DNA of 64,000 nucleotides from a virus, in the IMG/VR virus record IMGVR_UViG_3300045988_039444; one strand, given 5' to 3'. Position numbers and translations under genes: made by a program. Positions 1 through 64,000 of this stretch are shown piece by piece; position 1 is the first letter of the stretch; every line of letters begins with the position of its first letter. The notes below the pieces were generated by a model. The model saw only the letters and a program-made list of their open reading frames with translations. It was not told the DNA's origin and searched no databases.

Positions 1-357
1 AAATATTAATACAGCGTTCAAAGCAATAGAACCAGCTGCAATCCAACCATTTCTACGTTTCTTTTTTCGTTCAGCTAAATATCTTTCTTGATAATCAATT
101 AACTTATTATTGAGTGAATCAAGGCCACCAAAAGAAACAACCAAAAGACTATCACGAATAGCAATATGATAAGACTGGAAGGATATAACGCTATCTTGTA
201 CCCTTTGAATTTCACTGGCAGTAAGATAAAGTTTTTCATACTTTTCACCTTCAAGAAGTTTTATAGCTAACTTACGAGTTTCTTTCGGAGTAAAAACAAT
301 AACTGTATCGCCATCAATCTTGTATCTTTTTTGCGATATAGCGGAGAACGGAATCAT
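1..357 (-). CDS. hypothetical protein, partial (C-terminal part continues beyond window start); C-terminal region hydrophobic
   Basis: Reverse-strand frame open from ATG (rc of 355-357: MIPFSAISQKRYKIDGDTVIVFTPKE...) to coordinate 1 with no stop. Overlaps the end of the upstream gene by ~40 nt. Not in the ORF track because it is partial. Confidence 0.4.
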   Translation of the reverse strand, partial: MIPFSAISQKRYKIDGDTVIVFTPKETRKLAIKLLEGEKYEKLYLTASEIQRVQDSVISFQSYHIAIRDSLLVVSFGGLDSLNNKLIDYQERYLAERKKKRRNGWIAAGSIALNAVLIF

Positions 358-643
358 CACTAATGATATTACTATCATTAAAATCACTTTCAACTTTCTC
401 ATAAATAGTAATAGTTTTTTGTTCAATTCCTCTAAGACTATCAATAACAAATTGTTGTTCATTAATAATCGTATCATATTTCTTAATGAAACTATTAAGA
501 CTATCCCTTAAAGATTTAATAGTTTCATCATGTCTTTCAATACCTAAAAACTTACGATTAACATATCTACCAAAATAAGTAGCTCCAATACCAATCGCAA
601 GAATCAAAACAATATAATATATATATCGAACAGTATCTTTCAT
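314..643 (-). CDS. hypothetical membrane/coiled-coil protein (N-terminal TM helix)
   Basis: 109-aa ORF with hydrophobic N-terminus (YIYYIVLILAIGIGATYF). Co-oriented with neighbours. Confidence 0.5.
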   Translation of the reverse strand: MKDTVRYIYYIVLILAIGIGATYFGRYVNRKFLGIERHDETIKSLRDSLNSFIKKYDTIINEQQFVIDSLRGIEQKTITIYEKVESDFNDSNIISDDSVLRYIAKKIQD

Positions 644-646
644 AAC

Positions 647-1300
647 TTACAAATCTAAATCCATTTCATTAATAAGAACATAAGATTGAGTTCCTTTACC
701 AATCGCCTTATCAAACAAAGGAATAATAATGTCATTCCATTGATTCACATCTTTGATAACTTGACAGCCAGCAGAATAAAGACCAATCTCATCACTTACT
801 TTCCAGCTTGACGCCCTATGTAAATTAATACCAAACATACCAAAGTCAGTATTATCGGTAATATCAATTTTGTCATCTCGATTATTGTCACGAATTACTT
901 GACAAGGATTAGCTTGAACAAGCGCCTTATATCGTCCTTTATGTTTACCTATTTTCCAAAGAGCTTTGTGTACACCTTCTCGAAGAACTGCACAACCTTT
1001 ATTATTAACAGGAGTTTCAAGATTTAGATTACTTGGGTCAGTAGTAGCTTCGAAAACCATACATTCCCATATATTAAAATCTCGTTCATAAAACATTACA
1101 ATAACATCGTTATAATGTTTAGTACAAGTACTTTTAGAACGAATACCCCAGATATTAAGATTAATAGGATATTTATCATTTTTCCTAAATATAGGATATT
1201 CTAAATCTTTCGCAATTTCAATAAGTCTATTTGGTAAATCATTTACATCAATAAGTTTATTAAATAATGCGTTATATTTTGATTCCTTAGTTGCTTTCAT
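647..1300 (-). CDS. hypothetical protein (possible hydrolase; conserved Cys/His residues)
   Basis: 217-aa ORF tightly packed with neighbours (4-nt gap to the next gene). No recognisable motif beyond scattered Cys/His. Confidence 0.5.
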   Translation of the reverse strand: MKATKESKYNALFNKLIDVNDLPNRLIEIAKDLEYPIFRKNDKYPINLNIWGIRSKSTCTKHYNDVIVMFYERDFNIWECMVFEATTDPSNLNLETPVNNKGCAVLREGVHKALWKIGKHKGRYKALVQANPCQVIRDNNRDDKIDITDNTDFGMFGINLHRASSWKVSDEIGLYSAGCQVIKDVNQWNDIIIPLFDKAIGKGTQSYVLINEMDLDL

Positions 1301-1320
1301 ATTTGTAATACTTTTTGTAA

Positions 1321-1410
1321 CTTGTGTGGGCCTCGCTCCGCTCGGCCTTTCGGGTGCTCCGCACCCTCACCCGGTGGGGGAGTGGGTTGGACGCCCACTG
1401 GCGACACCAT
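1321..1410. repeat. GC-rich composite element copy 1 (R orientation: hairpin GGGTGC-TCC-GCACCC + core CCCGGTGGGGGAGTGGGTTGGACGCCCAC)
   Basis: GC-rich island in an AT-rich intergenic gap. Core at 1370-1398 matches the other 11 copies. Confidence 0.85.
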
Positions 1411-1551
1411 TTGTAACATCACTTATAACACTTCTATCGTCCAAACTAAATTTTATAGTTGCCCACGATAATTACTATTAAAAATCCTAATAAGATTTAC
1501 TGCAAGTTTACCACGAGTATCTATATAATAAATCTTAATAGTTTTCATAGC

Positions 1552-2535
1552 TTAAAAAAGTGTTTTAGCAGTTTTATAAATATGTTTACTTGAATAATCA
1601 GCAATCATCATTCCGACTTCATTTTTAAGATAAGGAATATCATACATTTCTACGACTTCTTCATCTTCTTCATTTTCGTCTTGAAATTGATTCTGAATAG
1701 TTCTAATATGACAGAGAATAATTCCTACATTTTTATAACCCCAACTCTCAACAAGATTAGCATAAGTAGAAAGTTGCATTGCATAGTGATTACCTATACT
1801 ATCAGCAAGGTGGTCAAGTGGTGCACCAAAATATTCCTCTTTATAAATAAAATTATTGAGGTCAAGTGTACCATCAAGTTTCTTATCATAATAACCACTT
1901 TCAAATCTAATTGGAGCTTTATTAGTTTTCCAGTCTAAAATAATAAATTCCTTATCACGAATTAAGAGAATATCAATAAGACCGGAAACAAGATTTTGGC
2001 TATCATAAACACCAATCTCAGCGTAGATATGATAACCTTTCGTAACAAGAGCAGCAATCAGACTAAATATATCAGGATACTTTTCTCGAATACCAGTCTT
2101 AACAAAATATTCAAGATTTAGCTTACCGTATTTATGACTACCAACAATATCATCTATCGTATAGATTCTATCATTGATAAAACCATTAGCGTTCAGCTTA
2201 TATCCATTACAAGTCTTAATAGCAGTTTCAAGGTAATTATGTTTCTTTGTTCCTTTATCACAAGCCTTAATAGTTTCTTGTTCCCATTCCCAAAGAATTT
2301 GTTTCTTAGTTTTACCTTTATATTTTTGATATTTTGGATGTCGAGGATTCTTACCTATACGTTCACACGCTGCGGCAATTTCTTCCTTCTTAAATTCTTG
2401 CGTATATTTACCAATAAGAGTAGTAACAGATATGTAACCATTACCTAAATCATCTGTGTACTTATGTTCCTCTTCATTAAAGTACAGTATTCTACCCTTT
2501 GGCAAAATCTTTTCTGAAACGCATTTTCTTCCCAT
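1552..2535 (-). CDS. PD-(D/E)xK nuclease, RecB/Cas4/lambda-exo-like
   Basis: Motifs GLIDIL...ILDWKT (D...D/ExK) and a C-terminal QxxxY (AMQLSTY). The first 16 codons of the track ORF overlap the upstream gene, so the likely start is the Met at 2535. Confidence 0.5.
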   Translation of the reverse strand: MGRKCVSEKILPKGRILYFNEEEHKYTDDLGNGYISVTTLIGKYTQEFKKEEIAAACERIGKNPRHPKYQKYKGKTKKQILWEWEQETIKACDKGTKKHNYLETAIKTCNGYKLNANGFINDRIYTIDDIVGSHKYGKLNLEYFVKTGIREKYPDIFSLIAALVTKGYHIYAEIGVYDSQNLVSGLIDILLIRDKEFIILDWKTNKAPIRFESGYYDKKLDGTLDLNNFIYKEEYFGAPLDHLADSIGNHYAMQLSTYANLVESWGYKNVGIILCHIRTIQNQFQDENEEDEEVVEMYDIPYLKNEVGMMIADYSSKHIYKTAKTLF

Positions 2536-2914
2536 CTTCTTCGGCAGTTCTACGTCTACGACGATTAGCAATATGATAAGCAATAATCTTTGCTTTACGT
2601 TCCTCTCGACTTAAACCTTCAAGTTCCTCAGCATGAGTTTTCTTAAAGAACTTAGCTGGACTGTATTCAAATCTACCAACACGAGGAACACTGACAACTT
2701 CATCTCCTCGCATCATAGCTTTGGCAACACTATCCTTTTGTGTTCTTTCTAATAACTCTAATACTTTCGCCTTTTGGTCAGGTCTTAACTTTTCCCAAGC
2801 CGCAACACTTCGTTTATAAGAAGCAGGTCGTCGAAGAACATAAGGTTTAAGATGTTTTTCAATACGTTCATCTACGAAAGGAACTAACTTATCATAAACA
2901 AAAGGATTAAGCAT
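2492..2914 (-). CDS. hypothetical basic protein (Arg/Lys-rich C-terminus; GC-richer than surroundings)
   Basis: 140-aa ORF with an RRRRR tract and composition distinct from flanking genes. Confidence 0.5.
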   Translation of the reverse strand: MLNPFVYDKLVPFVDERIEKHLKPYVLRRPASYKRSVAAWEKLRPDQKAKVLELLERTQKDSVAKAMMRGDEVVSVPRVGRFEYSPAKFFKKTHAEELEGLSREERKAKIIAYHIANRRRRRTAEEDGKKMRFRKDFAKG

Positions 2915-2917
2915 AGT

Positions 2918-3289
2918 TTAATTATTAACGGTAGGAGATTCAATCCAAACACCTACGATAGAATATTCATCTACAAGAACAAACTCACTAAACTTAACAG
3001 TTCCAACACCAATAATAGATTTACCTTCACGGTGAACTTTCTGTTTAGCTGTAAGTGTTTGAGTATCGCCCGGCATCTGAATAAGAGTAGGAATACAACC
3101 GTTTTCCAGTTTTACTTTATCTCCAACATTAAGACCTTTGACATTTTCTGCAACAGCCATAACAGTATAAGCCTTAGCTGGAATCTTATTAATTTCCTCG
3201 TTATTAAGAATATTAAGAGTAGATACTTCAAAATCTGCACGAAGAAGAACTTTGTTACCACGAGGACTAAATGCAATTTTTGTTTCCAT
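2918..3289 (-). CDS. hypothetical protein (beta-rich, weak GroES-like resemblance)
   Basis: The track ORF (start 3427) begins with a hydrophobic junk extension. The plausible start is METKIAFSP at 3289. Confidence 0.45.
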   Translation of the reverse strand: METKIAFSPRGNKVLLRADFEVSTLNILNNEEINKIPAKAYTVMAVAENVKGLNVGDKVKLENGCIPTLIQMPGDTQTLTAKQKVHREGKSIIGVGTVKFSEFVLVDEYSIVGVWIESPTVNN

Positions 3290-3460
3290 AGTTTTACTTT
3301 GTTTAGGATTTACATTATTATAACTACGAGTACAAATATATAATATAATCTTATCCCATGCAAGCAAATCTAAATAAATTTCAAACTGAATTAATAAAAT
3401 TATCACTATCAGAAGCAGAATTATCAATAAGTCTAATAGTAATTACAGTATTAGCGATTG

Positions 3461-3512
3461 CAAGACCTCACGAGTGGGCGTCCAACCTACTCTCCCACCG
3501 GGAGTACACAAG
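3461..3512. repeat. GC-rich element copy 2 (F orientation, core-only variant with small hairpin TACTC...GAGTA)
   Basis: Core GTGGGCGTCCAACCTACTCTCCCACCGGG at 3474-3502. Confidence 0.8.
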
Positions 3513-3699
3513 TTAAAACTAATAAAATCCCTATTAAAAGCTCTTCAAAGTTTACCACTTTTTGCATCACCAGTTTTCCCACCAAAAGAATCAATTTTGG
3601 CGACATTAGTATCTTGACCAGTTGCACTACTAAAATCACTAATTTTTGAACTAATTTTTTCGTTATTAAATTCGTTATTAATTACGTGATTATTTGATA

Positions 3700-4440
3700 T
3701 AGTTTCTGAATTACGAGTTGGAATTTGTATATATATTATATATTCATTATTTGTAATAATATTACTTGTAATATTATTACTATATATAGGTATATGGTCA
3801 ATTAATTCAAAAATTCATTCAAAAATTACGGAAAATAATGATGCAAAAATTGTAGATTTTAGTGAAGATAGAGGTCATTTTACAGGTAATTTTACAGGTT
3901 AAATTACAAGTAATATTGAAATTACATTAAAAATTAATTCAAAAATTAAGGAAAATGGTAATGAAAATAATAGAGATTTTAATAAAGAAACTAATGAAAT
4001 TTTAAGTAAAATTAAAAATGAAGAAAATAAAGATTCAAAAATTATAGAATTTAATATAAGATTTAATAATGAAATTAAAAGCATTTTGAGTAATTTTATA
4101 GATAATGATATAAGTCTTTTTATAAATAATAAGAATAAAGATAAATTTTTTAAGGATTTTAATGATAATCTTAAAGATAAGAAAAGAGATTTTAATGATA
4201 ATTTTAACAATATTACTGTAAGTCTTTTTACAGGTATCGAAAATAATATAAGTATTTGTTATAAATTTCAAAATGATTTTAATGATTATTTTCAAGATAA
4301 AAATAATAAAAATATTAATGATTATAAAAGTATTTTTGTTAGTGTTAAAAATAATATAAGTATTTATATTGTGGAAGTACCTAATGAAACTGCCCCGTCC
4401 ATTCAAGGGTTTGCGAAGCCCCCCGCTTGAGATTGCAGGA
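3700..4440. repeat. AT-rich iteron region at the divergence point of the − and + gene blocks (candidate replication origin / bidirectional promoter region)
   Basis: Recurrent direct repeats: ATTCAAAAATT x4 (3806, 3817, 3935, 4034), (A)TTTTACAGGT x3, GATTTTAATGATA x3, AATAATATAAGTATTT x2. Genes diverge on either side of this region. Confidence 0.6.
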
Positions 4441-4490
4441 AAGAAAAAAATAAATGTTTCCTGAATAGTCTAATTAAACATTATTCAACT

Positions 4491-5114
4491 ATGGCAAAAC
4501 AAATCAAAGAAGCAACTGAAACAATCGTTAAAGTTGTTCGCATTAGTGGTAAAACTAAACCGCTGGCAATTAATGGTAAAGAGAATACCGATAATGTCGT
4601 ATTCCTTCGTGCTTTCGATGCTGAAAGCGGTGCGAAACTTGATACACCGCTAAGTATCACAGAAAGTAGGGCAAAAATGTTCGGTTTCTCATGCCTTTGT
4701 ATTAGTGAGGAAACAGCCGAACGCGATAACGCCGGAAATATGGTTGAGGAACTCAACACGCTGACGAATCCGCCCAAGTATTACGAAATGACATTGCGAG
4801 TAATACCGAAAGGCGAGCCGGGCGAATGGGGTTACAAGACCAAGAAGGCCGTAACGGTGGACGGCAAGGAATATAAGGCGGGCGAACTTGTTCCTTATCG
4901 TACTACTGGAACAATGATAGTTGAGGCTATCGGCAAGGAGTACAAAGATACAGATTTCAAGAGTGCCGCGATTAATCGTATCAATGGAGCCGCAAACGCT
5001 GCCGGTGATATGGCATATCGTGTTGAAACTTTCCGTCTGATGTTCGGACGTGTTCCGAATATGGCTAACGAGGAAGACCGAAATACGTTGCTTTCTCTTC
5101 CGGTAGCACACTAA
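4491..5114 (+). CDS. hypothetical protein (compositionally GC-enriched, first gene of + block)
   Basis: 207-aa ORF. Codon usage is much more GC-rich than neighbours (GGC, CGT, CCG codons). Confidence 0.7.
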   Translation: MAKQIKEATETIVKVVRISGKTKPLAINGKENTDNVVFLRAFDAESGAKLDTPLSITESRAKMFGFSCLCISEETAERDNAGNMVEELNTLTNPPKYYEMTLRVIPKGEPGEWGYKTKKAVTVDGKEYKAGELVPYRTTGTMIVEAIGKEYKDTDFKSAAINRINGAANAAGDMAYRVETFRLMFGRVPNMANEEDRNTLLSLPVAH

Positions 5115-5127
5115 ACTCGTAACGTTA

Positions 5128-5170
5128 AGGATGACGAACGTCGTAATGATGTTCGTCATTCTTTTCGTAA
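5128..5170 (+). terminator. intrinsic terminator
   Basis: GATGACGAAC-(loop)-GTTCGTCATC, a 9-10 bp stem followed by TCTTTTCG. Confidence 0.55.
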
Positions 5171-5175
5171 ATTAC

Positions 5176-5221
5176 AAGTTTCATTACGACCAACACTTTA
5201 AGTTTCATTACGACCAACACT
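5176..5221. repeat. perfect 22-bp tandem direct repeat (AAGTTTCATTACGACCAACACT x2)
   Basis: Copies at 5176-5197 and 5200-5221, immediately upstream of the ATG at 5231. Operator- or promoter-like. Confidence 0.8.
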
Positions 5222-5230
5222 ATTAAAATT

Positions 5231-5581
5231 ATGAAATGGTTAGGATTTATAGCATTAGTTCTAATTGAATCATTAGCTATATTCGGTTTATCATTAGAAA
5301 AAATAGGATTTACTGTTCCACAAGCGATATTAATTTCGTGCTATGTTGTGCTATTAATTATCACAATTACGGGATTTATTATTGCGCATTTTGTAAATCT
5401 ACAAAAAGAAAGAGAAAAAGAATTTGGAATTTTAATACGAGAATTAAGAGAAATTAAAGAAGTAGTAGGAACATCTGAAACACGAGTAATTAAATTAGAA
5501 AGTTTAATAGAAAATGATGTAAGAAATGATGTAGAAAAAGTAAATGAAATTGTAAGACAAAATTTAATAAGAAAAGCGTAA
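5231..5581 (+). CDS. hypothetical membrane protein (2 TM + coiled coil)
   Basis: 116-aa ORF with a hydrophobic N-terminal half. Confidence 0.55.
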   Translation: MKWLGFIALVLIESLAIFGLSLEKIGFTVPQAILISCYVVLLIITITGFIIAHFVNLQKEREKEFGILIRELREIKEVVGTSETRVIKLESLIENDVRNDVEKVNEIVRQNLIRKA

Positions 5582-5589
5582 TTAGTTGC

Positions 5590-6237
5590 GGAGGTATTAT
5601 CTCCACTTTTATCTTTATTATTTTCACTATCAGAATCTCCAATTTTAGGCAAATAATCTCTTCATAATTGTTATTAATTATTTTTCAATATTAATTATAC
5701 TATCATTTTCAATAATTGTTATTAATCATTTTTCATTATCATTTATAATAATTTCGATATTAATATTTTCATTTTCATCTTCAATAATAATTATAATAAT
5801 TATTTCTCTATTTCTTTCATTCTTTTTAATATTATATTTAACTATAAAATTTATATGAAATTTACAAATAATTTCTTTATCACCTTTACCATAATTTTAG
5901 GCAAATAGTATTCCAATCATTGTTATTATCAAAATCATTATAATAATTGTAATAGAAATTACTTTAATATCTACATTCTTTTATTATTTATTAAATTTAA
6001 CATTTTCAATATGATTTATAATAACAACTACAAAAGTTTTATACTATCTATATTTGTAATATTATTTACCTAAATTATCTCTTTATCTTTTTCATTCATT
6101 TTATCATCTCGATTTTCATTATTAATTGCCATTGTAATTGTAATAGAATTTGTAATATTAATTGTAATTATTTATTCTTTACTTTTATATTACTTATCTT
6201 TATTATCAATTATATTAATTTTAACATCTTTATTATC
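5590..6237. repeat. AT-rich non-coding region with direct repeats (ATAATTGTTATTAATYATTTTTCA x2, TTAGGCAAATA x2, ATTGTAATAGAAWTT x2)
   Basis: ~650 bp without a credible ORF. The − strand track ORF 5341-5652 is composition-driven. Confidence 0.5.
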
Positions 6238-6411
6238 ATGACTTGTGCTATCATTGGATTTATTATTTCCTTTTTATTTGTTAAATTAGCAGACATAAAT
6301 GGTAAATCAGCGTTTACACTAACAGAAAAACTACAAGCATCATTTCTGATATTTTTATTCGTAGGATATTGGATTGTATTACTTGCAAAATATCTTATTT
6401 CATTAATTTAA
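6238..6411 (+). CDS. small hydrophobic protein (57 aa, 2 predicted TM helices)
   Basis: ATG at 6238 runs to TAA at 6409-6411. Same strand as neighbours, and the next gene starts 7 nt later. Confidence 0.3.
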   Translation: MTCAIIGFIISFLFVKLADINGKSAFTLTEKLQASFLIFLFVGYWIVLLAKYLISLI

Positions 6412-6417
6412 TTAACT

Positions 6418-6885
6418 ATGAACACAACAGAATCTCCTAAACGAAAAATATCTGCATTAGAACGTACAATCGTTGCAGGTATGGGTAGTATTACAATGCC
6501 TGATATGATGGCATTACATAAGAAATTTCCTACATTAACTATCGAAGATATTTATGATATACTTAGTTCGATAGAAACATCTGCATTAGGTACAACATCA
6601 CGAGAATTTATTCTTCAATATGCAGAAGTAAGACTTCTTAGTTTACGAAAATCTAAAACTATTGAAGAAGCAACAGTACAAACTCGTGAAATATCAGAAA
6701 AAGTACAAGCTCTCATATCTCGTAATGAAGAATTAAATGACCGACTTGAAAGACAAGCATCTTATATCGGTAAACTTCAACGAGAACTATCAACATTCAA
6801 ATCAATAAATAAAAATATTAAAATAGTATCTCTCGTACTATTATTCTTACTGATTGGTCAAGTTATAGCACATTTTACATTATAA
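6418..6885 (+). CDS. hypothetical protein with C-terminal TM anchor
   Basis: 155 aa with a central coiled coil and a hydrophobic C-terminus. Confidence 0.55.
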   Translation: MNTTESPKRKISALERTIVAGMGSITMPDMMALHKKFPTLTIEDIYDILSSIETSALGTTSREFILQYAEVRLLSLRKSKTIEEATVQTREISEKVQALISRNEELNDRLERQASYIGKLQRELSTFKSINKNIKIVSLVLLFLLIGQVIAHFTL

Positions 6886-6905
6886 ATTTTAACAATAATT
6901 CAATT

Positions 6906-7241
6906 ATGTCGAACAGTATGTTTTTTCTTCCTTGTATTTGTATCATCATTTGCTTTATTATTTCCGCTATTACTTATACCTATAATAAGGCCAAAGATAG
7001 AGCAGTTAATAAGGCTATTAATGATGATATTCAAGATGGTTTTGTATGCTTGGGGGATGTTTATATTAATAAGTATTCTATTGAGTCTATTTATTTAGAT
7101 GATAATGGACATCTTGTTGATATTAAAACAGACCATAATCAGTATTCTTATCGTTTTACAAGTGAAAGTTCATATCATAAATATCTTGATTATCTTGAAG
7201 ATACTTGTAAAATTGATACAATGATTCATAATCAGTATTAA
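6906..7241 (+). CDS. hypothetical protein (N-terminal TM)
   Basis: 111-aa ORF. Confidence 0.5.
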   Translation: MSNSMFFLPCICIIICFIISAITYTYNKAKDRAVNKAINDDIQDGFVCLGDVYINKYSIESIYLDDNGHLVDIKTDHNQYSYRFTSESSYHKYLDYLEDTCKIDTMIHNQY

Positions 7242-7247
7242 GCAAAT

Positions 7248-7682
7248 ATGAATAATCTTAAAGAAGCTCTCGCACAGAATTTTATCTTCTTACATGGAGA
7301 TAAAAAATATAGTAAAGAACATCAATTTATAGCTTGCGAACGTTCTCGTAACGAAACTCATGTAATTGTTGGTTACGCGTATCGCTGGTTTAGTGATGCT
7401 AAAACTACTATTTCTCAATATGCTATTCCTATTTCTGATTGGGAAGATACAGAGAAATTTATTACTTTCAATGATTATGTGAAAGAAAATCTTATAACAG
7501 GTGAGAAATATAATTTACATAATATTAATTACTGTCTTAGTATTAATGCTTTCTTTATTGAACATTTAGAAGATAGTATGAGTACTATTAATGAACGTAA
7601 TCATCGTAAAAATCCACCGTATAAATGTTGTGATAAAGAGGTCGATTATTCAGATGATGATTTCATGGAAATATATGATTAA
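7248..7682 (+). CDS. hypothetical protein
   Basis: 144-aa ORF. Confidence 0.55.
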   Translation: MNNLKEALAQNFIFLHGDKKYSKEHQFIACERSRNETHVIVGYAYRWFSDAKTTISQYAIPISDWEDTEKFITFNDYVKENLITGEKYNLHNINYCLSINAFFIEHLEDSMSTINERNHRKNPPYKCCDKEVDYSDDDFMEIYD

Positions 7683-7700
7683 CATAAAATAACTAATGTT

Positions 7701-7817
7701 ATGACTGCTAAACTAATTGTATCTGTTAAAGAAGTAAACGGTATTGTACAAGTCGTTTACTATTGTAAAGAACGTCGGCGTATTTATCGTAAATCGTTTG
7801 CTGATACTGTTCGATAA
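7701..7817 (+). CDS. possible small basic protein (38 aa)
   Basis: ATG at 7701 (MTAKLIVSVKEV...) runs to TAA at 7815-7817 and fills an otherwise empty gap. Confidence 0.2.
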   Translation: MTAKLIVSVKEVNGIVQVVYYCKERRRIYRKSFADTVR

Positions 7818-7860
7818 TTTCGTGATGCTTACAGAAAAGCTAATAAGAAATAAGTTGTAA

Positions 7861-7941
7861 CTGGAGAGGGCTACGCAGCTGGGCTACGCCCAGCCGCTCC
7901 GCTCCCCGGTGGGAGAGGAGGTTGCACGCCCACTTGTCGCG
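7861..7941. repeat. GC-rich element copy 3 (R orientation; hairpin GCTGGGC-TAC-GCCCAGC + core + TTGTCGCG)
   Basis: Core at 7905-7933, immediately upstream of the gene starting at 7959. Confidence 0.9.
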
Positions 7942-7958
7942 CTAATACTGTTACTAAT

Positions 7959-8375
7959 ATGAAAACTAAACTATTAAATGTATCATCTTTAAATGTTATA
8001 GAATTAGATATACTTAAGTTAGACACACATGTTAGACTTAAAGAATTAAATTATTATAGTACTCATACAAGTCTTATTAAGTATTTTAAACTTGAGCATT
8101 TATGTGATAAAACATCTAAACTACTTCAAGATTTAGGTATGTTTTATCGTCTTGAAAGAATACATAAAAAATGGCAAGTTACTGAATACATTATTAAAGG
8201 CGCAGCTCTTATAGACGAACATGTTATTGAAAGTATGACTATTAATTCAAATAAAACAAGAGAAAATAAATTAGTTTATTATATTAAAAGTGTAGATGAC
8301 AAAAGTCATTTACTTGTAGATGCTGATACAGTTGAACCTATTGAGGAATATCATTCTCAATGGAGTATTGATTAA
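7959..8375 (+). CDS. hypothetical protein
   Basis: 138-aa ORF. Confidence 0.55.
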   Translation: MKTKLLNVSSLNVIELDILKLDTHVRLKELNYYSTHTSLIKYFKLEHLCDKTSKLLQDLGMFYRLERIHKKWQVTEYIIKGAALIDEHVIESMTINSNKTRENKLVYYIKSVDDKSHLLVDADTVEPIEEYHSQWSID

Positions 8376-8446
8376 TATGTAATATTGATAGAGCAAAAGC
8401 TCAAATAATTAAAGAACATAAGTTTAACTAATCAATACAGATAATC

Positions 8447-8650
8447 ATGTTATGTGAAATTATATCTGAAACAAAAGGTACTATTATTAATTTACCTATA
8501 CAAGGTGATATTAATGTTAGTCGTGACGATTATATCGAAATCAATAATGTTCGATATGTAGTTCGTCGAAAAGAATATATTCTTAAAACTGAAACTGAAC
8601 CTACTGGAAGACAAGTTTATATTACTCGAATTGTTATTTATGTCATGTAA
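8447..8650 (+). CDS. hypothetical protein
   Basis: 67-aa ORF. Confidence 0.4.
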   Translation: MLCEIISETKGTIINLPIQGDINVSRDDYIEINNVRYVVRRKEYILKTETEPTGRQVYITRIVIYVM

Positions 8651-8653
8651 ATT

Positions 8654-8947
8654 ATGCCAAATTTAGAAGATTGTGTTATTCAGTTCGAAGACCCTAATCC
8701 AACAATGACTCGTGTCGAAAATGCTCCTGCGGGTATTGGTGCTGATATAGTATTTCCAAGTGTAGAACCGGAACATTTACGAGGTGGGTCATTATCTGCT
8801 ATTAGGCCTATGACAGTTACTGAATATAATAGTATTCATGCAGATAATTATAAAACTGAAAAGAATACTGGAAGTATCATTCTTATTATGATTGTTGCAA
8901 CAATTTGCTTAATTAAAGTCATTAGAGCTGCGAAAAAATCAGATTAG
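8654..8947 (+). CDS. small membrane protein whose N-terminal ~60 aa are homologous to the N-terminus of the 2658-aa giant protein (47235..55211)
   Basis: Both begin MPNL and share VExxxxGxGAxxVxPSxExExxRGxxxSxIRPxxxxEYxxI. The small protein ends in a TM helix. Confidence 0.6.
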   Translation: MPNLEDCVIQFEDPNPTMTRVENAPAGIGADIVFPSVEPEHLRGGSLSAIRPMTVTEYNSIHADNYKTEKNTGSIILIMIVATICLIKVIRAAKKSD

Positions 8948-8953
8948 CCAAAT

Positions 8954-9505
8954 ATGACTACTGAACAAGAAAAAGATTTTAAGAAAAGAGGCATATATAA
9001 TGATATTATTCTGATGACAAATCTGACGATGATATATTGTTATATTATGTTCTTTGCTCTTGAAGAAGTTGTTAATATCTTTGATAAACGTTATCGACAT
9101 TCAACCAAGTATTATTATAATATCGTTCGAGAAATTCTTGATAGAATTAATTGTGATAATATTAATTGTTTCAAAACAAGTCAGCAAGATGCTGGTCAAA
9201 TGGTTTTGGATGTTGTTAAAGAAATCGAAGATAGACTTGTTTTTAATGATAAACAGTTATATATCCTATTTGTTATTAATCAAAAGGCTTACGATAATAT
9301 TCATAGGTTTGAACCTGAAGTTACAAGTATATTTAAGAAACAAATTGAATACATTTATCGTAAACTAATTGATTATTGTCCTGTAACATTGGATAAAGAC
9401 AAAATGGCTATTGCAACGATTGTCATTAATCAAGTTGTTAATAAAGTTAAAGCTCGTGAGGAATCTGATGGTTCACTCACTATTATATATGATGATGCAA
9501 AATAA
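8954..9505 (+). CDS. hypothetical protein
   Basis: 183-aa ORF. Confidence 0.55.
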   Translation: MTTEQEKDFKKRGIYNDIILMTNLTMIYCYIMFFALEEVVNIFDKRYRHSTKYYYNIVREILDRINCDNINCFKTSQQDAGQMVLDVVKEIEDRLVFNDKQLYILFVINQKAYDNIHRFEPEVTSIFKKQIEYIYRKLIDYCPVTLDKDKMAIATIVINQVVNKVKAREESDGSLTIIYDDAK

Positions 9506-9584
9506 ATTTTAAGATTTGTTTGGTCATACCATATATAATTATTATATTTGAATCATAAATAATAAACAAACAAACACAAGAACT

Positions 9585-9746
9585 ATGCCTTACATTATCA
9601 CTCGTGCTAACGAAAATAATAAAGTTGGTAAAATGGGAAAAGGTCGCAAAATCAGTCATGTTCAAACTATCGTAGTTGATGGTGATGAACGTAATAAATG
9701 TCGGCCGGTATATCGTGTAACGATTATTCACAAAAATAATAAGTAA
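9585..9746 (+). CDS. possible small protein (53 aa, Lys-rich)
   Basis: ATG at 9585 (MPYIITRANENNKVGKMGKGRK...) runs to TAA at 9744-9746. Strand-consistent, unlike the overlapping − track ORF. Confidence 0.3.
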   Translation: MPYIITRANENNKVGKMGKGRKISHVQTIVVDGDERNKCRPVYRVTIIHKNNK

Positions 9747-9856
9747 CAAATTAATACAACAAGTTGTAAATACACTATCATAATAAAATATGTAATGAGT
9801 AGAAATCCTCGATAGGCAATCCAGTATTAAACTACTATTTTTACAACTTGTTTTCT

Positions 9857-9927
9857 TGAACTATGGTGTAATGGTAACACATGAGATTTTGGTTCTCAGA
9901 TTTCAGGTTCGAATCCTGATAGTTCAA
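9857..9927 (+). tRNA. tRNA-Gln (anticodon TTG)
   Basis: Manual fold: acceptor TGAACTA/TAGTTCA, D-stem GTGT/ACAC, anticodon stem TGAGA/TCTCA with loop TTTTGGT, T-arm TCAGG-TTCGAAT-CCTGA, discriminator A. No encoded CCA. Confidence 0.8.
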
Positions 9928-10046
9928 TTATTATAGATAATCATGGCAGAGATATAAATGCAACCGACCGTGTGCTTGGTGATACATAAGTCGAGACTTA
10001 ACTGTATTTTAGGCTGGTGTAAGTCCAGCTGATTATCTATAATTAC

Positions 10047-10119
10047 GCCGTGTTAGCTTTAATGGTAGAGCAGCTGACTTGTAATCAGCAGGTTGTAGGT
10101 TCGAATCCTACACACGGCT
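10047..10119 (+). tRNA. tRNA-Thr (anticodon TGT)
   Basis: Acceptor GCCGTGT/ACACGGC, D-stem GCTT/GAGC, anticodon stem GCTGA/TCAGC with loop CTTGTAA, T-arm GTAGG-TTCGAAT-CCTAC. Confidence 0.85.
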
Positions 10120-10235
10120 CACATTGGGATTGTTGTGTTCCAAATGTTGATGTTTTGAAATGGACATCTCGGAGTACTTCTGTTGTGATAATAGTGGTAC
10201 TCTTTTTCATGTAAATTCTAATCTAATATAATATT

Positions 10236-10487
10236 ATGACTTTAATCACTCTACCTTCTGGAACTGTTTTAGCTAATGATTACACTCTTCCGACTATTGT
10301 TATTAGTAAAGTTCTTATGGCTAATGATACTAATCCTCACGCTAAACTGTATCCGTATTATTTTACAATTATGTATGCTAATGGAGTTTCGATTCCTATT
10401 ATAGCTAAAACATTAGCAGATGCTGAGCTTGATAGACAAATAGTTGTTAAAGCTATTACTCCTACAAAAGATTCAAATGTGAATTAA
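10236..10487 (+). CDS. hypothetical protein embedded in the tRNA cluster
   Basis: 83-aa ORF between tRNA-Thr and tRNA-Leu. Confidence 0.45.
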   Translation: MTLITLPSGTVLANDYTLPTIVISKVLMANDTNPHAKLYPYYFTIMYANGVSIPIIAKTLADAELDRQIVVKAITPTKDSNVN

Positions 10488-10497
10488 ATAGTAAGTT

Positions 10498-10584
10498 GGC
10501 GAGATGATGAAACTGGTAAACATGAAGGACTTAAAATCCTTTGGTCAGCAAATGGCCTTGCGGGTTCGATTCCCGCTCTCGCTA
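10498..10584 (+). tRNA. tRNA-Leu (anticodon TAA), type II with long variable arm
   Basis: Acceptor GGCGAGA/TCTCGCT, anticodon stem AAGGA/TCCTT with loop CTTAAAA, 17-nt variable arm, T-arm GCGGG-TTCGATT-CCCGC. Confidence 0.8.
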
Positions 10585-10782
10585 CAAGTGTCCAAATGAT
10601 GGACGCGAGTGTACCAATCCGAGTACACGACCTTGCAGACAAAGCTGTCAAAAATCTGCAAGTTAAAAATGTGACAGTACTTATGGATACTCATAAGGCT
10701 AACGCTGGTACCAAGCGGAATAATATTATGTGAGTTTCAACACGTTCATTTAGTAATGCTGTTGTTAGTGCTTACGAGCAAC

Positions 10783-10820
10783 GAACAAGAAACGAGAGTA
10801 CTCCTCGTTCTTGTCTTTTT
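10783..10820 (+). terminator. intrinsic terminator ending the tRNA/small-gene transcription unit
   Basis: ACAAGAAACGAG-AGTACTC-CTCGTTCTTGT stem followed by CTTTTTAA. Confidence 0.7.
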
Positions 10821-10836
10821 AATGATGACGAAACAT

Positions 10837-10915
10837 GCGCGACAAGTGGGCGTCCAACCCACTCCCCCACCGGGTAGCGGAGCGCTGGGCGAAGCCCAGC
10901 AGCGAAGCCGACTTA
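10837..10915. repeat. GC-rich element copy 4 (F orientation; CGCGACAA + core + hairpin GCTGGGC-GAA-GCCCAGC)
   Basis: Core at 10846-10874. Confidence 0.9.
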
Positions 10916-10973
10916 AATTACTACTAAATTAATTCTTAATTAAATACAAATTAAAACTATCTAACATTATGGT

Positions 10974-11156
10974 ATGAGTAAGCAACCTATTATACAAGTT
11001 CATAGTTGTAGAGCTTGTAAGTATTGTAAAAGTAAAACTTCGTATAAGTCACGAACTGAACGAAAGACTTATTATGAATGTGATAAGACTAAAACTATGA
11101 TTACAGAAAGTGTATATCAGACAAATGATTGTTTAACTTTTATTAGTCGTAAATAG
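10974..11156 (+). CDS. small Cys-rich (zinc-ribbon-like) protein
   Basis: 60-aa ORF with a CxxCxxC...CxxxxxC arrangement. Confidence 0.4.
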   Translation: MSKQPIIQVHSCRACKYCKSKTSYKSRTERKTYYECDKTKTMITESVYQTNDCLTFISRK

Positions 11157-11283
11157 TTTATGCCTAAACTCAATGCTAATCAGATAGACAAATATCTTAA
11201 TCCGAAAGATAACGGAGATAAGAGAAGGTCTAAACCTAATAGGAATCTTCGAGAAGATAACAATCAAAATTATAGTAAGAAGA

Positions 11284-11628
11284 ATGATAAACGTAGGCCA
11301 ACAAGTCGTAACCAGTAAAGGTAGATATGGTCGTGTTATTGATGTTGATAATTCATCCAATGAACTTAAAGTATTAGTTAAGATTGGTACTAAAAATTAT
11401 TGGATATTAGAAAGTCAATTAACTCCTGCTACACATATAGTTAGGGTTAAAGTTGAATACGAAATAGATTATTGTGGTAAATCTATTACCGATAGTCTTG
11501 AAGTAGCCCTAAAACGTGATACTGTTCTTTACAATGATAATGTTAATTATTTAGTTCAGATTTGTAAAGATAAAGTAGAAAGACAATTAGAAATGGAAGT
11601 AAAAGTTAAACAAATTAAAATTTCATAA
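11284..11628 (+). CDS. hypothetical protein
   Basis: 114-aa ORF. Confidence 0.5.
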   Translation: MINVGQQVVTSKGRYGRVIDVDNSSNELKVLVKIGTKNYWILESQLTPATHIVRVKVEYEIDYCGKSITDSLEVALKRDTVLYNDNVNYLVQICKDKVERQLEMEVKVKQIKIS

Positions 11629-11633
11629 GTGCT

Positions 11634-12269
11634 ATGACATTTGACTTAAAAGTTATTACTATTGAAACCAAACCTCGTGCTGGATACTTTATTCTTGACG
11701 AAGGTGAATTTTCTACTGTTAAAAAGGTTGTACCTCAACGTAGCGAAGTTTATCTTGATAATGGTAAAGTATTATCTATCGCTGATGCTTCTAAGAAAGT
11801 TGCAAAACTTATCGGTGAAGTTACTACTGAACAAGAGGACAAAGTTATTACAAAAACTTATTCGATTATTCATAGTGATTTCAGTGGAATTATTCGCGGT
11901 TTGTATGATACAATTCCTTATGGAGATGATGTTCCCGAAGAGGATAGAAAATATAAAACGCTTCGTGATGCACTGTTCGCTGGTGTAAAAGTCAGATATG
12001 AAGGTGCATTTGAAACTATTCTTACTCGTACTGTTGTTGATGAAGTTGTTGAGATTTCAAGTCTTTCTGTTGTAGACAGGTATCAGCTTTATTCTCGTGA
12101 TGATAGAGTTGGTGTTGTTACGAAGTTTGACAAAGATTCTCATTGGTTCCAAATTAAACTTAATACCAGTGGTACTGTTGTTAAGTGTAAACGTGAAGAT
12201 TTTACAAAACTTCATAATGACAATACTATACAGATGCTTCATACTTTATGTTCTCGTTGTGGTCGATAA
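11634..12269 (+). CDS. hypothetical protein (C-terminal CxxC)
   Basis: 211-aa ORF. Confidence 0.55.
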   Translation: MTFDLKVITIETKPRAGYFILDEGEFSTVKKVVPQRSEVYLDNGKVLSIADASKKVAKLIGEVTTEQEDKVITKTYSIIHSDFSGIIRGLYDTIPYGDDVPEEDRKYKTLRDALFAGVKVRYEGAFETILTRTVVDEVVEISSLSVVDRYQLYSRDDRVGVVTKFDKDSHWFQIKLNTSGTVVKCKREDFTKLHNDNTIQMLHTLCSRCGR

Positions 12270-12719
12270 ATGGATTTTAGTAAACTTAAAGGACTTGTTC
12301 CTGTAAAGAAAGCTAATATCAATAGAGATTCAACTAATCGAACAAGAAGTAAAACTTCAAATATGACACCTCATGCTATAAAGTGTGAGGTGTTTTTTTA
12401 TGATAATAAGTTTTATGGAATTGTCGATAATGAACGTTATCCTATTGATATAACAGATGAGGATTATCAGAAAGCTACATTTGCATTTAGTACACCTGAT
12501 AATGAACATTGGGATTGGTTTACGATTCGTCCTTTTAGTGCTGCTGAAGCTGATATTGAAAACTTGAAAAAGTATTGGCAACTTATTGTTCCTAAAATGA
12601 AGATTTGGATTACTCTTGAAAATGGAGTAGGAAAACTTGATATGGAACGTATTAATAATCGAAACGAAAAAGTTTTCAAAAGATTAAGTCCAAAATATTA
12701 TGCTTCTCGACGCAATTAA
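12270..12719 (+). CDS. hypothetical protein
   Basis: 149-aa ORF whose ATG overlaps the preceding stop (TAAATG). Confidence 0.5.
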   Translation: MDFSKLKGLVPVKKANINRDSTNRTRSKTSNMTPHAIKCEVFFYDNKFYGIVDNERYPIDITDEDYQKATFAFSTPDNEHWDWFTIRPFSAAEADIENLKKYWQLIVPKMKIWITLENGVGKLDMERINNRNEKVFKRLSPKYYASRRN

Positions 12720-13032
12720 AGAGTATTCGGTGGTCATGCCGGAATTACTTCAATATTTGAAGAAACGAGGATATGACCCCGGATACTTTTTTACAAAGTT
12801 AGACTTATCGCTACAATTCATAATAATATTTGAGTTTTTATTACAGAACTACGATATTGTTATGATTACAACTCCTAATGTTATGGGTGTTAGAGCTTAT
12901 GTTAATCGAACTACTGACAAACAAGATGTAATATTTGTTTGTCCTACTCCTGAAACTTATAAAATAAGTAATAATCATTACGAAACCCTTATTAGTAAGG
13001 CATTTGAGTATATCCAAAACACTGCATTTTAG
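12700..13032 (+). CDS. hypothetical protein
   Basis: 110-aa ORF. Confidence 0.5.
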   Translation: MLLDAIKEYSVVMPELLQYLKKRGYDPGYFFTKLDLSLQFIIIFEFLLQNYDIVMITTPNVMGVRAYVNRTTDKQDVIFVCPTPETYKISNNHYETLISKAFEYIQNTAF

Positions 13033-13037
13033 CCGAT

Positions 13038-15557
13038 ATGGACGCAGATAAATTGAAAGACCTTACAAGTGTTAAGGCAAACAAAAATAAGCCGTCAGCG
13101 AGGCCAAAACAGGCCGCCACGGGCGATTATTCGCAACTGTATCCGGGGCAACAGCAGGCTATCGACAAGCTGTCTGATTGGTATTTTAGTAATGAACTTG
13201 AATGTACACTTGAAGGTTATGCTGGTACAGGCAAAGCTTTATTAAATGGTACTCCAGTTCTTACAAACAAAGGTTGGACTTCTATTGAATCTCTTAAAAT
13301 TGGAGATTTAGTTGCTACTCCGTATGAAGGTTTTCAAAAGGTAAAAGGTGTATATCCTCAAGGTAAAAGACCTTTATATGAAATTACTTTTAGTGATGGA
13401 CGAACTATTATATGTGATGAGAATCATTTATGGCAAATTCGTACTAAAAGAATGTTGCAAAATTATCATAGAATAAGCGGTGATAATTTAAGATATTCTA
13501 AAACTATTTCTACGTTAGAATTGTTTAATGATTCTGATAATTTATATATTGATAAAATAGGATATAAATATGCTATCCCAGTAGCTCCTATTATTGGTAA
13601 TCATAAATCATTCAATATACCACCTTATGTTTTAGGTATATTGCTTGGTGATGGTTGTCTTACAACTCAATATGTTAATTATAGAAATCAAATTGAAATT
13701 TCTTCTGATGAAGAAGATATTATTATAAAAGTTGCTAAATTATTAGATAATGCTGATTATAGATGGCATTCTGATAAAAATTATACTAATATTATATTTA
13801 ATGGTGATGTTGAAATAGTTAATGATAAATTAAAAGATTATAATTTATTATGTAAATCTATTGATAAATATATTCCTACTGAATATCTTGAAAGTTCTAT
13901 TGAACAAAGACAAGAACTCCTTAAAGGTTTAATGGATTCTGATGGTTGTGTAGGTCAAAAGAATAGATTTAGTTTTAATACTACATCTAAACAACTTAAA
14001 GATGATTTTGTATATCTTTGTAGGAGTTTAGGATATATTGTTACAGTATATGAAGATAAACGTGATACTAATATTTGTTATAACATTCATATTTTAACAA
14101 ACGATATTATTTTTAGTAGTAAAAAGCATTTGAATAAATATAATTCTTATAAGTCTAAGACTACTAAATATAATGACCATATTTATATTAAATCTATTGT
14201 TAAATTAGATTATGAATCTGATACTACATGCATTGCAGTAGAAGGTAATAATAAACTTTTTGTAACAAAAGATTTTATTATAACTCATAATACTTATATT
14301 CTTCGATATTTTCTCGATAATATTGTTAATAAGTCTTATACTGTTACAGCTCCTACACACAAAGCTCTTCGAGTTCTTGAATCTCAAGTAGGTAGAAAAG
14401 GTATGACTTTGCATAGTTTGCATGGTCTTAAACCTAATATTGATTTACAGAATTTTGATATTGAGAATCCTCAATTTGACCCTCTTAATCCAAGCAAGAT
14501 ACAAAATTATAATCTTGTTGTGATTGATGAATGTTCTATGATTAATAAGGATTTATTCCAACTTAATCGAAATCGTGCTACTACTTATAATGTTAAGATT
14601 CTTTATGTTGGTGATTCTCTTCAGCTACCACCTGTAAATGAAGAAATATCTTTAACATTTGCTACTGTTAAGAATAAAGTTGTTCTTACTGATATTGTAC
14701 GACAAGAAGAAGGTAATCCTCTTCTTGAACTATTTAGTCTTTTAAGAGATGATATTAAAAATCAAACAAATACTTTTCTGAATTATATAGTTCGAAATAG
14801 GTCTAACATACAAGATGGAATTGGTTATGAAATTATTCCACGAGCTATGTTTAATCAAAGACTTATTGATGAATTTAATTCAGATACATTTCATAAGAAT
14901 ATAGACCATTTTAGAATTACTGCTTATACGAATAAAGCTGTTTCTGATTGGAATAGTATTGTTCGTAATAGTATAGTTGGTAAAGATGCTGATATAATTC
15001 ATATTAATGATTTGGTATTATCTTATAATACCATTGTTGATGAATTTAAAGAACCAATCATTCTAAATAGTGAAGACTATATTCTTGAAGATATTAGACC
15101 TTATATTAGTGATGAAGGTATTAAAACATTTGCTGTTAATCTTAAATCTATGTATGATGGTCATATAACTCAACCATTTCTTATCGTAGATACAAAAGAT
15201 GCTTCGTTTCTTAAATATAAGGAAATTCTAACACATCTTTATAATAGAGCTGCTAATCGTGTTCAACATGGTTGGTATGTTTATTATAAATTCAAGAATC
15301 GTTTTTTAACAAATCTTAAATTCAGTATTGAAACTATTCAAGGAACCAAGTGGATTAATAAAGACATAGATTATGGTTATTCTATGACTGTTCATAAAAC
15401 ACAAGGTTCTACTTTCGATAATGTAGCAATAGATTTGACAGATATTGTTTTCCAAAATACGAGATTTGGTCGTAGAGAAAATGATATTGATATTCGTAAT
15501 AAACTTATGTATGTAGCTCTATCTCGTGCTCGCAAAAGTGTTATTATGAAGTATTAA
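13038..15557 (+). CDS. SF1B (Dda/RecD-like) DNA helicase precursor interrupted by an intein in the Walker A motif
   Basis: Extein motifs: GYAGTGK|T (Walker A, rejoined after splicing), VIDECSM (Walker B), GDSLQLPPV (motif III), TVHKTQGSTFDNV (motif V) and YVALSRAR (motif VI). Confidence 0.85.
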   Translation: MDADKLKDLTSVKANKNKPSARPKQAATGDYSQLYPGQQQAIDKLSDWYFSNELECTLEGYAGTGKALLNGTPVLTNKGWTSIESLKIGDLVATPYEGFQKVKGVYPQGKRPLYEITFSDGRTIICDENHLWQIRTKRMLQNYHRISGDNLRYSKTISTLELFNDSDNLYIDKIGYKYAIPVAPIIGNHKSFNIPPYVLGILLGDGCLTTQYVNYRNQIEISSDEEDIIIKVAKLLDNADYRWHSDKNYTNIIFNGDVEIVNDKLKDYNLLCKSIDKYIPTEYLESSIEQRQELLKGLMDSDGCVGQKNRFSFNTTSKQLKDDFVYLCRSLGYIVTVYEDKRDTNICYNIHILTNDIIFSSKKHLNKYNSYKSKTTKYNDHIYIKSIVKLDYESDTTCIAVEGNNKLFVTKDFIITHNTYILRYFLDNIVNKSYTVTAPTHKALRVLESQVGRKGMTLHSLHGLKPNIDLQNFDIENPQFDPLNPSKIQNYNLVVIDECSMINKDLFQLNRNRATTYNVKILYVGDSLQLPPVNEEISLTFATVKNKVVLTDIVRQEEGNPLLELFSLLRDDIKNQTNTFLNYIVRNRSNIQDGIGYEIIPRAMFNQRLIDEFNSDTFHKNIDHFRITAYTNKAVSDWNSIVRNSIVGKDADIIHINDLVLSYNTIVDEFKEPIILNSEDYILEDIRPYISDEGIKTFAVNLKSMYDGHITQPFLIVDTKDASFLKYKEILTHLYNRAANRVQHGWYVYYKFKNRFLTNLKFSIETIQGTKWINKDIDYGYSMTVHKTQGSTFDNVAIDLTDIVFQNTRFGRRENDIDIRNKLMYVALSRARKSVIMKY
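13236..14291 (+). mobile_element. intein (352 aa) with LAGLIDADG homing endonuclease; Ala1 N-terminus, C-terminal THN, +1 Thr
   Basis: Hint blocks: ALLNGTPVLT...GDLV (A), GRTIICDENHLW (B with Trp at B:12), DTTCIAVEG (F with Cys at F:4), FIITHN|T (G with Thr at G:5). Two LAGLIDADG motifs: LGILLGDGC and LKGLMDSDGCVG. Confidence 0.8.
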
Positions 15558-15654
15558 ACATAATCTTATTAATCAGACTGTTTCATCTGATATTTTTAAT
15601 AGTATTAATATTATGTGTAATGCTTGTGAAAGATGTTATTTATCTATTGCTAAT

Positions 15655-15700
15655 CGACGGATACCCGGTGGGGGAGCGGGTTGCACGCCCACTTTGAGGC
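15655..15700. repeat. GC-rich element copy 5 (R orientation, core-only)
   Basis: Core CCCGGTGGGGGAGCGGGTTGCACGCCCAC at 15664-15692. It creates a false N-terminal extension on the track ORF 15613. Confidence 0.85.
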
Positions 15701-15708
15701 GTACTGTT

Positions 15709-16161
15709 ATGTTTGTTGGTGATACACCAACTATTACAGATTATAAAACTCAAACTATATTTAATGGTCGTTCAACTAAAATAGTTAGTCAATTCATTAA
15801 TGATTATAAACTAACTGCTTGGACTATTAAATCAACTCTTATTCAGTGTGTTTGTGCTGAACCAACTGAACATTATGCTGAAACTTGTTATCCAAATTTT
15901 ATAGCAACTATTAGGAAATATAAACCTACTATTATTGTTGCTGTTGGACAATTTGTTTATCAGTTCCTTAAAGAAGAAAAATATAAAAGTATGGCATCAG
16001 TTGTTAATAAACCAGTTAGGTTTAATGATGCTATATTAATTCCTATATATTCACCAACCTATATTATGCGTAACAAATGTTATTCAGAATATGTTAAATC
16101 TTTTAATTTAATTAGTGACATATTTGCTGAATTATGTAAAGAATATCGTTATTACAGATAA
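15709..16161 (+). CDS. uracil-DNA glycosylase superfamily protein (family 4-like, divergent motifs)
   Basis: MFVGDTPTITDYKTQTIFNGRSTKIV aligns with the UDG family-4 motif A region (VGExPGxxEDxxGxPFVGxxG). C-terminal PIYSPTYIMRN resembles HPSxLLRN. Start moved to the Met after the repeat. Confidence 0.5.
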   Translation: MFVGDTPTITDYKTQTIFNGRSTKIVSQFINDYKLTAWTIKSTLIQCVCAEPTEHYAETCYPNFIATIRKYKPTIIVAVGQFVYQFLKEEKYKSMASVVNKPVRFNDAILIPIYSPTYIMRNKCYSEYVKSFNLISDIFAELCKEYRYYR

Positions 16162-16173
16162 AGTAGTATTATT

Positions 16174-18636
16174 ATGAATAATGCTTATGAATATGATGTA
16201 GAGATATATCCTAATCTATTTGAAGTTACTTTTATACCTAAAACAGCAGACCAAAAACTTATCGACGTTTATAAAGCTGTTGATATAAGATGTCTTGCTA
16301 TTAAAAATGGTAAAGAAGGTAATCTTGAAGAACTGAAAGAAGCAAAGGCTAAATTGTTATTAGCAATGGGTGCTAAACAATTTGTTATTTGGATTGATTA
16401 TACTACTGGTAAGTGGAGAAATGATGGGCCACTTATTATGGATTTCTTTATTCAACATAAAATTCTTACTGGTTATAACAGTAATAATTATGATAAAATT
16501 ATGTTGGATATTTTTATTAATAATTATAAATATCTTGATGTAAAAGGTTTTAATAAGAAAGAAAGTAAACATATTACACAAATTCTATATGACCATAGTT
16601 GCGCTTGTGTAGATTTTGGTAAAGGATATAGTCGTTTACTTAATTTCAAGAAATATTACAAACGTCCTTTTACTGATTATGATATTCAAAAGATTCTTTA
16701 TCTTGATAAGACTTATACCAGTCTTAAACAAGTTGCTATTTGCTTAAAATGGTATCGTATTCAGAATCTACCGATTGCTTATAATTGTAGAATTAGAGAA
16801 GAGGATATTTATGATATTTGTGATTATAATGTAAATGATGTTCTTATTACATTAGAACTGGAACGTAGTCAAAAGGCTGAAATTGAACTACGAGAAGATA
16901 TATCTGAAGAGTTTGGAATTGATGTTCGTAATATGTCAAGAAGTTCTATTGGTAAAGCTATTACTACATCTCTTTATGAGAAGTTTAGCGGTATTGATAG
17001 AAAAGATTTTATGGATACTAAGACTGATAGATGGAAAATTAAAGTTTCCAGTATATTAAGTCCTAAACTTAAATTTCAAACTAAAATTCTCAATGATTTA
17101 CTTCGTACTGTTGCACAATCTACTATCGTTGTAGGTAGTACAAAAGATGAAGATAAATTTAAGCACGAGTTTCAATTTGGTGATGCGGTATATACTATGG
17201 CTTTAGGTGGTTTACATAGTCAAGATAAACCGGGATTAATAATTGCAGATGGATTTAGTTTACGTGATGCGGATGTTAGTAGTTTCTATCCTAATGGTAT
17301 TCTTAGTTATGATGTTTATCCCGAACATCTCGAAAGAAATCCTTTCAGAGCTACTGTCGGTTATACAAAAGATAGTCGAATTGAAGCTAAACATCTTAGC
17401 AGTAAATTAATGAAAGAAGCTAAGAAAGTATTAAATGAATATCAAATTGCTAAAAATCAAAATCGAGTTGATGCTGAAGAATTAAATACTAAATATCATG
17501 AATTATTAGCAGAAAGTAAACGTCATAAAATTAAGGCTGAAGGTCTTAAGATTGCTATCAACAGAATGTATGGTGCATTTAGAGATATAAATGATTATCT
17601 TTATGACCCTAAATGTACTTATAAAGTTACTATAAATCTACAACTTTGTCTTTTAATGCTTATTGAAGCATTGGAACTCAAAGGTATTAAAGTTATATCT
17701 GCTAATACTGATGGCATTGTTTGTATCATCAAACCTGAACAAGAAGGTGATTATAAAACTTGTTGTGATTGGTGGCAAGAATATAACAATTTTGAACTTG
17801 AATTTACTAATTATGAAAAATATCTTCGTAATGATGTAAATAATTATATTGCTGTTAAAGAAGGTTTTCAAGATGCTTATGATAAATTAATTGATAAAAC
17901 GCCAGAAGCGATAGCTGAACTTGAAGATATTTATATTAAACGTAAAGGTCTTTTTATTGAAACTATTGCTTTTAATAAAGGTTATGCTTATCCAGTTGTT
18001 CCAAAAGCTCTTAACCTATTTCTTTTATATAATGTTCCTTATGCTGATACTATAAAAAATCATATTCATAGTAGCAAAGAAGCTATTTATGATTATTGTA
18101 TTAGTCAAAAGACTGATGCTAAATTCAATATTATATATCGCAGTATTGTAAACGGTGAACTTCATGATGAAGAACTTCAAAAATCTAATCGTTTCTATAT
18201 TGCTGATGTATCTTATTGTAGTGGAACTATTATAAAAATTGATAAAAATAAACCAAGTAAAATCAATCGAATTGTAGCTAAATGTAGTGTTCGTCCTTTT
18301 AACGATTATGTTGAGGAAGATGATTATCATATAGATTTTAGTTATTATAAAAAAGAATGTGCTAAGATTCTATATGGTAAAAATAAGAAAACTGCTGGTA
18401 TGGTTGCGGTTCAAGGTGATTTATTTGGTGCTATGTCTAATAATAAACATTTAGAGCCTATTGAAAGTCCTGAAGAAGATGGTTTGTTTGAAGTTGATTT
18501 TGAAGATGACAATGTATCGTTTATTAATCCTGCTAATGACATCCCTATTAACAATACTATTTGGGGTATGTATGGTTTTTCAAGTGAGGAAGAATATAAA
18601 CGTGCAATAGAAAATGGAGATGATTTACCTTTTTAA
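16174..18636 (+). CDS. family B DNA polymerase with 3'-5' exonuclease domain
   Basis: Exo I YDVEIYPNLFE (DxE); pol motif A DVSSFYPNGIL (DxxSLYPS); motif B KIAINRMYGAF (KxxxNSxYG); motif C ISANTDGIV (YxDTDS). Confidence 0.8.
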   Translation: MNNAYEYDVEIYPNLFEVTFIPKTADQKLIDVYKAVDIRCLAIKNGKEGNLEELKEAKAKLLLAMGAKQFVIWIDYTTGKWRNDGPLIMDFFIQHKILTGYNSNNYDKIMLDIFINNYKYLDVKGFNKKESKHITQILYDHSCACVDFGKGYSRLLNFKKYYKRPFTDYDIQKILYLDKTYTSLKQVAICLKWYRIQNLPIAYNCRIREEDIYDICDYNVNDVLITLELERSQKAEIELREDISEEFGIDVRNMSRSSIGKAITTSLYEKFSGIDRKDFMDTKTDRWKIKVSSILSPKLKFQTKILNDLLRTVAQSTIVVGSTKDEDKFKHEFQFGDAVYTMALGGLHSQDKPGLIIADGFSLRDADVSSFYPNGILSYDVYPEHLERNPFRATVGYTKDSRIEAKHLSSKLMKEAKKVLNEYQIAKNQNRVDAEELNTKYHELLAESKRHKIKAEGLKIAINRMYGAFRDINDYLYDPKCTYKVTINLQLCLLMLIEALELKGIKVISANTDGIVCIIKPEQEGDYKTCCDWWQEYNNFELEFTNYEKYLRNDVNNYIAVKEGFQDAYDKLIDKTPEAIAELEDIYIKRKGLFIETIAFNKGYAYPVVPKALNLFLLYNVPYADTIKNHIHSSKEAIYDYCISQKTDAKFNIIYRSIVNGELHDEELQKSNRFYIADVSYCSGTIIKIDKNKPSKINRIVAKCSVRPFNDYVEEDDYHIDFSYYKKECAKILYGKNKKTAGMVAVQGDLFGAMSNNKHLEPIESPEEDGLFEVDFEDDNVSFINPANDIPINNTIWGMYGFSSEEEYKRAIENGDDLPF

Positions 18637-18648
18637 TAAAATACTAAT

Positions 18649-18963
18649 ATGAATGGTGACCTTGTATATCATGAAGTTGATGGTCTTGCAATAGCTGATA
18701 TTAAACCAGTTAATGTTAAAAATCACAGAGTTGGTTTGCGTGTAGCTAAGTTTACAAGAGAGGGAAAGTATATAACTACTTATGCTTCTACTAAAGACGC
18801 TGCTAATGCTCTAACTATTGAGCTAAAAAAAACAAATCCTAAACACGCTTATTACGCTATTGTTAAGGCTTGTACTCCTAAAGGTAATTCTAAAACTGCT
18901 TATGGTTATCAATGGAGATATATTAGTCATGATGGTGGTATTGTAAAGCGTGATTGTGATTGA
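18649..18963 (+). CDS. hypothetical protein with a GYxWRY motif
   Basis: The C-terminal stretch AANALTIELKK...TAYGYQWRYISHDGG is reminiscent of DNA-binding domains found in homing-endonuclease-associated proteins (weak). Confidence 0.45.
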   Translation: MNGDLVYHEVDGLAIADIKPVNVKNHRVGLRVAKFTREGKYITTYASTKDAANALTIELKKTNPKHAYYAIVKACTPKGNSKTAYGYQWRYISHDGGIVKRDCD

Positions 18964-18969
18964 TGTGTT

Positions 18970-19137
18970 ATGCACGAATTTGATGAAATTTGTTATGGTA
19001 AAACAGTAGAGGAATTACAAAAGGAAATGCTTTTTCAAATGCACTTTGGTAATTGTGAAATGCTAACACAATATATTATGGATTGTATTGAAAGACTTAA
19101 ACGTGAAAATGCTCCTACTGTTTATTGGAGATATTAG
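18970..19137 (+). CDS. possible small protein (55 aa)
   Basis: ATG at 18970 (MHEFDEICYGKTVEELQKEM...) runs to TAG at 19135-19137. It fills the gap before 19141. Confidence 0.3.
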   Translation: MHEFDEICYGKTVEELQKEMLFQMHFGNCEMLTQYIMDCIERLKRENAPTVYWRY

Positions 19138-19140
19138 AGT

Positions 19141-20616
19141 ATGGATAAGTCCGAAAGACAAGAAATATCTTGTAATAAATGGCGTGATGCCAAAGGTCGA
19201 GGTACTCTAAATCTTATAATGAGATTTGGAAAAACACGAGTAGCAGCTATGATTGTTGGTAAGCTGGTTAAAGCTAATCCTAATCGAACAATTATGGCTA
19301 TCGCTCCAAATGCTGTAACTACTAAAAATCTTGTTGATAATCTTACTGAATTTTGTCCAAAAGAACAATGGATTGATATAATGAGTAGTAATACTCTTAT
19401 TAATCATGTAAATAAACTTAAAATAGAACGAAAACTTCCTATTAAAGTTGATTTACTAATTCTTGATGAAGTTCATAAGTTATTACAAGGTGAAACTCTT
19501 ATAGCTATTAAAAATATAGAGTATAAATTTATTCTATGTCTTACTGGTTCTACATTAAATAAAACTCAGTTATCTATTCTTAATGAATTAGGTGCTCCAG
19601 TAATTGATAAAATTACTGAGATTGAAGCTGTATCGCAAGGTTGGATTTCAAATAGCACAGAATATAATTTAGCTATTGAACTTGATGAACATGACAAAAT
19701 TAGATATGCTAAATATTCTGATATGATTTCTGAAACTCTTGAAACATTTGGTGGATTACATAAAGTGATTAATCAAGAGTTTCGTAATAAAGTTTTTGAC
19801 AGTGATTTTGCATTAGTTCTTGCATCTTTTACTGGTTATAATTATAAAGATAGAAATGGTAGTAGTACTTTTATTAAACCTACTGTTATTCGTAATATGT
19901 TAGCTTCATTAATGGGTTGGACTCGTGATATGCCACTCGATAATGATTATAATAAACGAATTAATAATCTTTGGAATCCCGATAATATTTACGAACGTGC
20001 TAAAAAGTTTAAGGACTTTGTTAGACAGCGTAATGATATTTTAATTCATAACAGACCTAAAATTAATGCTGTTATTGAAATTCTTAAAACTAATAGCGTT
20101 CCTACTATATGTTTTAATGAATCAATAGCTATGGTTACTGATTTAGCTGATTATTTCAGTAAAGACGGTATTCCTTTTCATAGTGCTATTGAAAGTAGGT
20201 ATGTAATTAATCCTGAAACTGGTGTTCCATATACTTATAAGAATGGTGAACCTAAACGATTAGGTAAAACTTCTCTTAAAAAGTTAGCTATTGAAGGGAT
20301 TAAGAATGGTACTTATAAATATTTATTTACTGCACAAAGTCTTAACGAGGGTTTAACGATAGAAAATATCGAACAAGTCATAACGACTGGTGGTAGTTGT
20401 AATTCTAATACTCACGGACAACGTGTCGCACGAGGTAAGACTTATAATTACATGAATCCTAATAAGAATTGTGTTATTATTAATCTTTACATTGATGATT
20501 TCAAAATTGGTGATAAAGATGTTAGGTCAAGGGACAAACAGAAGTTAATCCAGCGTCAACAAGATTCCGAGAATGTTCCGATATGGGTTAATGATATTAG
20601 TGAAATTTTCGGTTAA
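19141..20616 (+). CDS. SF2 DNA/RNA helicase (DEAH-box, UvsW/Res-subunit-like)
   Basis: Walker A MRFGKT, DEVH box LILDEVHKL, motif III LTGST, motif VI HGQRVARGKT. Confidence 0.75.
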   Translation: MDKSERQEISCNKWRDAKGRGTLNLIMRFGKTRVAAMIVGKLVKANPNRTIMAIAPNAVTTKNLVDNLTEFCPKEQWIDIMSSNTLINHVNKLKIERKLPIKVDLLILDEVHKLLQGETLIAIKNIEYKFILCLTGSTLNKTQLSILNELGAPVIDKITEIEAVSQGWISNSTEYNLAIELDEHDKIRYAKYSDMISETLETFGGLHKVINQEFRNKVFDSDFALVLASFTGYNYKDRNGSSTFIKPTVIRNMLASLMGWTRDMPLDNDYNKRINNLWNPDNIYERAKKFKDFVRQRNDILIHNRPKINAVIEILKTNSVPTICFNESIAMVTDLADYFSKDGIPFHSAIESRYVINPETGVPYTYKNGEPKRLGKTSLKKLAIEGIKNGTYKYLFTAQSLNEGLTIENIEQVITTGGSCNSNTHGQRVARGKTYNYMNPNKNCVIINLYIDDFKIGDKDVRSRDKQKLIQRQQDSENVPIWVNDISEIFG

Positions 20617-20659
20617 TTTCTTGCTATTTTCTTTGGTGATACAATTATAATTACTATAT

Positions 20660-21637
20660 TTGCGTATGGATAAACCACAAATGAAGCCAGTCGAAAAGAC
20701 TGATGAAGATGTGAGTGGTGCTCTTGTTAATACAAGAAGTAAAAATGGAAGTGTTGCTTTAGCTATTAATCAAATTAATTCATTTGAACAAGCTGAAGCA
20801 TTAGCAGATTGGATTGCTCAAAGTCCTGTTTTTAATAAAGGATTTAAGGAGCAAGTTCAGAAAGAAGATGGAACGAGTGAACTTGTAGTTAATAAGAGTG
20901 CGATTGTTACATGTTTGCTGTTAGGTAATGAACTCGGTTTTACTCCTATGGTAAGTGTTACATTTGGTAAGACACTTGATAGGGAAGCAGCAATCAAAGT
21001 TGAACGTGGGCGGTCTATGGGACTTAATCCTATGGCTGCTATGCAAAACATTTACGTTTTTAGTACTTCTCAAGCAGAGATAGTATATACTGGTATTCAT
21101 GTTGTTAATAAAGTCCTTACTGATGCCGGTATTAAACGTAAGATTCTTGAAGATGGAACTAAACCTTTTTACATATATAGATATTGTAAAAAGGAACTTG
21201 CAAATGAACTTGTTGATTATAACAAAGAAACGAAAGATGATTTTGTTGTAATTAATGATGGTCATACTGCTGATTATATTGATAAACAAGTACAAGAAGG
21301 TAAAATTCCAATTATTAGGTATGCTACTCGTCGAGCTCTTGTAGAACTTACTCGTGGTGATGAGAGTATTGCAATACCTTATACTTTACAACAAGCTATT
21401 GATGCAGGTTTGTACATTGGTACTAAATCTGACGGTACTGAAAGTAAAGGTAAAGCTAATTGGAACGCCCATCCGGAAACTCATCTTATTAAAATGTCTA
21501 TCATGCTTGGTGGTAGAATTATTGCAAGTGATAAGTTAAATGGAATTTACGTTGATAGTGAATTACATCAAGCTGTATCTATTGCAAACCGTCAAGCTGA
21601 AGATACTGAATTTGAAGAAGTTCCTGTTACAGAATAA
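20660..21637 (+). CDS. hypothetical protein (possible recombination/replication accessory)
   Basis: 325-aa ORF between the helicase and the SSB-like gene. Confidence 0.55.
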   Translation: MRMDKPQMKPVEKTDEDVSGALVNTRSKNGSVALAINQINSFEQAEALADWIAQSPVFNKGFKEQVQKEDGTSELVVNKSAIVTCLLLGNELGFTPMVSVTFGKTLDREAAIKVERGRSMGLNPMAAMQNIYVFSTSQAEIVYTGIHVVNKVLTDAGIKRKILEDGTKPFYIYRYCKKELANELVDYNKETKDDFVVINDGHTADYIDKQVQEGKIPIIRYATRRALVELTRGDESIAIPYTLQQAIDAGLYIGTKSDGTESKGKANWNAHPETHLIKMSIMLGGRIIASDKLNGIYVDSELHQAVSIANRQAEDTEFEEVPVTE

Positions 21638-21703
21638 AGTAATGCAAATCTATCATTAATCTATCATTCATAAAATATTCATAAATTAAAACAAATTACA
21701 ATT

Positions 21704-22339
21704 ATGAAAAAGTCTGTTTTTTCTGCTGCTAAACTTGCTGGTCTGACCGCTGTAAACCGTGGTACGAAGTCGTCGAATGATATTCGTCCGGCAATTACTA
21801 CTGCTCGTGGTATGAATAAGTTTACGATGAATGCTTCGGCTTCTGCACTTATTGGTTGTGGTCATGGCGACCGTGTTGTTATGTTTGCTATGCCTAATGC
21901 TGATTCGATTAATGAGCGTTTCTTTATTGCTCTTTCGGCAGGTAGCGAAGGTTGCAAACTTGCAAGTGCTGGTAACACGAAAGGTACTGGTCGTCCTCAG
22001 TCGTTTAATTACGCTGGTGTTTGGTCGCAGATGCTTATGCAGGATAAGGATGCTGCTCCCGTAGGTGAGCGTGTTCTTGCTGATAAGGGTCTTATGGAAG
22101 AGGTTGAAACTCAGAAAGGCCGTGACGGTAAGATGTGTACTGCTGTTCTTGCTACCAAGCGAGTTGAGTATGGTGTTGAGGAAGTTAAGGACGAGAATGG
22201 TGAGTTTATTCCTGTTGAGGTTGGTGATACTATCTATGAGAAAGTCTATGTGCTTGTAGACCCGAAAGAGGTAACGCTGGAGGACGAGAAGCAGGAAGAG
22301 GAAACCGTAGCTCCTGCCGAGCCGGAAGCCGAGTTGTAA
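21704..22339 (+). CDS. putative single-stranded DNA-binding protein (acidic C-terminal tail)
   Basis: 211 aa with a C-terminal tail EDEKQEEETVAPAEPEAEL typical of SSBs. GC-enriched, highly-expressed-type codon usage. Conserved upstream motif. Confidence 0.4.
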   Translation: MKKSVFSAAKLAGLTAVNRGTKSSNDIRPAITTARGMNKFTMNASASALIGCGHGDRVVMFAMPNADSINERFFIALSAGSEGCKLASAGNTKGTGRPQSFNYAGVWSQMLMQDKDAAPVGERVLADKGLMEEVETQKGRDGKMCTAVLATKRVEYGVEEVKDENGEFIPVEVGDTIYEKVYVLVDPKEVTLEDEKQEEETVAPAEPEAEL

Positions 22340-22384
22340 TTGTTAATACCTAAAAGTATTTAACAAATCTATCATTTGCTATCA

Positions 22385-22425
22385 TTATAAAAAGAGGAGT
22401 TATTGAATAAGTAGCTCCTCTTTTT
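22385..22425 (+). terminator. intrinsic terminator
   Basis: AAAGAGGAG-(loop)-CTCCTCTTTTT. Confidence 0.7.
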
Positions 22426-22458
22426 AGTCTAATAACTTAAAGTACTTTAATTATTATT

Positions 22459-23271
22459 ATGGCAGACACAAGTAAATCGAAAGTTAGTTCGACAACATTA
22501 ATGTTTGAAGAAGAGGTTGTTGAACGGAGATTAGCTTTTAAGCCCGACCCTGAACTTGGTAATCTTTGTATGGGTATTATTAACGATGTTCGTATTGATA
22601 TTCGTGAAGTACCTTTGCTGGATGATAAAGGTGTCGAAAGTACATGGGAATATGCTGGTTGTAAATTCCCCGTACTTGTTATCGAATTTAAGCAGTGTAA
22701 AACTGACGCAAATCCGAAAGACCGTTATTATACATTTACTGCTAAACCGGTTACTACTCTTAATAAGAAAGGTGAGCCTGTTGAAGAAAAGACTGTTATT
22801 AATATTATTCAGCAGGTATATGGACAGCTTCGTCATATCGCAAATCAGTTTAAGGGTCTTAAAGGTTATCCGGTTAATGCTGGTAAGTGTCCGGGACTCG
22901 ATTATGCTGCTCCTGCAAAGGTTCGTTGTGAACAGTATCTTGCTTTCTTTGAATATTTCAAACATCTCCTTGTTGGTGATGATGAGAAAAATCCTATTTA
23001 TAAGAATGTAAAACTGTTCATGAAACTTGTTGCAGATTATAACACGCATAAGTTCTTAGCTTTTCCTTCGTTTGTTAATCGTGGATTTGTTGAACGTGTT
23101 ATTCCCGGTCAAAGTCCGTCGATTGAATTTGAAGCTGGTGAAACAATTCATCTTGCAAAAGATGATACTCCGAAAAATCGTGAAGCTGCCGCAGGTGCTC
23201 CTGCTCCCGCTCCCGGTGCTACTGTTGTTTCGTCGGATATTCAGAACATTCTTGATAGGTACTCGAAGTAG
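22459..23271 (+). CDS. hypothetical protein (GC-enriched, probably highly expressed)
   Basis: 270-aa ORF with a C-terminal Ala/Pro-rich tail. Confidence 0.6.
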   Translation: MADTSKSKVSSTTLMFEEEVVERRLAFKPDPELGNLCMGIINDVRIDIREVPLLDDKGVESTWEYAGCKFPVLVIEFKQCKTDANPKDRYYTFTAKPVTTLNKKGEPVEEKTVINIIQQVYGQLRHIANQFKGLKGYPVNAGKCPGLDYAAPAKVRCEQYLAFFEYFKHLLVGDDEKNPIYKNVKLFMKLVADYNTHKFLAFPSFVNRGFVERVIPGQSPSIEFEAGETIHLAKDDTPKNREAAAGAPAPAPGATVVSSDIQNILDRYSK

Positions 23272-23304
23272 TATTTATCATATTACTAAAACAGGAACTT
23301 GTAA

Positions 23305-23350
23305 AGGAGGTAATGGAGGTAAAACTCTATTATCTCCTTCTTTTTTGGGT
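23305..23350 (+). terminator. possible intrinsic terminator
   Basis: GGAGG...CTCC hairpin followed by TTCTTTTTTG. Confidence 0.4.
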
Positions 23351-23469
23351 AATGCTAAAATTAGACTTGTTGTTATACCGTATTTTTGGCCGATTTCCTT
23401 TGATTTGACAGACTGTATTTAATAGACGTATATCAGTATAGGTCAGGTAAATACACGCGGCCAGAAACG

Positions 23470-23550
23470 TTGCCAGTGGGCGTGCAACCTGCTCCCCCAC
23501 CGGGTAGCGGAGCGCTGGGCGAAGCCCAGCAGCGAAGCCCAGCAAGTTAC
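23470..23550. repeat. GC-rich element copy 6 (F orientation; core + GCTGGGC-GAA-GCCCAGC hairpin)
   Basis: Core at 23476-23504. It forms the false N-terminal extension of track ORF 23470. Confidence 0.9.
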
Positions 23551-23562
23551 ACTACTGATTAC

Positions 23563-24582
23563 ATGAAAGATTTTATACTCAATACACTTGACCAAGTTAC
23601 AATATTTAGTAAATATTTTGGTATTCCCGAAGATGTAATCCGATTTAACATTAGTAGTCCTAATGATAGAATACGAAATCCTTTAAGAAATGATAAACAT
23701 CCTTCATTATCTTTTAAGTATTATGGTGATAAACTGATATGTAGAGATTTTGGTGATGGTAGATTTAGAGGTGATATATTTGAAGTTGTAGGTTATATTA
23801 TTAATAAGAATTGTAAAACAAGTGAAGGGTTTGTGTATATATGTAATGACATAATTCTTCGTTGTTCTGATAAGATTGTTACTAATATTGAATTTAATCG
23901 AACTGAACAAGAACATATTAAGAATCAAAATCTTGAAATTACTTTTGATGTTCGTAAACCAAATAAGTTAGATTATATTTATTGGGAACAATATGGTATT
24001 AAGAAAAGTAATCTAAATACAAAAGTATTTATTGTTGATAGATATAGACTTAATGAGTGGCAAACACCTTATCGTTATAGTGGCACTGACCCTTGTTATG
24101 TTTATAATGTTAATCCAAATAAGTATAAACTTTATTTTCCAAAAAGACTTAAAAGTCAAACTAAGTTTATTACTAATAATCGTTGTCCTATTGAGTGTTT
24201 ACATCAACTTAAACCAACGAATTATATTGCTCTTATAAAAGGTTATAAAGATAAAATACTTTTTGAACAAATTTGTGATGAGAAAGGTATTAATGATATT
24301 TTGTTTATACCTGCTGCTTCTGAAACTATCGTATTACCTACTGACATTTACAAGTTATTGGTGTCATACTCTTTAAGCGGAAAGATATTTACTATTTTCG
24401 ATACTGATGCTGCTGGAATTAATGCAGCTCATCTACTACAAGGTAGATATAATACTATTCCAATTTATTTTACGAATAATTATAAATCTAAAGACCCATC
24501 TGATATGGTTAAAGATTATGGTTATCGTAAAGTATTCCAACATTTTGATAATGTTCTAAAAAAGATTTATTATGGAGATTAA
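23563..24582 (+). CDS. TOPRIM-domain protein (primase-like)
   Basis: DTDAAG (DxDxxG) preceded by a conserved Glu (AASE). Start moved to MKDFILNT after the repeat. Confidence 0.4.
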   Translation: MKDFILNTLDQVTIFSKYFGIPEDVIRFNISSPNDRIRNPLRNDKHPSLSFKYYGDKLICRDFGDGRFRGDIFEVVGYIINKNCKTSEGFVYICNDIILRCSDKIVTNIEFNRTEQEHIKNQNLEITFDVRKPNKLDYIYWEQYGIKKSNLNTKVFIVDRYRLNEWQTPYRYSGTDPCYVYNVNPNKYKLYFPKRLKSQTKFITNNRCPIECLHQLKPTNYIALIKGYKDKILFEQICDEKGINDILFIPAASETIVLPTDIYKLLVSYSLSGKIFTIFDTDAAGINAAHLLQGRYNTIPIYFTNNYKSKDPSDMVKDYGYRKVFQHFDNVLKKIYYGD

Positions 24583-25021
24583 AATCAAAAACTATCTTAT
24601 CAATACTCTTGATAATGGTAATAAGATTTATCTTTGTCCTATGGATGAAGAAACTTATACGAGATTAATGAATGATTTTTCTCGTTTATCTGACCAATCA
24701 AGTATCAATCGATTTGTGGATAAATATGGTTTCAAACATACACAAATCATTCTTGATGGTGATACTTATATTAGCGCTAATGATAAAGAAACATTAGAAG
24801 CTATCAATCCTATTCTTTCGCGTATTCTCCCACATCCTAAAACTATTAAGAATCCTCTTAATAATAAGATTGAAAGGTCATATAAATGTTTTTGTGCTAA
24901 GCCACTTAATCTTACAGATATGACTGAACATAAGACTCCTCTTGAAAGTTGGAATTGTCTTATGATTCGTATTGGAGAACCACAATACGCTATTGTTGTT
25001 GAAGAAAAAGTTAAAAAATAA
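24572..25021 (+). CDS. hypothetical protein
   Basis: 149-aa ORF that overlaps the upstream stop. Confidence 0.5.
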   Translation: MEIKIKNYLINTLDNGNKIYLCPMDEETYTRLMNDFSRLSDQSSINRFVDKYGFKHTQIILDGDTYISANDKETLEAINPILSRILPHPKTIKNPLNNKIERSYKCFCAKPLNLTDMTEHKTPLESWNCLMIRIGEPQYAIVVEEKVKK

Positions 25022-25024
25022 GAT

Positions 25025-26353
25025 ATGATTCCTAATGAAGTTTTATATAAACGAGATTTAACTGGCGGTTTAGTTCGTTGGTGGGGTCGAGTTGAAAAAG
25101 TTACTAATTCTGACGGTACAGTATCTCTACGATTAGCTTATTATTATGGTAAAGTAAATGGTGCTGAAACATCATCTTATTCTCCTGTAATTAAAGCTAA
25201 GAGTAAGAAAACTGATAGAGAACAAGCTGAATTTGAGCTTAAAAGTGTTTACGAAAGACATAAGAAACAAGGATATAAAAGTCTTTCTGATTTAGGTATT
25301 AGTCCTTTAGATTATCTTACTAATGCAGATGATTTATTTGCAGAAATAGATAAGATATTACCTAAATATAATACTGATGCAAATAATTGTGTTAAACCTA
25401 TGAAAGCACAAAAATTTGCCATTGGTAAGTTTGATTATCCTTGTATTGCTCAACCTAAAATTAATGGTGTTCGAGCAGTTGTTATGCTTGAAGAATTTAC
25501 ACCTACTGATTTATTCAGTCTTGAAGGTTTTGTTCGTGATGATAAACATTATCATACTGTAATTAAAACTAAAGAAGGTCTTACTTATCGTATTTGGCAT
25601 ATTGAGCAACTATTTAATGATTTTTATAATAGTTTTCCTGAATATGCTAATATGGTATTTGATGGTGAGATTTATATTCGTGGTGAGAAAGTAACAAGCA
25701 TTGGTGGAGCTGCTCGTAATCCTCGAAATCCTATCCATGAAAAACTTCAATTTGTTAATTTTGATTTAAGTATTCCCGATTTAACTAATAAAGACCGTGA
25801 TAAATTAAGGTTTAGTGTTTGGGAAGAATATCGTAGTAAGAAAAGTAGTGTATCTCATAATGTAATGACTGGTAGAATTTGGGAAAATTTAACTCCCGAA
25901 GGTCATGGTATGTGGGATAAATTTAATCTTATTATTCTTAATAGTGATACTATTTATGATGATAATCAAGCGTTAGCTTATATGCAAAGATGCATTGATT
26001 GTGGCTTTGAAGGAGCCATAATTAGAGATTTGCATACTGAATATAAATTTGGTTCTCGTCCTGCTACAATGATGAAACTCAAAAAGTTCGACGATGCTGA
26101 ATTTGAATGTATTGGTGTTGAACACACTGGAAATCCTGATGATAAAATAGGATTTAATGTTAGATTAGTTCTCAAGAACGATATTAATGATTTAGTATTT
26201 AGTTGTACTTTAACTGGTACTGTTAATGAACGATTAGATATTCTTAATAATCCACCTATCGGAAAGTCTGTAACTGTTAAGTTCTATGAAAGAACTAAAA
26301 ATGGTTTACCTTTCCATGCAAACGTTGTTGGAATTAGAGATTATGAAAAGTGA
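25025..26353 (+). CDS. ATP-dependent polynucleotide (DNA) ligase
   Basis: Nucleotidyltransferase motifs: I KINGVR (Asn in place of the usual Asp), III FDGEIYI, IV EGAIIRD, V MMKLKK. Confidence 0.65.
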   Translation: MIPNEVLYKRDLTGGLVRWWGRVEKVTNSDGTVSLRLAYYYGKVNGAETSSYSPVIKAKSKKTDREQAEFELKSVYERHKKQGYKSLSDLGISPLDYLTNADDLFAEIDKILPKYNTDANNCVKPMKAQKFAIGKFDYPCIAQPKINGVRAVVMLEEFTPTDLFSLEGFVRDDKHYHTVIKTKEGLTYRIWHIEQLFNDFYNSFPEYANMVFDGEIYIRGEKVTSIGGAARNPRNPIHEKLQFVNFDLSIPDLTNKDRDKLRFSVWEEYRSKKSSVSHNVMTGRIWENLTPEGHGMWDKFNLIILNSDTIYDDNQALAYMQRCIDCGFEGAIIRDLHTEYKFGSRPATMMKLKKFDDAEFECIGVEHTGNPDDKIGFNVRLVLKNDINDLVFSCTLTGTVNERLDILNNPPIGKSVTVKFYERTKNGLPFHANVVGIRDYEK

Positions 26354-27636
26354 TGAAAACTGTTGGAACTATTACTGAAATACTTGATTTATTCTATAAT
26401 AAAGTAGATGATATAAGTATTCATACAAAACATACCGTTGCAAATGGTAAATATGGTTATGAATTAAAAGATGGTATTCTTTATTGTAGAGGTAAACAAA
26501 TTGGTGTTTGTAATAAATTCGTACCGTTTGTTATAAGACTAAACAATATTGAAGACTATCTTTATATACCACTTGTCAAACTTAAAAATCAAAAGATTCG
26601 AGGTAAAATTAATGTAGATATTTATAATATTTGTAGGGAAAATACTAATATTATATATAATGATATTCATTCTATCCTTTCGGCTCTTTGGTATGGTGTA
26701 AATCAAAATCTTACCGTTACAAGACATATTCTTGAAAAAGATGTTACTAATCAAAAATTTGCTGATGTTCGAACTCATCAGATAAAATATAATAATGCTC
26801 GTAAAGCATGGCGTTCTGCATTAAAAGATATTTTAAGTATTTGTAAAGCACAAGGTATTGATGCTAATAATATTATTAATAAAGCTTATACTTTATATAA
26901 TACTTATGTAGAATATAAAGGTTTTAGAAAAATATATAATACATTTAATACAACAATTAATCTTAAAAATAATATTTGTATTACTTTAAGTCCTAAACAA
27001 AATCTTATTATTAGCGGTAAAATTCTTTATTGGCAAACTATTCGTGCTAAAAAAGTTATATTACCTTATTGTAAAAATTATACTGAATTTAAGAAACTTT
27101 GGAATAATAGAACTACTCGAAAAGAACTTAAATCTATTATTAAAATTAAATTCAATGAATATCTTGATAATCAGAAAGCTATTGAAGAAGAAAAAGCTAA
27201 AAAATATCGAGAAGAACTTGAAGTTCTAATTCAAGAATTTAGAGATTATAAAATTAGTAGTATTCCTTATCAATGGCGACAGTATGGTACTTATGCCGTA
27301 ATGCGTTATGAATCAACTAATGGAGTTGTTAGACTATGGAATGATGCAGTTATTAAATTAAAAGATTTCACTGATTTTGCTCATTTCTTTGCTGCTTGTG
27401 TACAAAATAATATTCAATTAAATCGTAAAACTTGTTATAATTATAAAATTCAATTTGGTGGGTATTATATTTGGGAAGTTCAAGCTAATGATTTATGGAA
27501 TGCTATGTGGGGTGGTCAGTGTATTACTATTATGGATGTTATAATTATCTGTAATAGAATAGGAATTAGTCTTGAAGAATATAAAGTAACTCGTAAACAA
27601 TTACTGTCGCAATTTGAGAAGCGACAGGAGATGTAA
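26350..27636 (+). CDS. hypothetical protein
   Basis: 428-aa ORF whose start overlaps the ligase stop (ATGA). Confidence 0.55.
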   Translation: MMKTVGTITEILDLFYNKVDDISIHTKHTVANGKYGYELKDGILYCRGKQIGVCNKFVPFVIRLNNIEDYLYIPLVKLKNQKIRGKINVDIYNICRENTNIIYNDIHSILSALWYGVNQNLTVTRHILEKDVTNQKFADVRTHQIKYNNARKAWRSALKDILSICKAQGIDANNIINKAYTLYNTYVEYKGFRKIYNTFNTTINLKNNICITLSPKQNLIISGKILYWQTIRAKKVILPYCKNYTEFKKLWNNRTTRKELKSIIKIKFNEYLDNQKAIEEEKAKKYREELEVLIQEFRDYKISSIPYQWRQYGTYAVMRYESTNGVVRLWNDAVIKLKDFTDFAHFFAACVQNNIQLNRKTCYNYKIQFGGYYIWEVQANDLWNAMWGGQCITIMDVIIICNRIGISLEEYKVTRKQLLSQFEKRQEM

Positions 27637-27640
27637 CTTG

Positions 27641-27717
27641 TGTGGCTCCGCCTGCTGGGCTTCGCCCAGCGGCTCCGCTCCCCGGTGGGAGAGGAGGTTG
27701 CACGCCCACTTGTCGCG
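27641..27717. repeat. GC-rich element copy 7 (R orientation; GCTGGGC-TTC-GCCCAGC hairpin + core + TTGTCGCG)
   Basis: Core at 27681-27709. Confidence 0.9.
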
Positions 27718-27740
27718 TCTAAACTAATATAATTAAAGCT

Positions 27741-28763
27741 ATGAATGTTGTAGAACCTGCAATCGAATTTTGTGATTATTCTGGTCTTAGAAAGATTGAA
27801 TTAATCGGTAAAGTTTGTACTAAACAAGAAGATAGTATCAAACCTGATTCAGCTGAAACTTTTTGTAAAAATAGACTTATTGATGGTCATACTGCTATAT
27901 TTGAACATGAATATGTTTATTTTAATGTTACTTCAATTCCAAATCGTGTTGTTCGAGAATTTGTTAAATTAAGTCCTTATATTCGTTGGTCTTATCTTGG
28001 TAATTATATTGGTTTTTCATATCGGGTATTTCTTGATATTATGAGTAATAGTCGTAAAATGAAAGCTATTTATAATGATATTTATCATCCAAGTGAAGTT
28101 AATGATTTGTTTTATAATATGCTTCTTTTGAGTAAGGAGTTTTCTCATTTACTGTTTGATGATAAAGATATTACTGCTAAACTTGAATATGGTATTGATG
28201 CAAGTCTTCGAATTGCTTCTGATGCTGAAATACGTGAACGTGCGCCGGAGATTTATAATGTTACTTATAAAATTACAACCGACAGAGGTGTTACTCATGA
28301 AGCCGTTCGTCATCGTGAAATGAGTTTTATGCAAGAAAGTACTCGTTGGTGTAATTATGCTAAAGGTAGACTTGGTTATAAATATGGTAATAATATTAAT
28401 GTAATTGAACCATCGTTTAAGAATGAAGATTCATTAGAAAAATTCTATGATGCTATTGCTGGTAATGAAGCTGTATATCAAGAATTAACTAATGATGGTG
28501 AACCTGCTCAATTAGCTCGTTCGGTTCTTCCTACTGCTACTAAATCAGATATTTATGTATCTGGTACTCTTGATATGTGGATTGGTGAACATCTTGAAAC
28601 TGTTTATCCTAAACTTACTATCATTGAGAATAAAGGTTTCCTTCCTCTTCGTAATCATAAAGCTGCACATCCTCAAATGATTGAAATTGCTAAAATGATT
28701 GCAGAAGATATTGCTGTTAGATTCCCTAATGAAACAGGTCGTATTATCAATTATTTTGAATAA
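27741..28763 (+). CDS. thyX: flavin-dependent thymidylate synthase
   Basis: Signature RHRxxSxxxxSxR is present as AVRHREMSFMQESTR. Confidence 0.8.
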   Translation: MNVVEPAIEFCDYSGLRKIELIGKVCTKQEDSIKPDSAETFCKNRLIDGHTAIFEHEYVYFNVTSIPNRVVREFVKLSPYIRWSYLGNYIGFSYRVFLDIMSNSRKMKAIYNDIYHPSEVNDLFYNMLLLSKEFSHLLFDDKDITAKLEYGIDASLRIASDAEIRERAPEIYNVTYKITTDRGVTHEAVRHREMSFMQESTRWCNYAKGRLGYKYGNNINVIEPSFKNEDSLEKFYDAIAGNEAVYQELTNDGEPAQLARSVLPTATKSDIYVSGTLDMWIGEHLETVYPKLTIIENKGFLPLRNHKAAHPQMIEIAKMIAEDIAVRFPNETGRIINYFE

Positions 28764-28769
28764 ACTACT

Positions 28770-29069
28770 ATGGCTAATAATAATTATATATCTCGTTCAA
28801 AATTTCAAGAAGTATTTGCTAAAGCTCTTAGTAAATGTAATGTTCCACAAGATGAACAAGACAAGTTCTTTGAAGAAGGTAGTACTCTTCAGTTAAGAAA
28901 TCTTGGTATTTGTATTGCTATTACAAATATTATAGATAATATTATAAAAGAGGAACTTCCTGATTATGATGGTTGTGTTTCTGATGAAACATTTAATACT
29001 ATTTATGAGTATAACAAAAAGTATATGTATGAACGAGAGCAGGAGCGAAAGCGAGAAGAAAACGCTTAA
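28770..29069 (+). CDS. hypothetical protein
   Basis: 99-aa ORF. Confidence 0.5.
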   Translation: MANNNYISRSKFQEVFAKALSKCNVPQDEQDKFFEEGSTLQLRNLGICIAITNIIDNIIKEELPDYDGCVSDETFNTIYEYNKKYMYEREQERKREENA

Positions 29070-29274
29070 AGAACTTCTTATTGAAATTAATAATCGTCAC
29101 GGTATGACAGATGGTAATTCATATGTTGCTCGTGAAATGGTTAGAATTTATAATAAGTTATTCAAACGTAGTATTATTTTAGCAGTTAAGAAAGAAGCTG
29201 CTTTAAGAGTGTTATATGGTCAAGAAGGTAGACAAAATGTATTTGCTAACTTTCCTGAAGAAATAATTAATTAA
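29029..29274 (+). CDS. hypothetical protein (start uncertain; frame overlaps the previous gene)
   Basis: Internal Met of the track ORF 28966..29274. The alternative start is at 29101. Confidence 0.3.
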   Translation: MNESRSESEKKTLKELLIEINNRHGMTDGNSYVAREMVRIYNKLFKRSIILAVKKEAALRVLYGQEGRQNVFANFPEEIIN

Positions 29275-29280
29275 GATTAT

Positions 29281-29907
29281 ATGACTGGTAAATTAATTTT
29301 AATCAGTGGTAGAAAAGGTACAGGTAAAACTTATGTTACTGAATACCTTGAAGGTATGCTCGCTGGTAAAATTGAGATATATCCTATGGCTACAATGCTT
29401 AAACGTATTGTAGCTGCTGTTACAAATTGTAGTGTATCTCAATTAGATTCTCATTATTTTAAGTTATCTAAATCTCCGTATATTATTAATCGTTACGGTA
29501 TTGATGAACAACTGACATATCGTAAGTGTTTACTTCATTTTGGTAAACTATTAAGATTTGATAATGACAGAGTGTTTATTGATGATGTTATAAATAGAAT
29601 CAGAACTACTCCTTGTGATTATTTTATTATTCCTGATATTCGAGAACAATTTGAATTAAATTGTATTAAAGATTTTGCTCGTCAGAATGAAATTGAATTA
29701 ACTACAATTCGTGTTCTCCGTAATACTAAAATGGATGATACATCCGGTGATAAAACTGAGTGTGATTTAGAGAATTATACTGGTTGGGATTTTCATCTTG
29801 ATAATACTGCTGATGGATATGATAGTATTCATAAACAATTAACTTATATCTGTAAAGAAAAAGGTTATAATGTTAAAAAGGGTTATGTTGAACAAAAATT
29901 ATTTTGA
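29281..29907 (+). CDS. P-loop nucleotide kinase (dNMP kinase-like)
   Basis: N-terminal ILISGRKGTGKT Walker A in the style of T4 gp1. Sits among nucleotide-metabolism genes. Confidence 0.5.
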   Translation: MTGKLILISGRKGTGKTYVTEYLEGMLAGKIEIYPMATMLKRIVAAVTNCSVSQLDSHYFKLSKSPYIINRYGIDEQLTYRKCLLHFGKLLRFDNDRVFIDDVINRIRTTPCDYFIIPDIREQFELNCIKDFARQNEIELTTIRVLRNTKMDDTSGDKTECDLENYTGWDFHLDNTADGYDSIHKQLTYICKEKGYNVKKGYVEQKLF

Positions 29908-29913
29908 CAATTT

Positions 29914-30642
29914 ATGAGTAATTTATTTGGTATTGCGCAAAAATATGATTATCTTGTTTCGCAGATAGAAGAGAATGACGGCGAGATAACGGAAGAAATT
30001 GCAGAAGAATTAGCTATTGCTGAAAGTGAACTTGAAGATAAACTTCGTGCTTATCGACAAATAATTGATGCTCAAAAAGCTAATATTGCTTATAATAAAG
30101 ATGAAATCAAACGACTTCGTGATAGGAATGTAAGTTTTGATAAAATAGCTGGTAGACTTAAATCTTCAGTTGTTGATGCTTTACATATATTTGGTCAAGT
30201 TGGTAAATCTGGTAATTATAGTCTTAAATTTCCTGATTTTACTGTTTATACAAAAGAGTCGGAAAGTGTTTCAATTAATGAAAATGCCTTAGACCCTATT
30301 GTTACTTCATTACTTCATATAACAGAAGCACCTCTTTCGCCGGAAGATAATATTTTCGTTGAGAAACATAAAGAAGAATTAGATAAGATTGCTTCTATTA
30401 GTATTACAGTTGATGTTCCTATTAGTTTAGCAAAAGAGGTAGGTAAATATATTCATGATAAATTAGGTGATGATTATATTTATACTGTTAAATTTGATAA
30501 GAAAGCTATTAAGGAACTTGATAATTGGGCTAAGGCATCCAGTGAATCTGACGAAGATATTGCTCGTGCTGAACGAATAGCTCATGTTATGGATAAAATT
30601 GATATGGAGATTGTTACGTCTGAAACTGCTATATATAAGTAG
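29914..30642 (+). CDS. hypothetical coiled-coil protein
   Basis: 242-aa ORF. Confidence 0.5.
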   Translation: MSNLFGIAQKYDYLVSQIEENDGEITEEIAEELAIAESELEDKLRAYRQIIDAQKANIAYNKDEIKRLRDRNVSFDKIAGRLKSSVVDALHIFGQVGKSGNYSLKFPDFTVYTKESESVSINENALDPIVTSLLHITEAPLSPEDNIFVEKHKEELDKIASISITVDVPISLAKEVGKYIHDKLGDDYIYTVKFDKKAIKELDNWAKASSESDEDIARAERIAHVMDKIDMEIVTSETAIYK

Positions 30643-30675
30643 TCTATCATTAAACAAATTAAAATTAATTAAGCT

Positions 30676-30891
30676 ATGAGTAAAAAGTATTTGATTACAA
30701 AAGTAATCGCTGGTGAGAAACAAGGTTTTCTTAAAAATGTAACCAAAGATGGTGGAGAGTGGATTAATGACCATAATGAAGCTCTTACATTTTTGAATCT
30801 TAAAGATGCTGAAAATGAGAAAGAACTTCTGTTTAGCAAACTTGGTGCTGAACATAAGGACATTGCTCATATTCGTATTATTGAATTGTAA
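30676..30891 (+). CDS. hypothetical protein
   Basis: 71-aa ORF with the conserved TCTATCATT...AAACAAATT motif upstream. Confidence 0.45.
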   Translation: MSKKYLITKVIAGEKQGFLKNVTKDGGEWINDHNEALTFLNLKDAENEKELLFSKLGAEHKDIAHIRIIEL

Positions 30892-30912
30892 TATAAATTA
30901 ACTAATTTAATT

Positions 30913-32025
30913 ATGGCTGCGAATATTGAATTTAATTCTAATAGAAATACTTATTCATTCTATTCGTTGAAAGATGTTCCTTGGCATGGTCTTGGAACTG
31001 TCGTTGAAGAAGCTAAAACTCCTGACGAAATCATTCGTATTGCTAATATGGATTATGAAGTAGCTTTAGCTCCGATGTTTGCAAGTTTTATTCCTGCTGA
31101 AGCTAAACATATAGTAAAAGAAGATAATCATTATGCTTGTCATATGTCCAATGGTGATGTTATCATTATTCCGGAAAAGGGTGCTCGCGTAAATGATGTA
31201 TATGCTACATATCGTAAAGATAATTATAAAATTCTTGGTATTGTTGGTAGTAGGTATGAACCTGTTCAGAATACAGAAGCTATGGATTTTATATATCAAG
31301 TTTGTAAAAGTCAGATGGTAATTAATCCAAAAGATGTTATCATTCAGACTGCTGGTGTTTTAGGTATTGGTGAACGAATCTTTGTTACTGCTAAACTTCC
31401 TACTTATGAGATTGCAAAAGATGAAATGGAAAAATATATCCTTTTCACTACAAGTCATGATGGAAGTGGTAGTATTCAGGCTTGTTTCACTGATATTCGT
31501 GTTGTATGTAACAATACGTTAAATGCTGCTTTGAATCATTGTAAGAATATGGTTCGATTTAAGCATACTAAAAATGTTAAAGCTAATTTAGCAATAGGTG
31601 CTCAAATGATGCGTGACACTCTTAAATATTCTGAACAAGCTAAGCTGATTCTTGAAGCTGCTGAGAATATTAAGATTAATGATGATGTGATGATTGATTA
31701 TATCACGGATTTAATTTGTGATGCTAATCAGAAAGAATTTATTGCTAAATGCGGTGGTATTGGTAAGATTCCTTATGAGAATGATGTTATTTCTACTCGT
31801 AAGAAGAATCAGTTACACGCTATGGTTAATTATATTGAACGTGGCCCCGGACAAGATAGTCATCGCGGTACAATGCTTTGGCTTTATAACGGTGTTACTT
31901 CATATATTAATAATGGAATTGAATATAAAGATAATCTCAATAAATTCGATTCTATTACGCAGGGTAATTCTTTCAAACTCGGTCAGACAGCCTTTAATAA
32001 ATTAGTTCAACGTTTAAGTGCCTAA
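30913..32025 (+). CDS. DUF932-like (phage/plasmid-like) protein
   Basis: N-terminal SNRNTYSFYSLKDVPWHGLGTVV matches the WHGLG signature I associate with the DUF932 family. Confidence 0.4.
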   Translation: MAANIEFNSNRNTYSFYSLKDVPWHGLGTVVEEAKTPDEIIRIANMDYEVALAPMFASFIPAEAKHIVKEDNHYACHMSNGDVIIIPEKGARVNDVYATYRKDNYKILGIVGSRYEPVQNTEAMDFIYQVCKSQMVINPKDVIIQTAGVLGIGERIFVTAKLPTYEIAKDEMEKYILFTTSHDGSGSIQACFTDIRVVCNNTLNAALNHCKNMVRFKHTKNVKANLAIGAQMMRDTLKYSEQAKLILEAAENIKINDDVMIDYITDLICDANQKEFIAKCGGIGKIPYENDVISTRKKNQLHAMVNYIERGPGQDSHRGTMLWLYNGVTSYINNGIEYKDNLNKFDSITQGNSFKLGQTAFNKLVQRLSA

Positions 32026-32346
32026 ATGATTACAGAAGTAGTTATATATTCTGATGGTACTGTAAATAGCTTCGATTCTGATAATTGTCAAATTCCAAGT
32101 GCTTCTGGTAGTTGGGAAATTATTCCTTTGCTTGCAAGTTGGGCTTTAGCTCAATATCCAAGTCAATTACCTGAAGAATGTAGAATGACTAATGCCAAAT
32201 GTTTTATTGGTGTTAGAAAGAAAGGAGGTGACGATAGGATGCCAATTCCTATACGTCATCTCCTTAAAATGGCAAAATATATTGGAGAAGAAGGGTATAA
32301 TATTCGTACCGCAGATGTAAGTCAAATCCCACAATCTGAAGAATAA
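32026..32346 (+). CDS. hypothetical protein
   Basis: 106-aa ORF. Confidence 0.45.
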   Translation: MITEVVIYSDGTVNSFDSDNCQIPSASGSWEIIPLLASWALAQYPSQLPEECRMTNAKCFIGVRKKGGDDRMPIPIRHLLKMAKYIGEEGYNIRTADVSQIPQSEE

Positions 32347-32352
32347 GATAGC

Positions 32353-33003
32353 ATGAAAGAAAGTCTTATAGGATTGTATGTCGATAACACGGAAGTTCCA
32401 GAGTACAAAAGTGCTGGAGCTTCCGGTTTCGATTTACGAGCCATGTTTAATCCTAATATACCTTCTCTCAATCCTGAGACTGTTGGTAAAATAGGTCTTG
32501 GAGATAAGTATATTACATCATATTTATATGATACTCAATATGCTGGTCTTGAATGGGTTATTGATTTTAATACGCTTCATAAATCTATTCGTCATGCAAT
32601 AAGTCAACCAGTTGAAGGAAATACTCTTCTGGAATATATGGTTATAAATAATATTGACGCAGTTAATATCATTCTCCCATATAAAACTGTTAAATTTAAA
32701 ACTAATATTTATACTGAAATACCTGAAGAAGATGAAATGCAAATTCGTCCTCGTAGTGGTATTTCGAGTACTACTTTATTAGATATTAAATTTGGTACTG
32801 TAGACAATGACTGGCGTGGTAACAGTGGAATTATAGTACAAAATCCTACACCTTTTAGTTATATTATTATTCCTAATAGTAGACTTGCACAAGGTGTAAT
32901 TGTTGAAAAGAAACGTGCAGTATTTGATATTAAATCTTCTAAAGATGAATTAAGCAAAACTGAACGTGGTGAAAATGGTTTTGGAAAAAGTGGATTAATG
33001 TAA
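32353..33003 (+). CDS. dut: dUTP diphosphatase with N-terminal extension
   Basis: dUTPase motifs RPRSGISS and GTVDNDWRGNSGII (GxIDxDYRG). Confidence 0.7.
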   Translation: MKESLIGLYVDNTEVPEYKSAGASGFDLRAMFNPNIPSLNPETVGKIGLGDKYITSYLYDTQYAGLEWVIDFNTLHKSIRHAISQPVEGNTLLEYMVINNIDAVNIILPYKTVKFKTNIYTEIPEEDEMQIRPRSGISSTTLLDIKFGTVDNDWRGNSGIIVQNPTPFSYIIIPNSRLAQGVIVEKKRAVFDIKSSKDELSKTERGENGFGKSGLM

Positions 33004-33006
33004 ATT

Positions 33007-33495
33007 ATGAATAACGAAGAAGTTAAACTCCAAAGTGGTCAAGGTTATTACATTGGAGTAAAAATGATTAAAGCTCGTAAAGCTTGGATGGTTAATGGTA
33101 ATGATATTATTTATGACCTTAATCATAAAATTAATGATAATGATTTTGTAGATGAAGGTTATGAAGTAGAATATTCTGATGATTATAAATCTTTTTCACC
33201 CAAAGATGTTTTCGAGAAAGCATATTATCAGATTTTAGACCCTACTAAAATTAGTGAAGGTGATGTTCTTGGATTTATGAAACAAGGGTGTTCTCTTAGA
33301 CTTGGTGAAAAGACTACCGTTGTTCTTGATACTACTATTACTGGATTTGATACCATTGGTACGTCAGCTTGTGTAAATCCTAATAATTACGACCATGCTA
33401 TTGGCGAAGGTATTGCTCGTCGTGATATTAAGGATAAGATTTGGGGACATTTAGGTTTTGTTCTTCAATGGGCTATTAATGGTCTTAAAAGGTAG
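33007..33495 (+). CDS. hypothetical protein
   Basis: 162-aa ORF. Confidence 0.5.
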   Translation: MNNEEVKLQSGQGYYIGVKMIKARKAWMVNGNDIIYDLNHKINDNDFVDEGYEVEYSDDYKSFSPKDVFEKAYYQILDPTKISEGDVLGFMKQGCSLRLGEKTTVVLDTTITGFDTIGTSACVNPNNYDHAIGEGIARRDIKDKIWGHLGFVLQWAINGLKR

Positions 33496-33498
33496 TTT

Positions 33499-33765
33499 AT
33501 GATTAAGCGACTAAATGTAAAGAAAAATGTTAGATTATTAAGTGTACAATGGGATGGTGCTAATATCTCAGAATGTGTTAGTTTTTGTAGATATTGTCAT
33601 TTTTCCGATGGTTGGATGTTTATTATGTTTAGAGAAAATATAATTCGACTTAATAAAGGAGATTGGATTATTGCTTTAACTGATAAAGAATTTACTGTTA
33701 TTAATAATGAAACATATCAATATCTTTTTGATAAACCGAAAGATGTTGAAAACGGTGGCGAATAA
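33499..33765 (+). CDS. hypothetical protein
   Basis: 88-aa ORF. Confidence 0.45.
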   Translation: MIKRLNVKKNVRLLSVQWDGANISECVSFCRYCHFSDGWMFIMFRENIIRLNKGDWIIALTDKEFTVINNETYQYLFDKPKDVENGGE

Positions 33766-33767
33766 AA

Positions 33768-33828
33768 CGTGACAAGTGGGCGTGCAACCTCCTGCCCCAC
33801 CGGGTCAGCGAAGCCCGAAGGGCTGAGC
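33768..33828. repeat. GC-rich element copy 8 (F orientation; core + AGCCC-GAA-GGGCT hairpin)
   Basis: Core at 33776-33804. Confidence 0.9.
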
Positions 33829-33908
33829 TATCAATGTTACAACTTTAATTGCTACTATAATTGTTGTTATTATTAATAACGATATTACTAACATAATAAG
33901 TGATACAG

Positions 33909-33956
33909 ACAGACCGTCAGAGTGCCTATTTTCAGGCGTTCTGACGGTCTTTTTTT
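33909..33956 (+). terminator. strong intrinsic terminator ending the + strand module
   Basis: AGACCGTCAGAG-(loop)-CTGACGGTCT followed by T8. Confidence 0.8.
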
Positions 33957-33989
33957 TGTCAGTTAGACAAATGTACCATTAACAAAAGA

Positions 33990-34045
33990 TAATGCCCGTA
34001 GCAGGCTGGGAAGCACCGCCACGGGCAAATATCCGACGTTTACTC
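33990..34045 (-). terminator. possible terminator for the − strand giant gene
   Basis: GCCCGT...ACGGGC stem with a T-rich tail on the − strand (weaker). Confidence 0.3.
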
Positions 34046-34052
34046 TATTAGA

Positions 34053-37000
34053 CTATTCGTCCTCGTAGTTATCACTATCTTTCGGACTAATCATTTCTCT
34101 AACACCACTAAATGTAATACCAAAAGGATTATACATATTGTAATAAGACATAGTAGCACCGAGATTATTAAACTTATTAATTTGACGAAGAACAGGAACA
34201 GCTTGACGTAATGCAACTGCACGTTTATCTTGTCCCTTATAAATACCTCTATCATAAATAAGTTCATCATCATCAACCCAAAGACCTTGAATAGTGAGAT
34301 TAACAAGTTTATATGCAGATTGTAAAGTTTTCTGACCAGCAAACAAACTATTTGCAGTTTGTTCTATTGTAGCCATCCAACCAAATACTGGCATAGGTTC
34401 AATCATTTGTTGATAATAAGTTGTTGCAGCATACATAGCGTGCTGATACAAAATATTATCTTCGTCATCATCATCTTTCTTAAATGCACCAAGTGTCATA
34501 GCAGCAAGAGCACTGAAAGCTAAAGCACCCATTAAACGAGCAAATTTCATAGTTGCTATCTGTTCATTTAAAGGAAGAGTATTATAATAGAATCCTACAT
34601 TAAGTAACCAACTTGATACACCTTTGAAGAAATTACCAATACCTTTCATATAGTCGATAACAGTATTGTTATCATTAAGACTATCTTTGAAGGCTTGACT
34701 ACCACTTCTAAACATATCAAACATAGGATTAAATATAGGAACTTCATAAGAACCTAATTGTTCATTATAAAATATACGACCGAAACGACGACCGAAATAA
34801 CGAACAAAGTTAGGACGAACCCATTTCTTAAATTGCATTAACAAATCACCAAATGCAGCATCTTGTAAACTATTTCTGTCTACACGATTGTAAATACCAT
34901 GTAATGATTGGTTAATAGCTTTAACTCGACCACGGAACTCCGAAAGAGTTTCTTCTGTAAGACCACTTTCAGGATTAAAACTCAAACGACCATTTACAAG
35001 TTTAAGTTCCGAACGAAGAGTATTATATTTATCAAAAGCTTCACGTTGAACTTTTTTATCAGTCTTTCGAGAATCAACAATTTTCTTACGTTGTTCATCA
35101 GAAAGTAAATTATAATGTGATTTAAGATATTGAGAAGCATAATCATGATTCCATAAATACTCTTTTGAAGTACGTTTTTCTTCACGAGCTATCTCAGCAT
35201 CTAAATCTTCTTTGAAAATAAGATATTTATCATATTGTTCATTAGTAAGAACATCTTGTAATAACTTTTCAAGATTATCATTATAAAAATCATTGAAAGC
35301 CATAATTTTACCACCAACTACTCGATGAGATTGCGTAGCAGCAAGTAACATACCAAACTGCATAATGAACTCACCCATGTTATTAGGAGCATAACCAACA
35401 GTATCAACCATTCGCATAGCTTTAATCCAATAGGAAGTTCCAGTATCAGAAGATGTTACATCACGAGTATCTTGATAAATATCATCAAAGTCTTTAATGA
35501 TTGCTACAAGTATATCATCAGTTCTTGTCGAATTAATATCGCGTAAGAAATGAGGAATAGTTTTAATAACATCACGAAGACCTGATTTCATAATATCTTT
35601 GCTTTCAACAAAGTTATTAGCAGTAGATTCAACTATCATATCAGTAACACCTTTGAGAATATTAGTGATACCGGCAGTATAGTTGAGATACATGAAAGTC
35701 ATAGAAGTATAACGTAATAATGCACCGGCAGAAACATCGAGAGCACTATTATATTTACTAAAATTAAAAATACGACGTTCCATATTATTTAACTGTTCAT
35801 TCGCATTTTTAATAATATCACGAGGTGCTACACCAGAAACTCCACGTTCATTCATTAAATATTTCGTAAGCTGATAATCAGTTTCAAAATTATTAATTGC
35901 ACGAAGATTATAAAGTTCTTGTGTAAAACCTTTCATTACATCAACAATATCATAAGACATCACATTTGCTTTATACTTTTTATTTTCAAGCATTACAGCA
36001 TCGTTATAATGTCTAATCTCACGAAGAGTTGAAGGTTTAACTGTAACAGGAAGTTTGTTATTTTTATCAAACCATTCACTAAACAATTCTACAATTCGAG
36101 CTTCGTATTCAGTATAACTTTCAGATTTGTACTTTTTACGAATATTAAATACAGGAATATGTTTAGGAACTTGTAAAGTTTGAGCTTTTGTAACAAATCG
36201 TTTAGTACCATCAATGTCAGTATAATACCTATCTTTATGAATCATAGGAATACTAACAAATTGTTTAGCAGATTGACCTAATGTAGCTTGAGGAATGAAA
36301 GGCATTACCTCATCCCATCTACCATAATAGTTAATCCAGTTACCGTCATATTCACGAATAGTTCGTTGAATAAGATTACGAATAGTATTGAGTAATTTTT
36401 GTTCTTTATCACTTAAAGCTGCATATTCATCTGATACTGGGGTATTACCAAAATCAAGTTTATAAAGAACGTTTTCACGCTTACCACTAATATCAGTAAT
36501 AAGACTAAGTTCAATAAGGTCGTGAGTTTGTAAATAAACAAGTTTCTCACGATTACTTAATTCAGTAAGTTCAGCAAGATGTTTAGCTGCTTCATTATCA
36601 TTTAATGGAACAATGTTCCAAGTGTGATTTTCGTTATATTTCTTTATAATATCATCAACGATTTCAAGAGTTTTTTCAGCAGTAGCCCTTGTAACAAATC
36701 CACTGTCAGTATAGAGATTCTGATAAATAGCATCACGAATATCTTTTCGTAAAGTACCAGTCGAATCTCCAAGACCTTCAGTTTTATAACTACCGATTAA
36801 ATCTCCATATTCATTAATGAATTTGTGCATTAACTTTTCACGAGCACGAGCATTTTTAGAAAGTCCCGGTTGGAACTCTTCAAGTGCACTTTCAAGTTCA
36901 TCATTAATGCGTTGAGCTGCTTTCTTAGCTTTATAATTAGCTTCATCCCATGCTTTACCAGTAATATCAATCAGAGTAATACCAGTTGTAAAAGCAGAAT

Positions 37001-40000
37001 CAAGCCAAAGTTGTGTCTTATTAATATCTTTATCAAGTTCAAATAACAAATGCTGAATTTCTAACCATTCATCTTCTGTTATTTCAACACTATTAACATC
37101 AAATCCTTCAAGGCTACCATTATGTGAAGCAAGATACTCTTTAATCTTACTAAACGCGGTAATATATTTAGGATTACGGCTCTTATCAATTACAGCCCAA
37201 GTTACCACATCTTTAACAGATTGAATAACATTAGACCGTATTCCAGCAACTTTTGTTGCAAGAGATTTAAGTCGAGCTATATTATTATTTAATTCACCAA
37301 ATTCTTTAGTAAATAATTCTTTACCTTCTTCACTTTCAGCGTCATAAACTGTATCTTGAATTTTTATTTCTTCAAGTGTAAGATATGGACTAAAATGAGA
37401 AGCAAGTTTTAACATCATTACAAGTCTATCTTTGTAATCAAGAGCCGCACCATAATTTGAACGAATCTCTTCATAATTCAAATCCTTAGTAATAGCCCAC
37501 AATTGCTTAATAGCATCATAAACAGAACTACTCAAATTAGCCAAACGACTATAAGTAGCTTTCATTGCAGCAATATCTCGTTCTTCAAGAGCACTTTGAA
37601 TACCACCTTCAAAACTTTCATCATCGAAGGATTTTAAGATATTCATAAATTCCTCACGATTTCCAACATTGTTATTATTCAAAAATTTCTGGATTCTATC
37701 CATAATTTTCAAAGTTTCAATAGCAATATTAGAATCGACAACAAGAGAATTTCGTAAACCATCTCTTGTAGGAACATCAGCATGAACAACACGAGAATAT
37801 AATTTTTCATTATCACCATAAATATTAATATTCCTACGAGGAACATCAATATATGTTTCTGCAACTATTCGACCAACACCATCATTTAAGACAGTACTAA
37901 CCGACGTCATAATGGGATTAATTCTGTAAAGATTACTAATAAATGTTTTTGTCCAATCATCTAAATAATTGAAATCTCTATTAGCATCAATCAGAACATC
38001 ACCATTAATATAAAGATTACCATTCTTTAACATAGGAGCTATACGAAGAGCTTCTTCGTAAGCAGACTTATTATAATCTACTTGAATTGCAGATTTATGA
38101 TAACCTTTATAGAAAGAATGAGTTGCTTGTGTAGTAATAAAAATAGATGTAGCAGAAGATTCTAATTCATTATAAATAACATCGCTTGCAGAAGAATGTG
38201 TATGTTCAATATTAATGAATGTAGGAGTAGTAACTTCAACTGAATTTAATACTTCAAAATCTGTATCAGATACAGAAGCAACATCAGTATCAATTACATC
38301 TTCTGTTTCAGCATCAACAGTGCTATCAATAGCATCTTCTGTTTCAATCATATTAGCATCATTGAAATCTGAATTTTCATCCATTTGGACTGATTCATTA
38401 TCATCAATAGCTAACATGAATTTATGAATAGTATCAGAATCTATAATAACCGATAATCTATCAGTTACAATAGTTTCACCATCTTTTTGAACTTGTGCCA
38501 TCATACCTTCTTGATAAGTAGGTATAATACTAATGTCACCAGTCATTAAAGACGCTTCATTACGAAGTAAAGGATTAACAGGTAAGAATACATAAATATC
38601 TTTTAATGGATTATTAGTATTCGTAGTAATTTTATATCGTTTATATACACGATTCTTACTACGAGTAATCCTTTCAGTTACATATTCTGCATTAGCATAT
38701 TCAGAATTAATTAATCGAGCTTCAGTTTCAATATAGAAATTCTGAGTATTACCATTTTCGTCAATATAAGAACCAATACCAACATTTTCGCCGTTAGCAT
38801 TTTGAACATAACCAATAGTAGCTTTATTCTTATTTGCTTCCCAACGATAACGTTTTTGTATATCACTTAATAATACTGGATTCATATCTGATTTCATACG
38901 AGATATTAAACTCATAACAGGTGTAATATCTACATTTCCATCAAATACAGCTTTTTCAGCATTTCTTAAATTCTCTGCGTAATTACCAAGATTAACAGAA
39001 GGGTCAGGATAATGAACTTCACGGCATAAAGCATCGTATTCTGCATTAAGTCGATTAGTACTTATAAGTTCAATCGGAATATATTTTGAAACATTATAAG
39101 CATAATTAAAACCTTCTGTAACATAAGTATAAACTAATAACTGACGTATCGTATGAGCAATGTAAGGAATTTTACTATCCCACATACGAAGAATACTATC
39201 AGTCATATTAGACCAAGAATTGACATCATTATCATCACGTTGGATTCTAATAACATCATAAGGTACAGAACGATTATTCTTACGAACTGTTAAATACTTA
39301 AATATGTTATCGCCTCTAAATTCAGGTGATTTCTCAATATAATCTCTTAATGTACTATCTTTTTGAATAAATTGAATTTGTTGAGCAAGTGAAAGTTTAG
39401 TGTATTGAGTAAAACTTTCAGGTGTATAACCATCTTTAACAGTATTCAAAAGAGTCTTAAAGATAAGTTTTTGTTCTTTAAGTTGTTCCTCTGTATGAAT
39501 ACCTAACGTAGTAAGAACTTCGGGAGTATTATCAGGTGTTAAAATAGGAAGAACTTTAACAAGTCCATTATCTAATCCACCGTTAATACTTACGAGATAG
39601 TTCATAATACTATCAGTAACATATTTATAAGTAGATTCATCAATCGAATTTTTACGTTGAAGTATCTGACCTAAAATCGTATTAGTAATGTGATGATTTC
39701 GAGTAATGAAAACATCGCCGAAACCATTAGCCATTAACCAATGTGCATACTGATAACGAGCTTGAATTACTCCGTAAGCACTTTGATTTTCAGTATCATT
39801 AAATTTGTTGCCATCAAGATAACCTTCAAATGAACCAACAAATATACTTTCAATAATGTCTTTACCATTATCAAGAATTACCTTATTAGGAGTTTCATAT
39901 CCAACAGCTAAATCCTCAATGAGTTCACGACGTGTCATAATATCATTTCGTTTCGGAAGTTCCGCACGAAATCTTTTCATATCAGAATAAGTAATCGCAG

Positions 40001-43000
40001 CAAGAGGATTACCTTTAACATCTTTTGGTTTATAATGCCGTCTAAAAGCATCAGAACTTTCACGAGTAAAAGCAGCTTTAATCGCATCTATTGCTTTAGG
40101 ATTACCAGCATTTTCTTCGATATATTCATCAATAAATCGAAGTGTTTGATTATACTTATCATTTACAAGTTCTTTTAAAGCTTTTACTGGATAATAATAT
40201 TCAGCAAGTTTACGTTCTTTTTGGTCAGCCTTAAAGAAACTATCAACCCTACTTTCACTTTTAAGCATAAAGTTAAGGTCAATCAAATTAGTAGCAATTT
40301 CATTATATTCAACAAAATTACCAAGAACGCTAATCTGACGTAATAACCAATCTGCTGTACGATTATCACGATTTTTAATATTATCTAATAACTCTTCAGT
40401 AGTTTGATAACCATATTTACCACTGATTTCATTAATAGTTATATTCGGTAATTTATCTTTCAGTTCGTTAAGCTGTCCAACAGTAAGAGTTTTAGTTTTA
40501 CTTTTACCACTTGCGACAGTCATTATGGCATCATGAGATTCAACAGGAGTAATTTCTTTTTTAACAATTAAATCAGCATAAATCTTAGCAAGTTCTACAC
40601 TATAATCAGAACGAATTGCTTCGACAGCATCAAGAATTGTAAAATTGCCACGACTTAATGATTGAACTTCCATTCGATTAACTGCTTCAACAATAGCAGG
40701 TTGATGAATAAAAGCATCCTCATTAGTAAACCTATTAGCTTTACCATTATAAAGTTCAATAGTAACACCAGATGATATAGCACGAGCTACACTTAAAGTA
40801 TGAACATTAAGATTAAATCCAAGTCCAGCTTTAAGAACATCAAGAATACCAGAAGTAAACTGATTCATTTGAAGTTCAACTCGCTCACCACTAATATCCA
40901 AATGTTCATTAAGTGCATCATTATTAATCCAAACATCATTAACCCAAAGAGCATTTTCTTTTGGCAATAATTGGATATTTTCAGCACCATATCGTTTAGC
41001 TAAAAACTCTTTATATTTACTTGTTAATCGAGGTACACCTTTATCACTTACAGTGTACATTTCACTTCTATCAGTAAAACCTTTAGGTATCGGTAAAGAA
41101 TTAAGACTAATTTTACGACGAATACCTTTAAGTAATCTACCATGTAAAGTAGAAATTGTTGCGATTAAAGTATCGAAATTAACAGAGTGACCTTTAAGAA
41201 CTGTTGAACCCATACTCATGTTATTAAGAGTAATCTTATCCATGAGATTATTAGGATTCAAAGTTTTAAGAGTATAATTCCAAAAAGCATTATCACGGTC
41301 AGATACGGCTTGAATTTCAGCCATACCATTGGGTTTATTTACTTCTTCAGCATGATTTGGATTAGAAAGAACAGCTGTAATAATATCAATCAAATGATTA
41401 TCACGAGCTTCTCTACTATTCAATTCATAAATACTCTCGTTTTGAACAAAGTCTTTTGTAAAAGCATTAAATGCCTTATCAATATTACTTTGAATAGCAC
41501 TTAAATGAGGAATAATAGTTTTATCAGTATCTTCAACAAGATATTGGAATTTTGATTTAATAGTATCAAAATTACTAATTGTATCAGGAGAAATATTAAT
41601 AGTAGCTAACTGACTATTAACATTCTTAACAAACTTAATTAAATCATTGATTGCTTTATGAGCACGAATTAATAAATCCGAAGTATAAGCACGTTGAGTT
41701 TGAGTGTAATTACCAAAATCTTCAGTAACACCATCTCGCTTATTAGCAAGATACTCTCGAACTAAACTATTTACATCACCGTAATTCTTTGCAAATCCAT
41801 ACTGTAAATTATGCAGAATAGATTTAAGAATCTTAGTATATTCCGGATTACTTTTAACATCTTGCAAATCCTCTTTAATTAATTCAATTATATTATTAAG
41901 AGGAGATTGATTTGTATTAGTAGGTACTAAATTAGGATTATAATATCGGCTAATCCACTTAATAATAGCATTAAAATTATGACTTGTTAAATTAGTAAAT
42001 TTTTGCGGAGTAGTGGCTAATTCGATATACTTTTGCTTAAATACCGACCGTGTGAATTTACCCCCTACTTGGGCCTGCGAGGCATCAAATTTCGACTTAA
42101 ATTCGACAGGTATATATTTGTCTTGCTCAAAAATTACATTGCGATAGTAGGCGTAAATCGAGTCAATATCGAAGTCCCAGCCAGTACGAGTAATAAGACT
42201 TTGTGGGAATATAGCTTGTGTAGCATTATTATTAAGAAAACCAACAACTTCAAATACAACCATTGATTGTTTACCCTCGGTAGGAATACGAATACCTATC
42301 ATCCGACGAGCTTTGACATCAAGTTTGTCAATATCAACAGTTATAATATCCTTAGTTGTACCATCTTCATTAGTAATAGTTTTAACAGTACCAATATTTT
42401 TATAGAAATCCATTTTCCACGGATTAACTATAACTTCTGCATAATGATAATTTCCATCCTCACGATATTCAGCTTGTAATTCAAGACTTCTACCAGTTCG
42501 TTTACATTCTTTAATAAAACTTGAAGCGTATGTAATAGAACCATTAGCAACAAGTTCATCAATCGTTTTATTATAAAGTTCTTTATCAGAATAGAACTCT
42601 TTATGTTTGATTAACTCATTACTTGCAGTAAATATGTCAGCTCGAATAGGAGCATGGAATCCGGGAAGATATTTATTAATAACTTGTTTACTTAACATAG
42701 AAGCAAGTATCTTCTCTAACTTACCTTTAATAACAGGATAAGATAAAGGCATAATAGGAAGACCATCTTCTTTAATTTCAAGAGCTTTTCGAATAGTTAT
42801 AGCATCAACATCATCCGATATAATTTCTTGAAAACGATTAACAAGTTTATTTATATCAATTTGAATAGCACCGCGAGCATCAGTTCGAATTTCACCATTC
42901 TCATCGATACCACCAATATCGTAAAGTAATTGCATAGCATCTTCACGAATATTAGTAGCTAATGTCTTTTGAAATTCATCAAACAGTTCTTTACCAGTAA

Positions 43001-46000
43001 CATTTTTGCCATCTAATTCATAAATAGCATTATTCCAATCAAGACCTTCCATAATCTGCTTAACTAACTGACCACCTAAAATAGTAGTTTCATCAAGCAA
43101 ATCAGCTTTAATATCTTGTTGAATAACAAAATCACTATCTCGCATATAAAGAATAGACCTATCATCTACTCGATTTAGTGCTTCAATATCAAGACCACCT
43201 TGGTCATTATGAATTTTAACTGGTGTAATACCAGATACTTTAACAGCAGAAATAGGACTAACTTGGTCAATATTATTTTGAATCATCCAATCATATAATT
43301 GACCAATAGCACTACCTCGTGTCATACTTTCAAAAAGAACAACAGTTGAGTCTTTTATTTGAACACTATCTACTTCATCAGCAAATATATCAACTTCATT
43401 ACCAGTTACAGCCGGAGCATGATAAAAATCACCACGGCGACGACGAGTTGTACCAAACAATTTAACTTGTTCTACAACCTTAGCGTAAGATGTAGGATTA
43501 AATGTTTTAGTCGGGTCTTGTAAATCAGTAATATATTGATACAAAGGTTCACTTGGATTCCAACGACCAGTGGCTTTCAAAAGTTTAATAAGACCTGCAT
43601 CAGTCATAATAGACTGAGAATCATTAATAGTAGCAGTAGCACGATAAGCATCCAAAATAGCTTCATTTTGAATACCCATTTTATCAAGAATATTGCTATT
43701 GAAATTCATATCTTCCATAACAACAACCTTACGAGGAGTATCATTATGAATTAAATCAATAGAATTAAGACCATTCTTAATAACTTGTGCTACACGTTTA
43801 TTGAGGTCTACTGTATCTTTATATTCTTCAATATCACCATTAAATATAGCGTTCATACTATGATTATAGATAGTATGATTAAGTAATACTTTAAGTAAAC
43901 TTAATCGAACACCATCATTATCCATAATATCATAAGTAGCAAGAACGTGCTGACGAGCGCTATTTAACAAACTTTCTTTCTTTAATGTAGGGATAGTATC
44001 AAGAGTATATTCTTTACCATCAGCTTTGCGACGTTTAATCCAATCATTAGCTTTCTGATTATATACTTCTTGAACTAAATCTGCTAAATAACTATCGAAA
44101 GTAGTAACGACACTTGTATCAGTTTTGATATTAGTATCGTAAATACTTTTAGCAATATTTTCAAAACTATCAACACCAGTTGTAGCATTCCAACGAATGT
44201 AAGCAGCTACAAAATCTCGAATATTACCAGTATTAGCAACAAGATTTTCATCGTAAGGTTCATTACGAACTTGTGCAATCATATTACGATAAACTTCTGT
44301 AACATCTACATTATTTATCTTTGCAATATGAGCAGGTAATGTGATATTCTTACCATTCTCAATATAAGTAATATTCAAGAACTGAAACGCCTTACCAGTC
44401 GGAATACCTTTTGCATCATAAATAGCTCTACCATTCCAATACTTTCGATTATGACGAGTTTTCATTTGAGCAAAATTCTCGTCGCTATTATCTCTTAATT
44501 GGAATATAATTTGTCCAAAAGTATTAAACTTAAAGACATCACTATTTACAATCTTTTCGATAGAATGAAAAACATTGGATTCTTCATTTATCGGATTATC
44601 TGTTATACGAACAAACTTATTTCGTGCAACAATATTATCTAAATATTCAGTTACATAAGAATATATACGAGGAGCATGAGTAGCTAACCTACTACTAATA
44701 CCATTCATCGGAAGATAAATATTTAATCCACGAGAAATAGCATCATTAATAAATGGAACTACTCGACTTTCAAAATCTTTTACATAGGCATCATAATCTG
44801 CATCAGTAAAATAATCTGTTGTCGTAGGTTTATTCGGAGTAATATTCTCACCCTTAAAACCATCAATTTCGATAGTATTTTTAAGACCTCGAATAGATTC
44901 TTGTCCAGATGTTGCTGGAGCACCTATCGCACGACTTTTAGTATTACCTGAGAAAATAAATACCGATTTAGGATGTGCTGCAACAGCGGCAGGTGTATAA
45001 TTAGAACCAAAAGTCTTAACGTGAATTGAAGTACGAGGCTTAGAAGAATCTTTAATAAATAAATCATCAACTTCAAGTCGTTTTGTAGTCATCATATAAC
45101 TACGAGGACTATCAGATGTTAAAAATACATATTGACCAAACATATTAAGAATAACTTCGGTATATGTATAAAGAGCACCTTGTACTTCACGATATTTCAA
45201 ACCTTTATTTCCAATCTTAACACCATTAAATGCAGATAATGCAAACTGATAACGACGTTCAACATCAGAAATAAATACAGGATTTACTTCGTATTCACCA
45301 ATACTATTTTTAGTGAATATACCAAGACCAGTCTTTTCATCATAAATAAGAATATTATCTTCTGCACCCGGAGCAGTTAAAGTTGGGTCATTGAGATAAT
45401 CCTTAAATATATGTTTAATATATTCAGTATTTACACCAGTACGAGTAACAAATCCACGAAGGAACTTTGTAAGCATACTATCATACTGAGGTGAATAATT
45501 AAGTTTACCTTGAACATCAAGATAACTCATATTCGTAAAACTGTTAAAATCATAAGTAGCAATTTGTGCTAATGAATATAAATATCCATTAATATTATGT
45601 GCAGGAATTTCTTTGCCACGATATGTATTAACACGATGTTTAGTATCGTTAACTACATTTTCAAGAAGAGAATTAACTCTTGAATATACTTCATTAGCAT
45701 TATCGTTCGCATTATAATATTGAGTAAGAGCATCACGAGTAATTGCTAATCCTAAATAATTAATTACAGACATCTGTTTATCTAACAGAGCTGCTTTATC
45801 AATCTTACTACGTCTTGAAATAGGTTCAAAAATACGTTTAGATTTAGGATTAGTATAAAGTACATCATTCAGATTATTATATAATCCAAATTCAATATTT
45901 GTACTTAAAATACTTTCAAATCTATCAATATATGTTTTAACACCAAATGATTCTCGATTATTCTGATAAATCGTAGCATTATTACCACCTTCTAATGCCA

Positions 46001-47231
46001 TAATATTTACAGGAATAACAGCAAGTTTAATTCCAGAAATATAAGCATTTACAAAAGAATTATCATAATCAGAAGCAGCAGAACCATCATCTTCAAATAC
46101 TCGTTGGAATATTTCAAGAATAGGAGTAAACTCATCATTTATAGCTGCAAGTTGTTGCAATCTATTATATACATCTTGAGGTTGAATATCGTAAAGATGT
46201 GCCTCAATAAGTTTATTCCATAAAACATTAATATCAATAGGAGCAGGAATATACGCTTTGTTAGCAGTTCTATTTTTGAAATTACTCGAACCTACAAGAA
46301 GAGCTATTTGAGCTTTAACATGAGATGCTAACGTATTCTTTCTGTCAATACGTTCTTTTTGCAAATCATCCCACATTACCTCAATATCTTCAATAACATC
46401 ACGTTGTCCTTCTTCTGTACTTTCATCATCAACAATCCGATTATTCTGATAAGCACGCTTACGATTAATACCATAGTTCTTATCAATATAATCAAGAAAA
46501 TAATTAAAGATTTGACTATTACCTTTATTCAAATCAGTAAGTACATTTGCTACAAAAATATCGTTGAATCTTGTAGGAATAAAATTAGGTCGAGCTTTAT
46601 ACTCTTCAAGTTCTTTATTAAACTCAGCAAGAATTAAAGCCTTAAATCCACTACGAGAAACATCTCGATAATTAGCTCCAAAACGAGCTTGTCTTTGTTC
46701 CGCAGTAAGACCTTTTAACTTAAAGTAAGCAGCAGTTAAAACACGAGCCATATAAGCATAATCCATCTCATCAAATGTAGCAGTATTTACAATAGACGGA
46801 TTAAAAGCGTGTTTAATATCAAGACCTAATGCGTTACCAAGAGATTCAAAATCTTTACGAATATCTTCACTATAAGTTTCATCTGTCGAAAGAGCAGCTA
46901 ATACAGATTCTAATTTAAGTTCTCCACTTGTATAAACGGGATAACCCGTAGCTCCATAAGGAGTACGGGCATCCGCTTCTGCATATAAAAACGCTGTAAG
47001 AATACGACGCTTAAAAGCATTTTCTAATGACACATCAGCATTATCTTCAGCATAACCTCGAATATTATTATAATCTTTAATAGTAGGTAAAACACCTTTT
47101 CCCATTAAAGATGTAATAATATCTTCAATAGGCTTAGTCTTAAAAGACTTCATTTGATGATAAAGACCAGATTTCTCAAGTCTTCCATCAGCAGTTAAAC
47201 GATAAGGTTCAGGACTACATTGTGCATTCAT
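34053..47231 (-). CDS. giant virion-type protein (4392 aa) with DFDID motif; candidate virion RNA polymerase/ejected protein of crAss-like phages
   Basis: Uninterrupted 13.2-kb ORF. GWDFDIDSIYAYY is encoded at ~42163-42180 inside a locally GC-richer patch. Also carries a long acidic D/E/S/T low-complexity linker and numerous helical segments. Confidence 0.85.
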   Translation of the reverse strand: MNAQCSPEPYRLTADGRLEKSGLYHQMKSFKTKPIEDIITSLMGKGVLPTIKDYNNIRGYAEDNADVSLENAFKRRILTAFLYAEADARTPYGATGYPVYTSGELKLESVLAALSTDETYSEDIRKDFESLGNALGLDIKHAFNPSIVNTATFDEMDYAYMARVLTAAYFKLKGLTAEQRQARFGANYRDVSRSGFKALILAEFNKELEEYKARPNFIPTRFNDIFVANVLTDLNKGNSQIFNYFLDYIDKNYGINRKRAYQNNRIVDDESTEEGQRDVIEDIEVMWDDLQKERIDRKNTLASHVKAQIALLVGSSNFKNRTANKAYIPAPIDINVLWNKLIEAHLYDIQPQDVYNRLQQLAAINDEFTPILEIFQRVFEDDGSAASDYDNSFVNAYISGIKLAVIPVNIMALEGGNNATIYQNNRESFGVKTYIDRFESILSTNIEFGLYNNLNDVLYTNPKSKRIFEPISRRSKIDKAALLDKQMSVINYLGLAITRDALTQYYNANDNANEVYSRVNSLLENVVNDTKHRVNTYRGKEIPAHNINGYLYSLAQIATYDFNSFTNMSYLDVQGKLNYSPQYDSMLTKFLRGFVTRTGVNTEYIKHIFKDYLNDPTLTAPGAEDNILIYDEKTGLGIFTKNSIGEYEVNPVFISDVERRYQFALSAFNGVKIGNKGLKYREVQGALYTYTEVILNMFGQYVFLTSDSPRSYMMTTKRLEVDDLFIKDSSKPRTSIHVKTFGSNYTPAAVAAHPKSVFIFSGNTKSRAIGAPATSGQESIRGLKNTIEIDGFKGENITPNKPTTTDYFTDADYDAYVKDFESRVVPFINDAISRGLNIYLPMNGISSRLATHAPRIYSYVTEYLDNIVARNKFVRITDNPINEESNVFHSIEKIVNSDVFKFNTFGQIIFQLRDNSDENFAQMKTRHNRKYWNGRAIYDAKGIPTGKAFQFLNITYIENGKNITLPAHIAKINNVDVTEVYRNMIAQVRNEPYDENLVANTGNIRDFVAAYIRWNATTGVDSFENIAKSIYDTNIKTDTSVVTTFDSYLADLVQEVYNQKANDWIKRRKADGKEYTLDTIPTLKKESLLNSARQHVLATYDIMDNDGVRLSLLKVLLNHTIYNHSMNAIFNGDIEEYKDTVDLNKRVAQVIKNGLNSIDLIHNDTPRKVVVMEDMNFNSNILDKMGIQNEAILDAYRATATINDSQSIMTDAGLIKLLKATGRWNPSEPLYQYITDLQDPTKTFNPTSYAKVVEQVKLFGTTRRRRGDFYHAPAVTGNEVDIFADEVDSVQIKDSTVVLFESMTRGSAIGQLYDWMIQNNIDQVSPISAVKVSGITPVKIHNDQGGLDIEALNRVDDRSILYMRDSDFVIQQDIKADLLDETTILGGQLVKQIMEGLDWNNAIYELDGKNVTGKELFDEFQKTLATNIREDAMQLLYDIGGIDENGEIRTDARGAIQIDINKLVNRFQEIISDDVDAITIRKALEIKEDGLPIMPLSYPVIKGKLEKILASMLSKQVINKYLPGFHAPIRADIFTASNELIKHKEFYSDKELYNKTIDELVANGSITYASSFIKECKRTGRSLELQAEYREDGNYHYAEVIVNPWKMDFYKNIGTVKTITNEDGTTKDIITVDIDKLDVKARRMIGIRIPTEGKQSMVVFEVVGFLNNNATQAIFPQSLITRTGWDFDIDSIYAYYRNVIFEQDKYIPVEFKSKFDASQAQVGGKFTRSVFKQKYIELATTPQKFTNLTSHNFNAIIKWISRYYNPNLVPTNTNQSPLNNIIELIKEDLQDVKSNPEYTKILKSILHNLQYGFAKNYGDVNSLVREYLANKRDGVTEDFGNYTQTQRAYTSDLLIRAHKAINDLIKFVKNVNSQLATINISPDTISNFDTIKSKFQYLVEDTDKTIIPHLSAIQSNIDKAFNAFTKDFVQNESIYELNSREARDNHLIDIITAVLSNPNHAEEVNKPNGMAEIQAVSDRDNAFWNYTLKTLNPNNLMDKITLNNMSMGSTVLKGHSVNFDTLIATISTLHGRLLKGIRRKISLNSLPIPKGFTDRSEMYTVSDKGVPRLTSKYKEFLAKRYGAENIQLLPKENALWVNDVWINNDALNEHLDISGERVELQMNQFTSGILDVLKAGLGFNLNVHTLSVARAISSGVTIELYNGKANRFTNEDAFIHQPAIVEAVNRMEVQSLSRGNFTILDAVEAIRSDYSVELAKIYADLIVKKEITPVESHDAIMTVASGKSKTKTLTVGQLNELKDKLPNITINEISGKYGYQTTEELLDNIKNRDNRTADWLLRQISVLGNFVEYNEIATNLIDLNFMLKSESRVDSFFKADQKERKLAEYYYPVKALKELVNDKYNQTLRFIDEYIEENAGNPKAIDAIKAAFTRESSDAFRRHYKPKDVKGNPLAAITYSDMKRFRAELPKRNDIMTRRELIEDLAVGYETPNKVILDNGKDIIESIFVGSFEGYLDGNKFNDTENQSAYGVIQARYQYAHWLMANGFGDVFITRNHHITNTILGQILQRKNSIDESTYKYVTDSIMNYLVSINGGLDNGLVKVLPILTPDNTPEVLTTLGIHTEEQLKEQKLIFKTLLNTVKDGYTPESFTQYTKLSLAQQIQFIQKDSTLRDYIEKSPEFRGDNIFKYLTVRKNNRSVPYDVIRIQRDDNDVNSWSNMTDSILRMWDSKIPYIAHTIRQLLVYTYVTEGFNYAYNVSKYIPIELISTNRLNAEYDALCREVHYPDPSVNLGNYAENLRNAEKAVFDGNVDITPVMSLISRMKSDMNPVLLSDIQKRYRWEANKNKATIGYVQNANGENVGIGSYIDENGNTQNFYIETEARLINSEYANAEYVTERITRSKNRVYKRYKITTNTNNPLKDIYVFLPVNPLLRNEASLMTGDISIIPTYQEGMMAQVQKDGETIVTDRLSVIIDSDTIHKFMLAIDDNESVQMDENSDFNDANMIETEDAIDSTVDAETEDVIDTDVASVSDTDFEVLNSVEVTTPTFINIEHTHSSASDVIYNELESSATSIFITTQATHSFYKGYHKSAIQVDYNKSAYEEALRIAPMLKNGNLYINGDVLIDANRDFNYLDDWTKTFISNLYRINPIMTSVSTVLNDGVGRIVAETYIDVPRRNINIYGDNEKLYSRVVHADVPTRDGLRNSLVVDSNIAIETLKIMDRIQKFLNNNNVGNREEFMNILKSFDDESFEGGIQSALEERDIAAMKATYSRLANLSSSVYDAIKQLWAITKDLNYEEIRSNYGAALDYKDRLVMMLKLASHFSPYLTLEEIKIQDTVYDAESEEGKELFTKEFGELNNNIARLKSLATKVAGIRSNVIQSVKDVVTWAVIDKSRNPKYITAFSKIKEYLASHNGSLEGFDVNSVEITEDEWLEIQHLLFELDKDINKTQLWLDSAFTTGITLIDITGKAWDEANYKAKKAAQRINDELESALEEFQPGLSKNARAREKLMHKFINEYGDLIGSYKTEGLGDSTGTLRKDIRDAIYQNLYTDSGFVTRATAEKTLEIVDDIIKKYNENHTWNIVPLNDNEAAKHLAELTELSNREKLVYLQTHDLIELSLITDISGKRENVLYKLDFGNTPVSDEYAALSDKEQKLLNTIRNLIQRTIREYDGNWINYYGRWDEVMPFIPQATLGQSAKQFVSIPMIHKDRYYTDIDGTKRFVTKAQTLQVPKHIPVFNIRKKYKSESYTEYEARIVELFSEWFDKNNKLPVTVKPSTLREIRHYNDAVMLENKKYKANVMSYDIVDVMKGFTQELYNLRAINNFETDYQLTKYLMNERGVSGVAPRDIIKNANEQLNNMERRIFNFSKYNSALDVSAGALLRYTSMTFMYLNYTAGITNILKGVTDMIVESTANNFVESKDIMKSGLRDVIKTIPHFLRDINSTRTDDILVAIIKDFDDIYQDTRDVTSSDTGTSYWIKAMRMVDTVGYAPNNMGEFIMQFGMLLAATQSHRVVGGKIMAFNDFYNDNLEKLLQDVLTNEQYDKYLIFKEDLDAEIAREEKRTSKEYLWNHDYASQYLKSHYNLLSDEQRKKIVDSRKTDKKVQREAFDKYNTLRSELKLVNGRLSFNPESGLTEETLSEFRGRVKAINQSLHGIYNRVDRNSLQDAAFGDLLMQFKKWVRPNFVRYFGRRFGRIFYNEQLGSYEVPIFNPMFDMFRSGSQAFKDSLNDNNTVIDYMKGIGNFFKGVSSWLLNVGFYYNTLPLNEQIATMKFARLMGALAFSALAAMTLGAFKKDDDDEDNILYQHAMYAATTYYQQMIEPMPVFGWMATIEQTANSLFAGQKTLQSAYKLVNLTIQGLWVDDDELIYDRGIYKGQDKRAVALRQAVPVLRQINKFNNLGATMSYYNMYNPFGITFSGVREMISPKDSDNYEDE

Positions 47232-47234
47232 AAA

Positions 47235-50200
47235 CTAACAAATTTTGTTATTATTGTCATCAATATATTTATCAATAAATTCGATTACATATCCACCGTT
47301 TGAAGATACAACATTTTTCTGATTATTCAAAACATTTTCAGAACTATTTGAAAAAACCTGACCAGTGGGCGTCAAACCCACTCCCCCACCGGGTATTACT
47401 ATGTTCGGGCCAATATCAGAAACATCAAGACTATTAAGTGTTTCAGAATTATTGTCATCAAACGTAATTTCACCGTCATCATCAAGGAAATCCAATTCAG
47501 CTTGAGCTGCTCTTTGATTTTCTGTCAGAGGTACATCAGATGTTTTAATAGGTTCCGTAACTGATAAATTATCATGTGTTGCATCATTTGTAACATTAGT
47601 TTGATTAGTTGTAACTGAGGTTGGCTCCGCTGCTGGGCTTCGCCCAGCGCTCCGCTCCCCGGTGGGAGAGGAGGTTGCACGCCCACTGGTCGGACTTTTT
47701 GCGCGTCGGCTATTCACACTATCCAAACTATTAATTACTATATTTCGTACATTACTAAGTAAACTATTATCTGTAATTGTATCTATACCAATAACAGAAA
47801 GAATTGCATCAATAATTTTATCCCAAAGACTTTTACGTTTCTTGATCTTCGGAGCTTCTTCTACGATAATTCTATTTGCCAAATTAGCAAACTGTTTATT
47901 TGTAAAAGCATAAGTAACTATTTCAGCAGGAGTTTCACTTAATATTTTAAGATATGTACGAAGATAACCAAGTTCAAGTTCAGTTAAATCGCTCTTATAT
48001 TTAGCATTAAATTCTTTAGCGTCAACCTTAAATGCGGTATCATTAATATCGCTAATTAATGTAGCAAGTTTATCGTATAATTCTTTAGAATTAGCTTGTT
48101 GTTCAAAATACTTATGAAGAGATTCATGAGTAATATTAACACCTAAATCAGTAGCAGTAAAATCACGTTTAGTAAGTTTATTACTATTGATAACGATAGT
48201 TTCAGTACCTTTATCATATTGAGCAATTATGAAATCTTGTTTACTCGATAGTTTCTTAATACTGAAATTAGTTTTACCATCAGCATAAATTCTATCATAT
48301 AATTCAGCGATTCTGTTAGCAACATCTTCAGATACAAAATCAGGTATAACACCTAATACCCTAAGACCTGCTACTTTATCATCTGTAATATTAACAAGTT
48401 TTTGATACCAGTTTGTTTCAGTATCACTTGTCATTGAACTTAATGTTGTAATTGCTTTAACAGCAAATTCTTTCGTCATATCTTCTGATTCTCGAATAGG
48501 ATTATCAGAACTTTCAGATTTAAGTTCAAAGAACATTGCAGGTTGAATAGAATCAATAGTATAATTGGTAACAACATTACCATTGGTATCTCTAATTCCA
48601 ATAACACTTGTTGTTAAAGCGCCGGTGTCAAGAATAAAATCTTGCATCGAATCAAATGTTGAAGAAACAGATTTATCAACGATACCTTGTTGTTTAGCCC
48701 AATCAAGTATTTTAGATTTATATTGACCTTTAACTGCTGCGTAACCATCATCTGTTTTAACACCATAAGTATAATGGTCGCCTTGCAATGCAGTAGTAAC
48801 ACTACGTTGCATATTACCATACAGTTTACGGAATAGATTATGATTAAGTAAATCAGTTAAATCTTTACCAGTAATACCTCTTGCTTGCAAATCAATTACA
48901 GCGTAAGTTCCTTTGTTAGATTTACTCTTTTCAATAATACCATTTAATTGAGCAAGTTCTCGTGCTGTAAAAGGACTCTTAGCAATACGAACTTTTGAAG
49001 TAGTTCTATTAACTGGAATTACTCTACGACTTAATCGAAGTTTAACAGGAGTAAATTTATCACCAGATTTAGTATATTCAATACTAATTCTATTGATATA
49101 ACTTATTCCATTTCCAAGTATATTCTTTTTACGAACAACTGTTTGGAAATCTAAATGTTTAATATAACGAGTTTTTCCAGTAGCAGGGTCTGTATTTTCG
49201 TAAAGAGAACTAATGTTAAACCATTCAGCTCCCGGAACTCCACGATTATAACTTGTAATGATAGCTTCTGATAAAGGAGCTAATCGACTACGAATATTAG
49301 CATTGTGAGCTTTAGTTCGAGTCTTATTAGTATCATCTACAAGAGTATACAGACCAGATTTAGCATCAGTCGGAAGAGATGTAAACGTAGCATCTGAAAT
49401 AATATCACTCATAGTTTGAGTAACAAATTCCATAGCAGCTACATTAAACGGTGTATCTGCAACATCACTTACTAAATTACCACGATGTAACGGAACATAA
49501 CTTTTTCCATTTTCACCAGCATTAGCTTGAATTTCAGCATACATTTGGAAATGCCTATCAGATGAAGTAATTTTATCTTCAACAATAGGATTATTAAATG
49601 CAGTGTCAGTAGTAAGTGATGAAACTAACATTAAACCATCAGCATCAGGCTGACGTTGAATAATATTAACAGCAGGTTTACCATTAACTGTAACAGTACG
49701 TTGCATCTCTTCATTTACATTAGCTCGATAACCACTTGAATCGGCAAATGTAATAGGAGATTTATTAATACCTTTTAATACTAAAATTGCAGAACCTTTT
49801 TCTTTAATTTCAGTAACAAGTTTTTGACTTTGAATAAAGTCATTTCCAAGTTTAGTATTTAGATTCTGATAAGCGTTCTTGATTCTAAGTCCATAACGAA
49901 CATAATCATTAAGATTTTTAAGTCTTACGTTATAAAACATAGGACTAATAAGATAATAAACCTTATTTAAATCAAGAGCTTCAATATCAAACGCTTCAGG
50001 ACTAACACCTTCGACTTCGGTATTATATTGGATAGCTCCAATAAAAGCATTGATTATTTCAGAATGTTCAGTTTTTGATGTATTACCATATTTATCTAAT
50101 TCTTTAATAATTGATTTCAGTTTTGAAACAACTGAATCAGAATTTTGTTGTTCACGAGTTAAGGCTTCAGTATATACTTTATAAAACTCTTTTGTTAAGT

Positions 50201-53200
50201 TAAATATTGTATCACTTCCACCAGCTTTTCTGATAATAGTATCTATAAATTTAGATGTTCCATAAGAATTACCAAAAGCAGAATCATATTGATTAACTCC
50301 ACTTTCATCAATTCTACCTAATTGGATTCCATGATAAGTTTCACTATCACCTAAACCAATTCGTTCAATTAATAGTTTCTTACCATTTACATCTAAATTG
50401 ACATCGACATTACCATCTTTATAAATAACTTCAAATTCCTGACCTTCGTGTAAAGTTCTTAAAGCATCAAATAATTCAGTAGCCTTGAATTTAACACCAT
50501 TAACTGTAATGTTGTTCTTAATAACACGAGTTTTAGGATTATAATATTCAGGACTTGTGATAATCTTATAAACTTCAGGTGTAAGACGACGTAAACCTTT
50601 GAAACCATTAGTTTCAAATTCACGTTGAATATGAGTTTTGAAGAAATCACTTAAAAACTTACCACGAAGATTTAAGTTACTATCAAGATAAGCACCGTCT
50701 GTTGTTTGAATAGGATTAGCAATTCGTTTATTAATAATATCAAACAAACGTTTAAGAGCATCAAGTTGTTCTTGTGGAACACCATTCTTACTCATTTGTT
50801 GATATATTGTATTAACATTTACATCATTTTTAAAATATTTAAGTGCATACCAGATAGGTTCATAATATTTGATAACATCATTACGACCATCTGTTTGCTG
50901 ATATATAGAATCAAGAATATCTTCGTAAGTATAAACGTGATTATCAGTAAATATCTGACGACCATCGAGTTTTACAATAGTATTTTCAATAGCATCAAGA
51001 GCATTACGCATTGAATCACTAATATAATAACGATAGTCATTAGTATTAAACTCATCTCTCGATTCAGTATCATCTATAAAGTCAGAAACACTGTTAGCAA
51101 GTACATCAAGACTATTAAGAATAGATACATCATCGTTTAATTCAGTACCACTTTCAAAATTATAATATCTCGAAAGAATAGAATAAGCCATTCGAGCATT
51201 TCTTAATAAATCAAGAACATTACTTTGACGAACAGCAGTAATAACATCCACACCAGTAAGATTCAAAGCATCAACATCAGATACCAAATAAGGTTGAATT
51301 GATTGAGCTAATGTATGAAGTCTTGTACGAGCAGGAAGATTAGGAACAGCACCATATTCTAAAAACTCTTTTGCTAAATTATTTACGGCAGTAGCAAATT
51401 CCATAATTTTAGAAGTTTGACTACCAAAGCCATCATCATTTACAAGAGCATCATGTAACGGACTATCTTCATCTTGTCTAATAGCACGAATTTTACTAAT
51501 AAATCTATTCATCACACTATTAATATATGCGATATTAGTTTTGTAAAATTCAGTTGTACTTTTAGCTACTTCATTAATAATACTATTTTTGAATAGAGTT
51601 ATCTTATGATAGAAATTTGAATATCTAACAGTATCAAAATTACTATTAAGATTTTCAAATTTAATTTGAGTAAGACCTTCAATTTGTGCTCGAATTACAT
51701 TATGGTCTACATTAATATTCTTAAGAGTTAATTTACCATCAGTTATAATATAATTATTGTTAAGAACATTAGCAACGTTAGCAATATAGTCAGTAATAGC
51801 TTCACGCATTTTAGCATTTTCCTCTTCACTATAACCAACTATATCACCACCGTAAAGATTCCAAATCCAATCTTTGAAAAGATTAGATTTAAGATTATTT
51901 GCAATACGGATATTGCTATCTGATAATAACTGTTTTACACGATTAGTTTTTTCTAAATTTTCATTACTAATTTCAGTAGGTTGATATTCATTTATCCAAC
52001 CAATAAAATTACCAATAATAGTAGTTCGTAACGTATTAAGTTCAGTATTATCAATAGGAGATAATAATGCTTTATAAGTATCACTATTAGAATCAGATAA
52101 TTCTTTATACAGATTTATAATAGTATCTAAATAATGATTCTCAAATTTATCTGCTGAAAGTTTATCTTGAATACTATAAAGTGTTTTATAAATAGCATCA
52201 AATTTAGTTTGAACTTCACTTCGAATTTCAGTAATATCCATACCTGCAAGTTCTTTTGCAGAATATGTATCTTCTTTACCAGTCGAATCATCTTTTATAG
52301 TAACCATTACAGCATTAAAATCGGTTTCGTCGTCGGTTACGACCTCGATTCTTTGCACGGTTTTGGGCGATTCTGCGACATTAAATTTTGAGCCTACCGA
52401 ATATACCTTATTTTTAATATCGACGGTATTTGGGGCCTCGCTGTCATCGAGAGAGTACGAAATCCCGTTACTGTCTGTTAGCACCTCGGTAGTAACATTT
52501 TCGGGTTCTTGACTTGCTTCTTGATTAGTAGTTTCAGTAGTTTCTTCTACTTTATCTTTAGCTTTTTCAATCTCTTCTTGTTTATCATAAACTTCTTTAA
52601 GTAACTTACTTCGTTCAGCCATAATCTCATCTCGATTATTAACATTTTCTTCGAGAGCCATTACAGCCATACTCAGTTGAGTTCGAGCTTCTTCAAGAGA
52701 TTTATATGTTTGATTATTGTTATTGCGAGTTTCACGCAAACGTTTTGCAGCTTCATTATATTCAGCTACATTGTTATTTTCACGTTCACTCTGTTTTGCA
52801 ATATCGCTATTAATTCTATTAAGTCTTGCATCGTAATCAGCTAAATCATTTTCAAATAATTCAATCTTCCTACGAGTATCAGCAATCTCACCATTATGAA
52901 TAGCAAGTTCTTGTTCGTATTGAAGTTTACCAACTTCTAATTCTGCAATAGCTTGACGAGCATTTGCAATTTGTTGTTGAAGACTTAAAATAGATTTCTT
53001 ACTATTTTTAATTTCAAGAAGATAAGGTTTACGAGCTTTACGATTAGGTTGTTTTGTACTAATAGCACCTTGATTAGCAATATAAGTATTTAACTCATCA
53101 ATTTGAGATTGTAAACCATTGATTGTATCTTCAATAGTTTTAATCTTATTTACTAATCGAGTACGCTTACCTTTAAGTGTACTAATCGCTTTATTACGAG

Positions 53201-55211
53201 TTTTATCTTCAAGCTGAGTTTTATAATCTTCAATAACTTTTTGCAGTTCTTCACGTTCTTGTTCAAGAACAGTTTTTTCTACATTTAAACTATGAAGTTT
53301 ACTATCAATAGCTTTAAGGGCTTCATCTCGTTGCTTACGAAGATTAGACGCTTCAATATCGAAAGTTTGAATATCAGTATCAACGATAGCTAATTGACGA
53401 CGATAATAGTCAAGTAAATAATCATCAGTTGATGCCTGAACTTTAAGAACATTGTCGAAAGGATTACCCCAACTTAAACCCATATTACGAGCATGAATAT
53501 CTCGCATAATAGTAAATTCTCTACGAAGAGCATCTACGACAGGTCGTTTATTAGCACCGTAAACTTCTTCAAGTTGAGCATCTGATAATTTACTTAATTC
53601 ATCAAAATATTCAACAGCATAATTGAATCCATTAGCAGAACCAATTCTACCCATAATACCAACAAGTAAATTTGAAGCAGGGTCAGTAATAGTTCTATTA
53701 ACTTTCGGAGTACCATCATTATTCATAACTTGATTACCAGCTTCATCTAAAACTGGTATTTCAGTTACTTTAATATTCATATCACCGTCAAAATCAGCAA
53801 TAGCTGCGGCAGTATCTTGAATACCATTTATAATGTTAGTAGCTCGCTTATTTTCAGCTTCTTGTTGAGCTTTACCATTAAGTATTCGTGTAACACCACT
53901 ACGTCCAGCAGACATTACACCACCACCGATAGCACCCCAAATAAAACTATCCCATGAAGAAGCTTGTTCAACAAGTCTTCCCATACGAGCTAACGGAGTT
54001 AAATCAGCAGTTTCATCTTCAATTCCAAGTTCTTTCTTTGCGGCAACGACACCTTCATTAAGTGCCATATCAACTCGCATTTCTTCAAGACCTTCAGATA
54101 AAGCAACAGAAAAGAAATCTTTTGTTTTACGAAGTCCAATACTCGGAATAAGTTTACGATTAAGTTTAGATGCTTCACTATCTAAAACAAAAGTCTTACC
54201 TTGTTGTGCAAGACCTTTTATATTACTTCTTAAACCCTTTTCAATAGAAATACTATTAACTGGAGCTTCTCTAATACCACGAAGCATACTATTGAGTTCA
54301 ATAGCATTAAATAATACTCCATAAGCCCAAGCATCATTGTAACTTTCAGAAGCATAAACAGATGCAAACTTACGAGCATCATCTTCACTGAAACCTAAAT
54401 CGAGAGCATATTGATATTGTTCATCATAACCACGAACAATTTCTTCCATACTATCGAGATGTGCTCCGTATAAAGTACCAATTATCTGTTGAGTATAAGG
54501 ATTTTGTAATGCACGACCTGCTTTATTCAATGCAGAACCTAAACGGCCAACACCGTTAATCATGGTTCCTAATTTACCAACAGCTTGTAAAGCTCGCATT
54601 TGTCCAATAACAGGAAGCATAGATGCGGCCGCAGAACCTACGGTAGGAAACATACTTGCCCACCAAGTAGCATCACCCATACCACCAGCAAAACCACCTT
54701 TTTGAGCTTGTTCTGTTTGATAAATAGGAATTGCTTTACGACCCCAATTTTCAATATCTTTACCTATTCTCTGCCATTCAGAACCAAGACCTTCGTTGAT
54801 AGCTTTGTCCCATTTATATTTGGCATTATCATCCCATATTTGACTAATAGCACGATATGTAGTAGGAAAGAAATTAAGAATACTACCAATACCAGTAATA
54901 GTACCACCGAAAATAGTAGTTCCTAATTGACCAATAGCATTTTTAGTTAAATACCAACCACTTTGATTTTGTGCTCTATTTTCGTTAAGAACACTTAAAT
55001 CAAGATTAGGATTAACTTGACCTCGACCTAATATATTTTCGTATTCAGAAATATTAAAAGGTCGAATTGAAGATTGTTTTGCACCACGAGCTTTTTCTAT
55101 TTCCATGCTCGGTAAAACAGGAGTAGCTCCTACTCCAGAAACTTGTGTTTCAACCGGAGTAAGAGCTTGAGAACCTGTAATAGGAATCTTAATATCTGTT
55201 AAATTTGGCAT
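47235..55211 (-). CDS. giant virion-type protein (2658 aa) with canonical-looking DFDGD motif, long central coiled coil; candidate RNAP catalytic subunit or ejected/tape-measure-like protein
   Basis: AAAIADFDGDMN is encoded at 53781-53798 (cf. RNAP beta-prime NADFDGD). There is a ~500-aa heptad-rich segment. Its stop lies 3 nt before the start of the 4392-aa gene. Confidence 0.85.
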   Translation of the reverse strand: MPNLTDIKIPITGSQALTPVETQVSGVGATPVLPSMEIEKARGAKQSSIRPFNISEYENILGRGQVNPNLDLSVLNENRAQNQSGWYLTKNAIGQLGTTIFGGTITGIGSILNFFPTTYRAISQIWDDNAKYKWDKAINEGLGSEWQRIGKDIENWGRKAIPIYQTEQAQKGGFAGGMGDATWWASMFPTVGSAAASMLPVIGQMRALQAVGKLGTMINGVGRLGSALNKAGRALQNPYTQQIIGTLYGAHLDSMEEIVRGYDEQYQYALDLGFSEDDARKFASVYASESYNDAWAYGVLFNAIELNSMLRGIREAPVNSISIEKGLRSNIKGLAQQGKTFVLDSEASKLNRKLIPSIGLRKTKDFFSVALSEGLEEMRVDMALNEGVVAAKKELGIEDETADLTPLARMGRLVEQASSWDSFIWGAIGGGVMSAGRSGVTRILNGKAQQEAENKRATNIINGIQDTAAAIADFDGDMNIKVTEIPVLDEAGNQVMNNDGTPKVNRTITDPASNLLVGIMGRIGSANGFNYAVEYFDELSKLSDAQLEEVYGANKRPVVDALRREFTIMRDIHARNMGLSWGNPFDNVLKVQASTDDYLLDYYRRQLAIVDTDIQTFDIEASNLRKQRDEALKAIDSKLHSLNVEKTVLEQEREELQKVIEDYKTQLEDKTRNKAISTLKGKRTRLVNKIKTIEDTINGLQSQIDELNTYIANQGAISTKQPNRKARKPYLLEIKNSKKSILSLQQQIANARQAIAELEVGKLQYEQELAIHNGEIADTRRKIELFENDLADYDARLNRINSDIAKQSERENNNVAEYNEAAKRLRETRNNNNQTYKSLEEARTQLSMAVMALEENVNNRDEIMAERSKLLKEVYDKQEEIEKAKDKVEETTETTNQEASQEPENVTTEVLTDSNGISYSLDDSEAPNTVDIKNKVYSVGSKFNVAESPKTVQRIEVVTDDETDFNAVMVTIKDDSTGKEDTYSAKELAGMDITEIRSEVQTKFDAIYKTLYSIQDKLSADKFENHYLDTIINLYKELSDSNSDTYKALLSPIDNTELNTLRTTIIGNFIGWINEYQPTEISNENLEKTNRVKQLLSDSNIRIANNLKSNLFKDWIWNLYGGDIVGYSEEENAKMREAITDYIANVANVLNNNYIITDGKLTLKNINVDHNVIRAQIEGLTQIKFENLNSNFDTVRYSNFYHKITLFKNSIINEVAKSTTEFYKTNIAYINSVMNRFISKIRAIRQDEDSPLHDALVNDDGFGSQTSKIMEFATAVNNLAKEFLEYGAVPNLPARTRLHTLAQSIQPYLVSDVDALNLTGVDVITAVRQSNVLDLLRNARMAYSILSRYYNFESGTELNDDVSILNSLDVLANSVSDFIDDTESRDEFNTNDYRYYISDSMRNALDAIENTIVKLDGRQIFTDNHVYTYEDILDSIYQQTDGRNDVIKYYEPIWYALKYFKNDVNVNTIYQQMSKNGVPQEQLDALKRLFDIINKRIANPIQTTDGAYLDSNLNLRGKFLSDFFKTHIQREFETNGFKGLRRLTPEVYKIITSPEYYNPKTRVIKNNITVNGVKFKATELFDALRTLHEGQEFEVIYKDGNVDVNLDVNGKKLLIERIGLGDSETYHGIQLGRIDESGVNQYDSAFGNSYGTSKFIDTIIRKAGGSDTIFNLTKEFYKVYTEALTREQQNSDSVVSKLKSIIKELDKYGNTSKTEHSEIINAFIGAIQYNTEVEGVSPEAFDIEALDLNKVYYLISPMFYNVRLKNLNDYVRYGLRIKNAYQNLNTKLGNDFIQSQKLVTEIKEKGSAILVLKGINKSPITFADSSGYRANVNEEMQRTVTVNGKPAVNIIQRQPDADGLMLVSSLTTDTAFNNPIVEDKITSSDRHFQMYAEIQANAGENGKSYVPLHRGNLVSDVADTPFNVAAMEFVTQTMSDIISDATFTSLPTDAKSGLYTLVDDTNKTRTKAHNANIRSRLAPLSEAIITSYNRGVPGAEWFNISSLYENTDPATGKTRYIKHLDFQTVVRKKNILGNGISYINRISIEYTKSGDKFTPVKLRLSRRVIPVNRTTSKVRIAKSPFTARELAQLNGIIEKSKSNKGTYAVIDLQARGITGKDLTDLLNHNLFRKLYGNMQRSVTTALQGDHYTYGVKTDDGYAAVKGQYKSKILDWAKQQGIVDKSVSSTFDSMQDFILDTGALTTSVIGIRDTNGNVVTNYTIDSIQPAMFFELKSESSDNPIRESEDMTKEFAVKAITTLSSMTSDTETNWYQKLVNITDDKVAGLRVLGVIPDFVSEDVANRIAELYDRIYADGKTNFSIKKLSSKQDFIIAQYDKGTETIVINSNKLTKRDFTATDLGVNITHESLHKYFEQQANSKELYDKLATLISDINDTAFKVDAKEFNAKYKSDLTELELGYLRTYLKILSETPAEIVTYAFTNKQFANLANRIIVEEAPKIKKRKSLWDKIIDAILSVIGIDTITDNSLLSNVRNIVINSLDSVNSRRAKSPTSGRATSSPTGERSAGRSPAAEPTSVTTNQTNVTNDATHDNLSVTEPIKTSDVPLTENQRAAQAELDFLDDDGEITFDDNNSETLNSLDVSDIGPNIVIPGGGVGLTPTGQVFSNSSENVLNNQKNVVSSNGGYVIEFIDKYIDDNNNKIC
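47361..47400. repeat. GC-rich element copy 9 (F orientation, core-only) embedded in-frame in the 3' end of the 2658-aa gene
   Basis: Core at 47365-47393, translated as PGGGVGLTPTG. Confidence 0.85.
47620..47695. repeat. GC-rich element copy 10 (R orientation; hairpin + core) embedded in-frame in the 2658-aa gene
   Basis: Core at 47658-47686, translated as SPTSGRATSSPTGERSAGRSPAAEP. Confidence 0.85.
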
Positions 55212-55215
55212 ATGT

Positions 55216-58200
55216 TTAATATCCTATATTAGCATTATTAATTCTATTGTTTTGAATAGCTTCTGCTGCTTCTTGCATATCAAGAAGTATTCCATATTGT
55301 GTTAATACATATTCAGAAATAGGTCTTAATGCTTCATTAATTGTATCATAATATTGAATATTGTTAGTGGTAATACCATTTATAGTATAAAGACTATTCG
55401 GAATAGCATTATATCCAAACTGACCATAATGAACAGAACCGTCAGTATATGTTAATCCACTAATATCTTTTATATAATAACCTTGCGTAGTTCTACCGAT
55501 TTCAACTTTACGACTATTTCCATCAATAGAATTATTAAAAGGTTCGTGAATATTCAAATTATATTCAACTTTACCTAAATCATCAACAGTTCTTTGAAGG
55601 TCTGCGATATTTGCAACAGCAGGACTATTGTTAGCACCAGTGGTATCGAAATCAATAAATCCCGAAGCGTATTGAGATTCAATCATTCCAGCACTACGTT
55701 GTAAACCTTCACCACCAATTTTAGCATAAGGTTTAATATTACGGTAATTATCAAGAATTTGACGAGCAATAGTAGATGGGTCTATTTGTTCAGAGAAAAT
55801 AATATTACCACGAGCAGCACCGGTTTCATCGAAAAGAGTAATCGCATATTCATTACGGCCTTCACGAGCTGCAATTCCATTAGCAATTGGACTAACCTCA
55901 GTCTTATAAATATCATAATCAAGACCAAGTTCTTTACCCGAAAGAGGTTTAGAATTTTTAGTAGCATTACTCTGACGAGTTACACTTGTACCTTTCGAAT
56001 TAATAGTAGTCGAAGTAGGGAACGCATCAAAGTTCATGTACTTAGCTAATTGCATTCCGGTAAGACCAATACCTTCTCCAGACGAAGTTTGAACAACGCT
56101 AATATTACCAGCACCTTTTTTCCAATTTACCATAGCAGCTGCCATGTAATTTTGTTGGAATCTTGAAGGATTAGCAATAATCTCACGAGTTGCTGTAAAT
56201 TCAAGAGGTGCATCAGCAATAGCTTTACGATAACGATTTGAAACATTATCTGCTGCATTAGACAAAGTAGATTCAAACTCTTCTTTTGTCAGCATATCAC
56301 CAAGATATTTAGCTCCAGTTGTTACACCATCTTTTCGTACCCAAGTACTACTATATGTTTCAGGATTATAAAGTTCTTTATAATTTTGATTTATATAATC
56401 AACATATTTATCATAACTATCAAGTCTGTTATCAAGAATAATTTTAGCTTCTTCGTTATTAACTCGATACCAACCTATACCACCTTCAATCTTATCTCGA
56501 TGTTTATTCCAAGTATCAAATATAGAATTAAGTTGAATTTCGTCAGAACGAAGTTTAGCTTGAAGATTATTATAATTACGTTGAGCAGTCTGAACTTGTA
56601 AGAGTTTACCTTTAAGATTAGCTGCTGTTTCTTCATCAAGACCTGCTGAATCAACTAATCTTTCAGCAGTAGAAATATTTAGTGTTTTAACAATATTACC
56701 ATCTCCCGGATTAAGACCTAAAATTCCAAGTTCATCAGATGTAAATATCTGATTCATAGAATTTGAAAGTTTAGTCATTTGGTCAGTAATTTCATTACGA
56801 CGATTAATGTTTTCTGCAACACTATCACCAGTAACTTCAAAACCACCTAATGTATCAAGATACGGAGCATATTGTTGAAGAGTTTCAAGTTCTTGTTGCT
56901 TACCTTTTGCACGAGCTTTAACATAAGCTGTATAACCGGGATTAGCAATTAAACCAACCGTAGTCTTAATATCTTGATAAGAATATAAACCTGCGGCAGC
57001 ACCAGCTAAACTTTGAATATTATTGTTAATAAATTGACCAGACAAAACACTTTGTGTAAAAGCTGTTCTATCAAGATTCTCAATATCATCAGTAGCACCA
57101 AGTACACCCTTAGCGTAACTTTCAAACATTTTATCTACATAATTCTGTAAACCAGCTTGAATAAGTTCAGGTGGAACTTGAACTTTATTCTGTAATATAT
57201 CGAGAACATTAACTCCATATTCCTTATTAACAGTATCTAACAAAGTTTTAACTTCAGCAGGTAATTTAGAATTAACAGTAAACTTACCGTCTTTTGTAGG
57301 AGCACCAAGTTCATTTACGTTAATACCTAAACCATTAAGAGCGAACATTGTAGGATTACCAGCGAATAAAGGAGCATAATCTTCTAATTCATAATCTCTT
57401 AAATGTCCACCAGCAGAACTATCATCTTTTACAAATCGAGTAAGAGCATCTTGATTCTGCCAAATAGTAGTAAGATAATTAGTATAATCAGGATTAGATT
57501 TGAGTAATGACATAGCATAACTCATAATCTCTTGCTCTGTAATACCTTCTCTTTCACTACCAGTTTTAACAAAGTGACTTGCTAACTTTTCACCATCGAA
57601 ACCTGTTGCAACATCTAATCCATACTGACGTATCATATCAGGATTAGTAACAAGATTTTCAAATGATACTTTATCAGCTTTAGCTTTTGAAAGAATATCA
57701 AATACGTCTTTTTGATATTTATTTACATCGAACTTTTTACCGATTTGAACTCCGTTAAAACCACCGCTTACAACAGTATTAGTTTCTGCATCATAAACAA
57801 TATCAGAAGATTGTAAACGACTACGAAGCAAGAAAGCATTTTGATTTTGAGTATCCCAATCACTCTTTTTCAAATCTTCTATATATTGCTGTTCTAAAGC
57901 GTAATCAGCTTGAACAGCTTTAAGACCTTCATTAGTCAGAATATTCTCAGTTTGCTTATAAATATAATCATCTGCTGCAAACCAATTATCTTGTTCCTTA
58001 AATTCATTAGCACCTTCAACAATCTTAGCTCTTTCAGAATCAAGGACTTTTTGTCCACGAGAAGTTACTTTAATTTGACTTAAAGGATTAGCAATTCTGT
58101 TAATATATGCTTCACGATTTTGGTAATACTTTTGATTCAAAGCATTTCCAACAGCAGCATATACACTTCCATAATCTTGTAATTGTGGAGTTTTTAATGT

Positions 58201-58236
58201 ATTAGTATCGTATCGACCTATTGCAATTTCTGCCAT
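55216..58236 (-). CDS. large structural/virion protein (~1006 aa)
   Basis: The track ORF's first 36 codons are a translation of GC element copy 11. The likely start is MAEIAIGRYD at 58236. Confidence 0.8.
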   Translation of the reverse strand: MAEIAIGRYDTNTLKTPQLQDYGSVYAAVGNALNQKYYQNREAYINRIANPLSQIKVTSRGQKVLDSERAKIVEGANEFKEQDNWFAADDYIYKQTENILTNEGLKAVQADYALEQQYIEDLKKSDWDTQNQNAFLLRSRLQSSDIVYDAETNTVVSGGFNGVQIGKKFDVNKYQKDVFDILSKAKADKVSFENLVTNPDMIRQYGLDVATGFDGEKLASHFVKTGSEREGITEQEIMSYAMSLLKSNPDYTNYLTTIWQNQDALTRFVKDDSSAGGHLRDYELEDYAPLFAGNPTMFALNGLGINVNELGAPTKDGKFTVNSKLPAEVKTLLDTVNKEYGVNVLDILQNKVQVPPELIQAGLQNYVDKMFESYAKGVLGATDDIENLDRTAFTQSVLSGQFINNNIQSLAGAAAGLYSYQDIKTTVGLIANPGYTAYVKARAKGKQQELETLQQYAPYLDTLGGFEVTGDSVAENINRRNEITDQMTKLSNSMNQIFTSDELGILGLNPGDGNIVKTLNISTAERLVDSAGLDEETAANLKGKLLQVQTAQRNYNNLQAKLRSDEIQLNSIFDTWNKHRDKIEGGIGWYRVNNEEAKIILDNRLDSYDKYVDYINQNYKELYNPETYSSTWVRKDGVTTGAKYLGDMLTKEEFESTLSNAADNVSNRYRKAIADAPLEFTATREIIANPSRFQQNYMAAAMVNWKKGAGNISVVQTSSGEGIGLTGMQLAKYMNFDAFPTSTTINSKGTSVTRQSNATKNSKPLSGKELGLDYDIYKTEVSPIANGIAAREGRNEYAITLFDETGAARGNIIFSEQIDPSTIARQILDNYRNIKPYAKIGGEGLQRSAGMIESQYASGFIDFDTTGANNSPAVANIADLQRTVDDLGKVEYNLNIHEPFNNSIDGNSRKVEIGRTTQGYYIKDISGLTYTDGSVHYGQFGYNAIPNSLYTINGITTNNIQYYDTINEALRPISEYVLTQYGILLDMQEAAEAIQNNRINNANIGY

Positions 58237-58274
58237 AATTTTATAATGATTAGTTTGTAAATTAGTTGTAACTC

Positions 58275-58352
58275 GTATGGCTCCGCCTGCTGGGCTTCGC
58301 CCAGCGGCTCCGCTCCCCGGTGGGGCAGGAGGTTGCACGCCCACTTGTCGCG
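58275..58352. repeat. GC-rich element copy 11 (R orientation; hairpin + core + TTGTCGCG)
   Basis: Core at 58316-58344. Confidence 0.9.
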
Positions 58353-58449
58353 CGTGTTTGTACCACTATTTGTATCATTACAAATATACAAAAAATCGTG
58401 AATATCGGACTATCCTATAAAAGAATAATCCGATATATCACGCATCATA

Positions 58450-61400
58450 TTAAGCTCTTTTACGTCTTGCAAGACCACCACAAGCAAAACCACTTCTCAT
58501 GTGATTAGTTACTCCACGAGGCCATAATTTCTCGTATAAGCGGGCACTTGCGTAATTATTAACTGCTCCGGCAAGACCTTCAACTCCTTGTAACATTCCT
58601 TGTAATCCTTGCGTTCTGACTGCCATTAACTGTTGATTCAAGCCGACAGCTTTGTTATATTCATTAATAGCGTCTTGATACATAATTTGACTATTAACAT
58701 TTCGAGCATTAACTCGTTCTTGCCTATTCAAATCATATCTTTGACGTTGATAATCTTTCTTAGCTCCATACAATTTATTTCGAGCAAGTTGAGCATTAAT
58801 TGCAAGATTTGCTACACTATTTCGAGCAGTTTGAACATTACTTGTGTTATCAGTAATATATCGAGCAGCTCTACGTTCTTGTGTGCCAAGTTCTTGTAAT
58901 TCCTCACTAATATCATAATCTGTACTATATTGGACAGCATCTACTTTATTACCTTTCGGAACATGAAGTGTAGATTCAAATTCAATAGCCTTTCGATTAG
59001 CACGAGTATTAAGAGCGTTACCTACAATTCCAAACAGTGAACTTGCAAGATTCATACCAAGTCCAAATTCATTAAATCCGAACTTAAATGCAGAACCACC
59101 GCCAGCACTTGCAGTAGTTTGAATTGGAGGTAAAGTAGTAAGTTTAGGAGCTGAAACTCCTGTAAGACTATAAGGTGAAGCATATCCACCAAAAGGTCTT
59201 TTCTTTCTTACCATTCCACCACAACGCATAATCGGAGCATCATCACGAAGTCCTAAAGCAGTGGCATAAAGTTCTTGAGCTTCAAACAAATCTGCTGTTT
59301 TAGTATCAATAGCTTCAGATTCACCACGAGCTTTATTCATTTTATAAACTAATTTTTCAATATTACGAATATTTGTTCCAGTTTGTAATTTGTTAGTTTT
59401 ACTCTTATCTAATGCAGATAAAGATAATGTAACTCCATCAGCAAGTTGAATGACTTGAGCTTCTTTTTTACCTTTCATATCAGTAAGTTTCTTTGCGTAA
59501 TCAGCGAAAGTACGATTTGTTCCGGGAACTTTAATTGTATCACTGAATACTTGACCACCTTCAGAAGTTTCACGAACAACTTCACCAGCATACATTCGAC
59601 CATTTTTAGCGCCGCCGCCTTCAATTTCCGAATCACCATATATGATTCCAGTTTCACCAGTAGCAGGATTATATTGTTCATGAGTTTGACCATAAGCAAC
59701 AACACTATTAGATGAATTAGGAACTACTTGACCACCGGTGTTTAACTTTCTACGACCAACCATTCCACCTAATTTAGCATAAAATCCTGTACCTTCGGAG
59801 TAATTGCCAAGATTACTTTGTCGAATAGTTGCAACATCATTTTCAACTTTATCTTGCATATTACCCAAAGTCTGCTGACGTTCCATTTCAGCTTGTTCAG
59901 CTAAAAGTTCTTGACGACGACGTTCTTCTTGACGCTTTTTCTTACGTCCAGTAAACAGACCAACAATGCCACCAATTAATGCGCCGATACCAGCACCGAT
60001 AGGGCCAAGCCAAGAACCAGCAGCTGCACCAGTAGCAAGCGCCGCGGTTCCACCAACAGCAGCTCCAATTCCTAATCCAGTTCCAGCTCCACTTAAAGCG
60101 CTACCACCTACGATACCTTCGCCATCAGCACTATATTTAGATTCGTCAATATCACTGGTTTGAACTCGTGTACCCCATTGAACACTACCGGGGTCATTAA
60201 TACTTGTTCCACCCCAATAAAATTTCCTACGAGGAGTTCCAACAAGTCCACCGAATTTAGCAGTAATACCACGAGAAGTTAAAACTTCATTATTAATCTT
60301 ATTTTGCATATTAGCATAAATAGCTGAATCACGAGCCATCAATTGATTTGCCTTTGCAATACCTTGGGCATTCAAATCAAGGTTGCCGTATTCATAAACA
60401 TCACTAAGATGTTTTCGTTTAATACCAACACCTTCATTTTCAAAATAATCTCGATTGTTTTTACCAGCGATTATACTACGATAAGCATCACCAGACATAA
60501 CGCCACCGAAATCTTTTCGCTTACGTCTTACAAGACCACCACAACGAGCAACTCCACGAGCAGTAACAATTTCATTATTGATTTTGTTCTGCATATTTGC
60601 ATAAATAAGTTTATCATTAGCAATCAACTTATCTACATAGTTCTTAACTGGGATTCCAGTATCATCATTCTTTCCGCCATGATATAATAAATCAATCATA
60701 CCATTACCGAAAAAACTATTACCGGAATTACGAGCCATTCCTAAATAATCAGCGGTAGCGTCATGTGTAGAACGAATACCACCGAAATTATATTTTTTAC
60801 GATTAGTTTTACTCATATCTTCAACATAGTTATCAGGATTATCATCAGTATTAAAATTAGAAAATAATTTATTTCTAATCATATCATAATCATTAGAACT
60901 ATTAGTTTTAAATATTTCTAATTCAGATTTATCTCTTCTTTTATTACCAGTAGTATATTCTTTAATAATACTATCTGTATTACGTTCATTAGCACCTTTT
61001 AACAATTTCTTATATTGTCTAAAACCAGTTCGACCTACTCGATATGCAAGATTAGACATAAGATTAACAATAGGTTGAGGTAAGGTATTGAAATCATCAA
61101 TACCATATTTCTCAGAATAAATATCACGAACATCATTGTAGGCTTTCGCCATACGACGATTCAATTCAGCATCAATTTGTTTTCTTGTTGCTTTACCTTT
61201 CGCTTTAACAGATTTAGTAAAATCAGAAGTATCATTTAACTTAAAACCGGGACCAATAGTTTTAGCACCACCTTCATATGAAGCATAAGGATAATAATAT
61301 TTACCATCTTTTGAACGTGAACGAACAGTTTTAAGTTTATTATTTTCTTTAACACGAACAAATTCTTTATCACCAGTCAATTCGTTATCCCAAATATGTT

Positions 61401-61467
61401 GAGAATACTCATTAATATAACGAGTAACTTGACGAAGACTATCAGGATTAACTTTACGATTAGACAT
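58450..61467 (-). CDS. repeat-containing virion protein (1005 aa) with glycine-zipper TM segment and five CGG[LM]VR[RK]KR-x-GG motifs
   Basis: Repeats CGGLVRRKRKDFGG, KFGGLVGTPRRKFYWGG, KLGGMVGRRKLNTGG, RCGGMVRKKRPFGG and a C-terminal ACGGLARRKRA. A duplicated ~50-aa block (IYANMQNKINNE...). A TM-like GAAVGGTAALATGAAAGSWLGPIGAGIGALIGGIVGLF followed by KKKRQEERRRQ. Confidence 0.8.
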   Translation of the reverse strand: MSNRKVNPDSLRQVTRYINEYSQHIWDNELTGDKEFVRVKENNKLKTVRSRSKDGKYYYPYASYEGGAKTIGPGFKLNDTSDFTKSVKAKGKATRKQIDAELNRRMAKAYNDVRDIYSEKYGIDDFNTLPQPIVNLMSNLAYRVGRTGFRQYKKLLKGANERNTDSIIKEYTTGNKRRDKSELEIFKTNSSNDYDMIRNKLFSNFNTDDNPDNYVEDMSKTNRKKYNFGGIRSTHDATADYLGMARNSGNSFFGNGMIDLLYHGGKNDDTGIPVKNYVDKLIANDKLIYANMQNKINNEIVTARGVARCGGLVRRKRKDFGGVMSGDAYRSIIAGKNNRDYFENEGVGIKRKHLSDVYEYGNLDLNAQGIAKANQLMARDSAIYANMQNKINNEVLTSRGITAKFGGLVGTPRRKFYWGGTSINDPGSVQWGTRVQTSDIDESKYSADGEGIVGGSALSGAGTGLGIGAAVGGTAALATGAAAGSWLGPIGAGIGALIGGIVGLFTGRKKKRQEERRRQELLAEQAEMERQQTLGNMQDKVENDVATIRQSNLGNYSEGTGFYAKLGGMVGRRKLNTGGQVVPNSSNSVVAYGQTHEQYNPATGETGIIYGDSEIEGGGAKNGRMYAGEVVRETSEGGQVFSDTIKVPGTNRTFADYAKKLTDMKGKKEAQVIQLADGVTLSLSALDKSKTNKLQTGTNIRNIEKLVYKMNKARGESEAIDTKTADLFEAQELYATALGLRDDAPIMRCGGMVRKKRPFGGYASPYSLTGVSAPKLTTLPPIQTTASAGGGSAFKFGFNEFGLGMNLASSLFGIVGNALNTRANRKAIEFESTLHVPKGNKVDAVQYSTDYDISEELQELGTQERRAARYITDNTSNVQTARNSVANLAINAQLARNKLYGAKKDYQRQRYDLNRQERVNARNVNSQIMYQDAINEYNKAVGLNQQLMAVRTQGLQGMLQGVEGLAGAVNNYASARLYEKLWPRGVTNHMRSGFACGGLARRKRA

Positions 61468-61487
61468 ACCATTAAAAGTTTGAGTAA

Positions 61488-61552
61488 CACGACAAGTGGG
61501 CGTGCAACCTCCTGCCCCACCGGGGAGCGAGGCCGAAGGCCGAGCCGCACAA
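61488..61552. repeat. GC-rich element copy 12 (F orientation; core + GGCC-GAA-GGCC hairpin)
   Basis: Core at 61496-61524. Confidence 0.9.
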
Positions 61553-61563
61553 GTTGTTACAAA

Positions 61564-64000
61564 TTATCTTTGATTATTACGATTATCAAGAATCCATTCG
61601 GGATTAACATCAATAAGTTCCCAAAGTCTGTTATTATCACTATTATTAAACTTCATTATACAATAAATATATTGACAAATGAATTTATTAATATCATACC
61701 ATTTAGCTTTACGTTTTAGTGCAGATTCATCTACAACTAAATCAGTAATCATAAAAGGTATTTGTTTGTGTATATCATTAACACTATTAAATCTCCAAAG
61801 ATTTACTTTATTAACACCAGTTGTACCATTATACCATTTATCATTAAATTTAACAATTTTATAACCAGTACATTGGTCATCATTATGAACCAATATTTCA
61901 TTAATAGTTTTATAAAATTCATTAACAGTAGGTAATAAATTATTAACAATATCAACTCTATCTTTCCAAGCGATATTATTTAATAACTTATTATAACTAT
62001 TATTATCATTAAGAATAAATTTAATATATGATTCTTTAATAAGTTGATTACCATTATCATCTTTTAAGAATCGACCATAATTATTTTTAGATATTGCATA
62101 AATGCCATGTTTATCAAACCAGAATAATCCATTTCGATTGGTAATACCTACAATAGGATTATAGTCATGAAATGAAATCCAAGCATTAGCAATAGGACTA
62201 AAACTAATTGTGAATTGTTTATTATCAACATTTTGGACTAAATATAAGATATTAGTATCTTCATTAAATGCCCAAATTCTACCATTATTCTTAAACGGAT
62301 TAATTACATCTTTTGCAAGATTACCATCAAACCATTTAAGAGCATTAAGAGCAGTCATATTACTTACTTTATCTCCATTGATATTGAAGATACGTCTATG
62401 AACTGCATCAATAACAAAATAACCAATAACATTAACGTGAGTATCAAAATAACTTTGACAACCTATATAACCACTGGGACTATATGTAACCTCTTGAGGT
62501 TCCATATTAAATATATCAGCTGTACCTAAATACGAAGTACCTTCATCCGTATTAGAAAGTGTATCACGAAGTTGTAATAAATGTAGACCATATGTTTGTT
62601 GAATATAAAGATTTTTATTGTCAGTTTTTAATGCAATAATTTCACCTCGATTAAAAGGCATATCTTTATAATCATCACTTCTAAATAATCGCCAATTAAG
62701 ATTAGCATTTTCAGCACTCTGTAATTGACTACGAATTATACGATAAGGATGGTCTTGAGTTCCGGGAATTTCTTCAAAATAAGTAAATGTTTCAATACCA
62801 TTCTCATTGTAAACAGGAGAATAACCTTTACCAACACTACTATTTATAAAATTATCAACTTGATAACTTAATTGATAAAATTCGCGTAATTCATTACCAC
62901 GTTTACCGTGATATTTAAAAGATTTATCTACATTATTAATACTAAATCGAGCAAGAATATTGAATTTACTTTCAAGAGGAACAGTAAATATCCAACGATA
63001 AACAGTGGCGTTACTGTCTAATTCTTTTGCTTGAGCATCACCATAACGATAATCAGATGATGGAGCAGTAGCTCGAAGGGTTATATATCCAATAAATGTA
63101 TCACCAACTAATGAAGTTATTATTTCAGAAGAACCTTTAATATTAATTACATTAGATGCAATTTGAAGTTTCTGATTATTAACATCAGAATAAAGTGTTT
63201 CAGAATTATTAATTAAATCGGCAATATATCCTCTTGCCCATTCTTCATTATCTGTACCTTTATTAAATCCATCAAAACCTTTTTCAATACGATAATAACT
63301 ATCGCCAGCAATATTGTTTTGAGAACTAATATTAGCATTGATATATTCAAGTGAAACATCTTTAGTTGCACGAGAAGTATCAATAGTAAGACTATTAATG
63401 TCAGCATCTAAGAATCGAGTTCCAGATTCATTAGGATTTGTATCAAATCCATCAAAATCTTCACCTTTCCATTTAGCTGGAAATACTTTTATATCATCAT
63501 CAAGTTCTTCATTTTTAACAAATTTAAGAACATCAGTTTCAAAGCATAGAGGTTTAAGTTTACCTCGAATACTATTTATCTTATTATAGAGATATTCAAA
63601 TGTATAAAATCTTGCATTATCTCCACCAAAAGGATTTTTATAAGTTTGATTCTTACCAAAATTATTAGTTTCAGTATCTCGCATTGCGAAACCTTGTGTA
63701 ACAATTCGAGAATTATTAATATTATGTTCAACAAAGAAATAAACTATTGAACTAATATATTTATTCATTAAATCTGTTTTACCAGCAAGATTAGCTTTGA
63801 TATTAATATTAGGACTTAATGTATAAGTAGGATTCCATTCAGAAGAAGTAGAATATAATTGGGTTAACCAATTAAATGTCGGAGCAGTTGAACCATTAAC
63901 TTTATAACTTAATCGAGCTTCAATTAAAATATATTTAGTTTCTTTTGCATCAAGATTAATTACGAAATTAGTTTTGGTATTAATTGTATTACCAATAAAT
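61564..64000 (-). CDS. large structural protein, N-terminus probably beyond window end (≥812 aa)
   Basis: The track gives Met at 63768, but the same frame stays open with no stop and no Met from 63769 to 64000. The gene therefore probably starts beyond the window end. Confidence 0.7.
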   Translation of the reverse strand, partial: FIGNTINTKTNFVINLDAKETKYILIEARLSYKVNGSTAPTFNWLTQLYSTSSEWNPTYTLSPNINIKANLAGKTDLMNKYISSIVYFFVEHNINNSRIVTQGFAMRDTETNNFGKNQTYKNPFGGDNARFYTFEYLYNKINSIRGKLKPLCFETDVLKFVKNEELDDDIKVFPAKWKGEDFDGFDTNPNESGTRFLDADINSLTIDTSRATKDVSLEYINANISSQNNIAGDSYYRIEKGFDGFNKGTDNEEWARGYIADLINNSETLYSDVNNQKLQIASNVINIKGSSEIITSLVGDTFIGYITLRATAPSSDYRYGDAQAKELDSNATVYRWIFTVPLESKFNILARFSINNVDKSFKYHGKRGNELREFYQLSYQVDNFINSSVGKGYSPVYNENGIETFTYFEEIPGTQDHPYRIIRSQLQSAENANLNWRLFRSDDYKDMPFNRGEIIALKTDNKNLYIQQTYGLHLLQLRDTLSNTDEGTSYLGTADIFNMEPQEVTYSPSGYIGCQSYFDTHVNVIGYFVIDAVHRRIFNINGDKVSNMTALNALKWFDGNLAKDVINPFKNNGRIWAFNEDTNILYLVQNVDNKQFTISFSPIANAWISFHDYNPIVGITNRNGLFWFDKHGIYAISKNNYGRFLKDDNGNQLIKESYIKFILNDNNSYNKLLNNIAWKDRVDIVNNLLPTVNEFYKTINEILVHNDDQCTGYKIVKFNDKWYNGTTGVNKVNLWRFNSVNDIHKQIPFMITDLVVDESALKRKAKWYDINKFICQYIYCIMKFNNSDNNRLWELIDVNPEWILDNRNNQR

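Follow-up and report, generated by a model that had tools for sequence, protein, structure and literature searches.

The window, by which we mean the whole 64-kb stretch of phage DNA that was analysed, has a GC content of 31%. It was searched with the core pattern CCCGGTGGG-N8-TTG[C/G]ACGCCCAC, allowing at most two mismatches; 12 matches were obtained, compared with none in 100 shuffles. The cores start at 1370+, 3474-, 7905+, 10846-, 15664+, 23476-, 27681+, 33776-, 47365-, 47658+, 58316+ and 61496-. An earlier note on this DNA had listed 12 GC-rich copies. All of them were recovered, with core positions that agree with its element starts, and they constitute a genuine family and not, as it had already argued, products of drift. 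Nine copies are full elements of 73-90 nt and 62-71% GC, carrying the hairpins previously assigned to them, and the remaining three (3474, 15664 and 47365) are core-only copies of 37-51 nt. For the variable 8 nt at the centre of the core, the four variants given in that note were found, plus GGAGCAGG and AGAGTAGG. The copies and their surroundings are the following:

1317..1406, + strand: full element with GTAAC end, hairpin GGGTGC-TCC-GCACCC, core 1370-1398 and tail; the leftward gene 647..1300 starts (ATG at 1300) 17 nt downstream, the mRNA sense strand being the C-rich strand ("R-type")
3466..3516, - strand: core-only copy, core 3474-3502, TTAACTTGTGT end retained; left edge of a divergent, iteron-rich intergenic region (3.5-4.1 kb); positional counterpart of copy 1763 of Kahucivirus cr127_1
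7857..7941, + strand: full element, hairpin GCTGGGC-TAC-GCCCAGC, core 7905-7933; ATG 7959 lies 26 nt downstream
10838..10921, - strand: full element, core 10846-10874; ~20 nt past the hairpin and T-run ending the tRNA unit, ~50 nt before ATG 10974
15664..15700, + strand: core-only copy, in-frame codons 18-27 of a family-4 UDG gene (15613..16161)
23468..23550, - strand: full element, core 23476-23504, tandem GCGAAGCCCAGCA; between terminator 23307-23336 and the primase ATG (~23575)
27633..27717, + strand: full element, core 27681-27709; GTAAC end contains the stop codon of gene 26350..27636, thyX ATG 32 nt downstream
33768..33840, - strand: full element, hairpin AGCCC-TTC-GGGCT, core 33776-33804; begins 3 nt past the last rightward gene, with terminator 33915-33946 ~75 nt further
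47357..47393, - strand: core-only copy, read in frame (PGGGVGLTPT) at the C-terminal tail of ORF 47235..55211; the ATG of a 4392-aa ORF follows at 134 nt; inverted partner of 47658
47611..47694, + strand: full element, core 47658-47686, in frame as SRRAKSPTSGRATSSPTGERSAGRSPAAEPTSV within ORF 47235..55211
58268..58352, + strand: full element, core 58316-58344; between the hairpin and T-run after a 1005-aa gene and the ATG (~58236) of a 1042-aa gene
61488..61560, - strand: full element, hairpin GGCC-TTC-GGCC, core 61496-61524; TTGTAAC end holds the stop codon of gene 61564..63768, ATG 61467 29 nt downstream

Position of the elements relative to genes

Of the 12 cores, eight or nine fall between genes, against ~92% coding sequence in the window as a whole (P ~7e-7). 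The intergenic boundary placement previously described therefore stands as an enrichment, but it is not "almost exclusive", since three of the 12 copies lie in frame within genes (one in the UDG gene, two in ORF 47235..55211). The copy believed to be upstream of the UDG-like gene is actually located within it, at codons 18-27, whereas those reported after the tRNA-unit terminator and upstream of thyX are where they were said to be. Each gene block of the window has an element at its head, 16-60 nt away from the first ATG and oriented in either sense; with respect to transcription, about half of the copies point each way. The order terminator, element, gene is found at 10846, 23476 and 58316.

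Canonical terminators, consisting of a hairpin and a T-run and separate from the elements, were located at 22394-22420, 23307-23336, 33915-33946 and 33994-34026. In the window copies the mini-hairpin lacks a trailing T-run on both strands, and the class of intrinsic terminators was rejected on this basis. The orientation-dependent promoter or terminator role proposed earlier does not agree with copies that face both ways, lack a T-run and have separate terminators adjacent to them. Host-type TAnnTTTG boxes are found elsewhere, and on either side of elements. A test for pairing over long distances between forward copies and their reverse partners gave a negative result (P =.41). T4-type PeSL cassettes and lambdoid boundary sequences are likewise conserved short sequences at phage module boundaries; unlike them, the elements show no enrichment of strain recombination breakpoints.

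Architecture of the core and the mini-hairpin

One strand of each element presents a pyrimidine tract and, after it, (C)AC(C)GGGG; in the window this takes the form CCTCYYCCCACCGGG, lengthened to a 29-nt core. In composite copies the core is followed by AGCGGAG, then by a mini-hairpin of the form C(GNA)G, then by GGAGCG. As end motif, (T)TGTAAC is conserved, and GTTACAAC occurs in the window adjoining elements only. The mini-hairpin, which is the sole palindrome in the element, is optional, being missing from 3/12 window copies and from most copies of crAssphage LMMB. It is also the only structure with compensatory-change support: its 10 stem sequences, 4-7 bp long, are all perfectly Watson-Crick paired, and at site 58268..58352 a strain-level compensatory change converts GCTGGGC/GCCCAGC to GCTGTGC/GCACAGC. 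Of 73 hairpin variants, 72 have a GNA loop on the same strand, and the closing pair is C-G throughout; loops are GAA in 46 cases, GGA in 8, GCA in 9 and GTA in 9, the central base being a pyrimidine (GCA or GTA) in 18/73.

The 5-bp stem that had been proposed to form between GTGGG and CCCAC found no support, as these sequences are invariant in the window and change to GTAGG/CCCAC or GTAGG/CCCGC, uncompensated, in relatives. A second predicted hairpin is likewise devoid of covariation support, and flank and variable centre do not covary. When the predicted three-way fold was evaluated, native combinations of flank and centre (-13.35 kcal/mol) folded no better than swapped ones (-13.86 kcal/mol), and a structured RNA was rejected on the basis of both the missing compensatory changes and these folds. 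A known RNA family was also rejected: Rfam 15 yields three tRNAs only at the gathering threshold and chance matches only at E <= 10.

Conservation and concerted evolution

An empty site was seen in none of 114 site observations (114/114 occupied), nor in 27/27 obtained from protein-search loci; every copy is thus conserved throughout the sampled strains, and all window sites are retained in a species ~86% identical. The UDG copy is present in 15/15 loci retrieved by UDG protein search. Nucleotide-level constraint acts here within coding DNA: in the core codons, identity at positions 1/2/3 is.79/.78/.79 with an amino-acid identity of.54, while outside them the values are.79/.83/.68 and.69.

The copies evolve in concert. 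Within a genome, all of them carry the same lineage-specific core substitutions, and whole variants are exchanged between sites within the species, the flanks remaining ~95-98% identical. Within the species, the primase site (23468..23550) shows at least six variants of the core and two types of hairpin, and two distinct core haplotypes exist among strains at site 10838..10921. Between species, orthologous sites differ by gain or loss of the hairpin module; the site at 58316 is core-only in a related species (contig 042075), and copies 47658 and 58316 have ~25 further nt of downstream sequence in common. Because within-genome copies carry the same lineage-specific core changes, a phage-specific trans-acting reader is plausible, and with it the putative phage-protein binding site that the earlier note had considered among other possibilities.

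That note had also considered a MITE-like element; a recently mobile one is not favoured by the data. The 5' end, GTAACTTGTGTGG, does not match the reverse-complemented 3' end, CGCGACAAGTGGG, so that terminal inverted repeats are missing. Target-site duplications are in a similar situation: ACTYGT direct repeats flanking several copies are not callable as such because empty sites are absent. A Pfam scan of 30 window proteins, in a stretch where many ORFs are unannotated, detected no transposase, HUH or Y1 domain. For REP/REPIN sequences, we looked for an imperfect palindrome, a GTAG/CGTC head, a flanking RAYT gene and high copy number. The conserved unit is instead the non-palindromic 29-nt core, no RAYT-like domain was found in the 30 proteins, and GTAG occurs in relatives only (CCGGTAGG), away from the hairpin.

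Motif families in other crAss-like phages

Kahucivirus cr127_1 has 10 copies of a core that differs from that of the window; six or seven of its sites match the window in position, all in relative orientation, and this synteny holds at 35% UDG amino-acid identity. Its UDG gene contains the cr127_1 core in the same place and with the same length as the window copy, and the inverted pair 47365/47658, whose members are both in the tail of a 2658-aa virion protein, has its equivalent at 42034/42229. The arrangement of terminator, element and primase ATG is common to five lineages. Statistically, homology of sequence cannot be demonstrated between the cores of cr127_1 and the window. Judged from these sequence comparisons, the motif family is old.

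Alignment revealed motifs with the same architecture as the window elements in crAssphage LMMB (30 copies, 20 of them within CDS, distributed over both strands and several reading frames) and in crAss002 (29 copies). A further 19 copies are present in cr271_1, 11/19 within genes. The LMMB, crAss002, cr271_1 and cr127_1 families are either homologous or analogous to that of the window. crAss001 and positions 1-50 kb of phi14:2 yielded no such motif family, and some sites are limited to one genus. In four of five genomes the orientation tends to alternate between neighbouring copies (P =.033,.012,.048 and.0019), and in LMMB the copies are spaced more evenly than random (P =.0015); spacing regularity was seen neither in the window nor in cr127_1. 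The LMMB PolB copy sits within a 19-aa insertion, and the coding copies in the primase of LMMB and cr271_1 replace residues and are not inserted. Annotated genomes with the family list no DnaB-type helicase; crAss001 and phi14:2 are annotated with DnaB-type helicases. These phages also possess Gp157-family genes, annotated in database records as Gam-like nuclease inhibitors.

A proposed strand-specific DNA signal

We are slightly inclined to consider the elements a selected, DNA-level, strand-specific signal. As the best explanation overall we propose, tentatively, that they are the local version of an ancient strand-asymmetric DNA signal family of the Intestiviridae and Crevaviridae, the confidence given to it being a compromise between that in the general claim and the lower one in priming. 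It is doubtful, although possible, that the motifs act as ssi-like (single-strand initiation) signals at which the phage DnaG-family primase would prime.

In the mechanism proposed, a lineage-specific phage factor would read the motif as DNA, most likely single-stranded, and the signal would be required on both strands over the entire genome. Copy-to-copy gene conversion and selection would together hold all copies to the genome's own consensus. The phage DnaG-family primase might start at the motifs in the manner of ssi signals, and the mini-hairpin might exclude SSB from the site. The long GC-rich composite form would be tolerated solely at gene-block boundaries or in flexible protein linkers, which could explain why the window copies are at gene-block boundaries. 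Recognition of ssDNA, the primase as reader and the link to DnaB absence are elements of the mechanism that we infer.

GNA mini-hairpins are known from the G4 and RSF1010 ssiA priming signals and from N4 promoters (PMC13037366). Like the window elements, G4 oric and RSF1010 ssiA/ssiB are strand-specific and join a conserved sequence to a mini-hairpin of the C(GNA)G type; in both cases signals exist on both strands, as an inverted pair in RSF1010 (PMC13037366). The G4 and RSF1010 signals are read by primase on SSB-coated DNA (PMC13037366), whereas here priming is what we infer only. With regard to the ssi type, GNA lies on one defined strand in 72/73 hairpins; the many hairpin-less copies, in the window and above all in LMMB, are a difference. 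Known ssi signals number one or two per replicon and lie at the origins of ssDNA phages or plasmids, in contrast to 10-30 copies in a ~95-kb dsDNA phage. Primases of dsDNA phages normally use trinucleotide sites, which counts against priming, as does the fact that the DnaB correlation comprises 5 vs 2 genomes and is confounded with phylogeny.

Chi, DUS/USS and KOPS resemble the family in being short motifs, uniform per genome, with a co-evolving protein reader (here putative), located within genes in any frame and also between genes, where they often form close inverted pairs. They are, however, chromosomal and 5-12 nt long, whereas the motifs studied here are phage-borne, lineage-specific, 13-29 nt long and sometimes hairpin-extended.

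Alternative explanations

A selfish non-autonomous repeat, comparable to REP/REPIN, Rickettsia RPE or organellar GC clusters and of no benefit to the phage, is the alternative that survives best, and we consider it unlikely. Copy-to-copy conversion, or else a nuclease or transposase acting in trans, would keep it, and it would be tolerated only between genes or in flexible protein loops. REP/BIME/REPIN, RPEs and GC clusters are also GC-rich, hairpin-forming, present in both orientations, intergenic or in frame within genes, and homogenised within the genome; GC-rich, modular hairpin units in an AT-rich genome have organellar precedents in particular (PMC4478555, PMC2800124). Gene conversion alone can yield concerted evolution, and the ectopic replacement at the primase site, the hypervariable centre and the gain or loss of the hairpin module point in the same direction. 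So do the sites confined to one genus, the ACTTGT-like direct repeats that flank several copies and the LMMB PolB insertion, which fits past mobility. Even the alternating orientation could be accounted for by selection against direct repeats. Against such a repeat stand the absence of empty sites, also between species ~86% identical, of the strain-level insertion polymorphism expected from mobile GC clusters, of terminal inverted repeats and, in the 30 window proteins scanned, of transposase, HUH, Y1 or RAYT domains. Six or seven syntenic sites persist at 35% UDG amino-acid identity, the UDG copy holds the nucleotide sequence of the core while the encoded amino acids vary, and the primase copies replace residues. 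Moreover, the conserved part is the non-palindromic core and not the hairpin, and random insertion predicts neither the even spacing in LMMB nor the alternation in four genomes.

Punctuation of transcription units appears less probable still. The core would then be a putative dsDNA binding site for a phage factor (an activator, insulator or roadblock), or a structured 5'-leader or intercistronic RNA element. This would also fit the elements at the head of gene blocks, including the gap between intrinsic terminator and primase start codon in five lineages, the terminator, element, gene order at three sites and the intergenic enrichment. It is difficult to reconcile with the mixed orientation relative to transcription, the TAnnTTTG boxes lying elsewhere and on either side, the hairpins devoid of a trailing T-run and the location within genes, irrespective of strand and in various reading frames, of two thirds of the LMMB copies and 11/19 of those in cr271_1. 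An RNA role is further disfavoured by the negative pairing test, the flank that does not covary with the centre and the lack of an Rfam family match. T7-like 23-nt promoters and N4 hairpin promoters are similar in forming a near-identical site set per genome that differs between related phages, but they are intergenic and all co-oriented with transcription. A T7-like set was rejected given the half-and-half orientation in the window and the 20/30 LMMB copies in CDS.

We regard as improbable a Chi-like or self-recognition signal for host AddAB/RecBCD or for a phage PD-(D/E)XK nuclease acting with RecT, which would be direction-specific and needed both ways along a linear genome. The density of about one copy per 3-7 kb, in both, alternating orientations and evenly spaced in LMMB, would suit it, as would tolerance within genes in any reading frame; CCGGTGG in the core resembles the E. 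coli Chi sequence, GCTGGTGG. Nevertheless, the conserved length of 13-29 nt greatly exceeds that of known Chi sites, the motifs differ by phage lineage, crAss001, which also infects Bacteroides, lacks any, and the Gp157-family genes of these phages are annotated as Gam-like nuclease inhibitors.

N4-type hairpin promoters, in which a virion RNA polymerase recognises an extruded GNA-loop hairpin for early transcription, are very improbable. Stems of 4-7 bp with 3-nt GNA loops recall N4 promoters, the crAss virion RNAP is active in vitro on denatured DNA only, and phi14:2 has no known early promoter motif. Yet N4 stems measure 5-7 bp with a central purine in the loop, a position occupied by a pyrimidine in 18/73 variants here. 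Many copies are hairpin-less, and N4 vRNAP has no relationship to the crAss RNAP, which is a two-barrel enzyme. Copies in both orientations, in every module including late and virion genes, and three in window ORFs, likewise go against this class and against an N4-type set of early promoters. Lastly, invasion by a host-derived MITE is considered extremely improbable in view of vertical inheritance, synteny across phage genera and families, and the lack of terminal inverted repeats.

Significance

Among the viruses of the human gut, crAss-like phages are the most abundant, and hardly anything is known of the signals that govern their replication and gene expression. No account of the motif family was found in the crAss-phage literature searched, in keeping with the earlier remark that no equivalent had been described in these phages. 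A short, strand-specific motif, sometimes with a very stable mini-hairpin and present at ~10-30 copies per genome, is apparently undescribed. With respect to annotation, the motifs account for odd Gly/Ser/Thr/Pro-rich protein inserts and for spurious ORF calls through GC-rich intergenic elements, and as lineage-specific sequences they are possible typing markers. As crAss002, with 29 sites, is cultured, the proposal is testable now.

Conserved at 10-30 copies per genome, the motif would be the first genome-wide cis-signal described in the Intestiviridae and Crevaviridae, one that constrains nucleotides even in essential genes, alternates in orientation and co-evolves within the lineage. It is conceivable, if rather unlikely, that these families, including prototypical crAssphage, use genome-wide, approximately even, strand-alternating primase start signals that replace DnaB-coupled priming and co-evolve with the primase. 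If true, this would represent priming of the G4/ssi type on the scale of a ~95-kb dsDNA genome.

The GC-rich elements and their position relative to genes

A pattern search with the core CCCGGTGGG-N8-TTG[C/G]ACGCCCAC returned 12 matches in the window at ≤2 mismatches and none in 100 shuffles, reproducing the list of element positions given in the earlier note. Upon oriented alignment, nine of the 12 copies (named here by core start) were full elements of 73-90 nt and 62-71% GC, against 31% GC for the window; those at 3474, 15664 and 47365 consist of the core only. A full element reads from a (T)TGTAAC end through a GC mini-hairpin with a 3-nt loop, GCTCCGCTC and the 29-nt core to a tail such as TTGTCGCG. 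In degenerate form the motifs can be written CCGGTRGG-N8-TTNNACGCCCAC and CCTCYACGGGG. The only Rfam matches in the window were three tRNAs, with nothing credible within any element. GC islands at 4806, 13089, 22300, 23178, 33991 and 59981 were rejected as decayed copies, their sequences being unrelated to the elements. The elements may resemble the ops sequence of RfaH (CGGTAG), Chi of E. coli and the consensus of phiKMV nick sites.

The sequence GTTACAAC is found in the window solely beside elements; as it is confined to these flanks and the longer motif is not enriched, GTTACAAC/TTACA boxes were rejected as a general promoter. TTACA-N7-TT(A/G)CA boxes, with a 12-nt period, occur seven times in the window (0.78 expected). 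Two sets come immediately after elements and adjoin start codons, and two triple sets lie in large intergenic regions.

TTACA-N7-TT(A/G)CA boxes in the window
1304-1320, minus strand
3880-3908, plus strand
6139-6167, minus strand
23547-23563, plus strand
58589-58605, minus strand

The genes at 1-3.5 kb and 34-64 kb point leftward and those at 4-34 kb rightward, so that the mRNA strand is G-rich in about half of the copies and C-rich in the other half. Of the 12 cores, eight or nine fall between genes in a window that a crude gene model scores as ~92% coding (P ~7e-7). The earlier note had placed the elements almost exclusively in intergenic gaps at boundaries; the intergenic enrichment stands, but three copies are translated inside genes. 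Copy 15664 forms codons 18-27 of the family-4 uracil-DNA glycosylase (UDG), between its CxxC and MFVGD motifs, while copies 47365 and 47658 are in frame in the acidic C-terminal tail of a 2658-aa ORF (47235..55211), immediately before a 4392-aa ORF. Inversion of the 264-nt segment between these last two was discarded as a protein-varying switch, since the inverted frame carries stop codons.

Each gene block of the window is headed by an element, in either orientation, 16-60 nt from the first ATG. At 10846, 23476 and 58316 a hairpin with T-run comes first, then the element and then the start codon; no T-run was seen after the own hairpins of the window copies. Two terminators oppose each other at the convergence of the rightward and leftward blocks, and the ~75 nt of AT-rich sequence between element 33776 and the first of them could be a small transcript. 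An insertion that is missing in strains such as L040 and in the related species adjoins the primase-upstream element.

Features beside elements
33915-33946, plus strand: terminator, canonical hairpin and T-run
33994-34026, minus strand: terminator, canonical hairpin and T-run
23371-23466: 96-nt insertion containing a Bacteroides-type -7 box (TATTTTTG at 23381)

Stability and concerted evolution of the elements

Many IMG/VR contigs belong to the same species (95-98% identical). Element sites were occupied in 114 of 114 covered site observations among these contigs, and two further copies outside the window bring the whole genome to 14. Loci found through their proteins, not through the motif, were likewise occupied (UDG site 15/15, primase-upstream site 12/12). 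A species ~86% identical to the window (contig 042075) keeps all sites; there, most cores read CCGGTAGG..., the commonest hairpin is GGCC-TTC-GGCC and the 58316 site is core-only. More distant relatives, with UDG 65-73% identical, retain four sites, two of them ahead of the small-gene block and of the primase, one behind tRNA-Leu and one within UDG.

Each of these relatives has substitutions common to all its copies (TTACAC in L127, GCCCGC in L125). The primase-upstream element is replaced wholesale between same-species strains whose flanks are ~95-98% identical, one version being identical to the 61496-type copy, and within the species at least six cores and two types of hairpin occur there. 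Taken together, the lineage-shared substitutions, the full occupancy and the wholesale variant swaps indicate ectopic gene conversion.

The UDG copy shows identities of.79/.78/.79 at the three codon positions across lineages and an amino-acid identity of.54; the rest of the gene shows.79/.83/.68 and.69, the usual third-position relaxation. Because identity is equal at all codon positions and amino-acid identity is low, the constraint on this copy acts on the DNA sequence, not on the protein.

Same-species contigs form a recombinant mosaic, with sharply bounded segments 8-30% divergent on a 1-3% background (for example at 3.7-6.3, 17.1-18.0, 26.4-27.4, 32.4-33.6 and 55.0-56.6 kb). Breakpoints lie mainly within genes, away from elements. 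Elements were rejected as recombination junctions between strains, as about 5 of 100 identity breakpoints fell within 100 nt of an element and about 4 were expected.

A strand-defined mini-hairpin

The mini-hairpin is the sole supported structure of the elements. Among 73 distinct hairpin-bearing variants there are 10 stems, all perfect Watson-Crick and all with a C-G closing pair. The loop is GNA in 72 of them (GAA 46, GCA 9, GTA 9, GGA 8) and invariably lies on the complement of the earlier note's core strand. At 58316 a compensatory double change, from GCTGGGC/GCCCAGC to GCTGTGC/GCACAGC, segregates within the species. The d(C-GNA-G) mini-hairpin is extraordinarily stable; in nature it is known from priming signals (G4-type and RSF1010 ssiA) and from promoters of the N4 virion RNAP (PMC13037366).

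Other structures fared worse. The GTGGG/CCCAC stem proposed earlier shows no compensatory changes in relatives. From a predicted three-way fold, the triloop hairpin alone survives, the second hairpin lacking covariation. Native combinations of the variable centre with GCTCCGCTC pair no better than swapped ones, and folding z-scores of the elements are modest. Long-range pairing of forward and reverse copies around gene cassettes, in the style of RNase III excision, was rejected, since partner cores are no more complementary than random pairs (P =.41).

Comparison with phage cr127_1

Near and distant INPHARED DNA searches with the window sequence gave no close relative. The window PolB is 54% identical to that of the uncultured phage cr127_1 (Crevaviridae, Kahucivirus), and gene order corresponds to a crAss-type replication module: SF1/PIF1 helicase with a LAGLIDADG intein, UDG, PolB, SNF2 helicase, primase, ligase and thyX. 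There follow a dNMP kinase, a Gp157-family protein, DUF932, dUTPase and an N4 gp49-like protein, and then giant leftward virion/RNAP genes.

Further features of the window
3746-4010 and 5661-5788: iteron-like clusters of tandem repeats (12, 15, 24 and 36 nt), placed in the intergenic region where the leftward and rightward blocks diverge and in the gap at 5.6-6.4 kb
10490/10498: site directly upstream of tRNA-Leu where relatives have ~370 extra nt (contigs compared: L037, L038, L123)
13038-15557, plus strand: PIF1/SF1-type helicase gene; insertion at about 13241-14288 is an intein with LAGLIDADG homing endonuclease (Pfam LAGLIDADG_3, Hom_end, Intein_splicing, Hint_2)
60342-60554: indel relative to several same-species contigs, inside the 1005-aa gene; the region is GC-rich and Gly/Ala-rich and matches a glycine-zipper Pfam family

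The helicase insertion (~1048 nt) is missing in same-species contigs L041, L063 and L074, and the helicase of relatives has 487 aa. The iteron-like clusters may mark an origin or regulatory region; comparable 12-nt repeats occur in cr127_1 at 1.8-3.5 kb and about 82.2 kb. The window tRNAs are tRNA-Gln, tRNA-Thr and tRNA-Leu only; in L123, which is more distant, the tRNA cluster also includes a fourth tRNA (Ile-tat) and an HNH-endonuclease ORF. Overlapping BLAST segments suggest that the 60342-60554 indel may be a repeat-mediated duplication or deletion.

In phage cr127_1 the dispersed repeat is a different one, ...TTCGGAACACCTCTCGCCCTTGTGGCCA..., with 10 copies. Six or seven of them match window sites, and relative orientation agrees at all: the iteron-region edge, the UDG 5′ region (inside the gene), before the primase, the rightward-block end, the inverted pair in the giant-ORF tail and one structural-block site. 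In both phages the core runs into a TTACAAC tail. Five lineages have the same arrangement ahead of the primase: a stop codon and a terminator, then 10-40 nt to the core and another 24-60 nt to the ATG. The L211/L182 lineage keeps the half-core CTGCTCCCCTACCGGG alone, both there and in UDG. An nhmmer profile of the window-type core gave no match in cr127_1 and reached the L211/L182 half-cores at E ~0.1-0.2 only, a result by which statistical homology of the two cores was rejected. The link between them is positional, not statistical, resting on synteny, orientation and the common tail.

At 28692-28885 of cr127_1 (L121), between dUTPase and the next gene, an inverted element pair surrounds 146 nt of AT-rich tandem repeats plus a hairpin, a layout similar to that of an origin with flanking inverted signals.

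Motif families in other crAss-like phages

A generic scan for dispersed k-mers revealed G-rich motifs in three other genomes, in both orientations and with many copies within genes. The earlier note knew of no described equivalent in crAss-like phages: the literature searched holds no account of such repeats (including the papers devoted to crAss-like genomes, PMC7886860, PMC11054128 and bioRxiv 10.1101/2020.03.07.982082), but equivalents are present in cr127_1 and in these three genomes. The same scan gave no dispersed-motif copies in crAss001 (L217+L218, Steigviridae), nor in the first 50 kb of phi14:2 (L223, Steigviridae).

Motif families found by k-mer scan (all Intestiviridae)
cr271_1 (MT774394; L215+L216): CTCTTCTACGGGGGAGC, 19 copies
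crAssphage LMMB (MT006214; L219+L220; Carjivirus, the genus of prototype crAssphage): CCATCCTCYACGGGGRGT, 30 copies
crAss002 (MN917146; L221+L222): CCTYTAYGGGGGA, 29 copies

In LMMB, 20 of the 30 copies lie within genes, where both strands and several reading frames are used; the 10 others are intergenic, some as close inverted pairs. The LMMB PolB copy falls within a 19-aa insertion relative to the window PolB, and the motif occupies the same codons (LYGG) in the primases of LMMB and cr271_1, with length unchanged. Composite copies in LMMB and crAss002 align with window elements on the GNA-loop strand (alignment A7), in the order pyrimidine tract, (C)AC(C)GGGG, AGCGGAG, mini-hairpin with GAA, GTA or GAAA loop, GGAGCG.

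Opposite-orientation neighbours exceed chance in four of the five genomes. As regards spacing, gaps in LMMB reach 7.1 kb at most, whereas the largest gap in simulations had a median of 12.5 kb (P =.0015); the result for cr271_1 is borderline (P =.047) and the remaining genomes are not significant.

Neighbouring copies in the same orientation
Window: 2/11, P.033
LMMB: 8/29, P.012
cr271_1: 5/18, P.048
crAss002: 6/28, P.0019
cr127_1: 4/9, P.5

Discussion

The family is real, old and vertically inherited, nucleotide-constrained and homogenised within genomes, with a mini-hairpin of defined strand. Two crAss families carry it, both within genes and outside them, in alternating orientation. The best-fitting reading is a DNA-level signal with strand specificity that is needed on both strands throughout the genome and that a co-evolving factor reads.

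A selfish, gene-converting repeat is a serious rival to this reading, favoured by conversion among copies, the modularity of the elements, their genus-specific sites and the LMMB PolB insertion. Alternatively, in the window lineage the elements may have a transcriptional role, given the striking placement at gene-block heads and the elements lying between terminator and start codon. Among the options raised in the earlier note, classical promoters or terminators are excluded because orientation is mixed and copies lie inside genes, and a recently mobile MITE by the lack of both empty sites and terminal inverted repeats.

Returning to the strand-specific signal, the five genomes with motif families have an SF1-helicase/PolB/DnaG module, and no DnaB-type helicase was seen in the annotations and Pfam scans examined for them, whereas the two genomes in which no family was found, crAss001 and phi14:2 (first 50 kb), are annotated with DnaB, a contrast of five against two genomes that is small and confounded with phylogeny. 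From this helicase distribution, the mini-hairpin precedent and the alternating (in LMMB also even) arrangement, we infer that the motifs may act as single-strand initiation (ssi)-like priming signals for the DnaG-family primase.
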